From Candidatus Omnitrophota bacterium (GTDB lineage: Bacteria > Omnitrophota > Gorgyraeia > JAHJTE01): a stretch of 64,000 nucleotides of DNA. The position numbers and the translations under genes are program-made. The stretch lies in the NCBI GenBank assembly GCA_018830005.1, contig JAHJTE010000001.1, positions 129,332 through 193,331 of the forward strand, given 5' to 3'. The notes under the pieces are model-generated. The model worked only from the letters and a program-made list of their open reading frames with translations. It ran no database searches and had not been told where the DNA came from. Positions 1 to 64,000 of the stretch are shown here, piece by piece (within the stretch, counting starts at the first letter, position 1; each line of letters starts with the position of its first letter).

Positions 1-2
1 TG

Positions 3-431
3 TTGCTTTTTGCTCAGGCAGGGACATTAAAATATACTGGAGCAACGAATGTAATAGCAAATAGCTTAGCACATATTGTAGGGCATAATCCGCGCCAGCT
101 TATCAGTGTTGTTCTCTGGAGTAGCGCAATAGGCTCAAGCATCCTTGATAATGTGGTGTTTGTTGCAGCCTTTATTCCGATTATCCATAGCTTCGAAGAG
201 ATAGGATTCAATATAACATCCCTCTGGTGGGCCTTACTTTTTGGCGGATGCTTTGGCGGTAATATTACCATGATTGGCTCTACAGCAAATATTGTTGCCC
301 TGGGTATTTTAGAAAAAGAACGTAATATCAAAATAGTATTTTTTGAATGGTTCTGGATAGGAGCGACTGTTGGTGTTTTTACCACTTGTATTGTTTGGTT
401 GGGATTGTTATTCTTGCCTTTCTATCGATGA
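3..431 (+). CDS. C-terminal fragment of an ion-transporter-superfamily permease (ArsB/NhaD/SLC13-like); the 5' end lies outside the window
   Basis: ORF runs off the window start. Multi-TM hydrophobic sequence with motifs typical of ArsB/NhaD-type permeases (GSTANIVALGIL, FGGCFGGNITMIGS). Confidence 0.45.
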   Translation: MLFAQAGTLKYTGATNVIANSLAHIVGHNPRQLISVVLWSSAIGSSILDNVVFVAAFIPIIHSFEEIGFNITSLWWALLFGGCFGGNITMIGSTANIVALGILEKERNIKIVFFEWFWIGATVGVFTTCIVWLGLLFLPFYR

Positions 432-453
432 TTAAATTTACGAGGTGGTCTTT

Positions 454-1047
454 ATGATGATAAGATTCAGGCGTTATTTTTTTACAGGGCTTGCTGTATT
501 GCTTCCGATTGTTCTTACAGGCTACATTATTTTTGCTTTTTTCAATTTCGCTGAAAATTTGGTAGGTAAACACATTAACAATTATCTATCAAGCAATTTT
601 GGTTTTGATATCCCCGGTTTGGGATTGCTATTGGCTGCATTAATTATAATCATTGCAGGGTTCCTAAGTACTCATTTTTTCACAAGAAAAATTTTGCCTA
701 TTTTTGAAGGGATATTTTTACGCCTGCCTTTAATCCGTCAGATTTATCCCGCAGTTAAGAAAATAGTTCAGTTTTTATTTTCTGAAAAGAGGCAGCTGTT
801 CAAGAAGGTTGTTCTTATCCAATATCCGCGCAAGGGTATATGGTCACTGGCCTTTGTTACCAATGAAGGCATACCTCAGGCAAGCAAGAAAATTGGCAAG
901 GAAATGCTTAATGTGTTTGTTCCAGGCACTCCGGGTCCTTTAACAGGTTTTTTTATTTTAGTGCCAAAAGAGGATGTGATTTCCTTGGATATATCTGCAG
1001 AGGAGGCCTTGAAACTTTTTGTTTCCGGAGGCGTGCTGAACCCTTAA
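454..1047 (+). CDS. DUF502-family membrane protein
   Basis: N-terminal RFRRYFFTGLAVLLPIVLT plus a following TM, characteristic of DUF502. GAGGTGG RBS 7 nt upstream of the ATG at 454; the ORF track started at an upstream GTG. Confidence 0.5.
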   Translation: MMIRFRRYFFTGLAVLLPIVLTGYIIFAFFNFAENLVGKHINNYLSSNFGFDIPGLGLLLAALIIIIAGFLSTHFFTRKILPIFEGIFLRLPLIRQIYPAVKKIVQFLFSEKRQLFKKVVLIQYPRKGIWSLAFVTNEGIPQASKKIGKEMLNVFVPGTPGPLTGFFILVPKEDVISLDISAEEALKLFVSGGVLNP

Positions 1048-1092
1048 AAACATAAATGAGCATTGATCTATACGACATGGGAGGTGGGCTGT

Positions 1093-1512
1093 ATGTCAAG
1101 AGCGCATGTTTTAAAAAGTGCAATACTTTTATTATCTATATTATTTTTTATTTCTAACTTTACATGTGCACAAGAGTCAAACCAGGATCTTGAAATAGAT
1201 ATCAGCTCTGAAGAATCACCCGATGTTGTATTAGAGGAAGAAGCATCTTCCCTAAAGGAGATCAAATGGGTATGGGGTGAGGTGATTGGAGTTGATAGTC
1301 TCAAGGAAGAGCTCTCCATAAGATACCTTGATTACGATTCAGATGCAGAGAAGGATAGAGTTTTTATTTTTGATAAAGATAGCAAATTTGAAAATATTAC
1401 TTCGCTTGAAAACATTGAGGCTGGCGATAGCGCCGGGATTGATTATTATATTGATGAAACCGGTAAAAATATAATAAAGTCAATAAGCATTGAGAAGTTG
1501 AATATTCCTTAA
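1093..1512 (+). CDS. secreted acidic hypothetical protein
   Basis: Strong RBS GGGAGGTGGG before the ATG at 1093. Signal-peptide-like N-terminus (LKSAILLLSILFFISNFTCAQE). No recognisable domain. Confidence 0.4.
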   Translation: MSRAHVLKSAILLLSILFFISNFTCAQESNQDLEIDISSEESPDVVLEEEASSLKEIKWVWGEVIGVDSLKEELSIRYLDYDSDAEKDRVFIFDKDSKFENITSLENIEAGDSAGIDYYIDETGKNIIKSISIEKLNIP

Positions 1513-1520
1513 GGGTTATC

Positions 1521-2039
1521 ATGATTAAGTTCTTTAATTTTCTAAAGAATATCTTATTTGGTATTTGTGTTTTATTAGCTTTATTTTTTGCCTTCAATGA
1601 GCTGTACTTCCTAGATAGAGTCGCTTTTGTTTCACCACTGGCTAAAGATATAGAGCTGGTTATAAGAGATGATTCTTATGGCAATGGCCACTTTGGAGCA
1701 CGTCGTAAGGGTGGGCTGAAGCATAGAGGTATTGATTTTAGCGCTTCTGTCGGTACCCCAGTCTGCGCTGCAAGGAGCGGATGGGTTATTGGAGCGAGGA
1801 CATCCCGCAGTCTGGGTAAATATGTTGAGATTTACCATAAAGGCGGTTTTATTAGCCTTTACGGACATCTTGATAGTATCGAGGTAAACATGTTAGAGCG
1901 CGTTAGGCAGGGCGAGGTTATCGGTAGTGTAGGCAAAACCGGAAATGCAAATTACAAAGGAATGAAGGCGCATCTACACTTTTCGCTTATGAAGGATAAC
2001 AAGTTTCAGGACCCCGTCCAATTTTTGCCAAGTTTTTAA
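1521..2039 (+). CDS. M23-family metallopeptidase (small, membrane anchored)
   Basis: HxxxD and HxH motifs (GLKHRGIDF, AHLHFSL), YVEIYHKGGFISLYGHL, N-terminal TM. Confidence 0.7.
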   Translation: MIKFFNFLKNILFGICVLLALFFAFNELYFLDRVAFVSPLAKDIELVIRDDSYGNGHFGARRKGGLKHRGIDFSASVGTPVCAARSGWVIGARTSRSLGKYVEIYHKGGFISLYGHLDSIEVNMLERVRQGEVIGSVGKTGNANYKGMKAHLHFSLMKDNKFQDPVQFLPSF

Positions 2040-2075
2040 CTAAGCCCAAGCTAGGCCCTTACAACCACTTCTTAA

Positions 2076-4469
2076 ATGTCAGTTAACATGCGCGAAAAAG
2101 AAAAAAAGACCAATCCAGAGATATTGTTTATATTCCCAGGATTCCAGGATAACGCTCTATTATCTTTTACCCTTGATTATAATTTAGGCAGCGGCTATAT
2201 ATTAGCCTATCTAAAAAAGAAAGGCATTAGGGCCAAGCAGTTTATCCACAGAGATCCCATTACTTTAAATGAGTTGGCTGATAAGATATTGGACCAGGCT
2301 GGGCAAATAGTCGGCTTCACTTGTCTTGATATAAATTATTATTTTGTTAAACTTATTTCACAGCTATTAAAAAAAAGAAATCCCAAATTAACTATTATAG
2401 CTGGCGGACCAACAGCTACTTTTTCTGATAAATTAATCATGCAGGATAATTCAGCTATAGACATATGCGTGCGGGCCGAAGCAGAGCAGAGTGCATATGA
2501 ACTGGTTAAGCGTCTAAGAACGAGTCAGGATATATCTGATATCCAGGGAATAACCTATCGTATAAAATCTAAACTCATGCGTAGCCCAGATAGACCTCCA
2601 ATAAGAGGCGATAATAAAGATGCAGGGCTAGATATCTTTCCCTCGCCTTATTTGGAGAATATCTTGGTCCCTGATGGTTGTATTGGAGTCTTGAGTTCTC
2701 GGGGATGTGTATTTAAATGTGTATACTGTAATTTCTCTGCAATGTCTGGATGGAGAATCAGTTATCACTCCGTAGATAGAGTAGTTTCTGAATTAAAGAT
2801 GATAAGTAACTGGCTTGAAAATAAAGACATACAGGCAAGGGCAAGAACAATAAGGATTATGGATGATGCATTTTCTCTAGATGTCGGGAGGGCGAAGCAG
2901 GTTTGTCGCAGGATTATTGAGGAAAAAATCCATCTGCCATTGGGGACTATGACGCGAGCAGATAGAGTGGATAAAGAACTACTTCACCTTATGTATAGGG
3001 CAGGATTTAAGGATATAGGTTTTGGATTAGAAAGTACTTCGCCCAGAGTATTACGTATCATAAAAAAGGTGAGGACAAACTTAAATAATGAGGATAACTT
3101 TCTTCCAGAAAAAAGATTCGTATCAAAACTTAAAGAAAATGTGAAAATAGCGAAAGAAATTGGATTAACGCCAAAAGTCAATATAATAATGGGCTTACCA
3201 GGCTCAAGCATTAAAGATGACAGAGAAACAGTGAGATTTGTTAGGCAGTTAGAACTCCCAGATTGTAGTTATAACTATTTGAGAATTTTTCAGGGAACAG
3301 AATTATCTAAGACATATAAAGATCATGGCTTAGAAATAATACGACCTTTAACGCGCCTTCCACTTCAGACCCAATATACATATGATGAGCGCAAGATGCC
3401 ACACATTAAGAATCACGACCAGTCTATAATTGAGATTAACACAGGGGAAGAGCTGAGCAGATTGTTGACTGGTACATATAGCAACACTTGCAAAGGGGCT
3501 TATCCTGACCTCCTGATGAGAGAAAATTATCTAGATTCAAAGACTCTGCACTGGTTAAGAAATTATGCAGAGATTGCTCCAGCTATAGGTTTCCTGACCA
3601 GCTATGCTGAAGATAAAGTTTTTTATCGACTTATGAAAAAAATTATTTCTGCAGGTTTGCCTATCTCAAATATTTATTTATTCTCTTTGCTTAATAATGA
3701 TGGCATAAATCCAGCTGATTTAAATCCTATATCCGGAAGATATAAAGTAACCTTTGCAAGTGAGATACTATCTAATAAAACTAAGCGGTTCCTAAATTTA
3801 GGCCTATTTAAATTTATCCCTTTTGGGAGCTATCGCAATAATCATTCAGCTTCCAAAGGCAGTAATGTTACTGATAAGTTGATTTTTAACCTATCTACTC
3901 CTAAGGATATAGAGAGTCTTATAGATTTAGCTTCCTTTTCTGATAATCTAATTTTAAAAGGTGACATGGCCAAATCTGATTGCTATTTTCTGGATGAATG
4001 TAGATTCTCTGACGAAGAGTGTCCTGCTTTAAGTTTTCGACGGGCCATAATAAATAGGGACAATTCGATTATTCCTTGTTTTAATGCTAAGCCGATAGCA
4101 AAGGTTGGTCAGGAACCAAAGACCATAGCCAGGAACATGAACATGCTATCGTCTAACTTGAAGAATAAGAGAGGTTGCAATAGTTGTCTAGCGAAAGATT
4201 CATGTCCCAAATGTCTCTTTCCTTATCCTTTGAGTGATAGAGAGTATTGTCGCTTAATACGCAATAGCCATTCAAAGATAAATATGATGTTTAAATTCTT
4301 TAGTGCTTTAAGGCGGCTGAGATTTGATTACAATGAGATAGAACCAAGATCAAATTTTAATAGGATGAAGGTTCAAATTGATAATGAACTGCTGATTACT
4401 ATAGGCAGGAGAAAATACCTATATAATAGCCATGTTGATAAGTTACATCGGCTAGAGAGAAGAGCCTAA
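2076..4469 (+). CDS. B12-binding-domain radical SAM protein with ~330-aa Cys-rich C-terminal extension (SPASM-like CxxCx5CxxC)
   Basis: N-terminal cobalamin-binding Rossmann-like region (IIAGGPTATF). CxxxCxxC radical SAM motif RGCVFKCVYCNF. C-terminal CNSCLAKDSCPKC plus further Cys residues. Confidence 0.75.
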   Translation: MSVNMREKEKKTNPEILFIFPGFQDNALLSFTLDYNLGSGYILAYLKKKGIRAKQFIHRDPITLNELADKILDQAGQIVGFTCLDINYYFVKLISQLLKKRNPKLTIIAGGPTATFSDKLIMQDNSAIDICVRAEAEQSAYELVKRLRTSQDISDIQGITYRIKSKLMRSPDRPPIRGDNKDAGLDIFPSPYLENILVPDGCIGVLSSRGCVFKCVYCNFSAMSGWRISYHSVDRVVSELKMISNWLENKDIQARARTIRIMDDAFSLDVGRAKQVCRRIIEEKIHLPLGTMTRADRVDKELLHLMYRAGFKDIGFGLESTSPRVLRIIKKVRTNLNNEDNFLPEKRFVSKLKENVKIAKEIGLTPKVNIIMGLPGSSIKDDRETVRFVRQLELPDCSYNYLRIFQGTELSKTYKDHGLEIIRPLTRLPLQTQYTYDERKMPHIKNHDQSIIEINTGEELSRLLTGTYSNTCKGAYPDLLMRENYLDSKTLHWLRNYAEIAPAIGFLTSYAEDKVFYRLMKKIISAGLPISNIYLFSLLNNDGINPADLNPISGRYKVTFASEILSNKTKRFLNLGLFKFIPFGSYRNNHSASKGSNVTDKLIFNLSTPKDIESLIDLASFSDNLILKGDMAKSDCYFLDECRFSDEECPALSFRRAIINRDNSIIPCFNAKPIAKVGQEPKTIARNMNMLSSNLKNKRGCNSCLAKDSCPKCLFPYPLSDREYCRLIRNSHSKINMMFKFFSALRRLRFDYNEIEPRSNFNRMKVQIDNELLITIGRRKYLYNSHVDKLHRLERRA

Positions 4470-4473
4470 AAAG

Positions 4474-5130
4474 GTGATAACTACTTCGTTTAACAATATT
4501 AAATTAGTCATCTTTGATCTCGATGGCACATTGATAGATGCTTATGAGGCGATCGAGTCCAGTTTTAATTTTACTATGAAAAAATTAGGACTACCCACAA
4601 AAAGTAAGTCAGTAATCAAAAGGGCTGTTGGCTGGGGAGATAAAAAGTTATTATCGCCTTTTGTGCCAAAAAAGGCATTGAATTCTGCCTTAAGGATTTA
4701 CCGGGCACATCATAGGGAGTCACTGCCGAAGAAATCGAGATTATTTTCAGGAGTCAGGAAGTTGCTTGGGAGATTATCTTCGAGGTATCATCTAGCTGTT
4801 GCAAGCAACAGACCGACAAGATTTTCCAAAATCATATTGAAGGCGCTTAATATAAATAAGTACTTTTCTTTTTTGCTCTGCGGGGATAGACTAAAGAGAG
4901 GCAAACCGCACCCAGAGATTCTTCGTAAGATTTTAAGGTATTTTCGTATGCAGCACGATGAAGCAATTTATGTCGGAGATATGGCCATTGATGTCCAGAC
5001 TGCCAATAGTGCAAAAATAAAATCAATTATTGTTACGACTGGTTCAAGCAGTTTGTACGAAATCAAGAGAGAAGCTCCATATCAAATAATATCAAATATA
5101 AAACAACTAGAGAAATTATTGATAACCTAG
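4474..5130 (+). CDS. HAD-superfamily hydrolase (phosphoglycolate phosphatase-like)
   Basis: DxDGTL motif (VIFDLDGTLID); C-terminal GDMAIDVQTA motif of HAD subfamily IA. Confidence 0.7.
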   Translation: MITTSFNNIKLVIFDLDGTLIDAYEAIESSFNFTMKKLGLPTKSKSVIKRAVGWGDKKLLSPFVPKKALNSALRIYRAHHRESLPKKSRLFSGVRKLLGRLSSRYHLAVASNRPTRFSKIILKALNINKYFSFLLCGDRLKRGKPHPEILRKILRYFRMQHDEAIYVGDMAIDVQTANSAKIKSIIVTTGSSSLYEIKREAPYQIISNIKQLEKLLIT

Positions 5131-5164
5131 ATTAAATTGTTCACTCACTAAAAGGAGGCCTAAT

Positions 5165-5251
5165 ATGGGTACAGGCAGACGTAAACGTAGGGGCAAGCTT
5201 TCCTGGCGTTCAAAAAGAGCCAACAAAGGCAGGAAACCTTGTCGGGGATAA
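5165..5251 (+). CDS. 28-aa extremely basic peptide (MGTGRRKRRGKLSWRSKRANKGRKPCRG), possible small protein or leader
   Basis: Perfect AAAGGAGG RBS 5-6 nt upstream of the ATG. Its stop TAA overlaps the uppP ATG (ATAATGG). No homology recognised. Confidence 0.2.
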   Translation: MGTGRRKRRGKLSWRSKRANKGRKPCRG

Positions 5252-6048
5252 TGGTTTTTCGTTATGTGCTTTTAGGGGTAATTCAGGGCCTAACTGAATT
5301 TTTGCCTATTAGTAGCTCCGGGCACTTAGTTATATTACACAGATTACTAGACACGGCAGAAGGCGATATTGTCTTTTATATCATAGTACATCTTGGTAGC
5401 CTTTGCGCCATAGTGCTTTTCTGTTGGCCGGAATTAAAGAATATTCTTAGCGCCATACTGAGGCGTACTTATGTTAAGCCAGGGCCCTATCTAAAGGTAG
5501 CTAAATTCTTAATTATTGCCAGTATCTTTACAGCAGTAATTGCCATTAGTTTCGATAATTTTATTGAACGCATGTTTTCTTCGCTTTGGGTAGTCGGAGT
5601 GTCTTTAGTAATTACTGGAGGGGTACTTTTTTTAACAAAGTTTAAGCAGGCTAGCTGTATGCGCCAAAGAGAAGATTTAAAGCTTACTGATGGGGCCTTT
5701 ATCGGTCTTGCCCAAGGCCTATCGCTTGTTCCGGGTCTTTCCCGCAGCGCTATGACGATTAGCTTTTGCATATTTAGAGGTATAGAACCTGTATTGGCAG
5801 TGCGTCTTTCTTTTTTGTTGGCGATTCCGGCAATAATCGGGGCTGGGCTCTATAAGATAAAAGAAATCACCTCTGTCAGTATTGACTTCGGATATTTGTT
5901 AATAGCCTTTATTAGTGCATTTGTTTTTTCTCTTTTGGCTTTAAGAATTTTGCTAGTTTTAGTTTCGAGATTTAAATTTTATCACTTTGCTTATTACTGC
6001 TGGGGGTTATCTGTTTTAATTTTCTTCTTTCTAATAAGGGGAGCTTAA
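5251..6048 (+). CDS. uppP: undecaprenyl-diphosphate phosphatase
   Basis: Signature GLTEFLPISSSGHL near the N-terminus; SRSAMTI motif; ~8 TM segments. Confidence 0.85.
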   Translation: MVFRYVLLGVIQGLTEFLPISSSGHLVILHRLLDTAEGDIVFYIIVHLGSLCAIVLFCWPELKNILSAILRRTYVKPGPYLKVAKFLIIASIFTAVIAISFDNFIERMFSSLWVVGVSLVITGGVLFLTKFKQASCMRQREDLKLTDGAFIGLAQGLSLVPGLSRSAMTISFCIFRGIEPVLAVRLSFLLAIPAIIGAGLYKIKEITSVSIDFGYLLIAFISAFVFSLLALRILLVLVSRFKFYHFAYYCWGLSVLIFFFLIRGA

Positions 6049-6051
6049 CTT

Positions 6052-6345
6052 ATGAGTGATATAAAATCATTGACTCAACTTTGCAATAGAATCGCCAGAG
6101 AGAAAGGTTTCTGGGATGAGAAACGCAATGTGGGAGAGATGTTGATGCTTATTGTTACAGAGCTTGCCGAGGCCATGGAATCTTATCGTTTAAATGATAA
6201 GGAGAATTTTAAGGAAGAAATCGCTGATACATTTATTAGGCTTTTTGATTTAAGCGGCGGGTTGAACATCGATGTAGAAAAAGAGATTATGAAAAAAATG
6301 AAAAAAAACAAAAAACGGCCATATAAACATGGCAAGAGATGTTAA
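6052..6345 (+). CDS. MazG-like nucleotide pyrophosphohydrolase domain protein
   Basis: Small all-alpha protein with MazG-type EExxE pattern (VTELAEAMESY ... EEIADTFIRLF). Confidence 0.45.
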   Translation: MSDIKSLTQLCNRIAREKGFWDEKRNVGEMLMLIVTELAEAMESYRLNDKENFKEEIADTFIRLFDLSGGLNIDVEKEIMKKMKKNKKRPYKHGKRC

Positions 6346-6359
6346 ACAAGGAGTAGATT

Positions 6360-6824
6360 ATGCTGGAAGAAAAAATCTTAGAGGATTTTAAACAGGCCAT
6401 GAAGGAAAAGGATAAGGTGCGTTCTTCAATTTTGAGTTTCCTGCGTGCACAATTTAAAAATGCAGCCATTGCAGAGAAAAAAGATAAGCTTGATGATGCT
6501 GAGGTTGCATCTGTTCTCAGAAAGGAAGCTAAACGGCATGAGGATTCTATAGAGCAATTCAAGAAAGGCAACCGTCAGGATCTGGTTGAGAAAGAGACAA
6601 AGGAATTAGAGATTATCAAGACTTACCTGCCCAAATCCTTAGAGGATGCCCAGATAAAAGAGATAATCTCTCAGGTATTAAAGGAATTTCCTGATGCAAC
6701 TATAAAGGATATGGGCAAAGTCATGAAACAGGTTATGGAAAAGGCATCTGGAAAGGCTCAAGGAGGACGCGTCAGCGCATTGGTTAAGCAGGCATTGACT
6801 AAAAGTGAATCGCCTCAAGAATAG
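6360..6824 (+). CDS. GatB/YqeY domain protein
   Basis: Full-length similarity pattern to YqeY (LKEDMKQAMKEKDK..., TYLPKSLEDAQIKEII). Confidence 0.75.
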   Translation: MLEEKILEDFKQAMKEKDKVRSSILSFLRAQFKNAAIAEKKDKLDDAEVASVLRKEAKRHEDSIEQFKKGNRQDLVEKETKELEIIKTYLPKSLEDAQIKEIISQVLKEFPDATIKDMGKVMKQVMEKASGKAQGGRVSALVKQALTKSESPQE

Positions 6825-7041
6825 ATTTATAAAAGTAAAGGTCATAACAGGAGCATGCGAAAACAGGATTAAGCATGAAGGGGACAAGTTCAGGGTTTAT
6901 ACTACTGCCTCTCCTGAAAAGAATAGGGCGAATAAGTCTGTTATCGCTATCCTTGCCAAATTTTTTAATAAACGGCCACGAGATTTCCTGATAACTTGCG
7001 GGAAACATTCTAGAGAGAAGACCTTCCAGATTATCTCTTAA
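6805..7041 (+). CDS. DUF167 (YggU/UPF0235) family protein
   Basis: Conserved motifs KVKV...A.ENRI and SPEKNRANKSVIAILAKFF...GKHSREK. GTG start overlaps the yqeY stop. Confidence 0.5.
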   Translation: MNRLKNRFIKVKVITGACENRIKHEGDKFRVYTTASPEKNRANKSVIAILAKFFNKRPRDFLITCGKHSREKTFQIIS

Positions 7042-7065
7042 TTTAATAGGTTCTTGAACTAAAAC

Positions 7066-9045
7066 ATGATACATAGTAAGGATGAGTCCCTAATCGATTT
7101 AAGCAAGAGAAGGCGCGTGCTTCTAGTCGGCAATCCTAACGTTGGAAAGTCCGTAATCTTCAATCTGCTTACTGGTCAGTATGTCACTGTCTCCAATTAT
7201 CCTGGTACAACTGTTGAGATAGCAGAAGGTATTGCTAATTTCAACCCCAAATATACACTGATAATAGATACACCGGGGATAAATAATCTCTCTGTCTCCT
7301 CGGAAGACGAACGTGTTACCAGGGATTTAATATTCAACGAGAATGTCTCTGCAATTGTTCAGATTGCAGATGCCAAAAATTTAAAGCGCTCTTTGGTTTT
7401 AACCTTTCAGTTGATTGAGATAGGGAAGCCTTTAATATTAGTTTTGAATATTTATGATGAGGCTAAACAAAGAGGCATTAAGATTGATGTAGATAAGCTA
7501 TCTAAGATTCTAGGCATAGATTGTCTGCTTTCTGTGGCCACAGAGAAAATTGGCATAGAGGCCTTGCCTCAGCTCATATCCAAGGCAAAAATTTCTAATT
7601 TCAAAGTTGATTATGGTAGCGAGATTTCAAAATCATTAGATGAGCTTGCCTTTTTACCTTTAAACCGCTCCCCCGCTGTATTAGCCCAAAAAATTTATAG
7701 CTTGACAGATGAAGTTTACGTTTCGGATTATTTGGCTTATTCTAATCTATCTGGAGGTTTGAAAGTAAGGCTCGATGATGTCAGGGCTAAGTTACAGTCA
7801 AAATTATCAAAACCCATTTCTTTTATTGTAAACAACAGAAGAGCCATGGCCGCAGAGGAAATTATAAAACGGGTCTGTCGCCTTAGCGTTGACAGCTCAA
7901 AGGTGTTCTTGGAGAGCATCGGGAATATAATGCTTACTCCTCTAGGTGGCATAACCTTTGCTATTTTTATTCTATTTGTAATTTACAAATTTGTAGGAGG
8001 ATTTGGCGCGGGAATAATGGTTGATTTTTTCGAGGCGGTTTTGTTTCAGGAGTTTATTAATCCCAAAATAATTTATGTCGTAAATCGCTTGATTGGCTCT
8101 GCATTTTTGCGAGATTTTCTCATAGGAGATTATGGTTTGTTTACCATGGCTTTAACCTATGCCTTTGCAATAATCCTTCCTGTAGTGACTACTTTTTTTA
8201 TTGCCTTTGGTATTTTAGAGGATTCTGGATATTTACCTCGTCTTTCGGCATTAGCGGATAGATTGTTCAGAAAGATTGGTCTACATGGTAAGGCGGTTCT
8301 ACCGTTAGTATTGGGTCTAGGTTGCGATGCTATGGCTACTTTGACCACAAGAATATTGGATACACCCAAAGAGCGATTTATCGCCACCTTTCTTCTTTCT
8401 TTGGCAATTCCTTGTTCTGCCCAGTTAGGAGTTATTTTAGCGATGCTGAGCAGTATTTCAGTTAAGGCTACATTTATCTGGATCACCGTTATAGTTTCCA
8501 CAATGTTTCTGGCAGGGTTTGCCCTAGACAGTATGATTAAAGGAAGGCGTTCGGATTTTATTTTAGAAATCCCTCCTTTACGCCTGCCGCATGTAAATAA
8601 TGTTTTGACAAAATTATTCGCAAGGTTAAAATGGTACCTTAAGGAAGCAGTCCCAATTTTCCTTTTGGGTACGATTTTTCTGTTTATTCTAGATAGATTA
8701 AGCCTGCTTACAAAAATAAAAGAATTTTTCTCACCTGTAGTTATAGGCTTTTTGGGTCTGCCGCAAGAGGCGACAGAGGTATTTATACTTGGTTTCTTAA
8801 GGCGAGATTATGGGGTTGCTGGTTTGTATGTCTTAGCTCGAGAAGGGGCCTTGAGCAATCTACAAATCCTGGTAAGTATAATCGTAATTACACTCTTTGT
8901 TCCTTGTATCGCTCAATTTTTTGTGACTATGAGAGAAAGAGGCCTAAAGGTTTCTTTGTTGATATTCTTTTCAGTAATGACGATTGCGGTTTTGATAGGC
9001 GGTGCAGTTAATTTTATTATACAGTTTTTAAATATAGGGTTATAA
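7066..9045 (+). CDS. feoB: ferrous iron transporter B
   Basis: N-terminal G-protein domain (GNPNVGKS, YPGTTVE, DTPG) followed by a large polytopic membrane domain. Confidence 0.9.
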   Translation: MIHSKDESLIDLSKRRRVLLVGNPNVGKSVIFNLLTGQYVTVSNYPGTTVEIAEGIANFNPKYTLIIDTPGINNLSVSSEDERVTRDLIFNENVSAIVQIADAKNLKRSLVLTFQLIEIGKPLILVLNIYDEAKQRGIKIDVDKLSKILGIDCLLSVATEKIGIEALPQLISKAKISNFKVDYGSEISKSLDELAFLPLNRSPAVLAQKIYSLTDEVYVSDYLAYSNLSGGLKVRLDDVRAKLQSKLSKPISFIVNNRRAMAAEEIIKRVCRLSVDSSKVFLESIGNIMLTPLGGITFAIFILFVIYKFVGGFGAGIMVDFFEAVLFQEFINPKIIYVVNRLIGSAFLRDFLIGDYGLFTMALTYAFAIILPVVTTFFIAFGILEDSGYLPRLSALADRLFRKIGLHGKAVLPLVLGLGCDAMATLTTRILDTPKERFIATFLLSLAIPCSAQLGVILAMLSSISVKATFIWITVIVSTMFLAGFALDSMIKGRRSDFILEIPPLRLPHVNNVLTKLFARLKWYLKEAVPIFLLGTIFLFILDRLSLLTKIKEFFSPVVIGFLGLPQEATEVFILGFLRRDYGVAGLYVLAREGALSNLQILVSIIVITLFVPCIAQFFVTMRERGLKVSLLIFFSVMTIAVLIGGAVNFIIQFLNIGL

Positions 9046-9046
9046 C

Positions 9047-9703
9047 ATGAGTATGGATAAAAGAAATATTGAAGAACTACTTGAATTTTTCTGGATGCAA
9101 CGCGAAGATGGAAAGACTCAACTGGATAAAATCCTAGATTCCAAAGGCGAGAAAGTCAAAACAAGCGAAATTGATTATCTAGTTAAGGCAGGTTTTCTTA
9201 AGATAGAAGAGTCCTGCATTTATTTTCTTACTAAAGGTGAGACTATTGCCCGCAGGATAATTCGCGGTCATCGTCTCGCAGAAAGACTTTTTACTGATGT
9301 TTTGGGATTGGATATCAGAACAATTGAAAGTAATGCCTGTAAATTTGAACATATTGTTCATGATGAAGTTGCTGAAGCAATCTGTACATTGTTAGGACAT
9401 CCCAAGGAGTGTCCTCATGGCAGGCCCATACCCCAAGGTGAATGTTGTCTAAAGACAACGAAAGAAATCGCCAGAATCATCCTACCGCTTTCAGAGATGC
9501 CATTTGGCCAAAGGTGTAAGGTGGTCTATATTACCACCGGGCATTTGCACAGATTAAATAGATTATCTTCGCTGGGTGTCATGCCAGGAGTTGTGGTATC
9601 TCTGCGTCAGAGATTCCCCACCCCAATATTAGATGTAGAACATACTCAAATTGCCATCGAAGAGGAAATTTTAAAAGACATATATGTGCGCAGAATTAAC
9701 TAA
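9047..9703 (+). CDS. DtxR/IdeR/MntR-family metal-dependent transcriptional regulator with C-terminal FeoA/SH3-like domain
   Basis: RGHRLAERLFTDVLGLD...CKFEHIVHDEVAEAICTLLGHPKECPHGRPIP matches the DtxR dimerisation/metal-site region. C-terminal FeoA-like fold. Confidence 0.75.
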   Translation: MSMDKRNIEELLEFFWMQREDGKTQLDKILDSKGEKVKTSEIDYLVKAGFLKIEESCIYFLTKGETIARRIIRGHRLAERLFTDVLGLDIRTIESNACKFEHIVHDEVAEAICTLLGHPKECPHGRPIPQGECCLKTTKEIARIILPLSEMPFGQRCKVVYITTGHLHRLNRLSSLGVMPGVVVSLRQRFPTPILDVEHTQIAIEEEILKDIYVRRIN

Positions 9704-10727
9704 ATCTAACCCTGCCAAATCAATCAAGGCAATTATTCTTTTCTCAGGAGGGCTTGATAGCACCTTGGCTGCTCATCTTGCCAAGCAACAGGGACTAAAA
9801 CTAGAGGCATTAAAATTTGTCAGTCCATTTTGCATGTGCAATAAAAAAGGTGGCTGTAGTAATCATGACTCGCCGAGTACCCTTAAGAGTTTGGGCATAG
9901 AATTAAAAACCATAGACAATACGAACGAGATGTTAGAATGCGTCAGGAAACCTAAACATGGCTATGGTTCAGGATTAAATCCCTGTATTGATTGCCGCAT
10001 TCTTATGTTAAAGAAAACTAAAGAATATATGCTAAAGATAGAGGCATCTTTTGTAATTACAGGTGAGGTCTTAGGACAAAGGCCAATGTCTCAGAGGCGA
10101 CATATCTTGCAATTAGTCGAAAAAGAATCAGGATTAGACGGTTTAATCGTAAGACCGCTTTGCGCACAATCACTGGAAGAAACTATTCCAGAGAAAAAAA
10201 ATTGGATAGATAGAGGAAGGCTTCTCAACATTGTTGGCAGAGGTAGAAAAGAACAAATCGCAATTGCTAAGAAATTAGGTATCAATGATTATCCTTGTCC
10301 TGCTGGTGGATGTTTACTTACTGATCCTAATTTCTGCAGAAGGCTTAAAGATTTGATGAATTATAAGCCTGATTTTAGTTTAAATGATATATTACTGCTT
10401 AAGCTGGGTAGACATTTTAGATTAAATCAGGACTCTAGGCTGATTGTAGGCAGGAATGAAAAGGAAAATAATGCGCTTCTCAAACTGGTCAAGGATGATG
10501 ATTTGATGATTACACCTGAAGAAACAATAGCCGGTCCAACAGCCTTAGGCATAGGCAGATTTAACACTCAACAGAGGCAATTAGCATGTTCCATAGTAAG
10601 TCGCTATTGCGATAAAGGAGTGGCTTCTAGGGTGAGAATAGACATAGAAGATAGAAGGACTCGAAAGAAAGAGTACTTTGATAGCCCGCCTATATCTAGC
10701 GAGAGCTTATCCAGTTTAATAATATAA
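9684..10727 (+). CDS. PP-loop ATP pyrophosphatase, ThiI-like tRNA sulfurtransferase lacking THUMP domain
   Basis: SGGLDST PP-loop. CIDCRILM...FVITGEVLGQRPMSQRRHIL...LIVRPL matches the ThiI catalytic core pattern. ~100-aa C-terminal extension of unknown function. Confidence 0.5.
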   Translation: MCAELTKSNPAKSIKAIILFSGGLDSTLAAHLAKQQGLKLEALKFVSPFCMCNKKGGCSNHDSPSTLKSLGIELKTIDNTNEMLECVRKPKHGYGSGLNPCIDCRILMLKKTKEYMLKIEASFVITGEVLGQRPMSQRRHILQLVEKESGLDGLIVRPLCAQSLEETIPEKKNWIDRGRLLNIVGRGRKEQIAIAKKLGINDYPCPAGGCLLTDPNFCRRLKDLMNYKPDFSLNDILLLKLGRHFRLNQDSRLIVGRNEKENNALLKLVKDDDLMITPEETIAGPTALGIGRFNTQQRQLACSIVSRYCDKGVASRVRIDIEDRRTRKKEYFDSPPISSESLSSLII

Positions 10728-10750
10728 ATTCTTTCTGGAAATGATTTAAC

Positions 10751-10779
10751 TTGACAGCTTTTTTATTTTCATATATACT
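10751..10779 (+). promoter_or_regulatory. sigma70-like promoter (TTGACA-17-TATACT) for the Rrf2 regulator gene
   Basis: TTGACA at 10751-10756, 17-nt spacer, TATACT at 10774-10779, ~35 nt upstream of the ATG at 10815. Confidence 0.5.
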
Positions 10780-10814
10780 CTACTTAGTTGATAGGGATTA
10801 TAGAAAAGGAGATA

Positions 10815-11270
10815 CTCATGCATATTAGTTATAAAGGTGATTATGCTTTAAAGTCAATGCTGGAGTTGGCCATACGTTTTCCTGACACAACAACAACCAT
10901 TACAGAGTTAGCCAAAGGGGCGGATATTCCTTTTAAGTTTTTAGAACAAGTCCTCTTAGATTTGAAACGTGCAGGGTTCTTAGAGAGTAGGCGCGGTACG
11001 CATGGAGGATATCGCCTTGCAAAACATCCGGCAAAGATTACTTTAGGTGAAGTTGTGAGGTTTATCGAAGGCCCTATTGAACCTATTGCCTGCGCTGACA
11101 AAAAATCTTTATATAAAGGTTGTAAGGATGTATATAATTGCGTATTTAGAGATATCTGGACTCGTGTAGCCGAAGCTACAGCAGAGATTATAGATACGGT
11201 TACATTTGAAGATTTGGCTAATAGGTTTTTTGCGCGTGCAACAGCTAGTTCACTTGATTATTGTATATAG
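10815..11270 (+). CDS. Rrf2-family transcriptional regulator (IscR-like)
   Basis: N-terminal HTH (YALKSMLELA...ITELAKGADIPFKFLEQVLLDLKRAGFLESRRGTHGGYRLAK) and spaced Cys residues (C...C.....C) typical of Fe-S-binding Rrf2 proteins. Start placed at MHISYK. Confidence 0.8.
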   Translation, partial: LMHISYKGDYALKSMLELAIRFPDTTTTITELAKGADIPFKFLEQVLLDLKRAGFLESRRGTHGGYRLAKHPAKITLGEVVRFIEGPIEPIACADKKSLYKGCKDVYNCVFRDIWTRVAEATAEIIDTVTFEDLANRFFARATASSLDYCI

Positions 11271-11382
11271 GCTTGACAATTAACTCAAGCCGTGTTGTAA
11301 TTGTTTGATTGAGAGAGGCTTTTTTCGGTTGTTTCTCTTTATTGTCATATTAATATTCTAATTTGTATAGCGGAGGTTTATA

Positions 11383-11604
11383 ATGCGCGAGAAAGTAGAG
11401 AAGGCACTCGAAAAGATTCGTGTTATGTTAGCCAGCGATGGCGGAAATGTAGAATTAGTTGATATTAGTGATGATGCAGTTGTAAAGGTACGTCTTAAGG
11501 GCGCTTGTTCAGGATGTCCCATGTCTAGCATGACATTGAAAAATGGTATAGAACGCATGCTAAAGCAGGAAGTTCCTGAGGTTAAGAGCGTAGAGGCTGT
11601 ATAA
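11383..11604 (+). CDS. NifU-like (Nfu C-terminal domain) Fe-S cluster assembly protein
   Basis: GACSGCPMS motif and overall Nfu-domain pattern. Preceded by a TTGACA-17-TGTAAT promoter at ~11274. Confidence 0.8.
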   Translation: MREKVEKALEKIRVMLASDGGNVELVDISDDAVVKVRLKGACSGCPMSSMTLKNGIERMLKQEVPEVKSVEAV

Positions 11605-11614
11605 AAGATTTAGT

Positions 11615-12787
11615 GTGAACGATATGAAAAGAATATATCTTGATTACGCGGCAACAACGCCTACTGACCCGAAGGTAGTCGAAGCGATGAAGCCATTTTT
11701 CTCTGAGCGCTTTGGCAATCCTTCGAGTTTGCATTCTTTTGGCCAGGAGGCAAAACAGGCGATTGAAGAGGCAAGGAGCACTTTAGCGCAATCTCTAGGC
11801 GCAAAGCCAGAGGAGATTATCTTTACTTCTGGCGGCACTGAATCAGATAATATGGCGCTCTTTGGAGTGGTTGAGGCCAAAAAAGACAAAGGTAATCACA
11901 TTATAGTCTCAGCTATAGAACATCATGCTGTGCATGAGCCGGCAAAGCTTCTGGAAAAACGCGACACCAATGTAACTTATATCCCTGTAGATAAAGGAGG
12001 CCTGGTTAATCCGGAGGATGTTAAGAAGGCAATTAGACCTGAGACTATTTTGATTTCCATAATGCATGCGAATAACGAGATCGGCACTGTCCAACCGATA
12101 TCGGAGATTGGCTCTATTGCTAAGGCCAAAGGCATAACCTTTCATTCAGATGCAGTCCAGACAGTCGGACATATCCCTATTAACGTTGATGAGCTGAATG
12201 TTGATTTGCTTTCACTTTCTGCGCACAAATTCTATGGGCCTAAAGGCGTGGGAGCCTTATATGTTAGGAAAGGCACGCGCATAGGGCGTTTTTTACATGG
12301 GGGCGATCAGGAAAAAGGCAAGCGGTCATCAACTCATAATACTACGGGGATTGTTGGTCTGGGAGCGGCTGTAAGGCTTTGCCAACAGAATTTGGCCAGG
12401 GAAGAAAAAGAACAAATTGCATTAAGAGATAAATTAATTAAAGGCATACAGGATAAAATACCTGATTGTCTATTGAATGGTCATGTTACTAAACGGCTGC
12501 CTAATAATGTAAATTTTTCCTTTAAATATGTTGAAGGCGAATCTATTATCTTGAATCTGGATATGTTAGGTATTGCAGTCTCAACTGGATCTGCCTGTAC
12601 ATCTTCAAATCTTGAGGCCTCTCATGTATTGCTTGCCATTGGCCTGTCCCATGAATTAGCGCATGGCTCTTTGAGATTTACACTCGGACGCTGGACTAAA
12701 GAAGAAGAGATAGACTATTGCCTGGAACAATTATCGCCAGTCATTGAAAAGTTGCGTCAGATGTCACCTCTTTATCCGGGAAAATAA
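11615..12787 (+). CDS. cysteine desulfurase (NifS/IscS class V aminotransferase)
   Basis: IYLDYAATTP N-terminus, SAHKFYGPKGVGALY PLP-lysine region, STGSACTS active-site Cys loop. Confidence 0.9.
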   Translation: MNDMKRIYLDYAATTPTDPKVVEAMKPFFSERFGNPSSLHSFGQEAKQAIEEARSTLAQSLGAKPEEIIFTSGGTESDNMALFGVVEAKKDKGNHIIVSAIEHHAVHEPAKLLEKRDTNVTYIPVDKGGLVNPEDVKKAIRPETILISIMHANNEIGTVQPISEIGSIAKAKGITFHSDAVQTVGHIPINVDELNVDLLSLSAHKFYGPKGVGALYVRKGTRIGRFLHGGDQEKGKRSSTHNTTGIVGLGAAVRLCQQNLAREEKEQIALRDKLIKGIQDKIPDCLLNGHVTKRLPNNVNFSFKYVEGESIILNLDMLGIAVSTGSACTSSNLEASHVLLAIGLSHELAHGSLRFTLGRWTKEEEIDYCLEQLSPVIEKLRQMSPLYPGK

Positions 12788-12796
12788 AGATTGGTT

Positions 12797-13570
12797 TTAG
12801 AGGCGCTTTATTAAATCTTGAGCTATTTTCTTGCCGGATAATAACATCCCGCCGAATACTGGTCCCATTCTTGGGCCGCCAAATACTGCATTAGCAGCCA
12901 TACCGCTTACATATAGACCAGGACATACCTCTTTAGAATTCTCTACTGTCATATCTTCAGCTACCTCTGCCCACATCGAACCTTCACCCACGATTTTGCC
13001 TGTTTTTGTATTTAAGCGTATGCCGGATTTTCTCTCGACAATATGCACGACCTCTGATGCATGGCCTGTAGCATCAACTACATATCTTGCTCGCATGGTA
13101 ATTGGGTCTACATGCAGATTAGCCATTTCTACTGAAGTCCAATTTAATACCAGCCCGCAAATGCTATTTTTCCTTATCATTACATCCTCAACGCTCATGA
13201 GGTTAAATATTTTAGCGCCCGCCTTGACTGTTTTTGAGCAAAAGGTTGAGACCGCCTCGATAGAATCTGCCGTGTAATATCCTTTTTGATAAACCCTAGT
13301 CTTAATCCCAAATTCATCAAGGATTTTCTTTGCCTCATTCTGAATTACTATTTCGTTAAACATTATTCCGCCGCCCCACATGCCGCCGCCAACGGATAAT
13401 TTCCTTTCAAAGATAACCACCTTTTTATTTGCCTTGGCTAAATAATAGGCACAGCACATGCCAGCTGGGCCTGCTCCGGCAATAGCCACGTCTACATCAA
13501 GTGCGGCAATAAGTTTTTTATTATAGGTTTCTATTATTGCCTTGGAAATCGTTATTTCATCCAGTTTCAT
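12797..13570 (-). CDS. thi4: thiamine thiazole synthase, Thi4 family
   Basis: Near end-to-end pattern match to archaeal/bacterial Thi4 ([43 protein letters not shown]). The only minus-strand gene in the window. Confidence 0.85.
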
Positions 13571-13616
13571 CTTACCCCCGTTTTTAAAATCATTTTTTCA
13601 ATTTATTTATATCAAT

Positions 13617-13745
13617 AAAAAACCCTTATGCCGAGCATAAGGGTAATTGCAGAATCTTTCCTCCGCTGGCATTATCCAGATCAGGTTCTTCGGGTAATCT
13701 GCTAACGTAAGCAGAACTCTCAGATCGCTTCACGACCTCCCCATA
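13617..13745 (-). promoter_or_regulatory. TPP (THI-box) riboswitch aptamer with downstream intrinsic terminator, in the thi4 5' leader
   Basis: Minus-strand sequence ...GGGGAGGUCGUGAAGCGAUCUGAGAG...UACCCGAAGAACCUGAUCUGGAUAAUGCCAGCGGAGGAAAG matches the THI-box core (CUGAGA; ACCUGAUCUGGAUAAUGCCAGCG). It is followed by hairpin CCCUUAUG-CUCGG-CAUAAGGG plus UUUUUU at 13643-13617, ~45 nt before the thi4 ATG. Confidence 0.8.
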
Positions 13746-13871
13746 TTTAATTGCAATCTTAGTAAAACATATCAGAGGCTCTTTGTCAAGAATTTTAGAA
13801 CCGGAAAGCTTTTATCTTGCTTTGTTAGGAGTTTAGTCTTAAAATACTTCTGTATCTTTGCTATATATACC

Positions 13872-14855
13872 TTGCTACCTCTGTTAAAAACCATGAACGA
13901 GAAGATTCTAGAACACTTACGTAAATCCGATTCTTATATTTCTGGCGAAGAACTAAGCCATAAATTAAAGATTAGCCGTGCCGCAGTTTGGAAAAATATC
14001 CATACACTTATTGACGAAGGCTATGAGATTGTTGCAGTGCCTCACCTTGGTTACAGGCTGGAAAAGCTCACTCCCAAACTTCTTCCCAGGGAGATTAAGT
14101 ATAATCTTAATACTCAATTTATAGGGAAAAATATTTTTTATTTTGATTCACTTTCTTCCACTATGGATAAAGCAATGCAGCTTACTTTGGATGCTGCGCA
14201 AAATGGCACTGTTGTCATTGCCGAGTCTCAATCTAAAGGAAGAGGCAGACTCGGAAGGTCTTGGATATCTCCCAAGCACAAAGGCATATATTTTTCATTG
14301 ATTTTAATGCCCAAGATAATTCCCCAACAGGCATCAATCCTAACTATTGTAATTGCTGTTTCTGTTGCTGAAGCGATAAAGCAGACCTGTGGATTGGATC
14401 CTACAATAAAATGGCCAAATGACATTTTACTTGGTGATAGGAAATTAGGCGGTATATTGGTAGAGATGAACGCGGAGATGGACATCATTAAATTTGTGAT
14501 AGTAGGCGTAGGTCTAAACGTCAGTCAGTCCAAGACACAGCTTCCTACGGGGGCAACATCTTTAAAAGTAGAAGGCGCTAAGGAAGTAGAAAGGGTCGTG
14601 ATTTTACAAACGATCCTAAAAAGAATTGAGCAAAATTATTTAAAATTTACTAAGGAAGGCTCAAGTTTCATTATCCAGAAGTGGAGAGATTTTACTTCAA
14701 CGCTACATTCGCGAATTAAGGTAATTTGCCAGAAAGAGCATATCGAAGGAGAGGCAGTAGATATCGATTTAGACGGCGGGCTATTAATCAGGAAGGATTC
14801 CGGCTTTGTCGAAAAGGTTATGGCGGGAGATGTTGTTAGATTGAAGAGATTGTAA
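13872..14855 (+). CDS. birA: bifunctional biotin-[acetyl-CoA-carboxylase] ligase / biotin operon repressor
   Basis: N-terminal winged HTH (ISGEELSHKLKISRAAVWKNIHTLIDEGYEI), BPL catalytic motif QSKGRGRLGRSW, C-terminal SH3-like domain. True start may be the ATG at 13893. Confidence 0.85.
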   Translation: MLPLLKTMNEKILEHLRKSDSYISGEELSHKLKISRAAVWKNIHTLIDEGYEIVAVPHLGYRLEKLTPKLLPREIKYNLNTQFIGKNIFYFDSLSSTMDKAMQLTLDAAQNGTVVIAESQSKGRGRLGRSWISPKHKGIYFSLILMPKIIPQQASILTIVIAVSVAEAIKQTCGLDPTIKWPNDILLGDRKLGGILVEMNAEMDIIKFVIVGVGLNVSQSKTQLPTGATSLKVEGAKEVERVVILQTILKRIEQNYLKFTKEGSSFIIQKWRDFTSTLHSRIKVICQKEHIEGEAVDIDLDGGLLIRKDSGFVEKVMAGDVVRLKRL

Positions 14856-14918
14856 ACCTCAAATTAATATTTAGTTGACAGTTGTTTTGACCCTACTATA
14901 ATTGTAGTAGGGTTTTTT
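14849..14918 (+). promoter_or_regulatory. bioB control region: bioO-like BirA operator half-sites, TTGACA-16-TATAAT promoter and a 9-bp inverted repeat/T-tract (birA terminator) overlapping the -10
   Basis: TTGTAAACC at 14849-14857, 15-nt AT-rich spacer, then AGTTGACAG (6/9 match to GGTTTACAA) overlapping -35 TTGACA (14875-14880). -10 TATAAT at 14897-14902 embedded in palindrome ACCCTACTA/TAGTAGGGT followed by TTTTTTG. Confidence 0.5.
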
Positions 14919-14938
14919 GTTAGGCAAAAGAGGTCATT

Positions 14939-15913
14939 ATGCGCAAATTCATAAAGGTCCTGGCAGAGGAGATTATTGGCGGAAAAGACTTAAGTCTTAA
15001 AGAAGCCGAAGACTTAATCTCTCTTAAAGGGTGCGACCTGCCTCTATTATTAGAGGCAGCAGCTAGAGTTTGCCAGCATTTTCGCGCTAATAAAGTAAAT
15101 TTATGCTCTATTACCAATGCCAAAAGCGGCGCCTGTAGCCAAGACTGCAAGTTTTGCGCACAATCTGCCGCTTATAAGACAGACGTGCCTGTTTATCCTC
15201 TAATAGAGCCGCAAGAGATGTTGCGCAGAGCAGGCCTTGCGCATGAGTCTTTTTCTAAGAGATTTTGTTTTGTTACTAGCGGAGAGAGTCTGGGAGAGGA
15301 TGAATTTGATAAAATTTGTGAGGGACTTCACTTAATCAAATCTAGATTTTCCGATTTAAAACTTGATGCCTCTTTAGGATTTTTAACTCAAGGTAGGGCC
15401 AAGAGGTTAAAGCAAACAGGCCTATCCCGCTATAATCACAATCTAGAAACGTCCTCTGATTATTTTCCTAAAATTTGTAGTACGCATACATACCTCAAGC
15501 GAGTTGAGACTGTTCAAGCGGTGAAAGAAGCAGGTCTTGAGGTCTGTTGCGGCGGTATTTTTGGGTTAGGAGAATCTCAACAAGACAGGCTAAAACTCAG
15601 CCTTGCCTTAAGAGACTTAGAGGTTGATTGTATCCCTTTGAATTTCCTCAATCCCATATCTGCTACACCTCTTGGACATCAGAAAAAGCTAACCTACAAA
15701 GAATGTTTAAAGATTATATCTATTTTTCGTCTCGTCCATCCTAGAAGAGAAATAAAGGTCTGCGGCGGAAGAGAGTCTGTTTTAGGTAACAAACAATCAT
15801 TAATATTTAAGGCTGGCGCTGATAGTATTATCTTCGGTGATTATTTGACTACTAAAGGAAATTCCCCCAATCAAGATTTAGAAATGATCAAGGCTGCGGG
15901 GCTATCAATATGA
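14939..15913 (+). CDS. bioB: biotin synthase
   Basis: Radical SAM CxxxCxxC (CSQDCKFCAQS), YNHNLETS motif, auxiliary-cluster cysteines. Confidence 0.9.
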   Translation: MRKFIKVLAEEIIGGKDLSLKEAEDLISLKGCDLPLLLEAAARVCQHFRANKVNLCSITNAKSGACSQDCKFCAQSAAYKTDVPVYPLIEPQEMLRRAGLAHESFSKRFCFVTSGESLGEDEFDKICEGLHLIKSRFSDLKLDASLGFLTQGRAKRLKQTGLSRYNHNLETSSDYFPKICSTHTYLKRVETVQAVKEAGLEVCCGGIFGLGESQQDRLKLSLALRDLEVDCIPLNFLNPISATPLGHQKKLTYKECLKIISIFRLVHPRREIKVCGGRESVLGNKQSLIFKAGADSIIFGDYLTTKGNSPNQDLEMIKAAGLSI

Positions 15914-17085
15914 GTATTGACAGTTTTGTTTCTAGTGTATTAGAGGAAAGAAAGGATCAGGGACTTTTTAGGACCCTAAAGACATTAGAGGGCGCTCAGG
16001 ATAGGATCGTCTCTTTTAATGGCAAGAAGTTAATTAATTTTTGCTCTAATAATTATCTAGGCCTGGCAAATGATCCACGCCTAAAGCAGGCTGCGATTAA
16101 GGCAGTAGAGGCCTTTGGTACAAGCTCTGCTGCTTCAAGGTTGACTTGTGGCAGTTTCCGGTTGCATAAGGAACTTGAGGAAAAAATCGCTAAATTCAAG
16201 CATAGCCTTAGCGCCTTGGTTTTTAACAGTGGTTATGTTGCAAACCTAGGTCTAATCTCAAGCCTTATACAAAAGCACGGGGTAATTTTTTCTGATAGGT
16301 TAAATCATGCCTCTATTGTAGATGCGATTATATTAAGCCGGGCCCATATAGTTCGTTATAATCACAATGACATGAGTCAGCTGCAGGATCTCCTAGAAAA
16401 ACACAAAGATGCAAAACAGAAATTAATTGTTACTGATACGGTATTTAGTATGGATGGTGATTTGGCTGATTTACACAGAATTGTAAATCTAGCAGAAAAA
16501 TACCATGCCTCTGTCATGGTAGATGAGGCTCATGCTACTGGCGTTTTAGGCCCTAATGGTGGAGGTCTGGTGGAAGAGTTAGGCCTCTCGGATAAAATAG
16601 ATATTCAGATGGGGACATTAAGTAAGGCCTTGGGGAGTTTTGGCGCCTTTGTTTGTGCTGATGAAAATCTAGTCCAATATTTAATAAATGCAAGTCGACC
16701 TTTTATTTATACGACAAGTTTGCCAGCAGCAGTTTTAGCTGCAAGTATTAAGGCAATAGAGATTATCCAAAAAGAGCCGCAGCAACGCCAAAGACTTTGG
16801 GGCAATATAAGGTTTATAAAACAAGGCTTAGCCGATATGGGCTTAGGACCCTTGAATAGCTCATCAGCAATTATTCCCATATTAACCAAAGAAAATGAAC
16901 TTACTATGGAATTTAGTCAAAGGTTATTTGATAGAGGTATATTTATTCAGGGTATTAGACCACCCACTGTTCCTAAGGATCAGGCACGATTAAGGCTAAC
17001 TGTTATTGCCAGTCATACTAGGGAAGATTTAGAGCGCGCCTTAGCGGCGATTAAGAAGACGGCAAAAGAACTTAGGCTGATTTAG
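15910..17085 (+). CDS. bioF: 8-amino-7-oxononanoate synthase
   Basis: PLP-dependent alpha-oxoamine synthase pattern (SNNYLGLA, DEAHATG, TLSKALG). Overlapping start in the bio operon. Confidence 0.85.
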   Translation: MSIDSFVSSVLEERKDQGLFRTLKTLEGAQDRIVSFNGKKLINFCSNNYLGLANDPRLKQAAIKAVEAFGTSSAASRLTCGSFRLHKELEEKIAKFKHSLSALVFNSGYVANLGLISSLIQKHGVIFSDRLNHASIVDAIILSRAHIVRYNHNDMSQLQDLLEKHKDAKQKLIVTDTVFSMDGDLADLHRIVNLAEKYHASVMVDEAHATGVLGPNGGGLVEELGLSDKIDIQMGTLSKALGSFGAFVCADENLVQYLINASRPFIYTTSLPAAVLAASIKAIEIIQKEPQQRQRLWGNIRFIKQGLADMGLGPLNSSSAIIPILTKENELTMEFSQRLFDRGIFIQGIRPPTVPKDQARLRLTVIASHTREDLERALAAIKKTAKELRLI

Positions 17086-19876
<2,791 letters not shown>

Positions 19877-19877
<1 letters not shown>

Positions 19878-20992
19878 TGAAAAATAAACGCGTTGTCGTA
19901 GCTATGAGCGGAGGAGTAGATTCTTCAGTCAGCGCCGCACTTCTTAAGGAGGCTGGCTATGAGGTTATTGGCATTACTATGTGTTTTGGAAAGGCAGTTG
20001 GAGAATCAGGTAAAAGACCCCTCTGTTGTGGCTCGGAAGCGATTGAAGATGCTCGAAAAGTTGCCAATGTACTAAAAATCAAACACTACACTTTAAATTT
20101 CTCCAAAGAGCTGGAAAGGTATGTTATCAGAGATTTCTTAGGAGAATATCTAGCAGGCAGAACTCCAAACCCTTGTGTTCGCTGCAATAGATTTATAAAA
20201 TTTGATGCCTTGTTAAACAAGGCACGTGCCTTAGATGCAGAGTTTTTAGCTACAGGTCATTATGCGCGGTTAGAATGGATGCGAAAAACCAAATGTTATT
20301 TATTAAAGAAAGGCAAGGATAGAAATAAGGACCAGTCTTATTTTCTTTATTCAATAGAGAGAAAAAATTTACCTTTTATTTTGTTTCCGCTCGGCAAATT
20401 AGAAAAGAATCAGGTTAGAGGCTTGGCTAAGAGATTTAAGTTGCCTGTGCATGAGAAGCCGGCAAGTCAGGAGATCTGTTTTGTTCCCAACGCAGATTAC
20501 CGTGGATTTTTGAAAACCAGATTATCTCAGATGAAGAGGAAAATAAAACCAGGACCTATTCTGGATCTAGGAGGCAATCTCTTGGGTCAGCACCAAGGCA
20601 TTGCATTCTATACCATTGGTCAGCGGCAAGGTTTGGGAATAAGTTTCAGAGAGCCTTTGTATATTGTTGATATAAATGCTGCCTCTAACTCTATAACTTT
20701 AGGCAGAGATAAAGATACCTATGCCAAAGGCCTGATTGCCCAAAATCTGAATTTCTTATATCCTGTGAATAAACCAAGGCTTGATTTAAAGGTAAAGATT
20801 CGCTATAATCAGCCAGATGTAAGGGCAAAGGTGAGTCTGTCTGACTTGCCAAATCAAAGAAACACCAGCAATATAACTGCAGAGGTCAAATTCTCCAGGC
20901 CGCTTAGGTCTGTTGCAGCGGGTCAGGCAGTAGTATTTTACAAACGTAACTCAGTAATCGGTGGCGGTGTAATCACAGAGAAGATAAGTTAG
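19877..20992 (+). CDS. mnmA: tRNA 2-thiouridine(34) synthase
   Basis: PP-loop VAMSGGVDSSV, catalytic Cys motifs (NPCVRCN; SQEICF), C-terminal beta-barrel. Confidence 0.9.
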
Positions 20993-21012
20993 CGTAAGGC
21001 TCAAATTAAAAA

Positions 21013-21918
21013 ATGCCGGAGATAACAGAAAAAATCCAAAGATTAAAAAAAGAACACAAGGCAGTAATTCTGGCCCATAATTATCAGCTTCCGGAAACTC
21101 AGGATATTGCTGATTATCGTGGTGATTCCTTAGAGTTAAGTCGTATTGCCTCCCAAACTGATGCCAATATAGTTGTTTTTTGTGGAGTACATTTTATGGC
21201 TGAGACTGCCTCTATACTATGTCCTGACAAAAAAATCATTATGCCTGAGATTAACGCTGGCTGTCCTATGGCGAATATGATTACTGCAGAGGATTTACGA
21301 GAACTTAAAGGAAGGCATCCAAAGGCAATAGTTGTTGGCTATGTAAATACTTCAGCAGAAGTTAAGGCTGAGCTAGATTTTTGCTGTACCTCAACTAATG
21401 CTGTCCAGATCATAAATCATCTAAGAGATCGTGAGGAGATTATATTTGTTCCGGATAAATATCTGGCAGATTTTGTTTCAAAAAGCACAGGTAAGGTATT
21501 AATCGCCTGGGATGGTTATTGTCCTACGCACGTAAAGATTATGCCCGAGGATATAATCCATAGCATACGCCTATATCCTGAAGCTAAGGTTATTGTTCAT
21601 CCTGAGTGTCGTCCTGAGGTTATTGCCCTAGCTGATGCAGCAGTCTCAACCGGTAAGATGTGTAAGTATGTTAAGGATGTAGATGCAAAGGAATTTATCA
21701 TAGGAACAGAAACAGGAATGCTTCATCGTCTAAGTAGCGATAACCCTCAAAAGCGATTTTTCCCTGCCTCAGAACATGCAACTTGTCCTAATATGAAACG
21801 CACTACTTTGGAAAAGGTGCTTTGGTCTTTAGAAGAGTTAAAAGAAGAGGTAAAGGTACCAGAGGAGATTCGCAAGAAGGCAAAAAAGGCGATTGATAAG
21901 ATGCTTGCTATAACTTAA
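21013..21918 (+). CDS. nadA: quinolinate synthase
   Basis: Type II NadA pattern (ILAHNYQ, three cluster Cys in CG/CP contexts: GCPMA, YCPTH, TCPNM). Confidence 0.9.
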   Translation: MPEITEKIQRLKKEHKAVILAHNYQLPETQDIADYRGDSLELSRIASQTDANIVVFCGVHFMAETASILCPDKKIIMPEINAGCPMANMITAEDLRELKGRHPKAIVVGYVNTSAEVKAELDFCCTSTNAVQIINHLRDREEIIFVPDKYLADFVSKSTGKVLIAWDGYCPTHVKIMPEDIIHSIRLYPEAKVIVHPECRPEVIALADAAVSTGKMCKYVKDVDAKEFIIGTETGMLHRLSSDNPQKRFFPASEHATCPNMKRTTLEKVLWSLEELKEEVKVPEEIRKKAKKAIDKMLAIT

Positions 21919-22136
21919 TATAAGACAAGGAGTTATGACAAATAATTTATTTCATTGCCCCTTGTCGTTTAGCGATACCCATGGTATACTTGTGTATAGA
22001 TAATTTGGTAAATTGGTAATTTGGTAAATTTCGCCTTTTGAAAAAGGAAACCTCAGGGAAACCTGAGACACTCAAAGCAAATACCTAAGGCCGACTATTG
22101 AGGCTATGGTGGAAATGCTGCCAGGAGGATAAAGAC

Positions 22137-22172
22137 CCCTTGGCGAGACGAAAAAGCCAAGGGATTTTTTTT
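22137..22172 (+). terminator. rho-independent terminator
   Basis: CCCTTGGC-(11-nt loop)-GCCAAGGG followed by ATTTTTTTT. Confidence 0.6.
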
Positions 22173-22225
22173 GTAGTCTTTCTAAAATGTTTTAAAAAGG
22201 ATAAGAGTCATATTAGGAGGTAGTG

Positions 22226-25200
22226 ATGAGTATGCAAATAAGGTCAAAACAAAAGAAAATATTTGGTTTCATAACAGCTTCTATTCTTGCCATTTTATTT
22301 CTTCCTTTAACTAATGCTTTCGCCTACACAGAGGCGGAGCTTTGTGTAAATCCAGATAAAGACCACTGCTTTTTTGTTGCTGAAGATGGTAGTGATACTA
22401 CAGGAGATGGCAGTCTCACCAAGCCCTACAGGACTTTAGCTCCTTTGTTCTCTGTTGGTGGAAACTATAGTGCAAAGCTTGATAAGGCAGATTCTCAGCT
22501 AAGGACTGTAGTAATGCGAGCAGGAGATTATCATCATGCTGGTACTGTTTATCTACGTCGTTCCAATGTAGTTTTAAAAAATTGGCCTGGAGAAAGGCCA
22601 AGAGTTTGGCTTGAAGGAGACAACAGTGCAAATACACATAGACTTACCCTAGGAGTGGGTTATTCTGGCTACAGTTGCGAAAATGTAACTGTTGAAGGCC
22701 TAGATATAGAAGGTGGCTATTCTTATGCCTTAAAGATTTATGAAAACACCAAGGATGTAACCATAAGAGGAAATAAAATACATGGCTCAGGATATGATGT
22801 AATAAAGATTGTTGGTTGCGGAGTGAGTGGGAACTTAGATTATGACAACTATTTATGTAATCAGAACGCACTTATTGAAGATAATGAGATTTATGATTCT
22901 GGACTTAAAAGCACTATCGGTGATGAGGGCATTGATGCCATGGGGACCTATAATACAATAGTGCGGCATAATTATTTCCATGATATTCAAGGATCAGGAC
23001 TTTATTTCAAGGGCCATTCTAAAGGTATTATAGTGGAAGAAAACTTTTTCTACAACACTGGAACTGGAGGGCTTGATCCGAATAACGTCAATGATACTTG
23101 GGGCGGATTATGGCTAGGGGATGACTCAATGCTTGCATATATCCCTGAGCCTCCCCACAATTATGAGATTGAAGATAGTATCGCCAGAAATAATATTATT
23201 GCAAATACTCAAGGCGATGCCTTACGAGTGATGTCTTGTAAAAATTGTTCTGTGTATAACAACACAGTTTATAACAAAAACAGAAAAGAATTTCCGCGGG
23301 GCTACTTGACTGATTATTCAGGTTCTTTTTCAATATTCAAGAATGCGAAGAAGTCCATTGATGGCATCTGGGCTGATGAGTTAAGGCTGCGCAATGCCGA
23401 GGTTTATTTTAGGAATAATATCGTAGTGGATTCTATAGAGCAAGGTTATGGAATCCAGTTACCCATAGTTGCGATTAACGGTCCTTTTTATAATGGTAGG
23501 AATTCTGACCATTTAAACATGAGAAATAATATCTACTATCGAAGAGATGGCGACTATCGATTTAGAAATTATAGCAGTGAGGAAGCAGTAACTGGTAGCA
23601 CTAGTATTGATGAGTGGCAACAGGTAAGCGCGTTGGATCAAAATTCAAAGATTGCCTCCAACCCAGGAACGCTTTTGCGAATAATGGCTGACGCAAGCCT
23701 ACCTGAAAATGACCCAAAGAGTTATTTACAGACAATTAATTCTGAAGCACTCACTTTAGACGCTGGTGCATACATTGATTTAAGTGTATCTCCATGGACA
23801 GAGTGGTTTCCGGAAACCTGCAGCGATGGCCAGACGCGAAGCTGTGTTACCACTCATAGCTGCGAAGGCCTACAGACTTGTAGCGGCAGCACTTGGAGTT
23901 CATGTCAGGATATAGTTGGGGATAGCTGTCCAGGTACATGCGTTGACAATGATAATGATGGTTATGGTAAACCTGCCTCATTTGCCTGTCAATTTCCTGA
24001 TTTAGATTGTAATGACAGTAATCCTAATGTCAATCCTGGTCATTTAGAAATCTGTGGCAATGGCGAAGATGATGATTGTCGAAGCGGCGATGAGGCTTGC
24101 AAGCAGTGTGTAACAGGAGATACTGTTTTTGGCCAGATTCATGCAAAAGGATGTATATGTGAAGGAGAACAAAGATATACAGGATATTGTTGTGAAGGTA
24201 ATATATATAATCCGTATACAGCTTGTGGCTATGAAGAATGCAGGCCGAATCAATTCTGTGTGACTAACTCTAACTGTTCGGGAACTTGTGATGCATTGGG
24301 TACGGCTTGTATAGATAATACAGCAGATAGTTGTCCTTCATTCATATTGCAGGATGGCCTGGATGGATATTCAGGAACTAAAGATACTTCTTTGTTGAGC
24401 ACCAAACCTACCAGCGTGTCTGGTTCCTCAGGTGCTCTAGGGCTTTGGACAGAGGGTTCGGCAGAGTATAAATTCGTGATAGAATTTGATATTTCATCGA
24501 TTCCTCAAGGGTCAAAAATAAAAGATTGCATTTTACAGATATATACGACTTCTTCTGAGCTTTCGCGTACTTCGAAAAAAAATATCTCGGCGCGCCGGAT
24601 CTTGAGGCCTTGGGTGGAATCTCAAGTAACTTGGAATAAAGCTAATTCTTCTACATATTGGGCCTTAGCCGGAGCAGATGCAGATGGACTCGATAGGAAT
24701 CTTACGCCTTTAGTTACTCACAATCCTACCAAGCCAGATCTTATTTTATATAGGATGACAGACACATGGGCTAGCTTTAATCTTTTAGAATCAGGTGATA
24801 ACATTGCTGAAAAATGGCTGGATGGGACATACCCTAATTATGGCCTCGTTTTTGAGATAGACACTCTTGATGCACGCGGTATGGGCTTTGCCTCGAAAGA
24901 AAATAGCCTAGGTCAGGAGTTTAAACCCAGACTTATCATAAATCTTGAAGGTCAAGGATCACTGCCTCCACCTCCTCCACCATTAAATCAGCCGCCGGTA
25001 TTAGACTCAATTGGCAATAGATCTATCAATGAAGGAGAAAGCCTTACCTTTAATATTTCAGCCACTGATCCAGATGGTGACACCCTAACTTACTCAGCCT
25101 CTAGTCTGCCCCAAGGAGCTATATTTATTAACCAGGCATTCAGTTGGAGGCCTGATTATGGACAGGCAGGAGAATATCTGGTTACTTTTAGCGTAAGCGA

Positions 25201-27730
25201 TGGTGCGGAAATTGATTCAGAAGATATAACAATAACTGTTAATAAGATAGATAACTCCCCACCAGCCATAACTATTACTTCACCCGGGGATAACGCAATA
25301 GTTTTTGAGAGCCCGATACAAGTGAGCGGTACAGTTAGCGATGCTCTAAGTTCTATAGCTAGTGTTAAGGTCAATGCAGAGGAAGTAGCGCTTTCAAATA
25401 GCAGCTTCTCAGCCTTGGTAGCCTTAGAACTAGGAGAGAATATAATTACTGTTACTGCTTCAGATGCTGCAAGCAATACAGCCGAAGTCTCTATTACTGT
25501 TACACTTGATACAGCGCCCACAGGCGGTATTACATTGACTGCTTCTGCAAGTCCTACTTCTGGCACCGCACCTTTGACTGTTGATTTCCAGGCTCAGGCC
25601 TCAAGTACTGAAGGCGCTATTGTAAGATACGAATGGGACTTGGAGGGCCATAATACATTTCGCATGAAGCAAGTGGTTTCCTCTCCAGATGTAAGTTATA
25701 TATATACTGCTGCTGGTTTATATGTGGCTACAGTCAAGGCGATTGATTCTGCTGGTAACTATGAGACATATTCATTTGCGATTAATGTGAACGCAAATCC
25801 TGATGCTCCAACTGTAGCACTTTCAGCAGATACAACAAGCGCAAGTACGCCTTTAAGGGTAAAATTCACTGCAAATGCTAAGGCCGCAAATACAATATCT
25901 AAATATGAATGGGATTTTGATGGCGACGGTGTATTTGAACTTAATAGTAGTAGATCATCTAAGGTTATCCATACCTATATAGTTGCTGGCGTCTATCAGG
26001 CGCGAATTAAGGTAACGGATAGTAAAGGTCTTTCTGCAGAAGACCAGGTTATAATTGATGCCCGAAGCATAAAAGGAACGCCTGAGTTTTCAATTGTAAC
26101 TGATAGGGTTTCTGGAAAGGTGCCTTTATTGGTTAATTTTACTGTTAACAAGGACAACGATTTTACTGCCTTAAAATATGAATGGGATTTTGATGGAGAT
26201 AAAGTAGTAGATTTGGTATCCAATAGTCCAGAAGGAGCATTCACTTATCGCAATGCTGGCACCTTTGATGTTGTTCTTAAGATTATCACTGATAAATCCA
26301 TCGCAGGCTTAGGATATAAACAGATAAAGATTAAAGGGCCTGAAAAAGACTCAGATGAAAGCGGTTCAACTGTCTTAAGCTCATTGTCTCTATCTCAGGC
26401 TACAGGCATTGCCCCTTTGCTGGTAACATTTGCAAATGCCAGTCAGAATTCAATAGAGAGCCTCTATGATTTTGACGGCGATGGCAGTTTTGATTTAAGT
26501 AGTAAGGCAGCCGAATTTAAGACGTACCTCTATAAGAATCCTGGGCTTTATACCCCATTATTAAGGGTATTGGGAACAGGTGGTGATGTAAGCTTTGCCA
26601 GTAGGATTATCTGGATAAATGATGCTGTTGCCAAGCCAATAATGACAGAACCTTCTAATGGCAAGACTCTAGCTGGAGATTCTATAGGGCTTGTTGCTGA
26701 TGCTCCTGTTGGCATAGATATCTTGAAATTAAGTTTCGAGTTTAAGGCATATAACGAGACTACTTGGCAGGAGGTGTCTAACTCCTTAACCGAATTTCCT
26801 TACAATCTAAAATGGGATGTTTCTGGTCTAGCGGATTCTAAGGAATACAATATTCGTGCCAAGGTAATTGACGCAGGAGGCGGAGAATACATATCTGATG
26901 CAATAACTATAACCTTGGATAATAATGACTCTAATCCTGATATAAGAGAGACAACAGCAAATGCACAGGGTGAATATACTAAGGAGGTCAAAATAAACAA
27001 AGAGGAAAATTACACAATTAGCCTCTGGGATGGTACTGTAATTATTGTTCCCCAGGGAGCTTTAGGTGCTGAAGATAAGCTAATCATGAATATCGCTGAT
27101 CCGGCATTAGTGCCTAATAAACTTGAAGGTCAAGACTTAGCAGATGCCAGACAGTATAAGAAATTTAGCCTTGAAAGCGGCAGATACCTTTTTGATAAAG
27201 ACCTTACACTAGTAATCCCTTACCCTGATCTTAATAATGATGGCATTGTGGACGGCACCTCTATTAATGTAGAGACGCTTAGTATCTATCAATTTAATGA
27301 AGCCAGCAATGTTTGGCAGAAGGTTAACAGTACGATTGACCTAATAGAGAAGACTGTGCGCGTAAAGATAAATCATTTTAGCTTGTTTGGTTTAGGAGGC
27401 CTTGGTGAGGACGGAGATGATGTTTCTTCTGATTCAGATTCACCTATTCTGCCTGTTTCTACTTCTGAAGGTGGCGGAGGAGGTAGTTGTTTTATTGCCA
27501 CAGCCGCCTTTGGCAGTCCGCTAGAAGAAGAAGTTAAGACACTTTCTGAATTCAGAGATAGATACTTGTTGAGCAATAGAGCTGGTGAGATGTTTGTAAG
27601 ATTCTATTATCAACATTCTCCGAAATTAGCAGAGTTTATTAAAGATAAGGAATCTTTAAAGGTAGCAATTAGATTATTCTTGAAACCACTTGTTAATCTA
27701 AGTAAATTTTTGCTAGAGGCAGGAGGATAG
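22226..27730 (+). CDS. giant (1835 aa) secreted multidomain protein: signal peptide, right-handed parallel beta-helix (pectate-lyase-like), Cys-rich MopE-like putative metal-binding repeats, cadherin/Ig-like domain, >=5 PKD repeats, Gly-rich linker and C-terminal [10 protein letters not shown] box domain
   Basis: Signal peptide [33 protein letters not shown]. Beta-helix N..I.N repeats ([18 protein letters not shown]). [25 protein letters not shown]-type repeats. [46 protein letters not shown]. Repeated [12 protein letters not shown] units. Tail [36 protein letters not shown]... Confidence 0.8.
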
Positions 27731-27732
27731 TC

Positions 27733-28440
27733 ATGATTATCAAAAGAACAAAGATGATTATTGCTATGACCCTGGGGTTTATATTTGCAATCAACATTTC
27801 CTGCTATGCCACTGATTTTGAAAAGAATCAGATATTGAATTCTCGCCATATCTTGATTGGTACGATTGTCAAGGATAATCCTAGAGACTCCTTGGCAATC
27901 ATTAGAGATAGCACGAATGATAAAGATGCAAGTTACAAGGTTGGCCAAATTCTTGATGGATATTACATTGTTAGAATAAAACGGGCAGAGGTAGAACTTT
28001 TAAGGCAAGGAAAGATTTCCTCCTTAAGGCTGCCCTTAGGAGGCGGCGCTGAATTCATCACAATCGTTTCTGGAAACGAACGCATTGTTAACCGCACTGC
28101 TTTAAATGAGCGCTATAAGAATCTGAACGAAGTTTTTGGCGCTGGTATTGTGTTTCCTCACATTGAAAAGGGCAAGTTAGCAGGATTAAAGATTGTGCGT
28201 ATCAATGATGAAGAGCTTGCTAAGGCAACTGGCGTGAGCGAAGGTGATATAGTTATTTCGGTCAATAACCAGAAATTGACAGGTGTAAAACAAGCCTTAG
28301 ATGTTTATAATAAATTAAGAAATGAAGAAGAGATAGAGTTAGAGCTAAAGCGCAACGGAAAGTTGCATAAGTATAGTTATTATATGAATTGGGAAGAAGG
28401 AGGCAAGATACCAAGGCTGCTCAAAGAGCAGAAGTTATAA
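27733..28440 (+). CDS. GspC/PilP-like secretin-interacting protein with C-terminal PDZ domain (putative T2SS protein C)
   Basis: N-terminal signal/TM, HR-like beta domain (ILIGTIVKDNPRDSLAIIRD...YKVGQILDGYYIVRIKRAEVELL), PDZ-like GLKIVRINDEELAKATGVSEGDIVISVNNQKL. Confidence 0.45.
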   Translation: MIIKRTKMIIAMTLGFIFAINISCYATDFEKNQILNSRHILIGTIVKDNPRDSLAIIRDSTNDKDASYKVGQILDGYYIVRIKRAEVELLRQGKISSLRLPLGGGAEFITIVSGNERIVNRTALNERYKNLNEVFGAGIVFPHIEKGKLAGLKIVRINDEELAKATGVSEGDIVISVNNQKLTGVKQALDVYNKLRNEEEIELELKRNGKLHKYSYYMNWEEGGKIPRLLKEQKL

Positions 28441-28621
28441 TAATCTTTATTAAGGCTAAGATTAAATCTTGAAAAAGGCGAACTCTGGTGAAAGCCAGAG
28501 GGCATCCCGGAAGGGATCTTCCTAAGGGAAGGCAAAGCCATAAGGCCTAAAGTCCCCTAGATGTTTTAGGGACATGGCAGCTGGGTTACCAAGATATAAA
28601 CTATTTATAGAATATTATTTG

Positions 28622-28656
28622 CCCCAAGCTGTCCTTTTAGGCTTGGGGATTTTTTT
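28622..28656 (+). terminator. rho-independent terminator
   Basis: CCCCAAGC-(loop)-GCTTGGGG followed by ATTTTTTT. Confidence 0.6.
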
Positions 28657-28684
28657 GAAGTATAATTGATGAAAAGTGGGGTGA

Positions 28685-28939
28685 TTGAAGATGGACGCTA
28701 AAAGAAAAGCACTAAAACAAAAGGTAGTTACCTTCCTAAACCGCGAGGAGATAGACTTCTTAGACAAGCTAGGAAAAGACGCCTGGTTTTCAACAGGGAT
28801 GAAACTTTCTCGCACCCAGATAATCGAGGCATTGGTTAACTTGATGATGGAGATGGGTGTTGGAGGTAAAGGCGTTGATTCTAAAGAAGAGTTAAAGCAA
28901 CATATCCTCAAGGCCTTAGAGCGGTTCGAAGGGCAATAG
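28685..28939 (+). CDS. small hypothetical protein, possible ribbon-helix-helix DNA-binding fold
   Basis: Predicted beta-strand KVVTFLNREEIDFL followed by two helices; weak, pattern only. Confidence 0.3.
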   Translation: MKMDAKRKALKQKVVTFLNREEIDFLDKLGKDAWFSTGMKLSRTQIIEALVNLMMEMGVGGKGVDSKEELKQHILKALERFEGQ

Positions 28940-28971
28940 ATAAATAGAGAATAGATAGGAGAAGACCTAGA

Positions 28972-30579
28972 ATGAAAAAGACAAGGTTATTTATATTAGT
29001 ATGTTTGATATGCATTTCTTGGACAGCTCGACTATCTGCTATTGATTTGACTCTAGACGTAAAAACAGATAGCCAAGTGGCAGGGCAGACGCAACCTTAC
29101 GGCTATGTCAAGATAGAAGGTAGAAAGCTTTTAGTAGATTTTGATAAAGACGGAATATATGAACTATATTTTATTAAGGGTGTTGGCTATAGTCCTTATC
29201 CAATAGGCAGACAGCCTACTGAGTGGAATAAACCCAATATATTTAATGATAGCCAAATTCTTCATCGTGATTTTTCCCTGTTACAAGCAATGAATTGTAA
29301 CACTATTCGTATCTGGAAAGGAGATGATACTGAAGAAGATAATGGCAAATTTCCTTGTAAGATCACCAGGACTTTTAATCCAGAAAACCCAGGAACGCTT
29401 GATATTGCAGATGAATACGGTATCAAGGTCATAGCGGGATTTTGGATCCAGACGCAACAGCCGCGCTGTGAGGATGGGAAGGTAATATATGATGAATTAG
29501 CTTTTCTTACTGAGGGCAGCCTTGAACAAGATGATTTGTTATCTAGATTCCGAGCCTATGTTAATAAATTTAAATGGGATCCTGCTATTCTCTTTTGGGC
29601 TATCGGTAACGAAAACAACTTTCATATACCGCCGGATAGATTGCATGAGTGGTATGCGTTCGTAGATAAGATGGCTGAGATTGCTCATGAGGTTGAAGAT
29701 CCTGATAACTTTGGTTATTATCATCCAGTTGCAGTTGTTAACGGAGATATCATGTTTGATAAAGATACTGTTGTTATTGGAAATTATGATTTTGGAACGA
29801 CAGATGCACAGATGAGCCATTTGGATATTTGGGGAGCGAACGTCTATAGAGGGGATTCTTTTGGTGAGCTGTTCTCTGATTTTGCAGCTAACTCAGATAA
29901 ACCAATTTGGATAGCTGAATACGGCGTAGATGCCTGGCATGTTGATGACTGGCAGGATGAGCAGCCTGGGATTGGTTTTGAAAATCAGGATATCCAAGCT
30001 CAATGGGTTGGTAAGCTTTGGGATGAGATTGCTGCTAATTCATCAGTTGCCAAGTGTGGGATAAGCATAGGAGCAACAGTTATGGAATATTCAGATGAGT
30101 GGTGGAAGCCGATTGAATGGGAAGAATCAGGTATCCATGATTACGATGGCGTTGGCCCTACTGATACTGACTGTCCTCCTGATCCTCTTGATGATGAAGA
30201 AAGAATTGATTGGTGGCCTGCTAGTCCGGATAATTTTTTTAATTCTGAATGGTGGGGGATTATGGCTATTAGCCGTCCATACCCTGATGATGGGGGGCCA
30301 GATATTATGACACCTCGTTTAGTGTATTACACTTTACAAGATAAATTTGCAGATGAACAACCACATCTTTTCCTCTGCGGTGATGCTAATGCAGATTGTA
30401 GCCTCAATATAGGAGATCCTGTTTATTTGATTAATTATAGTTTTAAGGGCGGCCCAGCACCTGAACCTCTGGAGGCAGGCGATGCCAATGGAGACGGTAG
30501 TGTTAATATAGGTGATGCTGTTTATCTGCTTCACTACATCTTCAAGGGCGGCCCAGCACCGGTGTGCGTAGGAAACTAA
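28972..30579 (+). CDS. secreted clan GH-A glycoside hydrolase (TIM-barrel, GH5/GH2-like) with C-terminal tandem type-I dockerin repeats
   Basis: Signal peptide; AIGNENN (acid/base NEN) and WIAEYGVD (nucleophile Glu) motifs. C-terminus CGDANADCSLNIGDPVYLINYSFKGG...DANGDGSVNIGDAVYLLHYIFKGG gives two Ca-binding dockerin segments. Confidence 0.65.
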   Translation: MKKTRLFILVCLICISWTARLSAIDLTLDVKTDSQVAGQTQPYGYVKIEGRKLLVDFDKDGIYELYFIKGVGYSPYPIGRQPTEWNKPNIFNDSQILHRDFSLLQAMNCNTIRIWKGDDTEEDNGKFPCKITRTFNPENPGTLDIADEYGIKVIAGFWIQTQQPRCEDGKVIYDELAFLTEGSLEQDDLLSRFRAYVNKFKWDPAILFWAIGNENNFHIPPDRLHEWYAFVDKMAEIAHEVEDPDNFGYYHPVAVVNGDIMFDKDTVVIGNYDFGTTDAQMSHLDIWGANVYRGDSFGELFSDFAANSDKPIWIAEYGVDAWHVDDWQDEQPGIGFENQDIQAQWVGKLWDEIAANSSVAKCGISIGATVMEYSDEWWKPIEWEESGIHDYDGVGPTDTDCPPDPLDDEERIDWWPASPDNFFNSEWWGIMAISRPYPDDGGPDIMTPRLVYYTLQDKFADEQPHLFLCGDANADCSLNIGDPVYLINYSFKGGPAPEPLEAGDANGDGSVNIGDAVYLLHYIFKGGPAPVCVGN

Positions 30580-30673
30580 TAGATTATAATGAATTCTCTC
30601 CACCAGCCATGGAGGAGAATAAGGCCCTGTTGGATTTATCTGACAGGGCCTTCTCCGTTAGGGGCTAGATTTG

Positions 30674-30712
30674 CCCCGTTAGGTAACAAACATTTAACGG
30701 GGTTTACTTTTT
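30674..30712 (+). terminator. rho-independent terminator after the GH-dockerin gene
   Basis: CCCCGTTA-(loop)-TTAACGGGG followed by TTTACTTTTT. Followed by extended -10 TGTATAAT before gspE. Confidence 0.5.
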
Positions 30713-30758
30713 GCGTTTTAGGTTGTATAATTTACATTGAAATTAAAAGGAGTACAGA

Positions 30759-32474
30759 GTGCCTCTACGCGATTCCACAAAAACAATCGGTCAGATTCTT
30801 GTAGCTGAGAAGATAGTTACTGCAGAGGAGTTAGAGGTTGCCCTGCGGGAACAGAGAAAAACCAGCGGTTATCTTTGCCAGATAATTGTAAATTTAGGAT
30901 TTGCAAAAGAGGAAGAGATTTTTCCTATTCTAGCCAATCAGTTAGGCATACCCTATATCCGCATCAAAAACATAAATATTGCTCCTGAGGTAATAAAGAA
31001 GGTTCCGGCAAAATTTGTTTCCCATTATAAGTTGATGCCCATTTCTATGGTAGGTAATAAATTGACCATTGCTATGAGTGACCCCTTGGATTTGCATACC
31101 CTTGATGATATCCGTCTTTTTTTAGGCGTAGAAGTGGTTCCTGTATTAGCAGGCGATAACGATATTGCAGAATCAATCAGAAAATATTACGGCATAGGCG
31201 CAGAAACTGTTGATAGGATTGTTAAAGAGACTTCTCCCCAGACAAAGAAGCCAATTTCAACCAAGGCCGATATCGAGGACCTGGAGGCAATGGCAGAAGA
31301 TGCCTCAATTGTCAAATTTGTAAATCAGCTGCTTGTTCAGGCCCTTAAGGACAGGGCTACTGATGTTCATATTGAGCCTTTCGAAGATGAATTGCGTGTG
31401 CGTTTTAGAATCGATGGTGTTCTCTATGCAATCAACATTCCTTCTAATCTGCGCTATCTACATGCCTCCATTGTCTCGCGCGTTAAGATTATGTCTAATT
31501 TAGATATTGCTGAGAGACGGCTTCCTCAAGACGGCCGGATTAAAGTGAAGATCGGTAAATATCAACTGGACCTGCGTGTTTCCATAATACCTTCTAATTT
31601 TGGAGAATCAGTACATATTAGAATCTTAAGTCCAGAATCATTTTTGGAGTTAGGGAAGTTAGGCCTACTTGAAAAGGACCTTAAGATAATTGAGCAAGCG
31701 ATTAAGACATCCCACGGTATAATCTTTGTTACCGGCCCGACTGGAAGCGGTAAGACTACTACGCTTTATGCGGGCCTAGCTAAGATAAACAAGAGCCCCT
31801 TAAAGATAATTACCATTGAGGATCCAATTGAATATCAACTTAAAGGTGTTATTCAACTTCAAGTGCAGCCCAAAATCGGTTTTGATTTTGCCCAAGGATT
31901 GCGCTCTATGTTGCGTCATGACCCGGATGTTATGATGGTAGGAGAGGTGCGTGATTTTGATACTGCAGAGATTGCAATCCGAGCTGCCTTAACTGGCCAC
32001 CTTGTATTTTCAACTCTGCATACAAATGATGCCTCTGGTGCAGTAACGCGGCTTCTGGATATGGGCGTTGAACCGTTTTTAATCTCTTCCAGTATAGAGT
32101 GTTTGATTGCCCAGCGCTTGGTGAGAGTGATATGCCCTAAGTGTAAAAACAAGCAGAAGATGAGCAAGGCTGCCCTTAAGGAATTGGGATTTCGCATTGA
32201 AGAGAATGAAGTCTTGACATATAAAGGCAAAGGCTGTTCTGATTGTCGTATGACAGGTTTTCGCGGAAGAACCGGGATATATGAGATTTTATTAGTAAGG
32301 GAACCTATACGCGAGCTCATCTTAAGTCGCGCCTCAAGTCAGCAGATAAAAAAGAAGGCCATAGATTTAGGCATGCTTACTTTAAGGCAGGATGGCTGGC
32401 AGAAGGTCTTAGAAGGGATTACTACAATAGATGAGGTCATCCGCCTAACGCAGCAGGAAGAATTACCAGTATAG
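30759..32474 (+). CDS. gspE: type II secretion system ATPase GspE (PilB-like)
   Basis: N-terminal MshEN/GSPII-N domain, Walker A GPTGSGKTTT, Asp/His boxes, tetracysteine Zn motif CPKC...CSDC. Confidence 0.85.
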   Translation: MPLRDSTKTIGQILVAEKIVTAEELEVALREQRKTSGYLCQIIVNLGFAKEEEIFPILANQLGIPYIRIKNINIAPEVIKKVPAKFVSHYKLMPISMVGNKLTIAMSDPLDLHTLDDIRLFLGVEVVPVLAGDNDIAESIRKYYGIGAETVDRIVKETSPQTKKPISTKADIEDLEAMAEDASIVKFVNQLLVQALKDRATDVHIEPFEDELRVRFRIDGVLYAINIPSNLRYLHASIVSRVKIMSNLDIAERRLPQDGRIKVKIGKYQLDLRVSIIPSNFGESVHIRILSPESFLELGKLGLLEKDLKIIEQAIKTSHGIIFVTGPTGSGKTTTLYAGLAKINKSPLKIITIEDPIEYQLKGVIQLQVQPKIGFDFAQGLRSMLRHDPDVMMVGEVRDFDTAEIAIRAALTGHLVFSTLHTNDASGAVTRLLDMGVEPFLISSSIECLIAQRLVRVICPKCKNKQKMSKAALKELGFRIEENEVLTYKGKGCSDCRMTGFRGRTGIYEILLVREPIRELILSRASSQQIKKKAIDLGMLTLRQDGWQKVLEGITTIDEVIRLTQQEELPV

Positions 32475-32514
32475 GATGAGTTAATAGTCTTAGATCTTTA
32501 GACTACTTAAGATT

Positions 32515-33732
32515 ATGCCTACATTTACCTACAAGGCAAAATTAGGTCCCAGCAAATTAGAACAAGGCTCAATCGAGGCTGAAAATCAAGAACAGGCAAT
32601 TAAGAAGATAAGTGATTTAGGGCTGTTTCCTGTAGAGGTACGGCCTTATAAGCAGTCAAAGAATATATCTTTATTCGCTAGGTTTGGACAGAGAAACAAG
32701 ATTAAAAATCAGGAAGTTATTAGCTTGACCCGCCAGTTAGCAAGCCTCTTGGAAGCTGGATTAAATATCCTCCCAGCCCTTAATGCCATAAAAAGCCAAT
32801 TAGTAATGCCTGCTTTAGTTTCTCTCGTTGATGATATTGCCCAAAATGTAAAAGATGGTGCATCATTCTCCGAAAGTCTAAGCCACCATAAAGATATTTT
32901 CTCTAGCCTTTATATCAATGTTGTAAGAAGCGGCGAATTGAGTGGAAGGTTAAATCACGTATTAGATACCTTAGCTGATTTTTTAGAAAAAGGCGAAGAT
33001 CTACGTCAGAGAATAATCTCTGCTTTAGTTTATCCTGTATTGGTTTTGGCAGTAGGCATTTTAACAGTAGCAGTCCTTTTGATTTTTGTCATTCCGCGTA
33101 TCGGGGTAATGTTTGAGGATATGGGTCAGGTGTTGCCTCTTCCCACACAGATAGTCGTGGGTATAAGCTCAATGATAGTAAATTATTTTTTTGTTTTTTT
33201 TGCAATTATAGTAGTTTTATTTTTCTTCATTAATAAGAGGATTAAAACAAAAGAAGGTAGAATTTTTGTTGACCGCAGCAAACTCAAAACTCCTCTTTTA
33301 GGGATGTTCATTCGTAAACAACACATCGTTCAATTTTCTCGCACCTTATCTCTACTCTTAGCAAGCGGTATTCCAATTGTGACTGCCTTAGAGCTGGTGG
33401 CTAATACCTTATCTAACGGAATGATCAGGCAAGAGGTAAAGACAATGTCTACTGCAATACGCGAGGGAGCTAGTCTTTCAACCTCAATAAAGGAGAGCAA
33501 ATATTTTCCTGCATTCGTCTCCAGTATTATTGCCGTTGCAGAAGAATCAGGAAGTTTAGATAGGTCGCTTGCGCGTTTAGCAAGCAGTTTTGAGCGTGAT
33601 GTAGAAAGGATTATTAAGACATTTACCGTAGCCTTAGAGCCAACACTCATTTTCCTCATTGGTTTAGTTGTTGGTTTTATAGTAATAGCAATGCTGCTTC
33701 CAATTTTCCAGATTAACTTGATTGTGGGTTGA
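32515..33732 (+). CDS. gspF: type II secretion system inner-membrane platform protein GspF (PilC-like)
   Basis: Duplicated GspF domain and 3 TM segments. Follows gspE. Confidence 0.8.
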   Translation: MPTFTYKAKLGPSKLEQGSIEAENQEQAIKKISDLGLFPVEVRPYKQSKNISLFARFGQRNKIKNQEVISLTRQLASLLEAGLNILPALNAIKSQLVMPALVSLVDDIAQNVKDGASFSESLSHHKDIFSSLYINVVRSGELSGRLNHVLDTLADFLEKGEDLRQRIISALVYPVLVLAVGILTVAVLLIFVIPRIGVMFEDMGQVLPLPTQIVVGISSMIVNYFFVFFAIIVVLFFFINKRIKTKEGRIFVDRSKLKTPLLGMFIRKQHIVQFSRTLSLLLASGIPIVTALELVANTLSNGMIRQEVKTMSTAIREGASLSTSIKESKYFPAFVSSIIAVAEESGSLDRSLARLASSFERDVERIIKTFTVALEPTLIFLIGLVVGFIVIAMLLPIFQINLIVG

Positions 33733-33765
33733 TGCAGGGATGATCGCAGATAACCGGAGGTAAAT

Positions 33766-34194
33766 ATGCGCAAGAGTAATAGTGGCTTTACGTTGATCGA
33801 ATTAATGCTCGTTGTAATCATCATCGGCGTCCTTGTTTCTATGGTTCTGCCGCGTCTTGCCGGAAGGTCAGAACAAGCAAGGATTGCGGCAGCAGGCGCG
33901 GATATAAATGCCAATATAGCTACAGCCTTAGATATGTATGAGCTTGACAACGGAAGATATCCTACGACAGAACAGGGTTTAAGGACATTGGTTGTTGAAT
34001 CGGATGTTTCGCCCCTACCTAACAATTGGCACGGGCCTTATCTGAAAAAGATACCCCAAGATCCATGGAAAAGAGCTTATGTATACAAATCTCCCGGAGA
34101 CCACAGCCAGGATTACGATCTATCCAGTTTAGGGCCTGACGGGATCGAAAGCGCTGATGATATTACCAGCTGGCAAAGTGAGATCTCTCCATAA
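33766..34194 (+). CDS. gspG: type II secretion system major pseudopilin GspG
   Basis: Prepilin N-terminus GFTLIELMLVVIIIGVL and T2SS-specific signature DPWKRAYVYKSPGDH...YDLSSLGPDG. Confidence 0.85.
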   Translation: MRKSNSGFTLIELMLVVIIIGVLVSMVLPRLAGRSEQARIAAAGADINANIATALDMYELDNGRYPTTEQGLRTLVVESDVSPLPNNWHGPYLKKIPQDPWKRAYVYKSPGDHSQDYDLSSLGPDGIESADDITSWQSEISP

Positions 34195-34657
34195 AAATAA
34201 ATTCGCCTTCACGTTAATTGAACTTCTATTGGTTGTAGCGGTTCTTTCCGTAATGGTTGGAATTAGTCTGCCTGCATTCAAAAAAACATATAACCGTCTG
34301 AATTTAGAAAATATTGCCCTTAATATTTTAAGTACTGCGCGCTATGCTCGGGCTAAGGCAATTGTCGAGTCAAGGATTTATCGTCTAAATTTTGATATCG
34401 AAGATAAGAGTTACTCACTCAGCACAGAAAGCGATGACAAAATCGAAGGCTTCCAGCCTATTAGTGGTCGCTTCGGAAAGATAGCTCAGATAACAGACGA
34501 TATCAACATTAAGACCTCAGCAGATCATGTCAATTTTTATCCAAGCGGAGATTCTGATGAAATAATAGTTGTTCTTAAAAATACTGATGGCAGAGTCTAT
34601 ACAATAGGAAAGTCAGGGGTCTTTGGCGAATTTAAGATTATTGAGGAAAAAGAATAG
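34157..34657 (+). CDS. minor pseudopilin (GspH-like); start uncertain (ATG 34157 or GTG 34178)
   Basis: Prepilin leader KNKFA/FTLIELLLVVAVLSVMV; follows gspG. Confidence 0.55.
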   Translation: MILPAGKVRSLHKNKFAFTLIELLLVVAVLSVMVGISLPAFKKTYNRLNLENIALNILSTARYARAKAIVESRIYRLNFDIEDKSYSLSTESDDKIEGFQPISGRFGKIAQITDDINIKTSADHVNFYPSGDSDEIIVVLKNTDGRVYTIGKSGVFGEFKIIEEKE

Positions 34658-34663
34658 GATATA

Positions 34664-35110
34664 ATGACTAAGCAGATTTTTAAGCGATTCCGTGGGTTTT
34701 TAAATCAGAACTCTTATAGTAGGTTAAGGGATAAGGCAAGAGCTGGTTTTCTTTTGATTGAAGTGTTGATAACTGTAGTAGTTCTAGGTACGGCGATTGT
34801 ATTTATTGTTCAGGCATTAAGCTCTTCTCTTTTTGCTGCAAGACGAGCCTCTCTTTATACAGAGGCATTGATGTTAATGGATGAACTCAACTGGGATGTC
34901 AAGTTAGAAACCTACTCCCAACCTTTTCTAAGTAGAGGGGATTTCCCTAAAAGCTCTAAAGTTTCTAAAGGTAAAACAGACTTTAATTTGAGGCAAGAAT
35001 TATTTTTAACGGATTTTCCTAATCTTTCAGAGATGGTTTTGACTGTCTCCTGGACAAAGGGAGAATTCTCAACATCGACGTATGTGCTGACGGCACAAGT
35101 AGAAGAGTGA
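34664..35110 (+). CDS. minor pseudopilin (GspI-like)
   Basis: Prepilin-type N-terminus AGFLLIEVLITVVVLGTAIV. Size and position after gspH. Confidence 0.5.
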   Translation: MTKQIFKRFRGFLNQNSYSRLRDKARAGFLLIEVLITVVVLGTAIVFIVQALSSSLFAARRASLYTEALMLMDELNWDVKLETYSQPFLSRGDFPKSSKVSKGKTDFNLRQELFLTDFPNLSEMVLTVSWTKGEFSTSTYVLTAQVEE

Positions 35111-35775
35111 GGCAGTCTAGCATGATTTTTAATATCTTAAACTATCGGCTAAAGAGTAGTGTGCTTAGGTATAAGAGAGGCATAACTTTTGTTGAGCTCT
35201 TAATTGCAATTTTGATATTTTCCATTATTGTTACCTCGCTGTATTCGGCATTTAGAGTAGGATTGACTGCATACAAAAGAGGTGAGAGGTTTGCCTCTTG
35301 CTATCAAGGGATACGTCTGGCCTTAGATTCAATTGCCTTGGATTTACGAAATAGCTATAAATTTTCTGAATCCGATGTCAGATTTAAAGCAGAAGAATCG
35401 AAGGTCTCATTTTATACTCTTAAGAATTTTACTTCAGAACAACATAAAGATAACTTTCAGATTTGCAAGATAGAATATTGGAAAGAGGATAAAGAATTAT
35501 TTAGAAAGGTTTTTGCTGGCAATTTGGCATTTTCCGAAGAAGAAGTAAGTGCTGGTCTCCTGCTGGATAATTTAAGTGAATTCAGCATTGAATTTCCCTA
35601 TAAAGATGAAGAGGCTCAATCAGTAGTTTGGAATGATTACTGGCTGGCAAGCGATGAGTTGCCTTTAGCAGTAAAGATTTATTTGAAGATAGATGAACCT
35701 GAAACGGGCCAACCCATAGAGTTGACAAAAATCATATATATTCCGACGGGAGAATTAGGAAGGCCTGAGGAATAA
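35107..35775 (+). CDS. minor pseudopilin (GspJ-like)
   Basis: Prepilin-type N-terminus RGITFVELLIAILIFSIIV. Overlapping start with the previous gene. Confidence 0.5.
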   Translation: MRQSSMIFNILNYRLKSSVLRYKRGITFVELLIAILIFSIIVTSLYSAFRVGLTAYKRGERFASCYQGIRLALDSIALDLRNSYKFSESDVRFKAEESKVSFYTLKNFTSEQHKDNFQICKIEYWKEDKELFRKVFAGNLAFSEEEVSAGLLLDNLSEFSIEFPYKDEEAQSVVWNDYWLASDELPLAVKIYLKIDEPETGQPIELTKIIYIPTGELGRPEE

Positions 35776-35785
35776 TGGGGTATTA

Positions 35786-36847
35786 TTGTTAGGAGTTATG
35801 GATTACATAAAGCCGTATAAAAAAGTTAACAATAAGGCCTTGATTCTAATTGTTGCCTTATGGATCGTAGCTATTCTGACTTTATTGGCTATTGGCCTGG
35901 CACATCGCATATCTATTGAGCTTCATCTGATTAGATTCTCTCGTGACAGATTAAAGGCCTGCTCTGCCTTAGAGGCTGCAGTACAATCAGCAGCTTATAT
36001 CATCGCCCAAGATATAAATGGTTACGACAGCATGAACGAGATCTGGGCTAATGGTATATGGGATGAATTTAACGAGTCAATCTTTAAGGATGTCAAGCTT
36101 AAACAGGCTGTATTTAGCATAATACATAAAGTAGATGATGAAACTGGCGTCCTATCTTTACTCTATGGGCTTAGCGATGAGCAGGCGAGGCTGAATATCA
36201 ATACCGCTACGGCCAATCACTTGCAGACATTTTTTCTAGAAGCTGAAATAGAGAATTCCAGAGAAATATCCGCTTCCATTTTAGATTGGATTGATGAGGA
36301 TGAGATTACATCTTTTGACGGAGCTGAGGATGATTACTATACTGGCCTGGATATGCCTTATCATTGTAAAAACGCACCCTTATCTAGCATTGAAGAATTA
36401 TTATTTATTAAAGGCATGGATCCTGATAAATTTGAAAAAATTAAACCCTTTATAACTGTTTATGGTGATGGTAAAATAAATATTAATACTGTAAGTGAGC
36501 TCCTCTTGAGTTCCCTGCTTATTAGTCGCGGAACTTTGGATTCGACTGCCAGGAAATTAGCTGGTGAGGTTGTTGATTATAGGCTTGGCGATGATGGTGA
36601 GATCGGAACTGTAGATGATAGAATTTTTGAAAAGTTCCAAGATATTGTTTTGGCCTTGAGTAGCCAAACTTCTTTGGGTGAGTTTGCTAAGTGCGCGGAT
36701 ATAATTAAGTTCAACTCCAGTTTTTTTCGGGCAGATATTTGGGCCCAGTCTTTAAATAAAGTTGCTCAGAAGAGGGCATTGTGTATATTAGAGAAAGACC
36801 GAGCAGCAGTAAAGATGCCCAAGGTAGTTAAATGGCAAGAGTATTAA
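35786..36847 (+). CDS. gspK: type II secretion system minor pseudopilin GspK
   Basis: N-terminal TM, GLSDEQARLNINTA and tandem helix-hairpin-helix-like motifs (SIEELLFIKGMDPDKFEKIKPFITVYG...ININTVSEL). Confidence 0.7.
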   Translation: MLGVMDYIKPYKKVNNKALILIVALWIVAILTLLAIGLAHRISIELHLIRFSRDRLKACSALEAAVQSAAYIIAQDINGYDSMNEIWANGIWDEFNESIFKDVKLKQAVFSIIHKVDDETGVLSLLYGLSDEQARLNINTATANHLQTFFLEAEIENSREISASILDWIDEDEITSFDGAEDDYYTGLDMPYHCKNAPLSSIEELLFIKGMDPDKFEKIKPFITVYGDGKININTVSELLLSSLLISRGTLDSTARKLAGEVVDYRLGDDGEIGTVDDRIFEKFQDIVLALSSQTSLGEFAKCADIIKFNSSFFRADIWAQSLNKVAQKRALCILEKDRAAVKMPKVVKWQEY

Positions 36848-36851
36848 TACA

Positions 36852-38300
36852 ATGAAGAGATTAAAAGCCAAGAAGAATGTCTTTAGCAGCGTCGAGCTGA
36901 ATCATGACTCGATTAAAATTGCTCAGGCAGAGTCAATTTTAGGAAAACCAAAATTTACCCATCTTTTTTACTCCCGCGTCGGCGACCTATCTAAGAAAGA
37001 AACTCAAGGCAAGATTAGGAGCCTCTTAAGCAAGGAGCAAATCGAAATTACAAATTGCCTTCTTTGTCTGCCTCGCCACAACGTAACAACCCGCTATCTT
37101 AAGCTGCCCAGTTTAGAAGAGCAAGAGATTGAAAAGATGCTTATGCTTCAAATCCCTAAATTGCTTCCTTATGCACCGGGAGAAATACTATCCAGTTACA
37201 AAAAGATTACTTCTGATAGTGAAGGTTATACTTATTGTATTGTGATTTTAGCCCAAGAAAATCTAGTAAGGCGTTATCTTTCGTTTCTTAAGGCCATAGG
37301 CATAGAGGCCTCAAGTGTTATTTTAAGTTCAGAAGTATGTGCTCACTGGCTAAGATTTATTAATAAAGTGAACATTAAAAATGAGACGATTGTTCTTATT
37401 GATGTCGATACGAGTAGTGTTGATATTATGATTATAAATGGGGGAGAACTAATTTTTACTCGTAGTTTTTCACGCGAATTACAAGATACGCAAGGTCTAT
37501 CCTGGCAGAATAAACTTCAGGATGAGATAAGGCGTACATTGGAGACTGCTGAAAAGGAAATAGGTAAGCAGAATATAACTCGCCTTATCTTAAGCGGCAG
37601 CCGTTTAGCCACAAAGGATACGGATAAGGCATTATCCGAAAATTTTTCTCGTCCTGTAGAAATTATCTCTAGACTTGAGGAGGAATGTATTAAGTCGCAG
37701 GCCTCAATAGCAAAGACCTTACGAGAATCAGATACCTCCTTTACCTCAGTTATGGGAGCTGCAGTTAGCAGGCAGAATTTTTCTATAAATCTTTTACCTG
37801 CGGATATTAAGGCCAGGCTAAATTGGCAAAGGCTAAAAAAGGAACGAGTCAAATGTATATCTTTAGTTCTATTAATTATTGCATTTTCTTTTGGTCTCTT
37901 TGTTAAACATATTTATGATAAACAGAGGCTCTTAAAAACATTAGAGCAGAAGATAGCAACATTATTGCCAGAAGCCACTATGAGAGAGAAGATAAGTTCA
38001 CGCCTGGAGATAATACGCGAGCAGTTAAAATCAAAGGTTTTTACCGCCCAGCTTATAAAAGAAATATACACTATCATTCCTGACAAGATATATTTAAATA
38101 GCCTTAGTATTCAAAAAGATGAGATTTTGATAATAAAGGGGCAGGCCGATAAATTATCTAATGTCTTTACTCTTGTAGGGGCCTTGGAAAAAAGTACATA
38201 TTTCCAAGACGTACGCGTGCGTTATGCTACGAAGAGAAAAGTCAAAACAGTTGAAATTACGGATTTTCAGATAGATTGTCCCCTAAAGGATAGCGAATAG
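36852..38300 (+). CDS. GspL-like assembly protein (PilM-type actin-like ATPase fold fused to PilN-type TM/periplasmic domain)
   Basis: ~320-aa cytoplasmic PilM-like region, TM helix (ISLVLLIIAFSFGLFV), ~130-aa periplasmic tail. Position between gspK and the gspM-like gene. Confidence 0.6.
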   Translation: MKRLKAKKNVFSSVELNHDSIKIAQAESILGKPKFTHLFYSRVGDLSKKETQGKIRSLLSKEQIEITNCLLCLPRHNVTTRYLKLPSLEEQEIEKMLMLQIPKLLPYAPGEILSSYKKITSDSEGYTYCIVILAQENLVRRYLSFLKAIGIEASSVILSSEVCAHWLRFINKVNIKNETIVLIDVDTSSVDIMIINGGELIFTRSFSRELQDTQGLSWQNKLQDEIRRTLETAEKEIGKQNITRLILSGSRLATKDTDKALSENFSRPVEIISRLEEECIKSQASIAKTLRESDTSFTSVMGAAVSRQNFSINLLPADIKARLNWQRLKKERVKCISLVLLIIAFSFGLFVKHIYDKQRLLKTLEQKIATLLPEATMREKISSRLEIIREQLKSKVFTAQLIKEIYTIIPDKIYLNSLSIQKDEILIIKGQADKLSNVFTLVGALEKSTYFQDVRVRYATKRKVKTVEITDFQIDCPLKDSE

Positions 38301-38312
38301 CTAGAGAATAAA

Positions 38313-38846
38313 ATGAAATTGATAAGTCAGCTGTCGAAAAGAGAAAAGAACATTTTTTATTTTACTATATTAATTATTGCCTTTAGCCTGATATTCAAAT
38401 TTATCTTGTTGCCTTTGTTTAATTTAAATCAGAGATTAACACAAGAGGTTAAAGCAAAAGAGATAGAACTGGTAAGGGCGAGGCGACTTTCTAAAGGCGG
38501 ATCAGTGCAAAGTCAATATGATGCATTCATTGCTGCGATTAAGATGGGTGAAAGCCAGGATTTGGAAATGGCCCGCTTACTTTCTGAAATAGAGTCAATA
38601 GCCAAAGAGGCAGGTGTGAATATCTTGAATTTAAGACCTCATGAGATAGAAGATAAGAGGTTTTATAAGAGATTTCTCATTGAATTAAAGTCTGAAGGAA
38701 CAAGCCAGCAAATTTTAAGATTTATATTTTCGTTAGAATCCTCACAACTCCTGTTGAGGATTGAGAAGTTTAACCTCAGCTCAAGAATCTCTAAGGGGAA
38801 TCTCCTTAATGCCACATTAACCGTCTCTAGAGTGGCAATTCCTTAA
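38313..38846 (+). CDS. GspM/PilO-like bitopic membrane protein
   Basis: N-terminal TM, coiled-coil region, C-terminal ferredoxin-like region. Gene order. Confidence 0.5.
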   Translation: MKLISQLSKREKNIFYFTILIIAFSLIFKFILLPLFNLNQRLTQEVKAKEIELVRARRLSKGGSVQSQYDAFIAAIKMGESQDLEMARLLSEIESIAKEAGVNILNLRPHEIEDKRFYKRFLIELKSEGTSQQILRFIFSLESSQLLLRIEKFNLSSRISKGNLLNATLTVSRVAIP

Positions 38847-38873
38847 ATGAAGTCAGAACCCATTAAAAATTAC

Positions 38874-38902
38874 TTGACAAGGTTTAATTTTTGCGGTAAA
38901 AT
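38874..38902 (+). promoter_or_regulatory. sigma70-like promoter TTGACA-17-TAAAAT internal to the T2SS cluster
   Basis: TTGACA 38874-38879, 17-nt spacer, TAAAAT 38897-38902. Followed by 5'-UTR hairpin CACTCTC-TAGG-TGGAGAGTG that contains the RBS of the merR gene. Confidence 0.55.
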
Positions 38903-38925
38903 CACTCTCTAGGTGGAGAGTGATT

Positions 38926-39168
38926 ATGGTTCGCAACATATATCTATTAAAAGACTTAGCAAGAATTACAGGCTATTCAACGCATACTATAAAATATTAT
39001 CTTAAAATTGGTCTTATTAAGGAGTTTGGCCGTAGCCCGGAAACTAACTTCCGTTATTTTACAGACAATACAGTTAAACTCCTAGGTTATATTCGGCAAC
39101 TGCGTAAAGAAAAAAAATCCATTGCGTGCATAAAAGAAATTATTAAACATAAAAAGTATACTAAGTAG
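38926..39168 (+). CDS. MerR-family HTH transcriptional regulator (small, DNA-binding domain only)
   Basis: LKDLARITGYSTHTIKYYLKIGLI...FRYFTDNTVKLLGYIRQLRKE matches the MerR HTH plus start of the coiled coil. ATG at 38926 follows GGAGAG RBS. Confidence 0.7.
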   Translation: MVRNIYLLKDLARITGYSTHTIKYYLKIGLIKEFGRSPETNFRYFTDNTVKLLGYIRQLRKEKKSIACIKEIIKHKKYTK

Positions 39169-39179
39169 CTAATAGAAAA

Positions 39180-40004
39180 ATGAGCTATTTTAGCCAACTT
39201 GGCCTAACCCAGGAACCATTTTCGACAAGCCCAGATCCTGAATTTCTTTATCATTCCCTAGGTCACGAGACTGCCTTGAGGCGGCTTGAGATCTCCATAC
39301 GCTTACGCAGAGGATTAAGTCTTATTGTCGGTGATATTGGCACAGGAAAGACCACTCTTAGCCGCACCCTCTTTCAGGTATTTAAGAATGAGCCAGACTT
39401 TATTTTTCACCTCATACTAGATCCTAATTACAAAACTGAATTTCAATTTCTTTCTTCATTGATTAAGATGTTGGGGATACACCCGAATTTTAAGTCCACG
39501 CTGGATTATAAGGAGTCACTAAAGGATTATCTATTCGCAAAAGGTGTAGAGGAAAACAAGACAATAATTTTATTAATTGATGAGGGGCAGAAGTTGACTC
39601 CGGATCACCTTGAGATTCTAAGGAGCCTGCTTAATTATGAAACCAATGAGTATAAACTATTACAACTTGTGATTATGTCTCAAATGGAACTCTTACCACG
39701 TTTAAGAAGGGCGAAGAATTTCACTGACCGTATAGCCTTAAAATACATAATTAATCCCCTGGGCGAGAACGAGACAAAACAGATGATTGAATTTAGATTA
39801 CATCAGGCGGGATTTGATAAAGGAGCCAGCCTCTTTAGTGAAGAGGCGATGCGATTAATCTATGAATATACTCAAGGTTATCCGCGCAAGATTACTCTTC
39901 TTTGCCATGACGCATTGGAACTTTTGATCATGAAAGAAAAGAGAATAGTAGATAGAGGAATTGTTGAAGAGATTATAAACAGAGAGTCTTTTTTAAATGG
40001 ATAG
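39180..40004 (+). CDS. ExeA/GspA-like AAA+ ATPase
   Basis: Walker A GDIGTGKTTL, Walker B LLIDEGQ. Typical ExeA size and its association with T2SS. Confidence 0.75.
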   Translation: MSYFSQLGLTQEPFSTSPDPEFLYHSLGHETALRRLEISIRLRRGLSLIVGDIGTGKTTLSRTLFQVFKNEPDFIFHLILDPNYKTEFQFLSSLIKMLGIHPNFKSTLDYKESLKDYLFAKGVEENKTIILLIDEGQKLTPDHLEILRSLLNYETNEYKLLQLVIMSQMELLPRLRRAKNFTDRIALKYIINPLGENETKQMIEFRLHQAGFDKGASLFSEEAMRLIYEYTQGYPRKITLLCHDALELLIMKEKRIVDRGIVEEIINRESFLNG

Positions 40005-40656
40005 ACCATCACCAGAAGAAAAATTATTGCGCCTGATTAAAGACGCTACTGGAAAGGGGGCCCGGCAGAAGAAAAAGCAGGCCGATGCACAGGAGAGCGT
40101 GCAGCCTTCGTCGCCAGAGCTTCCAGTCCGAACCCAAAAGTTGCGGACACATCAAAAGCGGATCAAGAAGCTCAAAACCCCTATTTTCAGCTTTAAATTT
40201 ATAAATAAGGTCTTGCATACTTTGCTTGTAATTATATTTTTATTTTTTGTTTTTAACATTATCTATAGCAGCAGAGAAATAAGCCAGGTAGAAAGAGAGG
40301 GATTTGAAAAGGATAAGGATTTAGAATTTGCTTCTTTTCCTGAAACCCTTGAGGGGGAATTTACTGACTATCTGTCAGCCGGCAGGAGGCGTGATATATT
40401 TACTTCCTCTGGCATGCAGATGATATCCGAAGGTTTAGCATCTTCTATATTTGATGCGGAGCAGTATGTTGGTAAGCTAAAATTATTAGGCATAATTTCA
40501 GGCATTAAGTCTCAAGCAATTGTTGAGGATCAGAACGAAAATAAAAATTACACCTTAAGTGTTGGTGATTATTTAAAGGAGTTCTTAGTTGAAGAAGTAG
40601 GAAAAGGTAAAGTGCTATTTGATTATAAGGGTGAGAAGTTTGATTTGTATCTATAA
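39997..40656 (+). CDS. bitopic protein in the ExeB/GspB position; C-terminal PilP/GspC-HR-like beta domain
   Basis: Basic N-terminus, single TM (VLHTLLVIIFLFFVF), C-terminal LKLLGIISG...QAIVED...YTLSVGDYL...KVLFDYKGEKFDL resembles the PilP/GspC secretin-binding beta-sandwich. Confidence 0.35.
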   Translation: MDRPSPEEKLLRLIKDATGKGARQKKKQADAQESVQPSSPELPVRTQKLRTHQKRIKKLKTPIFSFKFINKVLHTLLVIIFLFFVFNIIYSSREISQVEREGFEKDKDLEFASFPETLEGEFTDYLSAGRRRDIFTSSGMQMISEGLASSIFDAEQYVGKLKLLGIISGIKSQAIVEDQNENKNYTLSVGDYLKEFLVEEVGKGKVLFDYKGEKFDLYL

Positions 40657-40720
40657 ACGATTGTCTACCTGCGGACACGTTTGGCTAAGGTGGACATAAT
40701 AGATTAAATGGAGGTCCATT

Positions 40721-42646
40721 ATGATTAATACGAAAATATTCCCAATTTTGACATTAGTGATTTTTCTGATCTTTCCTTTTGGTGTCCTTGCCCAGCAAGA
40801 AGCAGAAGTTCAAGAAGACCCAATGAACAAGGAGCTGCAAATTAAAGAAGAGCCCTTGGATGAGACGATTTCTCTTGATATCAAGGGTATGGATATTGTA
40901 GATGTCCTAAAGACATTGGCTATGCGTTCAGGATTAAATATCGTCGTGGGTAAAAATGTAGTGGGAAAGGTCACCATCTTCTTAAAAGGTGTTATGCCGC
41001 GTCAGGCCCTTGACATAATCTTATTGGCTAATGGTCTTGCATACGAAGAGCAGGATGGAATTATTAGTGTAATGACTGACCGCGATTATGAAGCGCGCTT
41101 CGGTGAAAAATTTGCCGACAAAAAAGAGATTTCTGTCGTAAAGTTAAAATATGCTAAGGCAGCGAATTTGGTCCCTACCCTCAACCAGATGAAGTCTACG
41201 ATTGGTAAGGTTTTTGTCGATGAGGGATCTAATGTAGCTGTACTTATGGATACCCCAGAGAGATTATCGCAGATGCGCCAGATGTTACTTCATATTGACC
41301 GTCCAACCCAGACGCGCATATTTGATCTTAACTACTCAGATTCGGATAAGCTCCAGAATAAAATTCAAGAAATGCTAAGTAAAAACATAGGAACCATTAC
41401 GATTGATGAGCGCACTAATAAGATTATTGTCACTGATTATTCTGAAAAAATAGATAATATTGCAAAGATTATTAATGCCTTTGATTCGCGTACGCGTCAG
41501 GTGCTCATTGATTCTAAGATTGTTGAAATCACCTTAAGTGATAGGTTTCAACTTGGCATTGACTGGGAATATTGGATTGAAAAGAATTTCAAGGTTGGCA
41601 ATACCTTTCCTTTAAGCCTTACTACAGGCGGCACATTGACACTGGGTACTACTAGCGCGATAGACGAGGTAGGTGAATATAAAAGTGTTGTTGACATGCT
41701 AAGAACTATTGGAGACACGCGCGTTCTCTCAAGTCCCAGAGTAACGGCATTGAATAATGAGGAGGCAAAGATTCTTATCGGCACAAAAGAAGCCTATATT
41801 ACCCAGACTACTTCTCAATCGGGCACAGGAGCAACTATAACTGCCGAAAGCGTTAATTTTGTTGATGTGGGAGTTCAGCTTTACGTTACGCCCACTATCA
41901 ATCAAGAAGGTTTTGTGACAATGAAAATAAAGCCAGTAGTAAGCTCTGCTGTACGCACAGAGATAACAAGCGGCGATACAATAAGTGAAATACCTATTGT
42001 CTCTACTTCTGAGGCCGAGACATCGGTGATGGTTAAAGACGGCTCAACTATAATAATTGCTGGTTTAATTAAAGACGAGATAATTCAGACAATAAATAAA
42101 ATCCCGGTTTTAGGAGATATACCCATACTCGGCCACCTATTTAAAAACACGAGTGATGAGGTTAGAAAGAAGGAACTTGTAATATTTTTAACTCCTCATA
42201 TACTCTCTCCTTCCTTAGTTGAAACCAAGGCTAATGCCTTAGAATTTGAAGAAAGCATTAATACTTTAGAGCATTATAATAAACCTGAGCCAGACAAGAT
42301 ACGTTCGCTAAAGTCCGAGGAGAGCCAAGCAGAATTAAAGAACGATGAGGATTCCCTAGATTTAAGTTACGTTGGATATCTTACCCGCTTGCGCAAAATT
42401 ATAGCTGAGCAGGCAAGCAATATTGCCAGAGATGATTTTTCATCTGGGAAAGTAGAGATTTCTTTTGTTCTGGGTGCTGATGGTAAGTTGTTGGCAGATC
42501 CAGAGGTTGCCTTTGCCACAAGTGATGATTTAGGAGAGCTTGCCTTAAAGGCAGTACTTGCCTCAAGTCCTTTTCCGCCTTTTCCTGAAGATTTAAAAAG
42601 AAAACAAGAACGTTTTGATATTGTTATTTCTTATTCAGAAAAATAG
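40721..42646 (+). CDS. gspD: secretin (GspD/PilQ family) with C-terminal TonB-C-like domain
   Basis: Signal peptide, N0/N1-like domains, secretin core (VLIDSKIVEITL...IPVLGDIPILGHLFKNT...LVIFLTPHIL). Followed by ~100-aa tail GKVEISFVLGADGKLLADPEVAFATSDDLGELALKAVLASSPFPPFP matching the TonB C-terminal domain pattern. Confidence 0.8.
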   Translation: MINTKIFPILTLVIFLIFPFGVLAQQEAEVQEDPMNKELQIKEEPLDETISLDIKGMDIVDVLKTLAMRSGLNIVVGKNVVGKVTIFLKGVMPRQALDIILLANGLAYEEQDGIISVMTDRDYEARFGEKFADKKEISVVKLKYAKAANLVPTLNQMKSTIGKVFVDEGSNVAVLMDTPERLSQMRQMLLHIDRPTQTRIFDLNYSDSDKLQNKIQEMLSKNIGTITIDERTNKIIVTDYSEKIDNIAKIINAFDSRTRQVLIDSKIVEITLSDRFQLGIDWEYWIEKNFKVGNTFPLSLTTGGTLTLGTTSAIDEVGEYKSVVDMLRTIGDTRVLSSPRVTALNNEEAKILIGTKEAYITQTTSQSGTGATITAESVNFVDVGVQLYVTPTINQEGFVTMKIKPVVSSAVRTEITSGDTISEIPIVSTSEAETSVMVKDGSTIIIAGLIKDEIIQTINKIPVLGDIPILGHLFKNTSDEVRKKELVIFLTPHILSPSLVETKANALEFEESINTLEHYNKPEPDKIRSLKSEESQAELKNDEDSLDLSYVGYLTRLRKIIAEQASNIARDDFSSGKVEISFVLGADGKLLADPEVAFATSDDLGELALKAVLASSPFPPFPEDLKRKQERFDIVISYSEK

Positions 42647-42698
42647 TGCCTTGTAGTAATTATTTAATTAGATAAATTCGACATTTTTACTTAAAACC

Positions 42699-43442
42699 AT
42701 GCCGGAAGAAATTGTAGAGATTAATAATTTAACTAAGTATTACAATAGACGTCTTAATCTATTCTCCCTAGAAAAGGTCCAAGCCCTGGATGCCTTGAAT
42801 CTGACGATATACAAAGGTGATATCTTTGCCCTTCTCGGACCAAACGGAGCCGGCAAGACCACCACCCTAAATATAATTGCCGGATTGCTAAGGCAATCAG
42901 GAGGCGAGGTTAAGGTTTTTGGTGAGAATTTTAATGTACATAGTGATGAGCTTAGATGCAAAATTGGCTACTTGTCAGAAGAAAATATATTACCGGATTA
43001 TGTCTCAGTAAAAGAACTTTTGGAATTTTTGGCTAATATCTTTGGTCAAAACTCTGCTCTTAGAAAAAAACGCATAGAATATTTAATTGAAATTTTCAAC
43101 CTCGAAGGTCTACTTAAAAAGCATATCCACCTTCTTTCTAGCGGCCAGAAAAGAATTATAGGTGTTGCCTGCGCGCTTATTAATGAGCCAGACTTGTTAA
43201 TTCTGGATGAGCCCACAGTATATTTAGACCCACTTGCCGTCAAACATTTAAGCAATATCATTATCAGCCTAAAAGATGAAGGCAAAACCGTTATTGTTAG
43301 CTCTCATATCTTAAGCCAGGTAGAGAAGCTATGTAATCGTTTGGCTATAATCAAAGATGGCAAACTGAAATTATCTGCCAAAACAGAAGATGTGTTAAGC
43401 CAGCGCTCTTTAGATGATGTATTCCTTGAGGTAACCTCTTAA
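42699..43442 (+). CDS. ABC transporter ATP-binding protein
   Basis: Walker A GPNGAGKTT, ABC signature LSSGQKR, Walker B LLILDEP, H-loop. Confidence 0.85.
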   Translation: MPEEIVEINNLTKYYNRRLNLFSLEKVQALDALNLTIYKGDIFALLGPNGAGKTTTLNIIAGLLRQSGGEVKVFGENFNVHSDELRCKIGYLSEENILPDYVSVKELLEFLANIFGQNSALRKKRIEYLIEIFNLEGLLKKHIHLLSSGQKRIIGVACALINEPDLLILDEPTVYLDPLAVKHLSNIIISLKDEGKTVIVSSHILSQVEKLCNRLAIIKDGKLKLSAKTEDVLSQRSLDDVFLEVTS

Positions 43443-43452
43443 ATAAAATGTC

Positions 43453-44238
43453 ATGCGCCAAATTTTAGCGATATCTCGCATTAGTTTGAAGTTGGCATAC
43501 GGACCGACGTTTTTTATATTTACATGTATCGGCGCTCTATTTGTCCTTCCTTCACTTCTTTATTTTTTCCTGCCGGAATTAGCTCAATTTGGATATCGCA
43601 ACGCAGGCCAGAATGCTGCCTTAGCCGGATTAGGTTCTATAAATCTTTTTCTTATCTTTTTGAGCATCTCTTTAAGCCTTGCGGTATTAATGAAGCAATT
43701 TAGAAGAGATAATCTTATTTTTTTGCTTTCAAAGCCGATACAGCCAACGCAAATTTTTCTCGGAACAATAATTGCGTTAATAGTTGTTTTTTTAAGTTGC
43801 TGGGCCTTTTTATCGTTAGAGCTTTTAGTTATCATTGCTTTGTTTTCAAAAGAATTTTTGTTCCGAACAATGCTTGCTTTGTTTCCCGTTGCATTACTTG
43901 CGATATTATATACGACGTTGGCAGTATTTTTCTTTTCGCTATGGCCCAGTTTTCTCTCAGCTATTTTTCCGTTTTTACTTATTCTGACATCTTTGGCTAG
44001 AGTAGATATACAATCTCTTATTTCTTCATTTAACATTCTTTGGCTTAAGAAAATTATTGATATGTCTTTCTTTTTTATCCCGCCTGTAGGCCAAGTAATG
44101 GCAATTTCTCTTAAGAAATTAGATTTTCTTAATGTCGGAGTCAATATCGGCCCTGTTTTACTACATAGTATTTCCATCACCGTACTTTTACTAAGCTTTG
44201 CTCTGTTGTGGATATCTCGAAGATTCTCAAAGTTGTGA
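43453..44238 (+). CDS. ABC-2-type transporter permease (polytopic membrane protein)
   Basis: 6 predicted TM segments immediately downstream of the ABC ATPase. Confidence 0.5.
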   Translation: MRQILAISRISLKLAYGPTFFIFTCIGALFVLPSLLYFFLPELAQFGYRNAGQNAALAGLGSINLFLIFLSISLSLAVLMKQFRRDNLIFLLSKPIQPTQIFLGTIIALIVVFLSCWAFLSLELLVIIALFSKEFLFRTMLALFPVALLAILYTTLAVFFFSLWPSFLSAIFPFLLILTSLARVDIQSLISSFNILWLKKIIDMSFFFIPPVGQVMAISLKKLDFLNVGVNIGPVLLHSISITVLLLSFALLWISRRFSKL

Positions 44239-44284
44239 ACAGAAATAGCGAAATCGTATTTATCAGTATTGAAGGAGGAAAAAC

Positions 44285-44683
44285 ATGAAAAAGATTTTTA
44301 TTTTACTATCCGCCATTTTTATTATCTCGATGTTTATTATTATTTCTGATCAGGCGCATGCGGTGCTACTTAAGTTTAACCGTGAGGTAAGCGGTAAGAT
44401 TGTAGCTGTTGATTTGGAGGCTGAAAAGCCTACGATAACTGTAGAATACACTGAGGAAGATAGATATTATCGTAGTGAGCTTAAAAGAATAAATTTGATA
44501 ATAGAAGAAGGGACAAATATTGTAGACGAGGCTGGAGAACAGCTAGAAAAAGATAACTTAAATGTAGGCGATGTGGTTTCAGCATCTTATAAAATTAAAT
44601 ATGCTAATAATGCTATCCCCTTATGGAAGATTGCTACAGATATAACTCTAACCTCGAGCCTTGAAATAGAAAGCGAAAAATAG
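44285..44683 (+). CDS. secreted hypothetical protein
   Basis: N-terminal signal peptide/TM; no recognisable domain. Confidence 0.35.
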   Translation: MKKIFILLSAIFIISMFIIISDQAHAVLLKFNREVSGKIVAVDLEAEKPTITVEYTEEDRYYRSELKRINLIIEEGTNIVDEAGEQLEKDNLNVGDVVSASYKIKYANNAIPLWKIATDITLTSSLEIESEK

Positions 44684-44732
44684 ACTATTTAAGTTTGAAA
44701 TAAGATTTTGCTAATAGTATAATAAGAAACAT

Positions 44733-46310
44733 ATGAGTAAAAATTTCTTATCTAAATCTCGTAAGCGTGATAGTTGGGGGTCGCGTCTGGGTATTATTAT
44801 GGCTGTTGCCGGAAGCGCTGTGGGCCTGGGTAATTTCTTAAGGTTTCCTGCCAAGGCAGCTGCAAATGGCGGCGGCGCATTTATGATTCCCTACTTTGTA
44901 TCCTTGCTATTATTGGGCATTCCCTTAATGTGGATAGAATGGACATTAGGCCGTTATGGCGGCGGATTCGGTCATGGCACTGCTCCTGGAATCTTTCACA
45001 GCGTTTGGCAGAAAAACCGGTTTATAAAATATTTTGGCGTAATCGGCATTTTCGGGCCATTGGTAATCTTTATCTATTATTCTTATATTGCATCTTGGAC
45101 GCTGGGTTATAGCATCTTTGCCTTAACCGGAAAATATGCTGCTGCAGTCAATCAAGAGGCAATGCAGAGTTTCCTGCGAGGCTATCAGGGGCTTGAGGCT
45201 AACCAATATTTTGCCAGTATCGCACCTGCCTATATATTTTTCCTCATTACCTTTTTTGTCAATATTGGCATTATCTATAGAGGTATAAGAGGCGGCGTTG
45301 AGAAATTATGCAAGATTGCGATGCCTATTCTTTTTCTTTGTGGTTTTGTGCTCATGCTCAGAGTTCTGACATTAGGGACACCAGATCCAACCCGGCCTAG
45401 CTGGAATATAGTTAACGGTCTTGGTTTTTTATGGAATCCAGATCTTTCTGCTTTAACCTCAGCAAAGGTTTGGCTTGAAGCTGCAGGCCAGGTTTTCTTT
45501 ACCTTAAGTGTAGGAATAGGCGTCATACTCACCTATGCCAGTTACTTATCCAAAGGCGATGATATCGCGCTTTCTGGACTTTCTGCAGTTAGTACTAATG
45601 AATTTGCTGAGGTTATCTTAGGGGCGAGCATAATTATTCCCGCGGCATTTGTATTTTTTGGTCCAGATTCGGTAAGTAAGATTGCCCAGTCAGGAGTGTT
45701 CAATTTAGGTTTTGTTACCATGCCTCTGATATTAGCTAAGATTCCATTTCCCTTTATCTTTGGCTTTATTTGGTTTTTTCTCTTGTTTCTTGCTGGGATT
45801 ACCTCAAGTGTTTCCTTGGCTCAGCCGGCGGTTGCCTTCTTAGAAGATGAGTTTAATATTACTCGCAAGAAAGCAGTAATATTATTTGGAATAACAGTGT
45901 TTATCTTAAGCCATGCGGCAATATTTTTCTTAAAATATGGCGTTGTGGATGAGCTGGACTTCTGGGGAGGAACTTTCTTTTTGGTTTTGTTCGCTACGGT
46001 TGAGGCCATCCTCTTTGGCTGGGTATTTGGCATAGATAAGGCCTGGGAGGAGATTCATCATGGGGCAGAAATGAAGGTTCCCAAGGTTTATAAATTTGTA
46101 ATTAAATACGTTACACCTTTATTTTTACTTCTTGTACTCGGTGTTTGGTTCTTTCAAGAATGGCTTCCGATTATCTTCATGCAGAATATCTCTAGTGTTA
46201 ATAGGCCTTATATCCTTTTCACTAGGCTGGGTTTATTGGTGATGCTTTTTGTATTGGTTGCGTTAGTAAAGATTGCCTGGAAGAGGAAAAGGCAGGAAGT
46301 TACAGTTTAG
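44733..46310 (+). CDS. sodium-dependent transporter, neurotransmitter:sodium symporter (NSS/SNF) family
   Basis: N-terminal WGSRLGIIMAVAGSAVGLGNFLRFP...GGGAFMIPY signature. 11-12 TM segments. Confidence 0.85.
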   Translation: MSKNFLSKSRKRDSWGSRLGIIMAVAGSAVGLGNFLRFPAKAAANGGGAFMIPYFVSLLLLGIPLMWIEWTLGRYGGGFGHGTAPGIFHSVWQKNRFIKYFGVIGIFGPLVIFIYYSYIASWTLGYSIFALTGKYAAAVNQEAMQSFLRGYQGLEANQYFASIAPAYIFFLITFFVNIGIIYRGIRGGVEKLCKIAMPILFLCGFVLMLRVLTLGTPDPTRPSWNIVNGLGFLWNPDLSALTSAKVWLEAAGQVFFTLSVGIGVILTYASYLSKGDDIALSGLSAVSTNEFAEVILGASIIIPAAFVFFGPDSVSKIAQSGVFNLGFVTMPLILAKIPFPFIFGFIWFFLLFLAGITSSVSLAQPAVAFLEDEFNITRKKAVILFGITVFILSHAAIFFLKYGVVDELDFWGGTFFLVLFATVEAILFGWVFGIDKAWEEIHHGAEMKVPKVYKFVIKYVTPLFLLLVLGVWFFQEWLPIIFMQNISSVNRPYILFTRLGLLVMLFVLVALVKIAWKRKRQEVTV

Positions 46311-46321
46311 GGAGAATTAAG

Positions 46322-46426
46322 ATGACTTTAGGCGGCATAATTCTTTTGGTTATTTCCTGGAGTACGATACTTTCTTTGGTATTTTTTTGTTTTAAACGCA
46401 TATTTACGGCTAAGGAAATAAAATAA
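46322..46426 (+). CDS. 34-aa single-TM peptide, possible NSS-transporter small subunit (MetS-like)
   Basis: GGGAGA RBS. Start 12 nt after the NSS stop. Hydrophobic TM core with C-terminal Lys/Arg. Position analogous to MetP/MetS-type pairs. Confidence 0.3.
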   Translation: MTLGGIILLVISWSTILSLVFFCFKRIFTAKEIK

Positions 46427-46456
46427 TTTAATCTATAGAGTTAGAGGAGGGTTTCT

Positions 46457-46840
46457 ATGAAGAGGATAATTCCAATTTTGATTATTGGATTACTAAGTGC
46501 AGGTTGCGTACCATTGATTATCGGTGGCGTGGGGGTTTTAGGCGGTTATGCAATAAGTAGAGATACTGTTGCTGTTGAGTTGAGTAAGGATACACAAGAT
46601 ATCTGGCAGGCAGCAAAAGATGTAATTTCAGACTTAGGTTTTATCAAAAATGCTGATGAAGAGGCTAGGGTTATTGAGGCAGACGTCTTTTCAAGTTACG
46701 TGATTATTCGTATTGAGAAATTAACTGAAGCAACAAATCGCTTAAAAGTGAAATCGAGAAAATACTTTATGCCAAACATTGGCCTTGCCCAGAAGATATT
46801 TGTAAAAATAATGCAGAAGCTGGATCGTAGCTATAGATGA
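46457..46840 (+). CDS. hypothetical lipoprotein
   Basis: Lipobox LLSAGC. No recognisable domain. Confidence 0.4.
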   Translation: MKRIIPILIIGLLSAGCVPLIIGGVGVLGGYAISRDTVAVELSKDTQDIWQAAKDVISDLGFIKNADEEARVIEADVFSSYVIIRIEKLTEATNRLKVKSRKYFMPNIGLAQKIFVKIMQKLDRSYR

Positions 46841-47643
46841 GAAAGAGATTACCTATGTTGAGGCAGACTATAAGCAGAGTTGTTTTGATAGTATTATTCT
46901 TTTTCTTAAGTTTTTTAGTTGGCTGCCAGCCGTGTCCTTTTCAAAAACAGATAAATGCCAAGGTCGCTGAAGTTATTGACGGCGATACTATAGAGCTGGC
47001 AGATGGTAGACTGGTTAGATATATAGGGATTGATACGCCAGAACTAAGCGAGCGAATAGGTGAAGACTGGATTGAAAAGAACGAACCTTTTGCCCAAAGC
47101 GCTAAATTGTTAAATGAAGAACTAGTAAAGGCAAAGACTGTAAGGCTAGAATTTGATAGAGAGCGCACTGATAAATACGGTAGATTGCTGGCATATTGTT
47201 TTGTAGATAATACATTTGTTAACGAAATTATCTTAGAGCAGGGGTTTGCTCTTTTGTATTTAATAGCTCCTAATATAAAATATTCAGAGATACTGGTAGC
47301 TGCTCAAGGCAAGGCGCGTGATAACAACAGGGGCCTATGGCAGGAAGAACTTTTCCTTAGAGCAGAAGAGGCGCATCGCTTTATCGGCAATATTGCCACT
47401 GTAGAGGGTGAAGTTCTGGATGTGGTAAAGTCTAGGAAAGTTATATATTTAAATTTTGATCGTGATTACCGGACTGATTTCACTGTGGTTATTTTTCAAG
47501 GCGACTTATCGACATTCCTCGCCGCTGGCATAAGCCCCGAAAGATATAAGGGCAGGGTTATCAGGGTCTTTGGTAAAATCAAGGAGTATAACGGACCAGA
47601 AATAGTTGTTGGACATCCGTCACAGATTGAAATTATTCGTTGA
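46837..47643 (+). CDS. thermonuclease (staphylococcal nuclease, SNase) family protein with C-terminal OB-like extension
   Basis: VIDGDTIEL...RYIGIDTPE...YGRLLAY SNase motifs. N-terminal TM. ~100-aa C-terminal beta-rich extension. Confidence 0.7.
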   Translation: MRKRLPMLRQTISRVVLIVLFFFLSFLVGCQPCPFQKQINAKVAEVIDGDTIELADGRLVRYIGIDTPELSERIGEDWIEKNEPFAQSAKLLNEELVKAKTVRLEFDRERTDKYGRLLAYCFVDNTFVNEIILEQGFALLYLIAPNIKYSEILVAAQGKARDNNRGLWQEELFLRAEEAHRFIGNIATVEGEVLDVVKSRKVIYLNFDRDYRTDFTVVIFQGDLSTFLAAGISPERYKGRVIRVFGKIKEYNGPEIVVGHPSQIEIIR

Positions 47644-47740
47644 TTTTTTTCCTTACTGACAGTTAAGGTCATAGCTAGAAACCAAAACAGAATATTGACA
47701 TCTGGCGCTATTTTGATAGAATAAGAGCCTGTCAAATCTG

Positions 47741-47816
47741 GCCGAGGTAGCTCAAATGGTAGAGCGCGGGACTGAAAATCCCGGCGTAGCCGGTTCGATC
47801 CCGGCCCTCGGCACCA
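47741..47816 (+). tRNA. tRNA-Phe (GAA)
   Basis: Cloverleaf: acceptor GCCGAGG/CCTCGGC, anticodon loop CT-GAA-AA, T-loop GGTTCGATCC, encoded CCA. Downstream hairpin plus T-tract terminator. Confidence 0.85.
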
Positions 47817-47930
47817 TGTATATTTAAAAGGACTTAAAGAGTCCTTTTTTGTTTATAAGGCATGAAGTTTAGCAAGACCTTCATCCTTGTAGATAGTTGG
47901 AGTTTTTGATATAATCAAAGTCTGAAATTC

Positions 47931-48003
47931 TGCCGATGTAGCTCAGTTGGTAGAGCAGCGCTTTCGTAAAGCGCGGGTCGGAGGTTCGATCCCTCTCATC
48001 GGC
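47931..48003 (+). tRNA. tRNA-Thr (CGT)
   Basis: Acceptor GCCGATG/CATCGGC, anticodon stem-loop GCGCT-TTCGTAA-AGCGC, T-arm GGAGGTTCGATCCCTCT. No encoded CCA. Confidence 0.75.
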
Positions 48004-48046
48004 TTAAGTTATCCCTGAAAGCAAAATTCTTATAGGAAGATAGGCT

Positions 48047-49309
48047 GTGGCAAAATTTAGAGAAATTTTAAAAAATAAGAATTTTTTTCTCCTCTGGTTA
48101 AGCCAGATTATCTCCCAATTTGGAGACCGGCTTAATCAAATGGCGCTGATTGCTCTTATCTACAGCCGTGCTCCCGGCTCAACTTGGGAGATGGCAAAGC
48201 TGCTCTCCTTCACAATAATACCAGTATTTATAATTGGTCCGGTAGCTGGTGTTTATGTTGATAGATGGAGTAGGCAGCGCACCATGTTTGTCTGTGACTT
48301 AGCCCGTGCATGTCTAGTGTTTATAATTGCCTTTTATCTTTTGAATCTTAAGCCAATTTTTCCTATATACATTGCTATCTTTTTTGTATTTTCTGTTGGT
48401 AGATTCTTTGTTCCGGCTAAGATGTCTATAATACCGTCTTTGGTTAAAAAGAGTGATCTTCTTTTAGCTAATTCCCTAGTGCATACAACAGGCATGATTG
48501 CGGCAATGTTTGGATTAGGTATTGGGGGCCTATTAGTTTCTCCCCACATCTTGGGCGTAAAGGGTGGATTCTATTTAGATGCAGGCTCTTTCCTTGTCTC
48601 AGCTATAATGCTTTATTTTATTTCAGAAAATATTAGATTGAGAGTAACTAAAAGAGCCATTGCTGGGGTAAGCAAGGATATTGTGGAGGTTATAAAGAAA
48701 TCAATCTTAAGTGAGATAAAAGAGGCTTTCTATTTTTTGATTAAAAATCGTCAGACGCGTTATGTTGTTGCTGTGCTTTTTACATTGTGGTTAGCATTGG
48801 GTGCTGTCTATGTTGTCACCATTGTTTTTGTCCAGGAGGTCCTAGGTTCGATTACCTCTCAGTTAGGCCTTTTGGCTATCTGTTTAGGAGGAAGTTTGTT
48901 TGTCGGTTCCCTTATTTATGGCCGCCTGGGTCACAAATTGTCACATCTAAAGATTATATTTATCTCCTTTTCTTTAAGCGGCTTAGCACTCTTCCTATTT
49001 GCGATTTTGACATATACATTTAAGGAGTTTTGGATTGCTGCTATCTCTTGCTTTATGCTTGGGTTGACCCTTTCTCCGATTATGATTGCTTCAAATACGT
49101 TAGTACACAAATTAAGTGATAATAAAATGATGGGTAGAGTATTTAGTTCTCTGGAAGTTGTAATGCATATTGGTTTTCTCCTGGCAATGTTTATTAGCGC
49201 CTCTTTAGCTGAATTTTTAGGCAGATTCTGGATTTTGGTAGGAGCAGGTTTGGGTATTATTCTGTTTAGTATTTTTGGGCTTATAAGAGAATCAAGACGT
49301 CGAGCTTAA
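48047..49309 (+). CDS. MFS transporter
   Basis: 12 TM segments; MFS loop motif region (GPVAGVYVDRWSRQR). Confidence 0.8.
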   Translation: MAKFREILKNKNFFLLWLSQIISQFGDRLNQMALIALIYSRAPGSTWEMAKLLSFTIIPVFIIGPVAGVYVDRWSRQRTMFVCDLARACLVFIIAFYLLNLKPIFPIYIAIFFVFSVGRFFVPAKMSIIPSLVKKSDLLLANSLVHTTGMIAAMFGLGIGGLLVSPHILGVKGGFYLDAGSFLVSAIMLYFISENIRLRVTKRAIAGVSKDIVEVIKKSILSEIKEAFYFLIKNRQTRYVVAVLFTLWLALGAVYVVTIVFVQEVLGSITSQLGLLAICLGGSLFVGSLIYGRLGHKLSHLKIIFISFSLSGLALFLFAILTYTFKEFWIAAISCFMLGLTLSPIMIASNTLVHKLSDNKMMGRVFSSLEVVMHIGFLLAMFISASLAEFLGRFWILVGAGLGIILFSIFGLIRESRRRA

Positions 49310-49341
49310 GCTCGAGCTTAAGCTCGGCTTAATATAATTTT

Positions 49342-50622
49342 ATGAAATACCATAAAGAACGTACTAAAGATATGCCGATTCAGGAGTTAGGTTTACCTGA
49401 AAGCGTTAGCATACCTCTAAGCCAGCATATTGGTAAAATCTGCCAACCCAGAGTTAAGGTAGGAGACAGGGTATTGCGGGGTGAACAAATAGCAAGTTGC
49501 GAATCTGGTTTTTTTGCGCCTATCCATTCTTCGATTTCTGGTGAGGTGACATCCATCAAGAATATGCCTCATCCAAGTAATGGAAGTTGCCTTAGTGTCC
49601 AGATAAAAAGCGATGCTAAAGATGAGGCAATAGAGGACATTCGTCGCAAGCCAAGGAGCCAAGAAGAAGTCGATAATTTAAGCAAAGATACCTTAGGCAA
49701 AATCATCCTTGATGCAGGTATTGTGGGTATGGGAGGTGCGGCATTTCCTACCCATATAAAGTTAAAACCTCCTAAGCCGGTTGATACCTTTATCTTAAAT
49801 GCAGCAGAGTGCGAGCCCTATTTGACAAGCGATTATCGGCTCATGATTGAGAATCCCGAAGGTATTATTTCCGGGATGAAATTGATGCTTAAGATCTTAG
49901 GTACGCGAAATGTTTATTTGGCTATTGAAGATAATAAGCCAGAGGCTATAAAAAAATTTAAGAGTCTGGCTAAAAATAATGATTTTAAAGTCTGTGTCTT
50001 AAAGACAGTTTATCCTCAAGGAGGCGAAAAGCAGCTTACGCAGAGTATACTAGCCAAGGAAGTTCCTGCTGGTGGGCTTCCTTTTGATATTGGAGTTGTA
50101 GTTCAGAATGTGGCAACTGCATTTGCAGTGTATGAGGCAGTTTATCTTCGAAAGCCGTTATATGAGAGGGTTGTTACTGTATGTGGTTCGGCATTAGCTA
50201 ATCCTAAGAATCTACGTGTAAGAATCGGTACCTCAATAAGAGAGCTTATTGCATTTTGTGCGCCTTTGCAGCAGGAAGTAAGAAAGATCATAATTGGCGG
50301 CCCAATGATGGGTATTGCCCAGAGCAGTATGGATGTGCCTATTATTAAAGCCAGCGGCGGAGTAATCCTGTTTTCAAAAAATGAGGTGAGTCTCAGGCAG
50401 GATCGTGTTTGCTGTCGCTGTGCACGTTGTGTTGACATTTGTCCAGCGCGTATTGAACCAGCAATGATAACAATCGCTATAGAAAAAGAAAAGTGGGATA
50501 TGCTGGCAGAGTTCAATATCTTTGATTGTATTGAGTGTGGACTGTGTAGTTACATCTGTCCGGCAAAACGCGATTTAGTCCATTTAATCCGATATGGAAA
50601 AGAAAGAGTTAAAGTTAGGTAG
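49342..50622 (+). CDS. rnfC: Rnf electron transport complex subunit C
   Basis: RnfC/NqrA-like N-terminus, NAD(H)/FMN-binding region, two 4Fe-4S ferredoxin motifs (CCRCARCVDICP, CIECGLCSYICP). Confidence 0.85.
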   Translation: MKYHKERTKDMPIQELGLPESVSIPLSQHIGKICQPRVKVGDRVLRGEQIASCESGFFAPIHSSISGEVTSIKNMPHPSNGSCLSVQIKSDAKDEAIEDIRRKPRSQEEVDNLSKDTLGKIILDAGIVGMGGAAFPTHIKLKPPKPVDTFILNAAECEPYLTSDYRLMIENPEGIISGMKLMLKILGTRNVYLAIEDNKPEAIKKFKSLAKNNDFKVCVLKTVYPQGGEKQLTQSILAKEVPAGGLPFDIGVVVQNVATAFAVYEAVYLRKPLYERVVTVCGSALANPKNLRVRIGTSIRELIAFCAPLQQEVRKIIIGGPMMGIAQSSMDVPIIKASGGVILFSKNEVSLRQDRVCCRCARCVDICPARIEPAMITIAIEKEKWDMLAEFNIFDCIECGLCSYICPAKRDLVHLIRYGKERVKVR

Positions 50623-51574
50623 GCTTGTTGTTTCAAGCAGCCCTCATATTGAGGAAGACGATCACATCATAAGAAGGATGTGGGCGACTTTTATTGCACT
50701 TCTCCCTGTGGGTTTTGCGGGAGTTTATATCTTTGGCATACACTCACTCTATGTAATATTAGTTTCTTTGGCAGCTGCAGCATTGACAGAGATTGCCTGT
50801 CAGAAAATGCAGCGGCGTAAAGTTACTGCCTCTGATGGAAGTGCCTTAATCTGTGGGCTTTTACTTGCTTACAACCTGCCGCCAGATGTCCCTGTCTGGA
50901 TACCTATTCTGGGTACAGTTTTTGCAGTAGGAGTGGGAAAGCATTTATTTGGAGGACTGGGATTTAATATATTTAATCCTGCTTTGGTTGGCCGGGCCTT
51001 TTTAATGACCTCCTGGCCAACGCATATGACAAGTTGGACTAATCCTCGTTTTGCTATCGATGCTGTGAGCTCTGCGACTCCTTTAACAATCCTTAAGGAA
51101 AAAGGCGTATTCTCTATATCAGAACTCCCTTTAAATTATTGGGATCTATTTATCGGCAACAGAGGTGGATGTATTGGTGAGGTTTGTGTTATTGCCCTTC
51201 TTGTTGGTGCAGCATACTTATTATATAAACAATATATATCCTGGCAAACACCCATATCCTTTATTTTGACAACAGGATTTTTAAGCTGGGTATTTTCCGG
51301 CTCAAGGTTGTTTAGTGGTGATTTTCTCCTTTCTATACTTTCCGGCGGATTGATTCTGGGTGCCTTTTTTATGGCTACAGATTATGTTACAGGGCCGCTT
51401 ACCAAAAAGGGTAAACTTATTTTTGGGCTTGGCTGCGGCCTGATTACTTTTCTTATTCGAAAATATGGCGGCTATCCGGAAGGCGTCTCTTACGCCATTC
51501 TTACTATGAATGCCTTTGTTCCGACGATCGATAGGTTTTGCAGGTTGAAACCCTATGGGTTTAAGAGGGGTTAA
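50594..51574 (+). CDS. rnfD: Rnf complex subunit D
   Basis: NqrB/RnfD polytopic membrane protein pattern including the FMN-attachment TGPL-type region. Operon position. Confidence 0.8.
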   Translation: MEKKELKLGRLVVSSSPHIEEDDHIIRRMWATFIALLPVGFAGVYIFGIHSLYVILVSLAAAALTEIACQKMQRRKVTASDGSALICGLLLAYNLPPDVPVWIPILGTVFAVGVGKHLFGGLGFNIFNPALVGRAFLMTSWPTHMTSWTNPRFAIDAVSSATPLTILKEKGVFSISELPLNYWDLFIGNRGGCIGEVCVIALLVGAAYLLYKQYISWQTPISFILTTGFLSWVFSGSRLFSGDFLLSILSGGLILGAFFMATDYVTGPLTKKGKLIFGLGCGLITFLIRKYGGYPEGVSYAILTMNAFVPTIDRFCRLKPYGFKRG

Positions 51575-51578
51575 TAAG

Positions 51579-52109
51579 ATGTTTCGTTATGCTTTGATAT
51601 TAATGACTATTTGCTTAGTAAGTGCATTTGTTTTGGCAGGTACTTACAAGGTTACTCATCCTGTTTACTTAGAACAGATGCTAGAAGAGGAAAAACAGGC
51701 CCTAGGAGAGATCCTGCCTAAGGCAGTGGATTTTAAAGAGAGACAATATTGTGATTCATCATATTTTGTAGGTAGAGATATTCAGGGAAAGACTGTAGGT
51801 TATATTATTAGAGCCGAGACAAACGGATATTCATCCATAATCAAGATGCTCGTCGGTATTGATGCTGAAGGTACAATTGTTGGCATCAAAATTTTATCTC
51901 AACAGGAAACGCCCGGATTAGGTGCTAAAATCACAGAGGTAAGAAGCGGCAAAAAAAAACCTTGGTTTATTCAACAGTTTAAAGGTAAAAATTTCAAAGA
52001 TTTAAATCTAGAAAATATTGAATCAATTACTGCAGCTACGATTACCAGCCAGGCAATTGTGGAAGGACTTAAAAAAGAAATTAGCAAAATTCTGCCTTAT
52101 TTAAAATGA
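51579..52109 (+). CDS. rnfG: Rnf complex subunit G
   Basis: N-terminal TM, FMN-binding domain with S(x)GAT-type motif (TAATITSQA). ATG at 51579 follows AGAGGGG RBS. Confidence 0.75.
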   Translation: MFRYALILMTICLVSAFVLAGTYKVTHPVYLEQMLEEEKQALGEILPKAVDFKERQYCDSSYFVGRDIQGKTVGYIIRAETNGYSSIIKMLVGIDAEGTIVGIKILSQQETPGLGAKITEVRSGKKKPWFIQQFKGKNFKDLNLENIESITAATITSQAIVEGLKKEISKILPYLK

Positions 52110-52732
52110 AGAGAACATTATTCCAGGAATTTTCAAAAGGCCTTAGCGTTAGCAATCCTGTATTCGGTCTTGTTTTGGGCCTATGTCCGGCCTTGGCAGT
52201 CTCTACCAGTGTAAGCAACGCCATAGGAATGAGTGCAGCAGTCATTTTTGTCTTAACTTGTTCAAACATTATAATCTCAAGTATCAAGAGATTAATCCCA
52301 AAAGAGATTCGCTTGCCTTGTTTTATCGTTGTAATTGCTACATTTGTTACTATTGTTGAATTAGTTCTACATGCATATTTTCCTAATCTGCGTACATCCC
52401 TGGGTATATTCGTGCCTTTAATCGTAGTTAACTGTATTATCTTAGGTCGGGCTGAGGCCTTTGCCTGCCGTAACACAGTTATGCGTTCGATGTTTGATGG
52501 CTTGGGAATGGGAGTGGGCTTTTCGTTTTCGCTTATTATTATTTCCGTGATAAGAGAGGTTTTAGGTACAGGGGAAATCTTAGGAATTCCTGTTCTAGCT
52601 AAAGCAGAGCCAGCTCTATTTTTTGTTTTAGCCCCAGGTGCTTTGTTTACGCTTGGAGTTTTGATTGCCATCTCCAACCATTTTCGCTATAAGAGAGGCC
52701 AAACAGTTAAACTCAAAGGGGGCTGTCATTGA
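52106..52732 (+). CDS. rnfE: Rnf complex subunit E
   Basis: NqrD/RnfE pattern (GLCPALAVSTS..., IVVNCIILGRAEAFA). Confidence 0.8.
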   Translation: MKRTLFQEFSKGLSVSNPVFGLVLGLCPALAVSTSVSNAIGMSAAVIFVLTCSNIIISSIKRLIPKEIRLPCFIVVIATFVTIVELVLHAYFPNLRTSLGIFVPLIVVNCIILGRAEAFACRNTVMRSMFDGLGMGVGFSFSLIIISVIREVLGTGEILGIPVLAKAEPALFFVLAPGALFTLGVLIAISNHFRYKRGQTVKLKGGCH

Positions 52733-53346
52733 TGGATGTTAATTTTAATAAAATCCTGACCATAATCATCAGCATGGTCTTTGTCAATAATTTTATCCTC
52801 TCTAAATTCTTAGGGCTTTGTCCTTTTATTGGCGTCTCACGAAGAACAAAACCAGCTCTTTCCATGGGCGCTGCAGTCATATTTGTTATGACCGGATCAA
52901 GTATTATTACCTGGCTCCTTTATCGTTATATCTTGGTTCCTTTTCATGTTGAATATTTGCGTACAGTATCTTTTATATTGGTTATTGCAACCTTCGTGCA
53001 ATTCGTGGAAATGTTTACGCTAAAAAATTTCCCAGCCCTTTATGAAACCCTGGGTATATATCTACCTTTAATTACTACTAACTGTGCAGTCTTAGGTGTA
53101 GCGGTATTAAATATCAATGATTTCTTTATGGAAGGCTATTCTGTTTTGGCGAGCTTTTCCTATTCTGTGATTCAGGCATTTTTTGCCGGAGTTGGTTTTA
53201 CATTAGCTCTATTTTTGATGAGTGCAATCAGAGAACGATTGGATTTAGCAGAAATACCCGAATGTTTTAAAGGTGTGCCAATTGCATTTATTGTTGCCTC
53301 ATTAATGAGCCTAGCGTTTATGGGGTTTACGGGGTTTAGGTTTTGA
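52729..53346 (+). CDS. rnfA: Rnf complex subunit A
   Basis: NqrE/RnfA pattern (LGLCPFIGVS..., ITTNCAVLGVA). Confidence 0.8.
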   Translation: MMDVNFNKILTIIISMVFVNNFILSKFLGLCPFIGVSRRTKPALSMGAAVIFVMTGSSIITWLLYRYILVPFHVEYLRTVSFILVIATFVQFVEMFTLKNFPALYETLGIYLPLITTNCAVLGVAVLNINDFFMEGYSVLASFSYSVIQAFFAGVGFTLALFLMSAIRERLDLAEIPECFKGVPIAFIVASLMSLAFMGFTGFRF

Positions 53347-53384
53347 TATTGAGCGATGCGCATGGAGTTAAAAAAGAGGTAGCC

Positions 53385-54602
53385 ATGAAAAGGAAAAAGA
53401 TACTTATATTATTTCTCACGTTTTTATTTGCCAGTTCATTGGTATTTGCCGAGCCAGAAAATAACCCAAGAACAAAGGTTGTTGTTGATGGAAATAGTTC
53501 GTTTGCACTAGCTCTTTATGATAACCTGAGGAAAGAGAAGGGTAATTTGTTTCTTTCTTCCTACAGCATTTCAACTGCCCTTGCTATGACCTATGCTGGC
53601 GCGCGCGGCAATACTGCAGCACAAATGGCTGATGTTCTGTGTTTCACATTGAGTCAGGAACAATTGCATCCTGCATTTGCTGATTTGCAGGCACAGCTGA
53701 ACGAGGTGCAAGCAAAGGGTAATATTGAATTGAACGTTGCAAATGCTTTATGGGCTCAAGAAGGCTACTCTTTTCTTAGTGATTTTCTTGGTTTGACAGA
53801 TAGGTATTATGAAGCAGCACTTTTCCACGTTAACTTCGAAAGAAATACCGAATCAGCGCGCCTAGAGATTAATGCCTGGGTAGAACAAAGAACCAAAGAC
53901 AAGATAAAGGAGTTAATAAAACAAGGACTCCTAAATTCCTTTACGCGTCTTGTATTAACAAATGCCATATATTTTAAGGGTGATTGGCTAAGTCAATTTG
54001 AAAAAGATCTTACAAAACAAGCTTTGTTTTGGTTATCTAGCGATAATTCTATCAAGGTGCCCATGATGACTCAGCGAGGGAAGTTCGGTTATATGCAAGA
54101 TAGTAACTTGCAGATTCTCGAATTGCCTTATAGCGGCAATGATCTTTCTATGATTATATTGCTTCCTAAAAGAAAAGATGATTTAGCTCAAGTTGAAGAG
54201 GCACTGAATGAAAGGAATTTGAATTTATGGACGCAACATCTCAAGACCAAAGAAGTTATAGTATTCTTGCCAAGGTTTAAGATGACTTCTGAATTTTCAC
54301 TGGCTGAAACGCTTGTCTTGATGGGTATGACTGACGCATTTGATCGGTCTGCTGATTTCTCTGGAATGACTGGCAAGAAAGATTTATATATTTCCAAGGT
54401 AATTCATAAGGCGTTTATAGCTGTTGATGAGGAAGGCACTGAGGCTGCGGCAGCAACAGCAGTAGTTATGAAGCGGCTTTCAGCTTCAAATGAGGAGCCT
54501 ACTGTCATATTTCGAGCTGACCATCCTTTCATATTCTTAATCCGCCATAATCCTTCTGGAAGCATTTTGTTTTTTGGCAGAGTGATTGATCCGACAGAGT
54601 GA
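53385..54602 (+). CDS. secreted serpin (serine protease inhibitor) family protein
   Basis: Signal peptide MKRKKILILFLTFLFASSLVFA. Serpin motifs NAIYFKGDW, hinge EEGTEAAAATAV, C-terminal FIFLIRHNPSGSILFFGRV. Predicted P2-P1 is Arg-Leu. Confidence 0.85.
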   Translation: MKRKKILILFLTFLFASSLVFAEPENNPRTKVVVDGNSSFALALYDNLRKEKGNLFLSSYSISTALAMTYAGARGNTAAQMADVLCFTLSQEQLHPAFADLQAQLNEVQAKGNIELNVANALWAQEGYSFLSDFLGLTDRYYEAALFHVNFERNTESARLEINAWVEQRTKDKIKELIKQGLLNSFTRLVLTNAIYFKGDWLSQFEKDLTKQALFWLSSDNSIKVPMMTQRGKFGYMQDSNLQILELPYSGNDLSMIILLPKRKDDLAQVEEALNERNLNLWTQHLKTKEVIVFLPRFKMTSEFSLAETLVLMGMTDAFDRSADFSGMTGKKDLYISKVIHKAFIAVDEEGTEAAAATAVVMKRLSASNEEPTVIFRADHPFIFLIRHNPSGSILFFGRVIDPTE

Positions 54603-54638
54603 AATAATAAGGAGCAAGTAATTTAATATAGAGATAGT

Positions 54639-55436
54639 ATGACGGAAATACTTTATCCAACACTAACCTTAGCTATATTAGGATTGGCCTTTGGGCTAGG
54701 TTTGGCCTTTGCATCCCGGAAGTTTTGCGTGGCGCACGATAAGCGCGTTGATCAAATTGTTGAAAAGCTTCCAGGCTCAAATTGTGGAGCCTGTGGTAGG
54801 GCTGGTTGTATACAGTTTGCGCAAAGTTTAATTCAGGGCACTTGTACAATTAACACTTGTCCTGTTACGTCTTTAGAAGGCAAAGAAGATATCGCAAAGA
54901 TGCTTGGTAAGGAATTAGAGGTTGAGGTAAAAAGAATAGCTATCCTGCATTGTTGCGGCGGAAATAAAGTTGACGAAAAAAGCGATTATGACGGCGTTAA
55001 AGATTGTATAGCAGCAAATTTGCTCAGCGGAGGTCAAAAGGCCTGCAGTTGGGGCTGTTTAGGCTTTGGAAGTTGTGTAGGCGCATGTCCTTTCGGAGCG
55101 ATTGCAATGGGCAATGAGGGCCTGCCTGTAATTGATGAGGCTAAATGCACTGCCTGCGGCAACTGCGTAAAAATTTGTCCTAAAGATTTATTTATCCTTG
55201 AAGCCGTTAATAAGGAATACTTTGTTGCCTGTTCCTCGCCTGATTTAGGGCGTGATGTGATGGCAGTATGCAAAGTTGGCTGCATTGCCTGTAAGAAGTG
55301 TCAGATTAACTGTCCAACTAAGGCAATAGAAGTAATTGACAATCTAGCAAAATTTAATTATGATAAATGCCGAAATATCGGAAAGTGTCTGGAGGTTTGT
55401 CCGACAAAGGTAATCAAGAAACGGAGGATTAAATGA
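54639..55436 (+). CDS. rnfB: Rnf complex subunit B (polyferredoxin)
   Basis: N-terminal TM, CxxCGxxGC N-terminal cluster, several CxxCxxCxxxCP ferredoxin motifs. Confidence 0.8.
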   Translation: MTEILYPTLTLAILGLAFGLGLAFASRKFCVAHDKRVDQIVEKLPGSNCGACGRAGCIQFAQSLIQGTCTINTCPVTSLEGKEDIAKMLGKELEVEVKRIAILHCCGGNKVDEKSDYDGVKDCIAANLLSGGQKACSWGCLGFGSCVGACPFGAIAMGNEGLPVIDEAKCTACGNCVKICPKDLFILEAVNKEYFVACSSPDLGRDVMAVCKVGCIACKKCQINCPTKAIEVIDNLAKFNYDKCRNIGKCLEVCPTKVIKKRRIK

Positions 55437-56032
55437 AGATAGCCGTATTCGCATCAGGCCGCGGCACTAATCTAGCTGCGATTATTAAGGCAAAGAAAAA
55501 AGGTATAATTAATGCTGAGATTAGCCTTGTTGTTTCTGATAATAAAAAGGCGCTTGCCTTAAAAAAGGCCCAACGCGCCGGGATAAAGGCAGTATTTATT
55601 GATCCTTTAAGGTTCCTATCAAAGCAAGAATTTGAAGCAGAGATTATTAAGGCGCTAGAGGCCGAAGGCATTGACTTGATAGCCTTGGCAGGGTTTATGC
55701 GCATATTGAGCACTGATTTTGTGATTCGTTTTAAAAATAAAATAATTAACATTCATCCGGCGATATTGCCTTCTTTTAAAGGCGCGCATGGTATAAATGA
55801 AGCCTTTGATTATGGCGTGAAGGTTACAGGGGTTACTGTTCATTTTGTTGATGAGGCCATGGATCATGGGCCGATTATATTGCAGAAGGCAGTTTCTGTT
55901 GATGAAAAAGACACGTTAGAGACCTTAGAGTCTAAAATCCATAAGGTTGAACATAAGATTTATCCAGAGGCTATTCGTTTATTTGTTGAAGGTCGCTTAA
56001 GAATAGAAGGCAGGAAGGTGTATATTGCTTAA
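55433..56032 (+). CDS. purN: phosphoribosylglycinamide formyltransferase
   Basis: IAVFASGRGTNL N-terminus, NIHPAILPSFKG catalytic motif, HFVDEAMDHGPII. Confidence 0.9.
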   Translation: MKIAVFASGRGTNLAAIIKAKKKGIINAEISLVVSDNKKALALKKAQRAGIKAVFIDPLRFLSKQEFEAEIIKALEAEGIDLIALAGFMRILSTDFVIRFKNKIINIHPAILPSFKGAHGINEAFDYGVKVTGVTVHFVDEAMDHGPIILQKAVSVDEKDTLETLESKIHKVEHKIYPEAIRLFVEGRLRIEGRKVYIA

Positions 56033-56495
56033 GATTATCGGCTTCATTTTATTATTTCTATTTATTCTCTCTCTTGTATTATTTGCACAGCAGGCAGAGA
56101 AATTGAAATTTTCAAGTTCAGTCGATAAGACAGAGATTAGCCTTGGAGAGCTACTCAATTTTAAGGTTACTGTTGAGGGCAGTTTTAAAGGAAGCCCAGA
56201 GATAAAGCTGCCTAAGTTAAGAGATGATTTTGATATTGTCTCCCAAACGCAATCGCATAGAATATCTATCGAGGCAGGCAAGAAAAACAGGATATTCGTT
56301 TTAAATCTCATGCTTTTAGCCAAGCGGGAAGGCCAAATTAATATCGCTGCAGCAGAGCTAAAGCAGGGATCAAAGGTCTATACTACAGAGCCTATGGAGA
56401 TAACTGTTAAACCAGGTAAAGGTGAGAAGAAATTCCTGAGAGAACCAGAAGAGGAATTTCCCGCAGAAGAAGAAGTTGAGAGGATTACTCTTTAG
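56025..56495 (+). CDS. secreted hypothetical protein (BatD-N-terminal-like)
   Basis: Signal peptide; beta-rich; weak pattern resemblance to the first domain of BatD. Confidence 0.3.
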
Positions 56496-56524
56496 AACTT
56501 ATTTTTTATAAATGGGGGTTAATA

Positions 56525-57802
56525 ATGGCAAAGATTAGTAAAATAATAGGACGCCAGATTTTAGATTCGCGCGGCAATCCCACTGTTGAGGTGGACTGTA
56601 TCTTGGATAATTCTTGCTTAGCCAGGGCAGCAGTGCCATCTGGGGCATCAACAGGAGAGCTTGAGGCATTGGAATTGCGCGACGGCGATAAAACAAAATA
56701 TCTAGGTAAGGGTGTTACCAAGGCAGTAAATAACATAAATAATATAATTGCCAAGAAAGTAGGAAGTATGCCGCCTGATTTTAGAAAGGTAGACTCTTTA
56801 ATGCTTACTATGGATGGCACTCTGAATAAGTCAAAGCTGGGTGCGAATGCGATCCTTGCAGTATCATTAGCTGTAGCTAAGGCAGCAGCAAATGATAGGG
56901 GAGTGCCTTTTTTTCGATTCTTAGGAGGCAACAGCGCTAATATCTTGCCGGTTCCCTTGATGAATATCTTAAATGGCGGGATGCACGCAGATAATAATCT
57001 TGATATTCAGGAGTTTATGATTGCGCCAGTTGGCGCGCCTACTTTTAGTGAGGCATTGCGTTATGGCTGTGAAGTATTTCACCATTTAAAAGAGATTCTT
57101 AAATCCAAGAATTTGACTACTTCCGTCGGAGATGAAGGGGGTTTTGCACCGAATTTAAAATCAAACGAAGAGGCAATTGAACTGATTATGCAGGCCAGCG
57201 AAAAGTGCGGGCATCGCGCTGGCGAAGATATCTTTATAGCACTTGACGCTGCAGCCAGCTCTTTTGGTAAGAAGGGTACATATAATCTAAAAGAAGCAGA
57301 AAAGCCATTAAGCTCGGATGAAATTATTGCGATATATGCTGATTTGCAGTCTCGTTATCCGATTATTTCTTTAGAGGATGGTCTAGGTGAAGATGATTGG
57401 GGTGGTTGGGCGAGGCTAACGGAAAGATTAGGGCCGAATTTGCAATTAGTGGGTGATGATATCTTTGTTACGAACCCTAAGATTTTCCAGAAAGGCATCG
57501 ATGGCAATATTGCAAATGCTATCCTTGTGAAGGTAAATCAGATTGGCACGCTTTCAGAAACATTGGAGACTATTGACTTGGCAAAGAAAAATAAGTATAA
57601 TGCCATTATATCTCATCGCTCCGGAGAGACAGAAGATGTAACCATAGCACATCTTGCTGTAGCAACCGGCGTTGGCCAAATCAAGACCGGTTCGGTTTCC
57701 CGCACAGACCGTATTGCCAAATACAATGAGTTGTTAAGGATTGAGGAATTCTTAGGTAAAGATGCTGTCTATGCAGGAGTGGAATTCAAACTAAAAGGTT
57801 GA
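56525..57802 (+). CDS. eno: enolase (phosphopyruvate hydratase)
   Basis: Full-length enolase pattern ([32 protein letters not shown]). Confidence 0.95.
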
Positions 57803-58074
57803 TGATGGTACGCTCAATTATTATATGCGCGATTGCCATTATTGTTTTAATAATCTTTATTCCCGGATTTGCCAGGATGCAGGAGTTAAAGGCAAAAAAT
57901 AGAGATTTAAAAAAACAGATTGGGGAAATAACAGAAGAAAACCTCGTCTTAAAAAAAGACATAGATAGATTGCAACATGATAGTGTATATCTAGAAGGCG
58001 TAGCCCGGGAAAAGATGGGCGTTGTTAGAAAGGGAGAGGTAATTTACCATATAGTTCCTGAAGAGAAAAAATAA
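57799..58074 (+). CDS. septum formation initiator family protein (FtsB/DivIC-like)
   Basis: N-terminal TM plus leucine-zipper coiled coil ([29 protein letters not shown]), conserved C-terminal GE.IY motif. Confidence 0.7.
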
Positions 58075-58075
58075 T

Positions 58076-58152
58076 CGCGGGGTGGAGCAGCCTGGTAGCT
58101 CGCAAGGCTCATAACCTTGAGGTCAGTGGTTCAAATCCACTCCCCGCAACCA
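58076..58152 (+). tRNA. initiator tRNA-fMet (CAT)
   Basis: Near-identical to the canonical bacterial initiator over the D/T arms (GGGGTGGAGCAGCCTGGTAGCTCG...GGTTCAAATCC). C1:A72 mismatch, anticodon loop CT-CAT-AA, encoded CCA. Hairpin plus T-tract terminator at 58158-58190. Confidence 0.85.
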
Positions 58153-58291
58153 ATAAAAGAGGCGCTAGACACGGGTGCCTCTTTTTATTTATAACTACCT
58201 GAAGATAAAAGATATCGAGAAGCTAAGATAAATTCATTTTCTCTGGTAATTTCTATAAGATTCTGGTATTATTTACTGTAGAGGCGTAATT

Positions 58292-59008
58292 ATGAAAAAG
58301 ATACTTTATATTCTCGGATCAGTAGTATTAGGTTCGGTGATAATCTTATTTGCTAAATCGACTTTTGTTACTTTATCTATTGAGGATAAGATTGCTAAGA
58401 TTACTGGTCTTCCTTCAGAAGTTGTCAGTGTGGATTCAGGTTATTTTCTAACAATTAAAGGCCTAAAAATAAGAAATCCAGAAGGTTTTAGCGATGAGGC
58501 AATGATTGATATTTCCAGTATGACCATTGATGAGAATTTAGGCCAGATGGAACTTATAGTTGATGAGCTTTTAGTTGAAAAGAGTCCCACTGGCAGATTA
58601 AATATTGATTACCTAAACGCGGAGGAAGCAGGCGAACCAGATTTAAAGATAAATCGATTAAGGCTTCATATTAACAAGGTGAAATTTAAGGACGGCACTA
58701 AAGAAAAAGAATTTGATGTAGATATTCATAAAGAATATGTGAATTTGCCCCAGCCGCTTGATGTGGCTAAAATCATTATCGTAGAAGGCATAGGTGATAC
58801 TCCATTAGGCGATGATGAAGATATTGATACAGATGATATGGAAGATGATGTCGATGACGTTATTGATGACGGAGAGGTCATTGATGCTGACGGCGATGGC
58901 GATGGAGATGATGACGGTGATGGAGATGATGACGGTGATGGAGATGATGACGGTGATGGAGATGATGACGGGGTTGACCCGACTTGGCAAGGAGGATGGT
59001 ACGAGTAG
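58292..59008 (+). CDS. membrane-anchored hypothetical protein with poly-acidic Asp/Gly repeat tail
   Basis: N-terminal TM. C-terminal DGDGDGDDDGDGDDDGDGDDDGDGDDDG encoded by four tandem 18-bp repeats (58901-58972). Ends VDPTWQGGWYE. Confidence 0.45.
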   Translation: MKKILYILGSVVLGSVIILFAKSTFVTLSIEDKIAKITGLPSEVVSVDSGYFLTIKGLKIRNPEGFSDEAMIDISSMTIDENLGQMELIVDELLVEKSPTGRLNIDYLNAEEAGEPDLKINRLRLHINKVKFKDGTKEKEFDVDIHKEYVNLPQPLDVAKIIIVEGIGDTPLGDDEDIDTDDMEDDVDDVIDDGEVIDADGDGDGDDDGDGDDDGDGDDDGDGDDDGVDPTWQGGWYE

Positions 59009-59070
59009 TGAAATTAAAACTTAAGAGATCGATAGGCTTTAGTCCCTTAGAAGTAATCCAATCAAAGCAG

Positions 59071-59679
59071 ATGTTCCGCTTGCGGCGTAGACTTCTAAGA
59101 GGATTTACTCTTATTGAGTTAGTTATAGCTATAGCACTTTTGGCTATTCTTGGGGCAGCAGCAGTAATTGCTTTCCAGAGTATTCATACTAAGGCACAAA
59201 TAGCTAATGCAAAAGCAACCCTTAAAAGTGTAAGAAGCGCTATCCTTATTCAAAGGGCTAATAATGAACTTAACAATATTACTAGTGATGGCTGTCATCA
59301 GCGACAGAATTCTTGGCCTACTTACGAAGAAGTTAGGAGAGCGTCTTACAATGCAGAAGTAGATAATTCTATTTTAAGTTCGCGCATGCCGCCAAATCTT
59401 TTGATGGGACCTCCTCCTGCTAATCTAGTAGCACCCAGAAGCCCTCCTTTTACTAACAGTTTTGTAGCTAACACTGATTGCGGTAGTAATCCGGGTCAGA
59501 TAATATACTCCCTCCCTGATACTTTAGGCGCTAATCCTTCCAATAATTTAGTTGTTGCTACGACTGATCCCAAAGGATCCCTTTGTGTTGCTGATCCTTG
59601 CAAAGCAGCTTGGGCCTATAATCCTTACACCGGTGACTTCTGGGCTAGTTCTAGTGCTTACGGTTCAAATAATTGGTGA
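59071..59679 (+). CDS. prepilin-type N-terminal cleavage/methylation domain protein (type IV pilin-like)
   Basis: Leader MFRLRRRLLRG followed by FTLIELVIAIALLAILGAAAV. Start placed at the internal ATG 59071 rather than the ORF-track start. Confidence 0.65.
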   Translation: MFRLRRRLLRGFTLIELVIAIALLAILGAAAVIAFQSIHTKAQIANAKATLKSVRSAILIQRANNELNNITSDGCHQRQNSWPTYEEVRRASYNAEVDNSILSSRMPPNLLMGPPPANLVAPRSPPFTNSFVANTDCGSNPGQIIYSLPDTLGANPSNNLVVATTDPKGSLCVADPCKAAWAYNPYTGDFWASSSAYGSNNW

Positions 59680-59773
59680 TTTTTTAACTTCCCGCCTCTA
59701 AAACCTTCCTTAATTAATTTATGCAATTTCTCTTTTGACGAATAGGCCTTAAATTGATATAATAAGTCAGTAT

Positions 59774-60145
59774 ATGCGCTATATAATAATATTAGTAAGT
59801 CTGGCATTGTTCTTAGCCGGTTGCAGTCAGAATCTTAACTTATTGTTGCGCCTGGATAAAGAAAACAAGGCAATAAATCGGCAACTTAAGTTGCAAGAGG
59901 GAAAATTTGAGTTGTTGCTTGCTGATATAGAGCGGGGCAGCATAAAGCAAGGACTCACGAAAAAATATATTATAGCCCGCTACGGCGAGCCTATCTTAGA
60001 AATACCTCTTGAGGGCCGAGTTGGACTTATGAAACTATTGTATCGGCGGCCTCTCGAGTATTTTAATACTACTAAGGTCTATTTATACTTTGATAGCAGC
60101 GAAAAGTTATTGAAGTGGGACGTCATAGTAAGAGATTCAGGATAA
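59774..60145 (+). CDS. hypothetical lipoprotein
   Basis: Lipobox LAGCSQ. Confidence 0.4.
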   Translation: MRYIIILVSLALFLAGCSQNLNLLLRLDKENKAINRQLKLQEGKFELLLADIERGSIKQGLTKKYIIARYGEPILEIPLEGRVGLMKLLYRRPLEYFNTTKVYLYFDSSEKLLKWDVIVRDSG

Positions 60146-60173
60146 GTCTCGTTTATAATCTAGGAGATAGTTT

Positions 60174-60476
60174 ATGTTTGTCTTATCTAATTTTGTATCA
60201 GCCTTAGCCCAGATAGTAGATGTCCTTCTGACCATTGCTTATTGGCTGATATTGATTCGAGCCCTTATCAGTTGGGTAAACCCGGATCCCTATAATCCGA
60301 TTGTGCAGATTCTCTATAAGACGACCGAGCCAATACTTTATCCGATTCGCAAAATATTACCTTTGGATTTTCGTTTCGGCATAGATATTTCGCCGATAAT
60401 AGCCTTTTTGGCTATATTCTTTTTAAAATCATTTTTAGTAAAGACCTTGTTGGATTTAAGTATTAACTTACGATAG
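60174..60476 (+). CDS. YggT-family membrane protein
   Basis: Two TM segments; the conserved ILSWV.PD.YNP...L...TEP motif matches as ISWVNPDPYNPIVQILYKTTEPIL. Confidence 0.75.
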   Translation: MFVLSNFVSALAQIVDVLLTIAYWLILIRALISWVNPDPYNPIVQILYKTTEPILYPIRKILPLDFRFGIDISPIIAFLAIFFLKSFLVKTLLDLSINLR

Positions 60477-60485
60477 GATGCGAAC

Positions 60486-61145
60486 ATGATTAGTATTATT
60501 GTGACTACTTTTATTATAGTAGCGCTTAGCGCTATTATGGAGATTGCTGCTACTGCCCTAAAACTTACTGGGATAAATCTCCATATTGCCCGTTTTCAGG
60601 CGCTTTCTGCCTTAACCGGTACAGGCTTTACTACTAGAGAGGCCGAGTCAATAATGGAACATAGACAACGGCGGATTATTATAATGATTCTGATGATTGT
60701 TGGGCCTATTGGTTTTCTTACTATATTGGGTTCAGTATTAGTTTCTATTAGAGAAGATATATTTCTTTACGAATTACTTAGTATCCTTGTTGTAATTTTT
60801 ATAATCTTAAGAATTTTTAAGAGCAAATTTATTGGTTCTATATTTCACAAAATTGTCGAACGACAGATAAAAAAGAGGCGCTTATTCAGAAAGGTCATAT
60901 TAGAAGAAGTGCTCACCCTTGATGAAAATCTTGGTGTATGTGAATTTATCGTTACTGAGAATTCTAAGGTAGTTGAAAAAAAGCTCTTGGACACTAATTT
61001 TAAAAACGAAGGTTTTATAGTTTTGGCCATTGAAAGGGGAGATGGCGTATTAAGTGCTCCTAAGGGTTCAGAGACGATTCAAAAAGGAGATAGATTAGTA
61101 GTTTTTGGCAACGTAAAAAACATGAAGCAGGAATTAATTGGTTAG
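60486..61145 (+). CDS. membrane protein with C-terminal TrkA-C (RCK_C) domain
   Basis: Two or three N-terminal TM helices; C-terminal RCK_C-like FIVTENSKVVEKKLLD...IVLAIERGDGVLSAPKGSETIQKGDRLVVFG. Confidence 0.6.
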   Translation: MISIIVTTFIIVALSAIMEIAATALKLTGINLHIARFQALSALTGTGFTTREAESIMEHRQRRIIIMILMIVGPIGFLTILGSVLVSIREDIFLYELLSILVVIFIILRIFKSKFIGSIFHKIVERQIKKRRLFRKVILEEVLTLDENLGVCEFIVTENSKVVEKKLLDTNFKNEGFIVLAIERGDGVLSAPKGSETIQKGDRLVVFGNVKNMKQELIG

Positions 61146-61208
61146 AATAGATTGACATTTATTAGAGAAAATAATACAATATGTTCGTATAAAATTTGGA
61201 GGTTAGGC

Positions 61209-61664
61209 GTGCAAAAGAATATCAGAGATAATCATCATTTAAAAGGATTTACCCTTGTTGAGATTATGATTGTTGTAGCTGTTATTGCCCTTCTGGCTGC
61301 CTTTGCTATTCCCAATTTCCTACGAGCAAGAGTAAGCGCAAATGAGACCGCAGCTCAAAGTTCTTTAAGGACAGTCCATACTGCTGTTGAAAGCTATAAA
61401 TCAGTAGGCACTTCTTATCCTTCTGACTTAAGTATTTTGTCTTCCTCTACTCCGCCATATATAGATTCTGTTTTGGGAGCAGGCTCAAAACAAGGTTATA
61501 GTTTTGTTTTAACAGGATTGGCTAATACCTTTACTGCAACAGCGCGGCCACAGACTTTTGGCAGAACTGGTGAAAGAAGCTTCTATGTTGACGAAAGCGC
61601 GGTTATTCGCTATACACATGAAAACCGCGACCCAACTTCTGCTGACTCGCCCATCATACCCTAG
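61209..61664 (+). CDS. prepilin-type N-terminal cleavage/methylation domain protein (type IV pilin/pseudopilin-like)
   Basis: GTG start after GGAGG RBS; leader MQKNIRDNHHLKG followed by FTLVEIMIVVAVIALLAAFAIPNFLRAR. Confidence 0.65.
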   Translation: MQKNIRDNHHLKGFTLVEIMIVVAVIALLAAFAIPNFLRARVSANETAAQSSLRTVHTAVESYKSVGTSYPSDLSILSSSTPPYIDSVLGAGSKQGYSFVLTGLANTFTATARPQTFGRTGERSFYVDESAVIRYTHENRDPTSADSPIIP

Positions 61665-61728
61665 AAACAGGCTTATCGCTATAATTCCTAGTCGAATAAA
61701 AATACTCTAGATAAAGCTTGGCCTATTA

Positions 61729-62094
61729 AAAAAAATCCCGCCCCACAACATTATAGCAGGGCGGGTAAATTATTATTTTATTATTCCTGGCGAAACCGAT
61801 TCTGCTGTTGGTCTTCACTTCGGCAACCCAGCCGCCATATTACTTTTTGTCCTGAAAGATTATCTGCACTTTTTTCGTCTCTTCCTACCAGAAGGACACT
61901 GGTAGGCTTCTCGTGCATCTTCTTATCTAAAAGTAACTTAGGTCTGTTGGCTTTGCCTCTAGGCATTCAACATGCCTCGAGATCCTGAGAGTTTTAACCC
62001 TCAGGACGTCCTTCGATTTCTCGAAGTTTGCCCCTCCTAATCCTAAGGAGGACCACTGCTACTGCTCTTTAAAGGCAGTGGCTTTATCGGCTCC
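61729..62094 (-). ncRNA. candidate ~365-nt structured RNA of unknown family (ORF-free, own promoter and terminator)
   Basis: Minus-strand TTGAAA-17-TATATT promoter at ~62124-62096. At least seven consecutive stable hairpins, including a GAAA tetraloop. Strong minus-strand terminator CCCGCCC-(loop)-GGGGCGGG + TTTTTTTT at 61768-61729. Confidence 0.3.
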
Positions 62095-62178
62095 GCCAAT
62101 TAAAATATAACATATTAGCGGGTCTGTTTCAAGGCAAGTATAGCAAAATTAAGCTTTGAGAAAGCGCTTTCTTTTTGA

Positions 62179-62208
62179 TTGACTCTTGTGTCTCTTTTGA
62201 GCTATAAT
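62179..62208 (+). promoter_or_regulatory. sigma70-like promoter (TTGACT-18-TATAAT) for purB
   Basis: TTGACT at 62179-62184, TATAAT at 62203-62208, 24 nt upstream of the purB ATG. Confidence 0.5.
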
Positions 62209-62232
62209 AGATATTCTTGGGGAGGCTAATAC

Positions 62233-63528
62233 ATGATTGAAAGATACACCTTAGAGAAGATGCGCAACATTTGGTCTAGAGAAAATAAATTCTCTAAGAT
62301 GTTGCAAGTAGAGATACTTACATGCGAAGCCCTAAGTCATTCTAAGGTAATACCGTTACAAGCCTTAAGGCGCATTAAACGCAAGGCAAAGTTTAACATA
62401 AAGAGAATTGACGCCTTAGAAAAAAAGACAAATCATGATGTAGTTGCCTTTCTTCTTAATCTGGGTGAGGGCCTAGGAGAAGATGCCAAATTCTTACATC
62501 GGGGCTTGACCTCATCCGATGTCTTGGATACTGCCCTTTCCATGCAATTAAGAGAGTCTTGTGATATTCTTTTAGATGACCTAGAAAAATTAAGAAAAAT
62601 TTTGGCCAAAAAGGCCAGGCAGTATAAACATACACCTTGTATTGGCAGGACGCATGGGATACATGCTGAACCACTTGCCTTTGGCTTAAAATTCGCACTC
62701 TGGTTTGATGAGATAAATAGGGCGCTGCTTAGAATGCGCAGGGTGCGAGAACTGGTTTCTCTCGTAAAGCTTTCCGGCGCTGTTGGTACATATGTACATT
62801 TGCCTGCTTCTGTTGAAAAATATGTAGCTTCAAGGCTTAAATTAAAGTCAGTCAATGCTGCTACTCAAGTCATTAGCCGCGATATCCACGCTGAATTTGT
62901 CTCCTCTCTAGCTTTGGTTGCCGCAAGTATCGAGAAATTTGCGACTGAAATCCGTCATCTGCAACGTACAGAGGTAAGAGAAGCAGAAGAGCCGTTTGGC
63001 CGAGGCCAGAAAGGTTCCTCTGCAATGCCTCATAAGAGAAATCCGATTATCTGCGAACGTCTCTGTGGTCTTTCGCGTATTATTCGCTCTTATGTTATCG
63101 CAGCCCTTGAGAATGTAAGCCTCTGGCACGAGAGGGATATCAGCCATTCTTCTGTAGAGCGAGTCATATTGGCAGATTCTTGTCAGGTTTTGGATTATAT
63201 GTTGGTAAAATTCACTAATGTGGTATCTGGTCTTTTAGTATATCCTCAAGCCATGTTAGCTAATCTAGCCAAGACAAGAGGTCTTATTTTTTCACAAGGC
63301 ATTCTGGTCAGACTTATGCAAAAGGGTCTTGCTAGAGAGAAGGCCTATGACATTGTGCAAGATGCCTCAATGCATGTATGGAAGAATATAGGCGCAACAT
63401 TTATGGATGTGTTATTAGTTAATAGCAAGGCACGTCGATACCTCTCAGAGAAAGAGATCAAGGATTGCTTTAGCCTTAATTATTATTTACGTAATGTAGA
63501 TAACATCTTTAAAAAAGTGGGGTTATGA
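62233..63528 (+). CDS. purB: adenylosuccinate lyase
   Basis: Fumarate-lyase family signature GSSAMPHKRNP; full-length PurB pattern including C-terminal ADSL domain. Confidence 0.9.
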   Translation: MIERYTLEKMRNIWSRENKFSKMLQVEILTCEALSHSKVIPLQALRRIKRKAKFNIKRIDALEKKTNHDVVAFLLNLGEGLGEDAKFLHRGLTSSDVLDTALSMQLRESCDILLDDLEKLRKILAKKARQYKHTPCIGRTHGIHAEPLAFGLKFALWFDEINRALLRMRRVRELVSLVKLSGAVGTYVHLPASVEKYVASRLKLKSVNAATQVISRDIHAEFVSSLALVAASIEKFATEIRHLQRTEVREAEEPFGRGQKGSSAMPHKRNPIICERLCGLSRIIRSYVIAALENVSLWHERDISHSSVERVILADSCQVLDYMLVKFTNVVSGLLVYPQAMLANLAKTRGLIFSQGILVRLMQKGLAREKAYDIVQDASMHVWKNIGATFMDVLLVNSKARRYLSEKEIKDCFSLNYYLRNVDNIFKKVGL

Positions 63529-63534
63529 TAAAAA

Positions 63535-64000
63535 TGCAAAAAGGCAACAAGATATACGAGGGGAAAGCAAAGATTCTCTATGAGACAGATAATCAGGATC
63601 TCTTGATTCAGTATTTTAAGGATGATGCCACAGCCTTTGATGCTACCAAACGCGGTCAGATTAATAATAAGGGTATTTGCAATAACAAAATATCCATAAA
63701 GATCTTCGAATATCTAGAAAAAGAAGGTGTGCCTACGCATTTTGAAAAGGTGCTTAATGACAGAGAGATGCTTGTTAAGCGCGTTGAGATTATTCCGGTT
63801 GAGGTAACAATACGTAACATTGTTGCCGGTGGCATGAGTAAATTGCTGGGATTGGAAGAAGGCATAGTTTTAAAGGAGCCGGTTTTGGAGTATCATTATA
63901 AAGACGATTCCTTGCATGATCCATTGATTAATAAATATCACATTTTTGCCCTGGGTTTAGCCAGCGAGGTGGAGCTTAAAACTATTGATGATTTTTCGTT
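63535..64000 (+). CDS. purC: phosphoribosylaminoimidazole-succinocarboxamide synthase (N-terminal part; continues past window end)
   Basis: KIYEGKAKILYETD...LIQYFKDDATAFD...VPTHF...EVTIRNIVAGG matches the PurC N-terminal half. No stop within the window. Confidence 0.85.

Follow-up and report, generated by a model that had tools for sequence, protein, structure and literature searches.

A putative cobalamin-dependent radical SAM enzyme with a divergent SPASM-type domain in Candidatus Omnitrophota

Cobalamin-dependent radical SAM enzymes and those of the SPASM type count as two distinct branches of their superfamily (SFLD subgroups 5 and 17; PMC9477430). A gene in a stretch of 64,000 nucleotides from a Candidatus Omnitrophota bacterium (the window in the following) raises the question whether both types might be joined in one polypeptide and on which substrate such an enzyme would act. 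The gene is a complete ORF on the plus strand (2076..4469) which begins with ATG and encodes 797 amino acids plus the stop codon. The identical 797-aa protein is present in two independent assemblies, and its AF2 model has a mean pLDDT of 89.9 and a pTM of 0.92. The domain order is a B12-binding domain, a radical SAM core, a middle domain, a SPASM-like domain and finally a helix with a beta-sheet tail. Judged from sequence and model, the gene product probably belongs to a rare and still uncharacterised group among the class-B (cobalamin-dependent) radical SAM enzymes, and the usual C-terminal cap has, in our opinion with similar likelihood, been replaced by an alpha/beta domain of about 200 amino acids and a divergent SPASM-type domain. 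The profile of the C-terminal domain reaches about 560 cluster representatives, but not the wider SPASM superfamily.

A preliminary description had assigned this ORF a B12-binding domain and a radical SAM core of the class-B type at its N-terminus, and the ORF list and two Pfam profiles bear this out. The cobalamin-binding Rossmann domain (PF02310; 2181..2504 on the plus strand, residues 36-143) scores 42.4 bits with a cutoff of 32.1, and the family alignment shows no variation at its residues G110-G111-P112, D129 and E137. The radical SAM core (PF04055; 2694..3242 on the plus strand, residues 207-389; 58.1 bits, cutoff 29.5) includes an FGLES motif (residues 316-320) as well as the CxxxCxxC motif (C211/C215/C218, nt 2706-2729), the three cysteines of which are 100 % conserved in the family. 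Foldseek places the AF2 model next to CysS (E 7.7e-21), TokK (E 2e-19) and TsrM (E 2e-18); with MgmA added, the matches range from E 1e-17 to 1e-21 and cover the N-terminal ~450 residues, and OxsB is also among the cobalamin enzymes found. The full-length family profile (A1) matches only cobalamin/radical SAM cores when compared with the PDB sequences. The best NCBIfam model is ApyD (NF050148; residues 45-421) with 115 bits, far from its equivalog cutoff of 750, and PhpK (96 vs 600 bits), HpnJ (95 vs 578) and BchE (87 vs 481) also remain below their cutoffs; all four models align to the common core alone. A near neighbour both by sequence and by structure is AprD4, which was deposited as a radical SAM 1,2-diol dehydratase and is not known to need cobalamin. 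Because an enzyme so close to the query is a diol dehydratase and not a methylase, the fold alone is no proof of cobalamin use.

Residues 430-797 match nothing in Pfam at E <= 1, DUF4070 included, irrespective of whether the whole protein or the fragment is used. The AF2 model begins this region with a middle alpha/beta domain (3363..3875 on the plus strand, residues ~430-600), for which there is neither a Pfam nor an NCBIfam match. It consists of alternating strands and helices, is modelled with confidence and contains the conserved residues W493 and P529. At the other end the model has a long helix (to residue ~752) and a four-stranded beta tail (residues 763-793; together 4272..4466 on the plus strand). 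This tail is conserved within the Omnitrophota clade, and Y781 is nearly invariant there (clade alignment A3). We discarded the idea that the tail (760-797) is the beta half of a truncated PqqD/RRE, as hmmsearch and hhalign gave non-significant results (E 0.17, probability 0.35 %). By eye, the register of the tail with the PqqD beta strands is plausible. Most matches of a search for related loci with alignment A3 were members of an unrelated Gemmatimonadaceae B12-rSAM family.

The remaining part is an eight-cysteine domain (3993..4271 on the plus strand, residues 640-732), for which the conserved cysteines, TIGR04148, TIGR04085 in relatives and hhalign are the evidence. The Cx2Cx5Cx2C motif named in the preliminary description, CNSCLAKDSCPKC, is indeed found as C701-x2-C704-x5-C710-x2-C713. 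The four further cysteines counted there are in fact six (472, 636, 642, 649, 668, 725), although exactly four of them (642, 649, 668, 725) are conserved, which gives the spacing C642-x6-C649-x18-C668 upstream of the motif and C713-x11-C725 behind it. These eight cysteines are 90-100 % conserved in ~85-100 homologues with identities down to 25 %. When 100 family members are aligned with MAFFT, C668 and C713 never vary and the remaining six reach 90-95 %, while the cysteines outside the motif are not conserved (C472 1 %, C636 24 %, C202 1 %). The eight-cysteine pattern is not due to chance. An ordinary DUF4070 extension with unconserved cysteines, considered beforehand as the alternative, is contradicted in both respects.

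The published SPASM pattern is Cx2-4Cx5Cx2-3Cx14-18C plus remote upstream cysteines, seven or eight altogether and eight in anSME (PMC5682303). The domain fits this pattern with one deviation, the last spacing being x11 and not x14-18. A fragment of the query matches the SPASM end of TIGR04148 (model positions 307-408 of 411) with an E-value of 5.9e-5; the generic SPASM models PF13186 and TIGR04085 do not match the query. Among 29 relatives, TIGR04085 is matched by 16, all sub-threshold (best 26.1 bits, cutoff 27) and in the same register in nine of the ten fragments for which coordinates were read, TIGR04148 by nine and PF13186 by five (best E 3e-4); other Cys-rich models are matched by one or two members each. 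When the C-terminal alignment (A2) is compared by hhalign with a radical SAM/SPASM alignment led by an anSME-like maturase (A4; its first sequence reaches 208 bits with TIGR03942), the eight cysteines come to lie in register with an E-value of 3.3e-5 and a probability of 72 %, which points to a significant but moderate homology to a genuine maturase of the radical SAM/SPASM type. The AF2 model arranges the domain as short strands (~656-666), a helix (681-699), the Cys-rich loop and a helix from 721, and this order agrees with what we take to be the SPASM topology.

Foldseek with the isolated domain model found nothing significant and no solved SPASM fold in the PDB. No solved SPASM protein was found with the profile of A2 among the PDB sequences either, where its matches are non-significant and zinc-ribbon-like (S27e, DnaI). 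The A2 HMM searched against all ORFs of the relatives' loci finds family members only and misses the canonical radical SAM/SPASM proteins of the same clusters; library HMMs and profile-profile comparison were required to establish the SPASM link. The Cys-rich region appears to behave like a divergent domain of the SPASM type in which eight cysteines are conserved, and its assignment is incomplete: the SPASM likeness proposed earlier is backed by TIGR04148, by TIGR04085 in the relatives and by hhalign, and not by the generic models for the query or by a solved fold.

What the family acts on can be approached from the gene context of the relatives. The five closest ones with readable context (P0002, P0005, P0006, P0008, P0010) all adjoin stand-alone PqqD proteins, for which the lasso-type PqqD chaperone is the nearest NCBIfam model. 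Their other neighbours are GT2-PqqD fusions, HprK-related kinases, PF14907 nucleotidyltransferases, radical SAM/SPASM maturases, ABC exporters and leader-bearing small ORFs. Among the loci with adequate flanks, nine have a PqqD-type element, as do all five of the closest relatives, and some family members have a fused C-terminal PqqD domain. The preliminary description had advised looking for small precursor ORFs near relatives, and such ORFs could be found: a basic leader containing Y/F-x-x-P-x-L, followed by a short, G/A/S/V/P-rich core, is common to at least ten small ORFs located next to family genes. In actinobacterial lasso peptides, YxxPxL is the leader motif to which the RRE binds (PMC6784204). 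A lasso cyclase or a leader protease was not seen in the relatives' clusters. At some family loci tandem arrays of 4-6 paralogues occur, and several relatives' clusters also hold separate canonical radical SAM/SPASM maturases.

The window copy is found in other surroundings. Upstream of it are an ORF of 149 aa (1063-1512), which is unannotated and hydrophobic at its N-terminus, and an M23 peptidase (PF01551; 1521..2039 on the plus strand); downstream a HAD phosphatase (PF13419; 4474..5130 on the plus strand) starts 5 nt past the stop codon and is followed by UppP/BacA (5239-6048), all of them neighbours as described before. Lnt, a lipid A acyltransferase-like gene and DUF502 are located farther upstream. 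The wider surroundings look like a compact run of unrelated housekeeping genes (SecA, FeoB, YqeY, NifS, biotin operon), and Pfam assigned ten additional window ORFs only to housekeeping, secretion and surface proteins. There is no terminator-like site between the radical SAM gene and the HAD phosphatase gene, and the sites found by a promoter and terminator scan are no more numerous than in shuffled controls. Neither the M23 peptidase nor the HAD phosphatase nor any other window neighbour was found beside a relative. PqqD could be detected neither in the window (PqqD HMM, phmmer with partner proteins) nor in the Pfam annotation of the 10 kb upstream, and phmmer and custom HMMs revealed no HprK-like kinase, PF14907 or GT-PqqD protein in the window. 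HMM and leader-motif scans of all small window ORFs gave no credible precursor. Since no recognition protein, precursor or tailoring gene was found within ~10 kb upstream and 60 kb downstream, in all about 70 kb, the window copy is an orphan. Either its substrate is encoded in another part of the genome, or the enzyme was retained or repurposed after cluster loss. The enzyme is 53 % identical to P0002 and the flanking nifS/birA/bio orthologues are 38-70 % identical, which would fit vertical descent and a subsequent loss of partner genes. The window copy and the intact P0002 cluster both lie upstream of nifS-birA-bio, in broadly similar positions. At 97 highly conserved columns the window copy deviates seven times, compared with 0-5 times in its clade and a family median of 4. 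The exchanges (G>A, R>S, S>N, Y>C, H>Y, W>F, G>A) are conservative and inside the range of the whole family, and every predicted catalytic residue is kept.

From domains and gene contexts we consider the protein to be, with reasonable probability, a cobalamin-dependent peptide-modifying enzyme and presumably a C-methyltransferase of a rare, undescribed subfamily. It is predicted to bind cobalamin, a SAM-cleaving [4Fe-4S] cluster and two auxiliary [4Fe-4S] clusters. Cleavage of SAM would yield a 5'-deoxyadenosyl radical which would remove a hydrogen atom from an unactivated carbon in a short peptide of ribosomal origin, and the methyl group of methylcobalamin would most likely be transferred (C-methylation). 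The auxiliary clusters may act as electron conduit, as substrate anchor, or as both. In the relatives, the peptide would be delivered by way of its YxxPxL-type leader, to which a PqqD-type element, either fused or a protein of its own, would bind. ApyD, an RRE-containing B12-rSAM of aminopyruvatide biosynthesis, C-beta-methylates Tyr (PMC10635010), and the NCBIfam matches after ApyD as well as the structural neighbours are mostly methyltransferases. The arrays of 4-6 paralogues together with the Val/Gly/Ala-rich cores suggest that alkylation might be position-specific or iterative. Because class-B enzymes are also known to form C-C, C-S and C-P bonds and to contract rings (PMC10635010, PMC12257519), and SPASM enzymes typically introduce cross-links, methylation is just the most probable option.

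The peptide could also be cross-linked or otherwise changed (thioether, C-C/C-O bond, epimerisation, dehydrogenation), with cobalamin absent or not acting as methyl donor. SPASM domains typically belong to maturases that cross-link or oxidise (PMC5682303), the B12-rSAMs PbsB and ThnL form C-C cross-links and thioethers, respectively, and the diol dehydratase AprD4 is close. However, many candidate cores (GSSGASAG, TVSAVGAA, Val/Gly repeats) have no cross-linkable Cys or aromatic residues, several clusters already have separate canonical radical SAM/SPASM maturases, and ApyD, the nearest characterised peptide-modifying relative, is a methyltransferase, so that we regard this chemistry as unlikely. 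It is still more improbable in our view that the Cys-rich region binds zinc as a structural module, or has a Cys-rich fold of non-SPASM origin, and owes its SPASM likeness to cysteine composition. The zinc-ribbon-like S27e and DnaI are its only PDB sequence matches, albeit non-significant, Foldseek recovers no SPASM fold, the generic models stay sub-threshold, and ~200 residues (430-630) of a separate alpha/beta domain detach it from the barrel. On the other hand, its cysteines pair one-to-one with those of an anSME-like SPASM domain, the 16 relatives matching a SPASM model contrast with the one or two matching any other Cys-rich model, the register is nearly constant, the modelled element order is consistent with the presumed SPASM topology, and the protein that carries the region belongs to the radical SAM enzymes.

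For the substrate, the preliminary description had favoured a molecule of the cell envelope over a RiPP, which could mean a lipid, a polyprenyl-linked intermediate or an envelope protein. The co-directional position between M23 peptidase and HAD phosphatase with UppP behind and no terminator-like site, the Lnt, lipid A acyltransferase-like and DUF502 genes upstream and the missing RiPP partners would fit this idea, as would the fact that several B12-radical SAM enzymes use lipids and that HpnJ, HpnR and a 'ladder' lipid enzyme give weak partial NCBIfam matches. Yet these neighbours never recur beside relatives, whereas RiPP-type partners recur in all five of the closest ones; the surroundings rather resemble the unrelated housekeeping run, and the lipid enzyme matches cover the shared core only, with HpnR (40 vs 650 bits) and 'ladder' (66 vs 360) scoring like HpnJ well below cutoff. 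An envelope substrate is therefore very unlikely in our judgement, and the earlier proposal is not upheld. A little less improbable, but still quite doubtful, is that the window copy, having lost its function and turning into a pseudogene, is what remains of a former RiPP cluster. The ~70 kb without partner genes, the position corresponding to the intact P0002 cluster and the highest divergence in its clade at conserved positions would be expected of such a remnant. The 797-codon frame is intact, however, the three radical SAM cysteines, the eight auxiliary cysteines and the invariant B12-domain residues are all kept, the substitutions are conservative and their number lies within the family range, and two independent assemblies contain the same protein.

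The window gene is a well-preserved but isolated member of its family, and its neighbours are no guide to the substrate. The family marks unexplored peptide natural-product clusters with PqqD, glycosyltransferase-PqqD, HprK-like kinases and short hydrophobic cores in phyla without cultured producers. Tentatively, it might even be an undescribed class of radical SAM enzymes with four cofactors in one polypeptide (cobalamin, the SAM cluster and two auxiliary clusters of the SPASM type) that defines a new class of glycosylated and alkylated RiPPs with lasso-like YxxPxL/PqqD recognition in uncultivated phyla (Omnitrophota, Chloroflexota, Acidobacteriota and methanogen-related archaea), which we consider possible rather than probable. 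The auxiliary clusters could then be a built-in electron wire re-reducing cob(II)alamin, a step for which known class-B methylases depend on external reductants, and the orphan in the window could be such an enzyme recruited to a non-RiPP substrate. A protein binding cobalamin and three iron-sulfur clusters would be a natural system to study electron delivery to cobalamin during radical methylation, and could show what a SPASM cluster contributes beyond cross-linking. In the open-access literature we found no description of the B12-plus-SPASM combination in one protein, which is not proof of absence, and nothing relevant on ScmC or on RiPPs of Omnitrophota.

Like the solved class-B enzymes CysS (9n1b-d), TokK (7kdx), TsrM (6wte), MgmA (9ccb) and OxsB (5ul2), and like AprD4 (6fd2), the protein has an N-terminal Rossmann domain for B12 binding and, behind it, a radical SAM core that is a partial TIM barrel (Foldseek E 1e-15 to 1e-21, profile E 1e-20 to 1e-28, residues ~20-450). 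The identity to the solved class-B structures is just 13-20 %, however, and the alignment is confined to the N-terminal ~450 residues. Unlike in these enzymes, the C-terminus consists of a 200-aa alpha/beta domain, the eight-Cys SPASM-like domain and the beta tail, and to our knowledge no solved class-B enzyme of the compared set has a SPASM-type domain or two auxiliary clusters. With ApyD, whose peptide substrate is recognised via an RRE, the protein shares the cobalamin plus radical SAM architecture; the differences are that no match reaches the Cys-rich region and that the RRE of the query's clade is a separate protein and not fused. Related examples beside ApyD are the RiPP C-methyltransferases of the PoyB/PoyC type and TIGR03975.

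The clusters of the relatives resemble the SynChlorMet cassette (ScmC/D/E/F), the GeoRSP system and the lasso recognition module in combining PqqD, an HprK-related kinase and radical SAM/SPASM proteins; none of these partners occurs in the window. The PqqD proteins match lasso_PqqD, geo_PqqD and ScmD best, all under the equivalog cutoffs, the kinases are HprK-related kinase A/B or ScmC-like, and the radical SAM/SPASM proteins resemble ScmE/ScmF/GeoRSP, also sub-cutoff. GT2-PqqD fusions and a B12-rSAM-SPASM enzyme are absent from the described Haft-type cassettes. In canonical SPASM enzymes (anSME, AlbA, PqqE, MftC, TIGR04148 family) the SPASM domain directly follows the barrel, continuing its sheet, and there is no B12 domain, and from these maturases the protein differs by its ~200 intervening residues, by scores under the curated cutoffs and by the last spacing of x11. 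What it has in common with them is the order of the eight cysteines (three, Cx2Cx5Cx2C and one) and the association with a PqqD-type RRE and leader peptides.

The 797-codon ORF at window 2076-4469 (+ strand) is found in the ORF list exactly as first reported, and both domains proposed for its N-terminus exceed their Pfam cutoffs: a B12-binding domain (residues 36-143; 42.4 bits, cutoff 32.1) and a Radical_SAM domain (residues 207-389; 58.1 bits, cutoff 29.5). For residues 430-797 no Pfam model, DUF4070 included, gave a match even at E <= 1. With the full model Foldseek matched the cobalamin radical SAM (rSAM) structures CysS, TokK, TsrM, MgmA and OxsB and likewise the AprD4 structure (E 1e-14 to 1e-21), these matches spanning roughly the first 450 residues, and a sequence search with the family profile recovers the same structure chains. 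The top NCBIfam match is ApyD (115 bits; cutoff 750), in which the core alone aligns, followed by PhpK, HpnJ, BchE and others, each far under its own cutoff; by these scores the 797-aa protein lies outside every NCBIfam equivalog. ApyD is a B12-rSAM containing a RiPP recognition element (RRE), for which C-beta-methylation of a tyrosine of the RiPP precursor has been demonstrated (PMC10635010). Every sequence and fold criterion that could be tested places the protein within the class-B architecture. An antisense ORF within the gene (window 2987-3268, -) was rejected, as its BLAST matches are the antisense ORFs of the relatives, which makes it an artefact of the conserved coding strand and not a gene.

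About 100 relatives of 700-880 aa, full-length at a coverage of about 87 % or more, came from the database search; they belong to Omnitrophota, Acidobacteriota, Chloroflexota, Eremiobacterota, Altiarchaeales and one Bradyrhizobium isolate, and the closest non-identical one shares just 53 % identity. Conservation was scored in two alignments of 100 and 85 family sequences, in both of which the cysteines of the CxxxCxxC motif are invariant. The Cx2Cx5Cx2C motif is located where the preliminary description had placed it, in CNSCLAKDSCPKC (C701-x2-C704-x5-C710-x2-C713). Four more cysteines had been counted in the C-terminal extension; there are six (472, 636, 642, 649, 668 and 725), four of which, 642, 649, 668 and 725, are indeed conserved. 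In both alignments each of C642, C649, C668, C701, C704, C710, C713 and C725 reaches 90-100 % conservation, down to 25 % overall identity, and C202, C472 and C636 are conserved in neither. The family consensus of the Cys-rich region reads D-x-C-R-W-x4-C-P-A ... P-C-x-x-G-x-x-I-G-x-V-G ... R-G-C-x-x-C-x5-C-S-K-C-L-F-P-x-P-x4-E-Y-C. With eight conserved cysteines and no DUF4070 match, the competing possibility of a DUF4070 extension with unconserved cysteines therefore falls away.

In a review, SPASM domains are characterised by Cx2-4Cx5Cx2-3Cx14-18C plus remote cysteines, with eight cysteines in anSME (PMC5682303). The pattern of the family, three upstream cysteines, then Cx2Cx5Cx2C, then x11-C, fits this motif, although its last spacing is shorter (x11 versus x14-18). 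The C-terminal fragment of the query matches the SPASM end (model 307-408 of 411, E 5.9e-5) of TIGR04148, a radical SAM/SPASM peptide maturase model of NCBIfam. When 29 family C-terminal fragments were compared, the generic SPASM model TIGR04085 matched 16, TIGR04148 nine and Pfam SPASM five, and every other Cys-rich model just one or two. In nine of the ten fragments with coordinates read TIGR04085 matches, model 1-75 always lying on about C649 to C713. The alignment of the family domain was also compared by hhalign with a small alignment centred on an anSME-like maturase encoded in the cluster of a relative; the lead sequence of this small alignment scores 208 bits on TIGR03942 over its own full length. 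The comparison gave E 3.3e-5, a probability of 72 % and all eight cysteines paired by column. In the confident AF2 models (pLDDT 89.9, whole protein; 88.1, domain alone), short strands at about 656-666 and a helix at 681-699 are followed by the Cys-rich loop and then by a helix that starts at 721, an order compatible with SPASM topology.

On the other side, neither generic SPASM model matches the query, the relatives stay narrowly under the TIGR04085 cutoff (best 26.1 versus 27 bits), and the sequence search with the family profile recovered no solved SPASM protein. About 200 residues of a separate alpha/beta domain stand between the barrel and the SPASM-like domain, and the protein falls outside formal SPASM membership by curated threshold and by position as well. 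On balance the SPASM-like reading of the preliminary description holds: we conclude that the region is a divergent SPASM-type domain, which would function in the manner of SPASM and is probably homologous to it, at moderate significance. An exhaustive search with the domain-profile HMM found 562 cluster representatives (E <= 1e-3), of which 484 also pass E <= 1e-10, and among the best 150 of the 562 matches the domain lies near residues 530-790 of full-length proteins; the Cys-rich domain thus forms a separate family with sharp limits. One protein of 1745 aa (P0121) carries it in two copies. NF041823 ('daptide biosynthesis RiPP recognition protein') matches 10 of the 29 fragments (best E 1.1e-5), and in the four matches with coordinates read its positions of about 132-240 cover the SPASM-like region (equivalent to query ~635-755); a Cys-rich module akin to it may be part of NF041823.

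The gene context was readable for the five closest relatives. Around P0008 (locus L004) lie three PqqD proteins of 91-93 aa and as many GT2-PqqD fusions and short ORFs; a radical SAM/SPASM protein and methyltransferases are encoded there too, as are an HprK-related kinase and an ABC exporter. P0002 (L008) has a PqqD protein upstream, at L008 3456-3737, and a 47-aa ORF directly downstream, followed by a GT2-PqqD fusion and a GT2-TPR protein, and next to P0005 (L010) PqqD, a 45-aa ORF, a 1058-aa B12-rSAM, a methyltransferase, GT2-PqqD, another B12-rSAM and more PqqD are encoded. The neighbours of P0006 (L006) are GT-PqqD, an HprK-related kinase, an S24 peptidase-PF14907 nucleotidyltransferase fusion and an ABC exporter, those of P0010 (L007) an anSME-like maturase, PqqD, a 47-aa ORF, PF14907 and an HprK-related kinase. 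The 1058-aa protein (L010 6789-9965), which adjoins a family member and gives no match to the Cys-rich-domain profile, belongs to a longer separate B12-rSAM type of about 1050-1116 aa (P0085-P0087, 1054-1116 aa) whose alignment covers about half of the query.

More distant members repeat this picture. On the Chloroflexota contig L003, two family members and three 570-aa B12-rSAMs occur along with one PqqD protein, one ScmC/HprK-like protein and two peptides whose cores are rich in Val/Gly/Ala. Six tandem family paralogues occupy a second contig of the same genome (L002 1-12247, JAMCWD010000001.1), and four occur in a Thermoanaerobaculia contig (L022 1979-12616, DATEIO010000679.1); all of them have the Cys-rich domain, and within the two stretches read neither PqqD nor a precursor was detected. 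With a custom PqqD HMM, PqqD was located close to the family gene in nine loci; some family members have a PqqD domain fused to their C-terminus, and the NCBIfam models nearest to the PqqD proteins of the relatives are lasso-type chaperones. These PqqD proteins, their lasso-type models and the adjacent leader-bearing ORFs place the family in RiPP-type clusters.

These short ORFs share a basic leader with Y/F-x-x-P-x-L-x-K (for example KEYQKPQLKKY, SYEKPSLIKY, KKYEKPGLTKK, ARYEKPKLARV) and have short, G/A/S/V/P-rich cores. As a group they resemble a candidate family of RiPP precursors, of which we found no prior description. They lie at L004 12633-12773, 12796-12927 and 14206-14319, L007 4887-5030, L008 6428-6571, L010 6557-6694, L018 12143-12289 (-), L021 9719-9883, and L003 3878-4084 and 7895-8056.

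The copy in the window is an orphan, isolated from such partners. Searches of the 64 kb by phmmer with all partner proteins of the five loci, by PqqD HMM, precursor HMM and leader-motif regex gave no counterpart, and none of the partner genes turned up across the window and the 10 kb upstream of it. The contig is 552 kb long in the ENA assembly (ERZ27247117, k141_343398) and 848 kb at NCBI. That upstream stretch encodes SecA, Lnt, an unannotated 513-aa ORF, a lipid A acyltransferase-like gene, an 86-aa ORF, a CitMHS permease, DUF502, an unannotated ORF (139 aa in that annotation, 149 aa here) and M23; downstream of the gene follow HAD, UppP, MazG-like, YqeY, FeoB, FeoA/DtxR, a PP-loop protein, Rrf2, NifU and NifS. 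The neighbours named in the preliminary description, the 149-aa ORF with a hydrophobic N-terminus, the M23 peptidase, the HAD phosphatase and UppP/BacA, are thus all there (Pfam for the annotated ones). However, they stand beside none of the relatives, which reside in RiPP-type clusters instead, and are therefore no guide to the substrate; the proposed cell-envelope substrate is not upheld.

By Pfam, ten more window ORFs belong to biotin synthesis, MnmA, type II/IV secretion and large surface proteins. The 1835-aa product of ORF 22223-27730, probably a large protein of the cell surface, has a right-handed beta-helix as well as Ig-like (He_PIG, Big_9), PKD and glucodextranase-B domains. In a 535-aa ORF (28972-30579) a GH2-like TIM barrel is joined to a type I dockerin domain at the C-terminus, presumably an unusual module for this lineage.

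There is loose synteny with two related Omnitrophota genomes. A nifS-birA-bioB-bioF-bioC-bioDA block directly after the P0002 cluster (L008 9801-16353) lies here 7 kb downstream of the gene (window 11615-19877), its orthologues sharing 38-70 % identity and the rSAM protein 53 %. An MFS-rnfCDGEAB block beside P0010 (L007 10482-16673) lies 44 kb downstream (window 48047-55436), with 55-62 % for most genes, 33 % for one and 45 % for the rSAM protein. This arrangement fits vertical inheritance of the enzyme, its partners having been lost or relocated. The bio block includes a 678-aa dethiobiotin synthase (AAA_26/CbiA)-class III aminotransferase fusion (BioD-BioA, window 17841-19877), also found in L008 with 758 aa. 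The rSAM gene itself is undamaged, with all catalytic residues retained; at seven of 97 highly conserved columns (0-5 in the rest of the clade) its product differs, by conservative changes, from the family consensus.

As to the reaction, the cluster at C211/C215/C218 would cleave SAM reductively, a hydrogen would be abstracted from an unactivated carbon of the leader-tethered peptide, and a methyl group would be transferred to it from methylcobalamin, which would be regenerated from a second SAM after one-electron reduction; two SPASM-type clusters would relay electrons and possibly position the substrate. We infer both cofactor content and reaction, and favour peptide C-methylation on three grounds: the closest relatives with a known function, the aliphatic nature of the cores and the arrays of tandem paralogues. 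Cross-linking or another non-methylating reaction is a serious alternative, as such chemistry occurs in both parent families, B12-rSAM and SPASM (PMC5682303, PMC10635010).

While no substrate is indicated by the isolated locus of the window copy itself, the RiPP-like clusters associated with the family, together with its domain combination, are worth experimental study. B12-rSAMs with a SPASM-like domain form, as judged from sequence, a small family of about 560 representatives at 50 % identity, and we found no description of a combined B12 and SPASM enzyme in open-access full text. SFLD and RadicalSAM.org keep B12-binding and SPASM/twitch enzymes in separate subgroups (PMC9477430), and a methods review treats them as two subsets (PMC8950095). 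The Y/F-x-x-P-x-L of the ORFs beside the family genes recalls the actinobacterial lasso peptides, in which YxxPxL is the motif of the leaders that the RRE binds (PMC6784204).

What the first reader, a model, noticed from the sequence alone, without database searches (positions are those of the whole stretch)
27733..42646. Complete type II secretion system (gspC-like, E, F, G, H, I, J, K, L, M, exeA, gspB-like, secretin) with embedded cargo-like genes and regulator
Canonical T2SS order with a T2SS-specific GspG signature, but several non-canonical features. The gspC-like PDZ gene and a dockerin-bearing glycoside hydrolase are encoded between the giant protein and gspE. A MerR-type regulator with its own strong promoter sits between gspM and exeA. 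The L/M pair is of the PilM-N/PilO type. Together with the flanking giant protein, this looks like a dedicated secretion island for large extracellular carbohydrate-active or adhesive proteins.
Basis: partly seen in the sequence, partly recalled or inferred. Interest (0 to 1): 0.55.

Follow-up and report, generated by a model that had tools for sequence, protein, structure and literature searches.

The report
Omnitrophota type II secretion locus
This is a real type II protein-secretion machine from an uncultured Omnitrophota bacterium; the machine is of an ordinary kind, but next to it lie large secreted enzymes and adhesin-like proteins controlled by c-di-GMP riboswitches, and it has a few unusual parts that are shared across the phylum.

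Summary
On the + strand, 27733-42646 encodes GspC-like (HR+PDZ), a glycoside hydrolase with a dockerin, GspE, F, G, H, I, J, K, a PilM-PilN fusion (GspL equivalent), a PilO/GspM-like protein, an 82-aa MerR-type HTH protein, a short AAA_22 ATPase, a GspB-like TM+HR protein and a secretin. By gene content it is a T2SS: GspG passes its equivalog cut-off, GspK and GspC are present, and there is no PilT. The ATPase and secretin sequences alone do not separate T2SS from T4aP. The source is a Candidatus Omnitrophota MAG, and the order E...M-merR-AAA-gspB-D is conserved in at least 8 divergent relatives.

- Two c-di-GMP-I riboswitches, each with a terminator, precede the giant/gspC unit and the orf84/hydrolase unit. 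Relatives have them too.
- The slot upstream of gspE is a variable cassette of large secreted proteins.
- gspC is linked to giant proteins that end in a CFI-box-CTERM domain, not to the T2SS core.
- The secretin carries a C-terminal TonB_C-like domain, as do most of its close homologs. A conserved 18-bp palindrome lies just upstream of merR.

No prepilin peptidase is in the window. Verdict: a known kind of machine in a new variant. Moderate interest.

The parts
22036..22125 (+). c-di-GMP-I riboswitch aptamer no. 1, in the leader of the giant-protein/gspC unit
   Evidence: Rfam RF01051 47.9 bits (gathering 35), full model 1-87. The same element precedes the 2504-aa CFI-box giant in L087 (52 bits).
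22136..22172 (+). Intrinsic terminator (CCCTTGGC-N11-GCCAAGGG-T8): the expression platform of riboswitch 1
   Evidence: Read from the sequence. The hairpin appears in the MFE and centroid folds. The same stem sequence is conserved in the leaders of relatives.
22223..27730 (+). 1835-aa secreted multi-domain protein (signal peptide, beta-helix, DNRLRE/CBM96-like, He_PIG, glucodextranase-B-like, PKD repeats) ending in a CFI-box-CTERM domain; candidate cargo
   Evidence: Pfam. NF041770 CFI_box_CTERM 92.7 bits (cut-off 40) at residues 1756-1824. Large CFI-box proteins sit at the same position in L086 and L087.
27733..28440 (+). GspC-like protein (N-terminal membrane anchor, HR domain, PDZ); starts 3 nt after the giant gene's stop codon
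   Evidence: PDZ_2 31 bits; T2SSC 22 bits (below cut-off); NF041515 113 bits (below its cut-off of 150). OutC 6HCG_e E=1.9e-5 over HR+PDZ. Homologs follow CFI-box giants in L086, L087, L088 and L134.
28467..28593 (+). c-di-GMP-I riboswitch aptamer no. 2, in the leader of the orf84/hydrolase unit
   Evidence: RF01051 36.3 bits (gathering 35). Stronger copies lie before orf84 homologs in L168 (58.4), L170 (48.5) and L169 (36.7).
28621..28656 (+). Intrinsic terminator (GCCCCAAGC-N11-GCTTGGGG-T7): the expression platform of riboswitch 2
   Evidence: Sequence; fold; conserved design in relatives.
28685..28939 (+). orf84: small conserved all-helical protein of unknown function; it is the first gene after riboswitch 2 (the likely start is the ATG at 28691)
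   Evidence: No Pfam or NCBIfam hit. Only 21 homologs, 41-90% identical. In 5 of the 6 contexts examined it lies directly upstream of a large secreted protein or hydrolase; in L087 two copies lie directly before gspE. AF2 model: four helices, pLDDT 81.7, no Foldseek hit with E<1.
28972..30579 (+). Secreted glycoside hydrolase (TIM barrel, GH2-catalytic-like) with a C-terminal double dockerin; candidate cargo
   Evidence: Glyco_hydro_2_C E=3.6e-9; Dockerin_1 28 bits (above its cut-off of 22.9). The signal peptide MKKTRLFILVCLICISWTARLSA is read.
30673..30731 (+). Terminator (12-bp stem) followed directly by a promoter-like site TTTACT-17-TATAAT ahead of gspE
   Evidence: sequence.
30759..32474 (+). 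GspE-type assembly ATPase with an N-terminal MshEN domain
   Evidence: T2SSE 446 bits, MshEN 77 bits. TIGR02533 615 against TIGR02538 612 bits; NF053729 46.5 (above its cut-off of 38). 45.5% identical to E. coli GspE.
32515..33732 (+). GspF inner-membrane platform protein
   Evidence: T2SSF x2. TIGR02120 364 bits against PilC models at about 300.
33766..34194 (+). GspG major pseudopilin (prepilin motif G|FTLIE)
   Evidence: TIGR01710 158.8 bits (above its cut-off of 88.85). Top PDB hits are all GspG. 49% identical to E. coli GspG.
34157..35775 (+). Three minor pseudopilins (GspH-, GspI- and GspJ-like: 34157-34657, 34664-35110, 35107-35775)
   Evidence: N_methyl motifs; T2SSJ 28.6 bits; weak GspH/XpsH and XpsI hits. 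The prepilin motifs A|FTLIE, G|FLLIE and G|ITFVE are read.
35786..36847 (+). GspK tip pseudopilin (no Glu at +5)
   Evidence: T2SSK_1st 76.5 bits. NF037980 120 bits (cut-off 130). 25% identical to E. coli GspK, E=3e-12.
36852..38846 (+). Assembly-platform pair: a 482-aa PilM-PilN fusion (GspL equivalent, 36852-38300) and a PilO/GspM-like protein (38313-38846)
   Evidence: PilM_2 plus PilN; PilO plus T2SSM_b. NF040576 GspM_XpsM 36.8 bits (cut-off 60).
38874..38921 (+). Promoter-like site TTGACA-17-TAAAAT, followed at once by the 18-bp palindrome ACTCTCTAGGTGGAGAGT (38904-38921); candidate operator of the MerR-like protein
   Evidence: The palindrome is unique in the window. It is present in 1-3 copies upstream of merR in all 8 relatives that have merR, each with a promoter-like site scoring 9-12 of 12.
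38920..39168 (+). 82-aa MerR-type HTH protein with no effector or dimerisation domain
   Evidence: MerR_1 53.4 bits. Matches the BmrR N-terminal HTH, E=9e-5. 53-65% identical in relatives, and always placed just before the AAA_22 gene.
39180..40004 (+). Short cytoplasmic AAA_22 ATPase (GspA/MshM/PEP-CTERM-ATPase type)
   Evidence: AAA_22 60.9 bits. TIGR03015 170 bits, covering model positions 3-264 of 269 (cut-off 324.5). 32% identical to the AAA domain of a full-length GspA (AAA_22 + C39-like + PG_binding_1) in L147. 56-69% identical in relatives.
39997..40656 (+). [quoted passage not shown]
   Evidence: Alignment A1. Its profile hits the GspC HR domain 3OSS_C, E=7.6e-5. hhalign to the HR domain of the window's own GspC gives E=2.4e-4.
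40721..42646 (+). Secretin (N0, two N domains, secretin core) with a C-terminal TonB_C-like domain (residues ~552-641, nt ~42374-42643)
   Evidence: Secretin 165 bits, Secretin_N 84 bits. PilQ 268, GspD 254 and MshL 198 bits. The tail profile A3 hits the TonB C-terminal domain 5LW8, E=2.2e-7, and 24 of 25 tails match Pfam TonB_C. 110 of the 120 closest homologs keep the tail.

Best explanation
The locus encodes a type II secretion system of a Candidatus Omnitrophota bacterium, organised as three transcription blocks.

(1) Cargo cassettes between nadA and gspE.
- The first unit is a c-di-GMP-I riboswitch with a terminator, followed by a 1835-aa signal-peptide protein that ends in a CFI-box-CTERM domain. 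A GspC (HR+PDZ) gene starts 3 nt after its stop codon.
- The second unit is a second c-di-GMP-I riboswitch with a terminator, followed by a small helical protein (orf84) and a glycoside hydrolase carrying dockerins.

(2) The gspE-F-G-H-I-J-K-L-M operon. It builds the inner-membrane platform, the ATPase and the pseudopilus.

(3) A merR-like/AAA_22/gspB-like/secretin operon with its own promoter and an 18-bp palindrome. I read the palindrome as the operator of the MerR-like HTH protein.
- The short GspA-like ATPase and the GspB-like TM+HR protein would help place the secretin and tie its N0 ring to the inner membrane.
- The secretin's C-terminal TonB_C-like domain would take the place of the usual S-domain, pilotin or peptidoglycan anchor.

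Proposed working:
- Sec exports the large proteins to the periplasm.
- GspC and GspB-like HR domains dock on the secretin.
- The GspG-K pseudopilus, driven by GspE, pushes the cargo out.
- Dockerin and CFI-box domains then hold the cargo on the cell surface or on a scaffold.
- Intracellular c-di-GMP sets cargo transcription through the riboswitches.

What is shown: gene identities, their conservation, the riboswitch matches, the terminators and the palindrome. What is inferred: secretion of these particular proteins, the roles of the MerR-like, AAA_22 and TonB_C parts, and the sign of riboswitch control.
For: Gene identities.

Source and conservation:
- The source is an Omnitrophota MAG.
- The order E-F-G-H-(I)-J-K-L-M-merR-AAA-gspB-D is conserved in L004, L005, L006, L008, L009, L013, L016 and L018, although GspF is only 39-46% identical.

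Operon breaks: a terminator plus promoter-like site lies before gspE, and the best promoter-like site of the region scanned lies before merR.

Palindrome: it is conserved before merR in all 9 loci that have merR and is unique in the window.

Riboswitches:
- RF01051 scores above gathering twice in the window and in 4 relatives, always before a giant gene or an orf84-hydrolase unit.
- Each aptamer is followed by a conserved terminator.

Cargo slot: the genes upstream of gspE vary between relatives but are large secreted proteins. Examples are S8 proteases with dockerin, FG-GAP/He_PIG/PKD proteins and CFI-box giants.

Secretin tail: it is a TonB_C-like domain kept in 110 of the 120 closest homologs.

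Literature:
- The HR domain of GspB binds secretin N0, and short GspA variants without a periplasmic part exist (PMC9239104).
- Secretion or pilus genes and GH2-type hydrolases flank the giant genes of Omnitrophota (10.1101/2023.11.21.568195 and 10.64898/2026.06.07.730766).
Against: - No prepilin peptidase is in the window.
- The GspE core and the secretin do not separate T2SS from T4aP or MSH.
- The AAA_22 protein shows no similarity to E. coli K-12 GspA beyond the P-loop and scores below the cut-off of its best NCBIfam family.
- The GspB-like protein does not hit Pfam T2SSB.
- Riboswitch 2 is only 1.3 bits above gathering in the window.
- The MshEN motif of GspE departs from both the strict and the relaxed c-di-GMP motif at four key positions.
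- In more distant relatives (L005, L008, L009, L013) the gene upstream of gspE is a housekeeping or signalling gene. Cargo adjacency is therefore lineage-specific.
- A 200-kDa protein is large for a T2SS substrate, and nothing here shows that it is exported this way.
Confidence: 0.7

Rival explanations
1. The machine is a type IV-filament pilus (T4aP- or MSH-like) that builds an adhesive fibre, for example for attachment to host or prey cells. On this reading it is not a secretion system, and the neighbouring large proteins are exported by other routes.
For: - Over the same ATPase core, GspE scores as well against Geobacter PilB (418.6 bits) as against V. cholerae EpsE (413.6).
- The secretin scores slightly better with the PilQ model than with the GspD model, and some homologs are named MshL or PilQ by JGI.
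- L and M hit the PilM, PilN and PilO families.
- An MshM-like AAA_22 ATPase and an MshEN domain are hallmarks of MSH loci (PMC6668835).
Against: - The major subunit is a GspG equivalog. T4 pilins match it only in the N-terminal helix.
- A GspK-type cap pseudopilin and a GspC with HR+PDZ are present.
- There is no PilT, no MshN-type TPR protein and no MshA-type pilin in the cluster.
- GspL is itself homologous to a PilM-PilN fusion (my own knowledge), so the Pfam names do not decide the matter.
Confidence: 0.1
2. It is a general housekeeping T2SS. The large proteins, GspC, the riboswitches and the hydrolase lie next to it by chance of gene order, and they are not its specific substrates.
For: - In L005, L008, L009 and L013 the gene upstream of gspE is a radical-SAM enzyme, RsmE or a histidine kinase.
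- Most CFI-box-CTERM genes (47 of 56 informative loci) have no T2SS-type gene nearby.
- An orf84-Peptidase_C1 unit with its riboswitch lies far from any T2SS in L169.
Against: - In six relatives the genes just upstream of gspE are large secreted proteins with different domain make-up (L004, L018, L086, L087, L168, L170).
- T2SS-type genes lie within about 10 kb of 9 of 56 CFI-box genes. A 12-kb cluster in a genome of a few Mb would give far fewer by my rough estimate, which is not a formal test.
- gspC, a T2SS-specific component, overlaps or abuts the CFI-box gene in several divergent lineages.
Confidence: 0.15
3. The secretin and pseudopilus export a polysaccharide or slime rather than proteins. 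This has been proposed for GspD/PilQ nozzles of cyanobacteria and myxobacteria.
For: - The best NCBIfam family of the AAA_22 protein is the XrtA/PEP-CTERM (exopolysaccharide-locus) ATPase.
- GspJ has a weak hit to the hormogonium polysaccharide secretion pseudopilin HpsC.
- PMC12475490 links T2SS secretins to slime secretion.
- A sugar transferase follows the CFI-box/GspC pair in L088.
Against: - No glycosyltransferase, Wzx/Wzy or ABC polysaccharide-export genes lie in the conserved cluster.
- All of these hits are weak and below their cut-offs.
- The adjacent variable genes are signal-peptide proteins.
Confidence: 0.05

Closest known systems
Canonical proteobacterial T2SS (Gsp/Out/Eps/Xcp; E. 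coli K-12 gspC-O used here as reference)
   Same: - Same component set and the same internal order E-F-G-H-I-J-K-L-M.
- GspG is 49%, GspE 45.5%, GspF 31%, GspK 25% and GspD 26% identical to the E. coli proteins.
- GspC has HR+PDZ, as OutC does.
   Different: - gspC is detached and sits behind a cargo gene.
- The secretin is at the end of the cluster, in a separate operon, rather than in a C-D-E order.
- L and M are of PilM-PilN/PilO sequence type.
- No gspO or gspN is in the locus.
- The secretin has a TonB_C-like C-terminus in place of an S-domain.
- GspE carries an MshEN domain.
GspA/GspB (ExeA/ExeB, OutB) secretin-assembly factors, especially the Alteromonas-type short GspA (PMC9239104)
   Same: An AAA+ ATPase gene is paired with a single-pass membrane protein whose periplasmic HR domain is the fold that binds secretin N0. 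Both lie next to the secretin gene.
   Different: - The ATPase has no TM or peptidoglycan-binding region and no detectable similarity to E. coli GspA beyond the P-loop.
- The GspB-like protein does not hit Pfam T2SSB.
- The pair is preceded by a MerR-like gene.
- The pair occurs outside the beta- and gammaproteobacteria, where GspB homologs were catalogued.
[quoted passage not shown] 2019, PMC6668835)
   Same: - An MshM-like AAA_22 ATPase and an ATPase with an MshEN domain.
- A PilM-PilN fusion (from my own knowledge, like MshI) and an HR/PilP-like protein before the secretin.
   Different: - The pilin set is GspG-H-I-J-K, not MshA-D.
- No MshN TPR protein is present.
- GspC is present.
- The MshL model scores below the PilQ and GspD models.
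Secretion or pilus loci flanking the giant genes of Omnitrophota (West-Roberts et al. 2023 preprint; 2026 complete-genome preprint)
   Same: Same phylum. Secretion genes lie next to very large adhesin- or CAZyme-like proteins and GH2-type hydrolases, and dockerin-like modules are present.
   Different: - Those loci are described through gspD/E/F plus rcpC, Flp and Tad-type genes and proteins of more than 30,000 aa.
- Here there is a full GspG-K pseudopilin set, GspC, and a 1835-aa protein.
- The passages I retrieved from those papers do not mention riboswitch control, the CFI-box link or the secretin-TonB_C fusion.
c-di-GMP-I (GEMM-I) riboswitches
   Same: The aptamers match RF01051 over the full model, sit in 5' leaders and are followed by intrinsic terminators. 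From my own knowledge, known examples control genes for adhesins, pili, secreted proteases and chitin-binding proteins.
   Different: They sit on the cargo cassettes of a T2SS locus in Omnitrophota. I found no paper in the library that describes this.
C-terminal sorting domains tied to T2SS cargo (GlyGly-CTERM/rhombosortase, MYXO-CTERM); analogy from my own knowledge
   Same: The CFI-box-CTERM is a conserved C-terminal tag on many paralogous large secreted proteins, often several per locus, and is sometimes next to T2SS genes.
   Different: - The CFI-box is about 70 aa and looks like amphipathic helices, rather than a TM helix plus a basic tail.
- No sortase-like partner is identified.
- Its link to T2SS is only statistical here (9 of 56 loci).

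Membership tests
Type II secretion system (TXSScan / Denise 2019 gene-content definition) | Major pseudopilin of GspG type | tested here: met
   TIGR01710 158.8 bits (above its cut-off of 88.85); T2SSG 113 bits; top 8 PDB hits are GspG; 49% identical to E. coli GspG.
Type II secretion system (TXSScan / Denise 2019 gene-content definition) | Minor pseudopilins GspH, I, J and K, with a GspK lacking Glu+5 | tested here: met
   GspK: T2SSK_1st 76.5 bits; NF037980 120 bits (cut-off 130). GspJ: T2SSJ 28.6 bits (cut-off 28). H and I have only weak hits (E 1e-7 and 7e-4). The prepilin motifs, and Val at +5 of GspK, are read.
Type II secretion system (TXSScan / Denise 2019 gene-content definition) | GspE ATPase, GspF platform and GspD secretin of T2SS rather than T4aP lineage | tested here: inconclusive
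   GspE model 615 against PilB model 612 bits. GspF model 364 against PilC models about 300. PilQ model 268 against GspD model 254. The ATPase core is equidistant from solved PilB and GspE. No reference phylogeny could be built.
Type II secretion system (TXSScan / Denise 2019 gene-content definition) | GspC (HR + PDZ or coiled coil) linking platform and secretin | tested here: met
   OutC 6HCG_e aligned over HR+PDZ, E=1.9e-5. NF041515 113 bits and TIGR01713 57 bits, both below their cut-offs. The gene lies outside the core operon.
Type II secretion system (TXSScan / Denise 2019 gene-content definition) | GspL and GspM assembly proteins | tested here: inconclusive
   A 482-aa PilM_2+PilN fusion and a PilO/T2SSM_b protein. 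NF040576 GspM 36.8 bits (cut-off 60). No T2SSL hit. The architecture fits GspL/M, but the sequence families are those of T4P.
Type II secretion system (TXSScan / Denise 2019 gene-content definition) | Prepilin peptidase GspO/PilD (may be encoded elsewhere) | tested here: not met
   No tblastn match to E. coli GspO in the 64-kb window. No Peptidase_A24 hit among the ORFs tested. The rest of the genome could not be searched.
Type IVa pilus | PilT/PilU retraction ATPase and a T4a major pilin | tested here: not met
   No second ATPase is in the cluster. The major subunit is of GspG type. A separate pilin-like gene at 58984-59679 was not followed up.
MSH pilus (Denise 2019: mshA, E, G, L, M mandatory) | MshM-type ATPase, MshE with MshEN, MshL secretin, MshA pilin, MshN | tested here: inconclusive
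   AAA_22 and MshEN are present. The MshL model scores 198 bits (cut-off 250.2), below the PilQ and GspD models. No MshA-type pilin or TPR protein is in the cluster.
GspA/ExeA | [quoted passage not shown] | tested here: not met
   The protein is 274 aa and has AAA_22 only. hhalign to E. coli K-12 GspA matches 21 columns around the P-loop. It is 32% identical to the AAA domain of a full-length GspA in L147. Short GspAs are known in Alteromonas (PMC9239104).
GspB/OutB | Single TM segment plus a periplasmic HR domain, encoded next to gspA and/or the secretin | tested here: met
   Alignment A1 shows N-terminal motif, hydrophobic segment and C-terminal domain. Its profile hits the GspC HR domain 3OSS_C, E=7.6e-5. 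It does not hit Pfam T2SSB PF16537, so the relationship is at fold and architecture level.
c-di-GMP-I riboswitch (Rfam RF01051) | Score at or above the gathering threshold over the full model, in a 5' leader, with an expression platform | tested here: met
   47.9 and 36.3 bits (gathering 35), model positions 1-87. Terminators lie directly downstream. Four relatives have hits of 36.7-58.4 bits at equivalent positions. Ligand binding was not tested.
MshEN c-di-GMP receptor domain | [quoted passage not shown] | tested here: inconclusive
   NF053729 46.5 bits (above its cut-off of 38) and MshEN 77 bits. The hydrophobic positions and both Gln residues are kept. However, T9, K18, Y38 and C40 violate even the relaxed motif.
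MerR-family transcription regulator | N-terminal winged HTH plus a C-terminal coiled-coil and effector domain | tested here: not met
   The HTH is present (MerR_1 53.4 bits), but the protein is only 82 aa, with no room for the effector or dimerisation part. It is a MerR-type DNA-binding domain protein, not a classical sensor.
TonB/TolA C-terminal domain | Match to Pfam TonB_C/TonB_2 and to solved TonB C-terminal domains | tested here: met
   The isolated tail scores TonB_2 25.2 bits (cut-off 22). 24 of 25 homolog tails hit TonB_C, best E=3.7e-10. The profile hits TonB CTD 5LW8, E=2.2e-7.
CFI-box-CTERM (NCBIfam NF041770) | C-terminal domain starting CFIAT..., scoring above the cut-off | tested here: met
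   92.7 bits (cut-off 40) at residues 1756-1824 of 1835. The same domain ends the giants of L086 and L087.

The most novel reading that the evidence does not exclude
The CFI-box-CTERM domain is a sorting or surface-retention tag for type II secretion, and the GspC gene encoded right behind CFI-box giants is a cargo-specific adaptor. Its PDZ or HR domain would recruit that giant to a shared T2SS. On this reading, Omnitrophota and some other uncultured lineages carry modular 'riboswitch - cargo - private GspC' cassettes that plug into one machine under c-di-GMP control.
Probability: 0.2. Interest if true: 0.75.

Novelty: new variant of a known kind. Interest (0 to 1): 0.45.

Why it matters
T2SS biology rests almost entirely on Proteobacteria. 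Omnitrophota are ultra-small, probably host-dependent or predatory bacteria known for very large surface proteins, and how those proteins leave the cell is open.

This locus gives a concrete model to test:
- a complete pseudopilus machine;
- a swappable slot of large secreted enzymes and adhesin-like proteins;
- direct c-di-GMP control of the cargo through riboswitches;
- a GspC gene that goes with the cargo rather than with the machine.

It also points to a phylum-wide secretin with a TonB_C-like tail and to a MerR-like/short-GspA/GspB secretin-assembly operon with a defined operator-like palindrome. These are possible answers to how secretins are piloted and anchored where pilotins and peptidoglycan-binding GspA are absent.

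If only the basic reading is true, this is one more T2SS in a candidate phylum.

Tried and rejected
1. Reference phylogeny of GspE. The plasmid collection gave mainly proteobacterial GspE and one Aeromonas chromosome mislabelled as a plasmid. The Aeromonas locus I fetched is unannotated and not clearly Tap, Msh or Exe, so I dropped the tree. Instead I compared scores over the same ATPase core.

2. Support for the 'exeA' label from E. coli K-12 GspA. BLASTP found nothing, and hhalign matched only the P-loop.

3. My first guess that orf84 is a ribbon-helix-helix regulator. The AF2 model is all-helical and Foldseek against the PDB found nothing with E<1, so I reject the guess and leave the function unknown.

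4. CFI motif next to the T2SS in the first 80 GspF-based relatives: none found. The link appeared only in closer relatives found through GspC and orf84.

5. An Rfam family for the merR leader and palindrome: none. I read it as a DNA operator. An RNA hairpin that hides the ribosome-binding site is not excluded.

6. ON or OFF sign of the riboswitches. The tail GCCAGGAGG could pair with the 5' arm of the terminator, which would make ligand binding favour termination. MFE folds show the terminator in any case, so I make no call.

7. Prepilin peptidase and c-di-GMP enzymes in the window: none among the ORFs tested.

8. The downstream ABC transporter (42699-44238) as part of the system: it is not conserved next to the secretin in relatives.

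Full report
**Observation.** The + strand of 27733-42646 is a tight run of ORFs.
- GspC-like protein: PDZ and a weak T2SSC hit. NF041515 'GspC_delta' scores 113 bits, below its cut-off of 150.
- A signal-peptide glycoside hydrolase (TIM barrel) with a dockerin.
- GspE (T2SSE 446 bits) with an MshEN domain.
- GspF.
- GspG: TIGR01710 scores 158.8, above its cut-off of 88.85.
- Three further prepilin-type proteins (H, I, J), then GspK (T2SSK_1st).
- A 482-aa PilM+PilN fusion and a PilO/T2SSM_b protein.
- An 82-aa MerR-type HTH protein and a 274-aa AAA_22 ATPase.
- A 219-aa protein with no Pfam hit.
- A secretin with N0/STN, two Secretin_N domains and the secretin core.

The prepilin cleavage motifs can be read directly from the translations: G|FTLIE in G, A|FTLIE in H, G|FLLIE in I and G|ITFVE in J. 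GspK has Val instead of Glu at +5, as GspK proteins do (the last point is from my own knowledge).

**Source and conservation.** The identical secretin lies on contigs of up to 848 kb, including GCA_043815545.1, and is named as coming from a Candidatus Omnitrophica MAG. A scan of one genome per species with GspF returned mostly Omnitrophota, at no more than 46% identity. Among the relatives examined, L004, L005, L006, L008, L009, L013, L016 and L018 keep the order E-F-G-H-(I)-J-K-L-M-merR-AAA-p219-secretin. The MerR-like protein (53-65% identical) and the AAA_22 protein (56-70%) are the best conserved genes of the cluster. Some relatives have a LacI-family regulator inserted between gspF and gspG. 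GC content is even across the window and the flanks are housekeeping genes: biotin genes, mnmA and nadA upstream, rnf downstream. Nothing indicates a mobile island.

**T2SS or pilus?**
- The pseudopilins decide the question. GspG is 49% identical to E. coli K-12 GspG over its whole length. Its eight best PDB matches are all GspG, and true pilins match only the N-terminal helix.
- GspK is 25% identical to E. coli GspK (E=3e-12).
- The GspC-like protein aligns to Dickeya OutC across HR and PDZ (6HCG_e, E=1.9e-5).
- There is no PilT.
- The motor and the pore are uninformative. The GspE and PilB models score 615 against 612 bits. Over the same ATPase core, Geobacter PilB, V. cholerae EpsE, Myxococcus PilB and V. 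vulnificus GspE score 418.6, 413.6, 409.4 and 405.4 bits. The secretin scores PilQ 268, GspD 254 and MshL 198.
- The AAA_22 ATPase, the MshEN domain and the PilM-PilN fusion recall MSH loci (PMC6668835), but MshA-type pilins and MshN are absent.

I could not build a reference phylogeny with the tools available. By gene content this is a T2SS. Its lineage position relative to T4aP and MSH remains open.

**The secretin sub-operon.**
- Promoter and palindrome. The best promoter-like site of the 17.8-kb region scanned (TTGACA-17-TAAAAT, 38874-38902) lies in the 73-nt gap before merR. It is followed at once by the 18-bp palindrome ACTCTCTAGGTGGAGAGT, which is unique in the window. All eight relatives with merR have a promoter-like site (9-12 of 12) and one to three copies of ACTCYCTA-NN-TAGRGAGT upstream of merR. 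No Rfam family matches there. I read the palindrome as the operator of the MerR-like protein, which has only the HTH part. This reading is an inference.
- AAA_22 protein. Its closest family is TIGR03015 (170 bits, nearly full-length, below the cut-off). It is 32% identical to the ATPase domain of a full-length GspA (AAA_22 + C39-like + PG_binding_1) that sits next to a T2SSB-domain GspB in locus L147. It shows nothing beyond the P-loop with E. coli GspA.
- The 219-aa protein. Its family has a conserved cytoplasmic motif (SPEEKLLRLIK), a hydrophobic segment and a C-terminal domain. The profile of that family hits the GspC HR domain of 3OSS (E=7.6e-5), and hhalign hits the HR domain of the window's own GspC. 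This is the GspB architecture. OutB uses its HR domain to bind secretin N0, and GspAs without a periplasmic part are known (PMC9239104).
- Secretin tail. The secretin ends in a roughly 90-aa domain that is kept in 110 of its 120 closest homologs. That domain matches Pfam TonB_C/TonB_2 in 24 of 25 cases and a solved TonB C-terminal domain (5LW8, E=2.2e-7). I found no paper describing such a fusion. Its position, where GspD proteins carry the S-domain (from my own knowledge), suggests a piloting, stapling or wall/outer-membrane anchoring role. This is untested.

**The cargo side.** Rfam finds two c-di-GMP-I riboswitches above the gathering score in the window.
- The first (22036-22125, 47.9 bits) lies before the 1835-aa protein.
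- The second (28467-28593, 36.3 bits) lies between gspC and orf84.

Each is followed by an intrinsic terminator: CCCTTGGC-N11-GCCAAGGG-T8 at 22136-22172 and GCCCCAAGC-N11-GCTTGGGG-T7 at 28621-28656.

Relatives have the same element at equivalent places, each with the same terminator design:
- before orf84 and a 1614-aa S8 protease with dockerin in L168 (58.4 bits);
- before orf84 in L170 (48.5 bits);
- before a 2504-aa giant in L087 (52 bits);
- before an orf84 homolog and a Peptidase_C1 protein in L169 (36.7 bits).

The 1835-aa protein has a signal peptide and ends in a CFI-box-CTERM domain (NF041770, 92.7 bits). gspC starts 3 nt after its stop codon.

The closest GspC homologs sit in the same arrangement: CFI-box giant, gspC, orf84, an optional dockerin hydrolase, then gspE (L086, L087). 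L168 and L170 have neither a giant nor gspC, but keep riboswitch-orf84-cargo before the T2SS. More distant relatives have an S8/FG-GAP/PKD protein (L018) or an FG-GAP/He_PIG/PKD protein (L004) just before gspE. The slot between nadA and gspE is therefore a variable cassette of large secreted proteins.

A metagenome scan with the CFI-box domain gave at least 528 relatives, and I examined 80 loci. T2SS-type genes lie nearby in 9 of the 56 loci with at least 1 kb of downstream sequence. These include GspC-like or roughly 250-aa PDZ genes that overlap or directly follow the CFI-box gene (L088, L134, L137, L123) or converge on it (L101, a bona fide T2SSC+PDZ protein). In L088 the giant-gspC pair stands without a T2SS on the 2.4 kb that follows. 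gspC thus goes with the cargo gene rather than with the machine. The association is suggestive, but it is the minority pattern.

**Other c-di-GMP hints.** GspE passes the NCBIfam c-di-GMP-motif model (46.5 bits, cut-off 38). However, it has T9, K18, Y38 and C40 where PMC5013675 requires R/K/P/N, G/A/S, R/K/P/N and G, so binding is uncertain. In L006 a receiver protein and a GAF-HD_5 (HD-GYP-type) protein follow the secretin.

**Mechanism proposed.**
1. c-di-GMP level sets transcription of the cargo cassettes through the riboswitches. The sign of this control is unknown.
2. Sec exports the giant protein and the hydrolase to the periplasm.
3. The E-M operon builds the platform and the GspG-K pseudopilus.
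4. The merR operon, probably autoregulated at the palindrome, supplies the secretin and its GspA/GspB-like helpers.
5. HR domains of GspB-like and GspC dock on N0, and GspC, made together with the giant, may select it.
6. The pseudopilus expels the cargo.
7. Dockerins and the CFI-box domain keep the cargo at the surface.

Only the parts list, its conservation and the RNA and DNA elements are shown. The rest is inference by analogy with characterised T2SSs.

**Comparison and novelty.**
- T2SSs outside Proteobacteria are already recognised (PMC6668835).
- Two preprints already report secretion or pilus genes and GH2-type hydrolases next to the giant genes of Omnitrophota. The passages I read describe gspD/E/F together with rcpC, Flp and Tad-type genes.
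- I found nothing in the library on the riboswitch-cargo cassettes, the cargo-linked gspC, the CFI-box domain (no paper at all), the secretin-TonB_C fusion or the merR palindrome.

The machine is a known kind. This is a new variant with several testable peculiarities. Interest is moderate.

**Dead ends.** The orf84 model is a four-helix protein (pLDDT 81.7 for the best model, 57-69 for the others) with no structural match. No prepilin peptidase or c-di-GMP enzyme was found among the window ORFs tested. The downstream ABC transporter is not conserved with the cluster.

Noticed in passing
window 13640-13753 (- strand): TPP riboswitch (RF00059, 62.5 bits, gathering 54.3) directly upstream of a Thi4-family gene at 12797-13570 on the - strand.
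   Followed up: no
window 58292-59679: A second prepilin-type gene (58984-59679, N_methyl motif, 231 aa) follows a 238-aa ORF with no family hit and a tRNA at 58076-58149. It may belong to another type IV filament system.
   Followed up: no
window 53343-54602: A serpin (PF00079, 425 bits) is encoded right after the Rnf-type genes. Bacterial serpins are uncommon, and it may relate to the secreted proteases seen in relatives.
   Followed up: no
L004 7000-8007, L005 11248-12252, L008 11368-12378, L009 11253-12257: A ~335-aa gene is inserted between gspF and gspG in four relatives. The L005 copy is a LacI-family regulator (LacI HTH + Peripla_BP_3) by Pfam; the others were judged by size and position only. 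This hints at sugar-responsive control of the pseudopilin genes.
   Followed up: partly
L006 10719-12144 (and probably L013 13330-14395): A receiver-domain protein and a GAF + HD_5 (HD-GYP-type) protein follow the secretin gene. This is a possible local c-di-GMP phosphodiesterase.
   Followed up: partly
L094, L109, L114, L132, L150, L167: Two or three CFI-box-CTERM-encoding genes lie in one locus.
   Followed up: partly
window 22137-22163 and 28621-28648; L168, L170, L087 leaders: The terminator stems after the c-di-GMP riboswitches share nearly the same sequence (CCCTTGG...CCAAGGG) across different genes and genomes. This suggests the riboswitch and terminator move or are kept as one module.
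   Followed up: partly
L170 10255-12540: In one relative the protein after orf84 combines He_PIG/Big_9 repeats with Hint/intein-like domains (PT-HINT). This suggests an autoprocessing secreted protein.
   Followed up: no
window 42699-44238: An ABC ATPase (DrrA/GldA-like) and a multi-pass membrane protein with no family hit follow the secretin. They are not conserved at this position in relatives.
   Followed up: partly
plasmid collection record NZ_AP026896.1 (L085): A 4.94-Mb Aeromonas caviae replicon is filed as a 'plasmid' in PLSDB with only 18 annotated features. It is evidently a chromosome.
   Followed up: no
window 47741-47813 and 47932-48004: Two tRNA genes lie downstream of the SNase-like nuclease gene.
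   Followed up: no

What the first reader, a model, noticed from the sequence alone, without database searches (positions are those of the whole stretch)
42316..42646. Secretin fused to a TonB C-terminal-like domain
The last ~100 residues of the GspD/PilQ secretin (YVGYL...GKVEISFVLGADGKLLADPEVAFATSDDLGELALKAVLASSPFPPFP) match the TonB-C fold pattern: G.V.V.F.I..DG, the LD.AA..AV motif, and a PPF tail. TonB-C domains dock onto TonB-box beta-strands of outer-membrane receptors. A secretin carrying one would be an unusual way to tether the channel to another OM protein or to peptidoglycan. I do not know of this fusion as a described architecture.
Basis: inference. Interest (0 to 1): 0.55.

Follow-up and report, generated by a model that had tools for sequence, protein, structure and literature searches.

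The report
Secretin with a built-in TonB domain
The outer-membrane channel of a protein-secretion machine in an uncultured Omnitrophota bacterium ends in a domain copied from the TonB energy-transducer family; this fusion is conserved across the phylum, I found no paper describing it, and its function is unknown.

Summary
ORF 40721-42646 (+, 641 aa) is the GspD-type secretin of a complete type II secretion operon. Its last ~90 residues (550-638; nt 42368-42634) form a TonB/TolA-type C-terminal domain.

- **Domain identity.** Pfam TonB_2 scores 24.8 bits against a cutoff of 22. A profile of 56 orthologous tails hits the H. pylori TonB C-terminal domain (CTD) at E=6e-7. The AF2 model (pLDDT 87) has alpha-beta-beta-alpha-beta topology, and 25 of its best 28 PDB matches are TonB, TolA, HasB or FusB domains.
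- **Linker.** A variable, poorly predicted 38-86 aa linker joins the domain to the barrel, where other secretins have the pilotin-binding S domain.
- **Spread.** It is not an assembly artefact: 67 of 80 species-representative genomes have it in the same ORF. Tad-type Omnitrophota secretins also carry TonB_C copies.
- **Origin.** The nearest non-secretin relatives are full TonB proteins (SxxxH anchor). One is labelled Omnitrophota. Another, on an unlabelled contig, sits beside a TonB-dependent receptor.

The protein is not a TonB, because it has no inner-membrane anchor. Some databases nevertheless name orthologues "TonB family protein". I found no paper describing the fusion. The most likely role is a passive docking or anchoring module; the partner is unknown and this step is inferred. 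I rate it a new variant of a known kind, of moderate interest.

The parts
40721..42646 (+). Whole gene: GspD-type secretin with a C-terminal TonB-like domain (641 aa). Identical to NCBI 'hypothetical protein KJ593_00935 [Candidatus Omnitrophica bacterium]'.
   Evidence: ORF; Pfam and NCBIfam; exact database match P0001; structural matches to T2SS secretins.
40721..40792 (+). Signal peptide (residues 1-24, ...FGVLA|QQ). No lipobox and no TonB-type SxxxH membrane anchor.
   Evidence: Read directly from the sequence; helix 7-16 followed by a low-confidence stretch in the AF2 model.
40868..41074 (+). N0 domain (STN-like), residues 50-118. This is the most conserved part of the protein (77% mean pairwise identity).
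   Evidence: Pfam STN E=1.5e-5 and type_II_gspD_N0 E=8e-5, both below cutoff; AF2 secondary structure; conservation.
41117..41485 (+). Two Secretin_N ring domains (N1-like residues 133-192, N3-like residues 196-255).
   Evidence: Pfam Secretin_N E=7e-24, two stretches; AF2.
41498..42205 (+). Secretin beta-barrel core, residues 260-495.
   Evidence: Pfam Secretin E=1.3e-48, residues 327-495; AF2 strands 260-495.
42206..42367 (+). Linker, residues 496-549. It is rich in E, S and K and has only low-confidence helices. It occupies the position of the S domain of other secretins.
   Evidence: pLDDT 44-56; 28% mean pairwise identity and length 38-86 aa among 120 homologues.
42368..42634 (+). TonB/TolA-type C-terminal domain, residues 550-638: alpha1 550-568, beta1 576-585, beta2 595-599, alpha2 602-615, SPFPPFP motif, beta3 629-638.
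   Evidence: Pfam; PDB profile hit; AF2; Foldseek.
39997..40656 (+). GspB/GspC-like protein: one TM helix plus a C-terminal domain that weakly matches part of the GspC model. It lies immediately upstream of the secretin in 78 of 82 related loci.
   Evidence: TIGR01713 GspC E=0.011 on residues 153-219; synteny.
39180..40004 (+). ExeA/GspA-like AAA_22 ATPase. It is cytoplasmic only, with no TM helix or peptidoglycan-binding domain.
   Evidence: Pfam AAA_22 E=2e-16 and TIGR03015 E=7.6e-50; present upstream in 67 of 82 loci.
38920..39168 (+). MerR-family regulator embedded in the operon.
   Evidence: Pfam MerR_1 E=2.8e-14; conserved in 57 of 82 loci.
30759..38846 (+). T2SS core genes: gspE (with MshEN domain), gspF, gspG, gspH-like, gspI-like, gspJ, gspK, gspL-like (PilM+PilN) and gspM.
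   Evidence: Pfam; NCBIfam, where GspG passes its equivalog cutoff at 158.8 bits against 88.85.
27733..28440 (+). GspC (GspC-model match plus PDZ domain).
   Evidence: Pfam PDZ_2; NCBIfam GspC_delta E=1.7e-32 and TIGR01713 E=1.6e-15.

Best explanation
This is the outer-membrane secretin (GspD) of a type II secretion system. Within the phylum Omnitrophota it has acquired the C-terminal globular domain of that phylum's own TonB-type proteins.

**Shown.**
- The domain is homologous to TonB CTDs and is confidently predicted to adopt their fold.
- It hangs on a 38-86 residue linker that varies in sequence and is predicted with low confidence. The linker leaves the barrel where other secretins carry the pilotin-binding S domain.
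- The protein has a signal peptide and no inner-membrane SxxxH anchor, so it cannot be coupled to ExbB/ExbD as TonB is.
- The fusion is conserved across most species examined and recurs in Tad-type secretins.

**Inferred.**
- Each subunit of the ring presents one TonB-like head in the periplasm just outside the barrel.
- That head works as a passive, non-energised docking module. Like the TonB and TolA heads seen in complex in the PDB, it would bind a short extended 'box' strand of a partner by beta-strand augmentation along its last strand (residues 629-638).
- The purpose is generic to secretins: targeting, assembling or anchoring the multimer in the envelope. [quoted passage not shown]
- The partner is not identified.
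For: **Identity of the domain.**
- Pfam TonB_2 is above its cutoff for the tail alone, and 51 of 56 orthologous tails hit TonB_C.
- The tail profile hits H. pylori TonB CTD at E=6e-7.
- AF2 gives pLDDT 87 with topology a-b-b-a-b.
- 25 of the 28 best Foldseek PDB matches are TonB, TolA-III, HasB or FusB domains, including complexes with BtuB, FhuA, FoxA, a TolB peptide and phage g3p.

**Origin.**
- Among the top 150 representatives found with the tail profile, about 30 are 185-260 aa proteins with an N-terminal SxxxH TM helix, a linker and the same CTD signature (YYxlIReKI...GeV.lsF.L.sdG.L...ASPFPpFP...F.I.I.F).
- One of them is named 'energy transducer TonB [Ca. Omnitrophota]'.
- Another lies next to a Plug+TonB_dep_Rec receptor whose N-terminus contains a TonB-box-like EPIAVTAS stretch.
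- Tails are 32% identical to these free CTDs, against 37% among themselves.

**Tether and position.**
- Linker pLDDT is 44-56, against 85-91 for the domain.
- Linker identity is 28% and its length is 38-86 aa.

**Real and selected.**
- 67 of 80 species-representative genomes have the tail in the same ORF.
- The G, F and PFPPFP positions are invariant or nearly so.

**A role generic to secretins.**
- Tad-type secretins (T2SS-T3SS_pil_N + Secretin) from Omnitrophota carry one or two TonB_C copies, in an RcpC-secretin-TadZ/CpaF locus.
- One GspD-type orthologue carries three copies.
- Related CpaC secretins in other lineages carry BON or LysM domains, which are envelope or peptidoglycan binders.

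**The ExeA-like ATPase lacks the peptidoglycan-binding domain of Aeromonas ExeA.**
- This protein is 274 aa with no TM helix.
- The Aeromonas function is described in PMC4098917.
Against: - No partner was identified.
- A TonB-box-like pattern search of the operon's proteins and nearby putative cargo found nothing.
- Tail-less orthologues (about 9 of 80) sit in the same gene neighbourhood with no obvious compensating gene. The tail is therefore dispensable in some lineages.
- The tail evolves faster (40% identity) than the N0, N1, N3 and barrel regions (62-77%). It is an accessory rather than a core part.
- Tandem duplication of the domain (2-3 copies) is more typical of binders of a repeating polymer such as peptidoglycan than of one-to-one strand docking.
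- The structure tools here predict single chains only, so no complex could be modelled.
Confidence: 0.4

Rival explanations
1. Peptidoglycan anchor. The TonB-like heads bind the cell wall directly. They fix the secretin ring to peptidoglycan and replace the wall-binding modules used by other secretin systems: AMIN on PilQ, LysM on TsaP and some CpaC proteins, and PG_binding_1 on ExeA.
For: - The ExeA-like ATPase of this operon has no periplasmic peptidoglycan-binding domain. In Aeromonas that domain is required for secretin assembly (PMC4098917).
- Related CpaC-type secretins carry LysM or BON domains where the Omnitrophota ones carry TonB_C.
- The domain occurs in 2-3 tandem copies on some secretins, which is typical of polymer binders.
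- From my own knowledge, not checked here: an affinity of the E. coli TonB C-terminus for peptidoglycan has been reported.
Against: - In the PDB complexes matched here, members of this fold are bound to proteins or peptides, never to glycan.
- The tail keeps the same signature as free TonBs, which presumably bind receptor TonB boxes.
- Nothing here tests peptidoglycan binding directly.
Confidence: 0.22
2. Docking onto TonB boxes of TonB-dependent receptors. The ring of heads captures receptors such as the BtuB-like one. This would cluster importers around the exporter, or modulate them by competing with the free TonB.
For: - A free TonB with nearly the same CTD signature is encoded next to a Plug+barrel receptor that has a TonB-box-like stretch; the contig carries no organism label.
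- Tails are about as similar to these CTDs as to each other.
Against: - From my own knowledge: soluble TonB C-terminal fragments inhibit TonB-dependent uptake in E. coli. A constitutive ring of unenergised heads would therefore be expected to block import.
- The same domain on Tad-pilus secretins points to a role tied to secretins rather than to nutrient import.
- The secretin loci examined show no TonB-dependent receptor as a neighbour.
- A preprint on Omnitrophota genomes reports that the flanks of giant-protein loci lack the canonical TBDR/sus polysaccharide-import architecture. That statement covers those flanks only, not whole genomes.
Confidence: 0.13
3. Contact within the machine. The tethered head reaches down and binds a strand of the secretin's own N0 (STN-like) domain or of the GspB/GspC-like protein. 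This would staple the ring or link it to the inner-membrane platform. It would be a covalent version of the old proposal that TonB-like ExeB binds N0 as TonB binds its receptors.
For: - PMC4098917 states that N0 resembles the FpvA signalling domain and that ExeB is 39% similar to TonB, and it hypothesises a TonB-like interaction with the N0 beta2 strand.
- The GspB/GspC-like gene is the most constant neighbour, present in 78 of 82 loci.
- By my own estimate, a 38-86 aa linker is long enough to reach the N0 ring.
Against: - Tail-less orthologues keep the same N0 domain and the same neighbours.
- Tad-type secretins lack an N0/STN domain yet carry the tail.
- N0 is far more conserved than the tail, 77% against 40%.
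- No complex could be modelled.
Confidence: 0.12
4. Artefact or decaying remnant. The tail would be a mis-assembled or read-through downstream tonB gene, or a fusion that no longer has a function.
For: - Three of 80 species representatives have an in-frame stop between the barrel and the tail (L047, L049, L061).
- About nine lack the tail altogether.
Against: - The same fusion is found in 67 of 80 independent genomes.
- There is no TM anchor or start signal between the barrel and the tail.
- Structural residues are invariant.
- It is the most confidently folded part of the full-length model.
Confidence: 0.03

Closest known systems
T2SS secretins GspD / PulD / ExeD / EpsD, with their C-terminal S domain and pilotins (PulS, AspS)
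   Same: - Signal peptide, N0, Secretin_N rings and secretin barrel.
- Encoded with gspC, E, F, G, H, I, J, K, L and M.
- Best structural matches are ExeD, GspD, EpsD and PulD.
- It has a C-terminal extension outside the barrel.
   Different: - The extension is a linker plus a TonB/TolA-type globular domain, not a short helical S domain.
- Only two Secretin_N domains are detected.
- No pilotin gene was recognised in the locus.
TonB C-terminal domain (H. pylori TonB 5lw8/6sly; HasB; E. coli TonB) and TolA domain III
   Same: - Same fold and order of elements, with detectable sequence homology.
- Like H. pylori TonB and TolA-III, it starts with a long helix.
- Free TonBs, at least one of them from Omnitrophota, share its signature.
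   Different: - It is attached to an outer-membrane channel rather than to an inner-membrane SxxxH anchor.
- It therefore cannot receive energy from ExbB/ExbD or TolQ/TolR in the known way.
ExeA/ExeB (GspA/GspB) secretin-assembly factors of Aeromonas and Vibrio
   Same: - An ExeA-like ATPase and a small single-pass protein with a GspC-like C-terminal domain sit directly upstream of the secretin.
- ExeB was originally described as TonB-like (PMC4098917).
   Different: - The ATPase here lacks the TM helix and the peptidoglycan-binding domain.
- The genuine TonB-type domain sits on the secretin itself, not on the ExeB-like protein.
Other accessory domains fused to or ringed around secretins: AMIN on PilQ, LysM/BON on some CpaC proteins, TsaP LysM ring
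   Same: All are extra periplasmic modules on a secretin. BON and LysM variants were seen among relatives of the Tad-type fusion.
   Different: The domain family is different. In the PilQ (AMIN) and CpaC (BON) cases the accessory domains are mostly N-terminal, whereas this one is C-terminal.
[quoted passage not shown]
   Same: It is a bioinformatic precedent for a secreted TonB-C domain attached to an outer-membrane protein.
   Different: The barrel family, operon and phylum are all different. It is not a secretin.

Membership tests
Secretin (GspD-type, type II secretion) | Secretin C-domain (PF00263) forming the gated beta-barrel | tested here: met
   E=1.3e-48, 165 bits against a cutoff of 27.5, residues 327-495; AF2 long strands at 260-495; Foldseek hits to ExeD, GspD, EpsD and PulD at E=1e-17 to 3e-21.
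Secretin (GspD-type, type II secretion) | N-terminal N0 (STN-like) domain plus Secretin_N ring domains, and a signal peptide | tested here: met
   Secretin_N E=7e-24 with two stretches. STN (25.1 bits) and N0 (22.8 bits) are just below their cutoffs but are the most conserved region. The signal peptide was read from the sequence.
Secretin (GspD-type, type II secretion) | Encoded with T2SS pseudopilins and platform genes | tested here: met
   gspE, F, G, H, I, J, K, L and M lie upstream, and gspC at 27733. GspG passes its equivalog cutoff.
Secretin (GspD-type, type II secretion) | Passes the curated GspD or PilQ equivalog score | tested here: not met
   TIGR02517 GspD scores 254 bits against a cutoff of 351. 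TIGR02515 PilQ scores 268 against 284. It is a divergent member assigned by context, not by an equivalog model.
TonB/TolA C-terminal domain superfamily (Pfam TonB_C PF03544, TonB_2 PF13103) | Sequence match to the family models | tested here: met
   TonB_2 scores 24.8 bits against a cutoff of 22 for the tail alone. TonB_C scores 21.5 against 24.6 (below cutoff) for this sequence, but 51 of 56 orthologues match at E<=0.01, best 6e-9. The PDB profile hit to TonB CTD is E=6e-7.
TonB/TolA C-terminal domain superfamily (Pfam TonB_C PF03544, TonB_2 PF13103) | Three-stranded sheet packed against helices (alpha-beta-beta-alpha-beta) | tested here: met
   AF2 pLDDT 87 with elements H10-28, E36-45, E55-59, H62-75, E89-98. 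Foldseek top hits are TonB and TolA domains, with TM about 0.55-0.6.
TonB/TolA C-terminal domain superfamily (Pfam TonB_C PF03544, TonB_2 PF13103) | Binds a partner 'box' strand by beta-augmentation | not testable with these tools
   Only single-chain prediction is available, and no partner is known.
TonB energy transducer (the whole protein, as some orthologues are named in databases) | N-terminal inner-membrane helix with an SxxxH motif that couples to ExbB/ExbD | tested here: not met
   The N-terminus is a cleavable signal peptide followed by secretin domains. The free relatives do have SxxxH.
TonB energy transducer (the whole protein, as some orthologues are named in databases) | Proline-rich rigid periplasmic spacer | tested here: inconclusive
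   The linker is rich in E, S and K, with only 5.5% proline. Some orthologues have K/E/P-rich repeats.
TonB energy transducer (the whole protein, as some orthologues are named in databases) | Genetic association with exbB/exbD or with a TonB-dependent receptor | tested here: not met
   None was found in the annotated parts of the window or in the two loci inspected by Pfam (L001, L002). The window holds no second TonB-like domain. Window regions 1-13.8 kb and 54.6-64 kb were not annotated.

The most novel reading that the evidence does not exclude
The ring of TonB-derived heads is an active interface between the secretion channel and the TonB system, not a passive anchor. The heads are nearly the same as those of free TonBs, at least one of which is labelled Omnitrophota. 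They could therefore capture the same 'box' strands on TonB-dependent receptors or on secretion cargo. Alternatively they could pair with the head of an energised TonB, as TonB heads dimerise in crystals. Either way, secretin gating, cargo delivery or import would be coupled to the proton-motive force or to each other.
Probability: 0.1. Interest if true: 0.8.

Novelty: new variant of a known kind. Interest (0 to 1): 0.5.

Why it matters
**Secretin assembly.** How secretins are targeted, assembled and anchored differs between systems (pilotins, ExeAB, AMIN/LysM) and is unknown for most uncultured phyla. Omnitrophota appear to have recruited a TonB head onto the secretin itself, in at least two secretin classes.

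**An old hypothesis.** A TonB-like interaction between an ExeB/GspC-type partner and the receptor-like N0 domain of secretins has been proposed before (PMC4098917). This fusion offers a natural construct to test whether that kind of strand docking is used in secretion machines.

**Annotation.** Several orthologues are named 'TonB family protein' or 'TonB C-terminal domain-containing protein'. This hides a secretin and can inflate counts of TonB systems. A recent Omnitrophota genome preprint lists 'TonB C-terminal domain' genes next to secretion genes without identifying them, and these may be such secretins.

**Ecology.** The operon sits beside a giant surface protein and a dockerin-bearing glycosidase-like protein. 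It is therefore likely to matter for the host-dependent lifestyle proposed for this phylum.

Tried and rejected
- **Genome scan with the tail alignment.** The search for related loci with A1 failed because no stretch was conserved enough. I used the full-length alignment A2 instead.
- **Short contigs.** The contigs for free TonBs P0239 and P0258 were too short to show neighbours. P0262 and P0238 were informative.
- **TonB-box pattern search.** The regex [DEQ][TSP][ILVM][TVIA][VI][TSV][AGS], run over the secretin, GspB-like, GspC, GspL, GspM, the giant protein, the GH/dockerin protein and ORF 44285, found nothing.
- **Compensating genes.** I looked downstream of eight tail-less orthologues for a pilotin-like lipoprotein or a separate TonB_C gene and found nothing consistent.
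- **Correlation with neighbours.** Presence of the tail does not track the ExeA-like, GspB-like or MerR neighbours. Tail-less loci have the same neighbours.
- **False positives.** The top-scoring hits P0122 and P0123 (many 'stretches') are repeat proteins with no TonB domain by Pfam.
- **Rejected ideas.**
  - The N-terminal 'DETISLDIKG' is not a TonB box. It is the conserved first strand of N0.
  - The protein is not a TonB (see membership test).
  - The fusion is not an assembly artefact, given its conservation.
Full report
**1. What is at the coordinates.**

The finding lies at the 3' end of ORF 40721..42646 on the + strand (641 aa). The quoted peptide is there. The stated start, 42316, is one base out of frame and falls in a linker. 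The folded domain spans residues ~550-638 (nt 42368-42634).

Pfam assigns the body of the protein to the secretins:
- Secretin, E=1.3e-48, residues 327-495;
- two Secretin_N domains, E=7e-24;
- weak STN/N0 matches at residues 53-118.

NCBIfam scores are high but below the equivalog cutoffs for PilQ (268 bits), GspD (254) and MshL (198). The N-terminus is a cleavable signal peptide. The exact protein is in public databases as 'hypothetical protein KJ593_00935 [Candidatus Omnitrophica bacterium]' on an 848-kb contig.

**2. Is the tail a TonB-type domain?**

Yes. Four lines of evidence agree.
- **Single sequence.** The tail alone scores 24.8 bits on TonB_2 (PF13103, cutoff 22; E=2.5e-5) and 21.5 bits on TonB_C (PF03544, cutoff 24.6; E=3.3e-4). 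TIGR01352 gives 20 bits, below its cutoff of 27.1.
- **Family.** I cut the tails from full-length homologues and aligned 56 of them (A1). Scanned one by one, 51 hit TonB_C and 50 hit TonB_2 at E<=0.01 (best E-values 6e-9 and 1e-10).
- **Solved structures by sequence.** The A1 profile finds H. pylori TonB CTD (5lw8, 6sly) at E=6e-7 and HasB CTD at 0.029.
- **Fold.** AlphaFold2 on A1 gives mean pLDDT 87 and the order helix 10-28, strand 36-45, strand 55-59, helix 62-75, strand 89-98. Of the 28 best Foldseek matches against the PDB, 25 are TonB, HasB, FusB or TolA-III domains. Several are in complex with BtuB, FhuA, FoxA, a TolB peptide or phage g3p. The best match is 6sly, E=9e-5, TM 0.56.

The long first helix and the A-S-P-F-P-P-F-P motif place the domain nearer to the TonB_2 / H. 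pylori TonB / TolA-III type than to E. coli TonB.

In a full-length model (pLDDT 66.7 overall), the tail is the most confident region (85-91). Residues 497-549 are the least confident (44-56).

**3. Context: a type II secretion operon.**

All genes below are on the + strand.

| Coordinates | Gene or product | Evidence |
|---|---|---|
| 22223-27730 | 1835-aa beta-helix/PKD/CBM-like protein | |
| 27733-28440 | GspC (GspC-model match plus PDZ) | |
| 28972-30579 | GH2-like TIM barrel with a dockerin | |
| 30759-38846 | gspE (with MshEN domain), gspF, gspG, gspH-like, gspI-like, gspJ, gspK, gspL-like PilM-PilN fusion, gspM | |
| 38920-39168 | MerR-family gene | |
| 39180-40004 | ExeA/GspA-like AAA_22 ATPase, 274 aa, no TM helix or peptidoglycan-binding domain | |
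| 39997-40656 | 219-aa single-pass protein whose C-terminus weakly matches part of the GspC model | |
| 40721-42646 | the secretin | |

GspG passes its equivalog cutoff. The full-length model matches T2SS secretins best: ExeD, ETEC GspD, V. cholerae GspD and PulD, at E=1e-17 to 3e-21. I therefore call the protein the GspD of a T2SS.

**4. Is the fusion real and conserved?**

- A protein search returned 120 listed full-length homologues at 46-73% identity. Nearly all that carry an organism name are Omnitrophota. About half already carry precomputed TonB_C or TonB_2 hits, and some are named 'TonB family protein' or 'TonB C-terminal domain-containing protein'. In my alignment all of them have the tail.
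- A scan of one genome per GTDB species found 171 genomes with relatives. Among the best 80, local HMM searches found the tail as follows:
  - in the same reading frame as the barrel in 67;
  - directly after an in-frame stop in 3 (L047, L049, L061);
  - absent in about 9;
  - undetermined in one, where the contig ends inside the gene (L056).
- Record titles are overwhelmingly Omnitrophota. A few are labelled Planctomycetales/Planctomycetia, Patescibacteria group or Cyanobacteriota, which I take to be placeholder labels for MAGs.
- The gene order gspL-gspM-merR-exeA-like-gspB/C-like-secretin is conserved. Among 82 loci, the GspB-like gene is present in 78, the ExeA-like gene in 67 and MerR in 57. 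Tail-less loci share this order.
- Mean pairwise identity by region among the 120 homologues is: N0 0.77, N1 0.62, N3 0.67, barrel 0.69, linker 0.28, tail 0.40. The linker is 38-86 aa long and enriched in E, S and K.

The tail is thus a conserved but faster-evolving accessory on a variable tether.

**5. Where did the domain come from, and where else is it?**

An exhaustive profile search with A1 found 8696 cluster representatives at E<=1e-3 and 823 at E<=1e-10. The best 150 break down as follows.
- **Secretins.** 40, plus P0011, contain the Omnitrophota-type secretin core.
- **Full TonB proteins.** About 30 are 185-260 aa proteins with an N-terminal TM helix carrying SxxxH, a charged linker and a C-terminal domain. 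This is the full TonB architecture. Their consensus is almost the same as that of the tails.
  - P0262 is named 'energy transducer TonB [Candidatus Omnitrophota bacterium]'.
  - P0238 is encoded directly after a Plug+TonB_dep_Rec barrel in a BtuFCD-like cluster. The receptor's N-terminus contains a TonB-box-like EPIAVTAS stretch.
  - Tails are on average 32% identical to these free heads, against 37% among themselves.
- **A triple-tail secretin.** P0121 carries three tandem tails.
- **A second secretin class.** Tad/Flp-type secretins (T2SS-T3SS_pil_N + Secretin; P0241 and six related clusters, two of them labelled Omnitrophica/Omnitrophota) carry one or two TonB_C copies. P0241 lies in an RcpC-secretin-TadZ/CpaF locus. 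These Tad tails are more distant (23-25% identity), so they may stem from a separate or older fusion.
- **Other lineages.** More distant CpaC relatives carry BON and LysM domains instead.

**6. How it most likely works.**

*Shown.* A TonB-type head, of the same family as the free TonBs described above, is attached to an outer-membrane channel subunit by a variable, poorly predicted linker. The protein has no inner-membrane anchor. The arrangement is conserved and recurs in two secretin classes.

*From established knowledge of secretin structures, not tested here.* The C-terminus of T2SS secretins emerges on the outside of the barrel near the inner leaflet of the outer membrane. There the S domain binds the pilotin and the neighbouring subunit. 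A 12-15-mer would therefore display a crown of heads in the periplasm.

*Inferred.* The head is a passive docking module. The PDB complexes of this fold that matched here show partners bound to the head. From established knowledge, TonB and TolA heads bind by adding a partner strand alongside the last strand, and that strand is kept here (invariant F632).

Because the same solution appears on T2SS and Tad secretins, the role is probably generic to secretins: targeting, assembly or anchoring rather than cargo selection. It may compensate for the missing periplasmic part of the ExeA-like protein. I give this reading about 0.4.

The rivals are:
- a direct peptidoglycan anchor (0.22), supported by tandem copies and by the LysM/BON analogues;
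- an intramolecular or intra-machine contact with N0 or the GspB-like protein (0.12), which echoes the hypothesis recorded in PMC4098917 but fits poorly with Tad secretins that lack N0;
- an artefact or remnant (0.03).

**7. Comparison with what is known.**

- It is a secretin: the defining domains and operon context are met, although the curated equivalog scores are not reached.
- Its tail belongs to the TonB/TolA C-terminal domain superfamily: sequence and fold criteria are met, and binding is untestable here.
- The whole protein is not a TonB energy transducer: it has no SxxxH anchor and no exbBD association. Database names such as 'TonB family protein' are therefore misleading.
- Five full-text searches found no paper describing a secretin-TonB_C fusion.
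- A 2026 preprint on Omnitrophota genomes notes 'TonB C-terminal domain' genes among the secretion-gene flanks of giant proteins, without mentioning secretins.
- None of the solved secretin structures returned by the fold search is described as carrying such a domain.

**8. Verdict.**

The architecture is real, widespread in the phylum, flagged by automated annotation, and apparently undescribed in the literature I could search. Its function is inferred, not shown. It is a new variant of a known kind, with interest about 0.5. It would interest specialists in secretins and TonB, and it can be tested with recombinant protein. However, it is a domain recombination rather than a new kind of system, and it sits in a phylum that is hard to work with.

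Noticed in passing
window 22223-30579: A giant 1835-aa ORF (beta-helix, PKD, He_PIG, CBM96/disaggregatase-like repeats) lies directly upstream of the T2SS genes. It is followed by GspC (27733-28440) and by a GH2-like TIM-barrel protein with a dockerin (28972-30579). These are plausibly the cargo. The layout matches the giant-protein, secretion-gene and GH2 neighbourhoods reported for Omnitrophota in 10.64898/2026.06.07.730766.
   Followed up: partly
window 39180-40004: The ExeA/GspA-like AAA_22 ATPase is only 274 aa and has no TM helix or peptidoglycan-binding domain, unlike Aeromonas ExeA. It is conserved next to the secretin in 67 of 82 loci.
   Followed up: partly
window 38920-39168: A MerR-family regulator gene sits inside the secretion operon between gspM and the exeA-like gene. 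It is conserved there in 57 of 82 related loci.
   Followed up: partly
window 30759-32474: GspE carries an N-terminal MshEN domain (Pfam E=9e-22; NCBIfam c-di-GMP-binding motif E=2.3e-12). This suggests that c-di-GMP controls the secretion ATPase.
   Followed up: no
L047 (about 5461), L049 (about 5530), L061 (about 3262): In three species-representative genomes an in-frame stop codon separates the secretin barrel from the tail. In two of them the stop lies within the first helix of the tail. Possible causes are sequencing error, decay of the tail, or read-through.
   Followed up: partly
L087 1851-5126 (P0241); also P0271-P0276: Tad/Flp-pilus-type secretins (T2SS-T3SS_pil_N + Secretin, about 840-1110 aa), two of whose clusters are labelled Omnitrophica/Omnitrophota, carry one or two TonB_C copies after the barrel. 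P0241 lies in an RcpC-secretin-TadZ/CpaF locus. Related CpaC proteins in other lineages carry BON and LysM domains instead.
   Followed up: partly
L088 693-3248 (P0121): A GspD-type secretin of 851 aa carries three tandem TonB-like tails (residues 512-603, 628-718 and 762-851).
   Followed up: partly
L086 5910-8612: A free TonB (P0238, 203 aa, SxxxH anchor) has a head of the same signature as the secretin tails. It is encoded directly after a Plug+barrel receptor whose N-terminus contains a TonB-box-like EPIAVTAS stretch, in a cobalamin-type BtuFCD-like cluster. The contig carries no organism label. If it is Omnitrophota, as the close similarity of its head to P0262 suggests, the phylum has at least one conventional TonB-dependent importer.
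   Followed up: partly
P0124, P0126, P0131, P0148, P0198 (representatives): Secreted proteins made of three to five tandem TonB_C/TonB_2 domains, and one TPR protein with several such domains. Their taxonomy and function were not examined.
   Followed up: no
window 44733-54602: Downstream genes include an SNF-family sodium symporter (44733-46310), a staphylococcal-nuclease homologue (46837-47643), an MFS transporter, an Rnf complex operon (49342-53346) and a serpin (53343-54602, Pfam E=3e-127).
   Followed up: no
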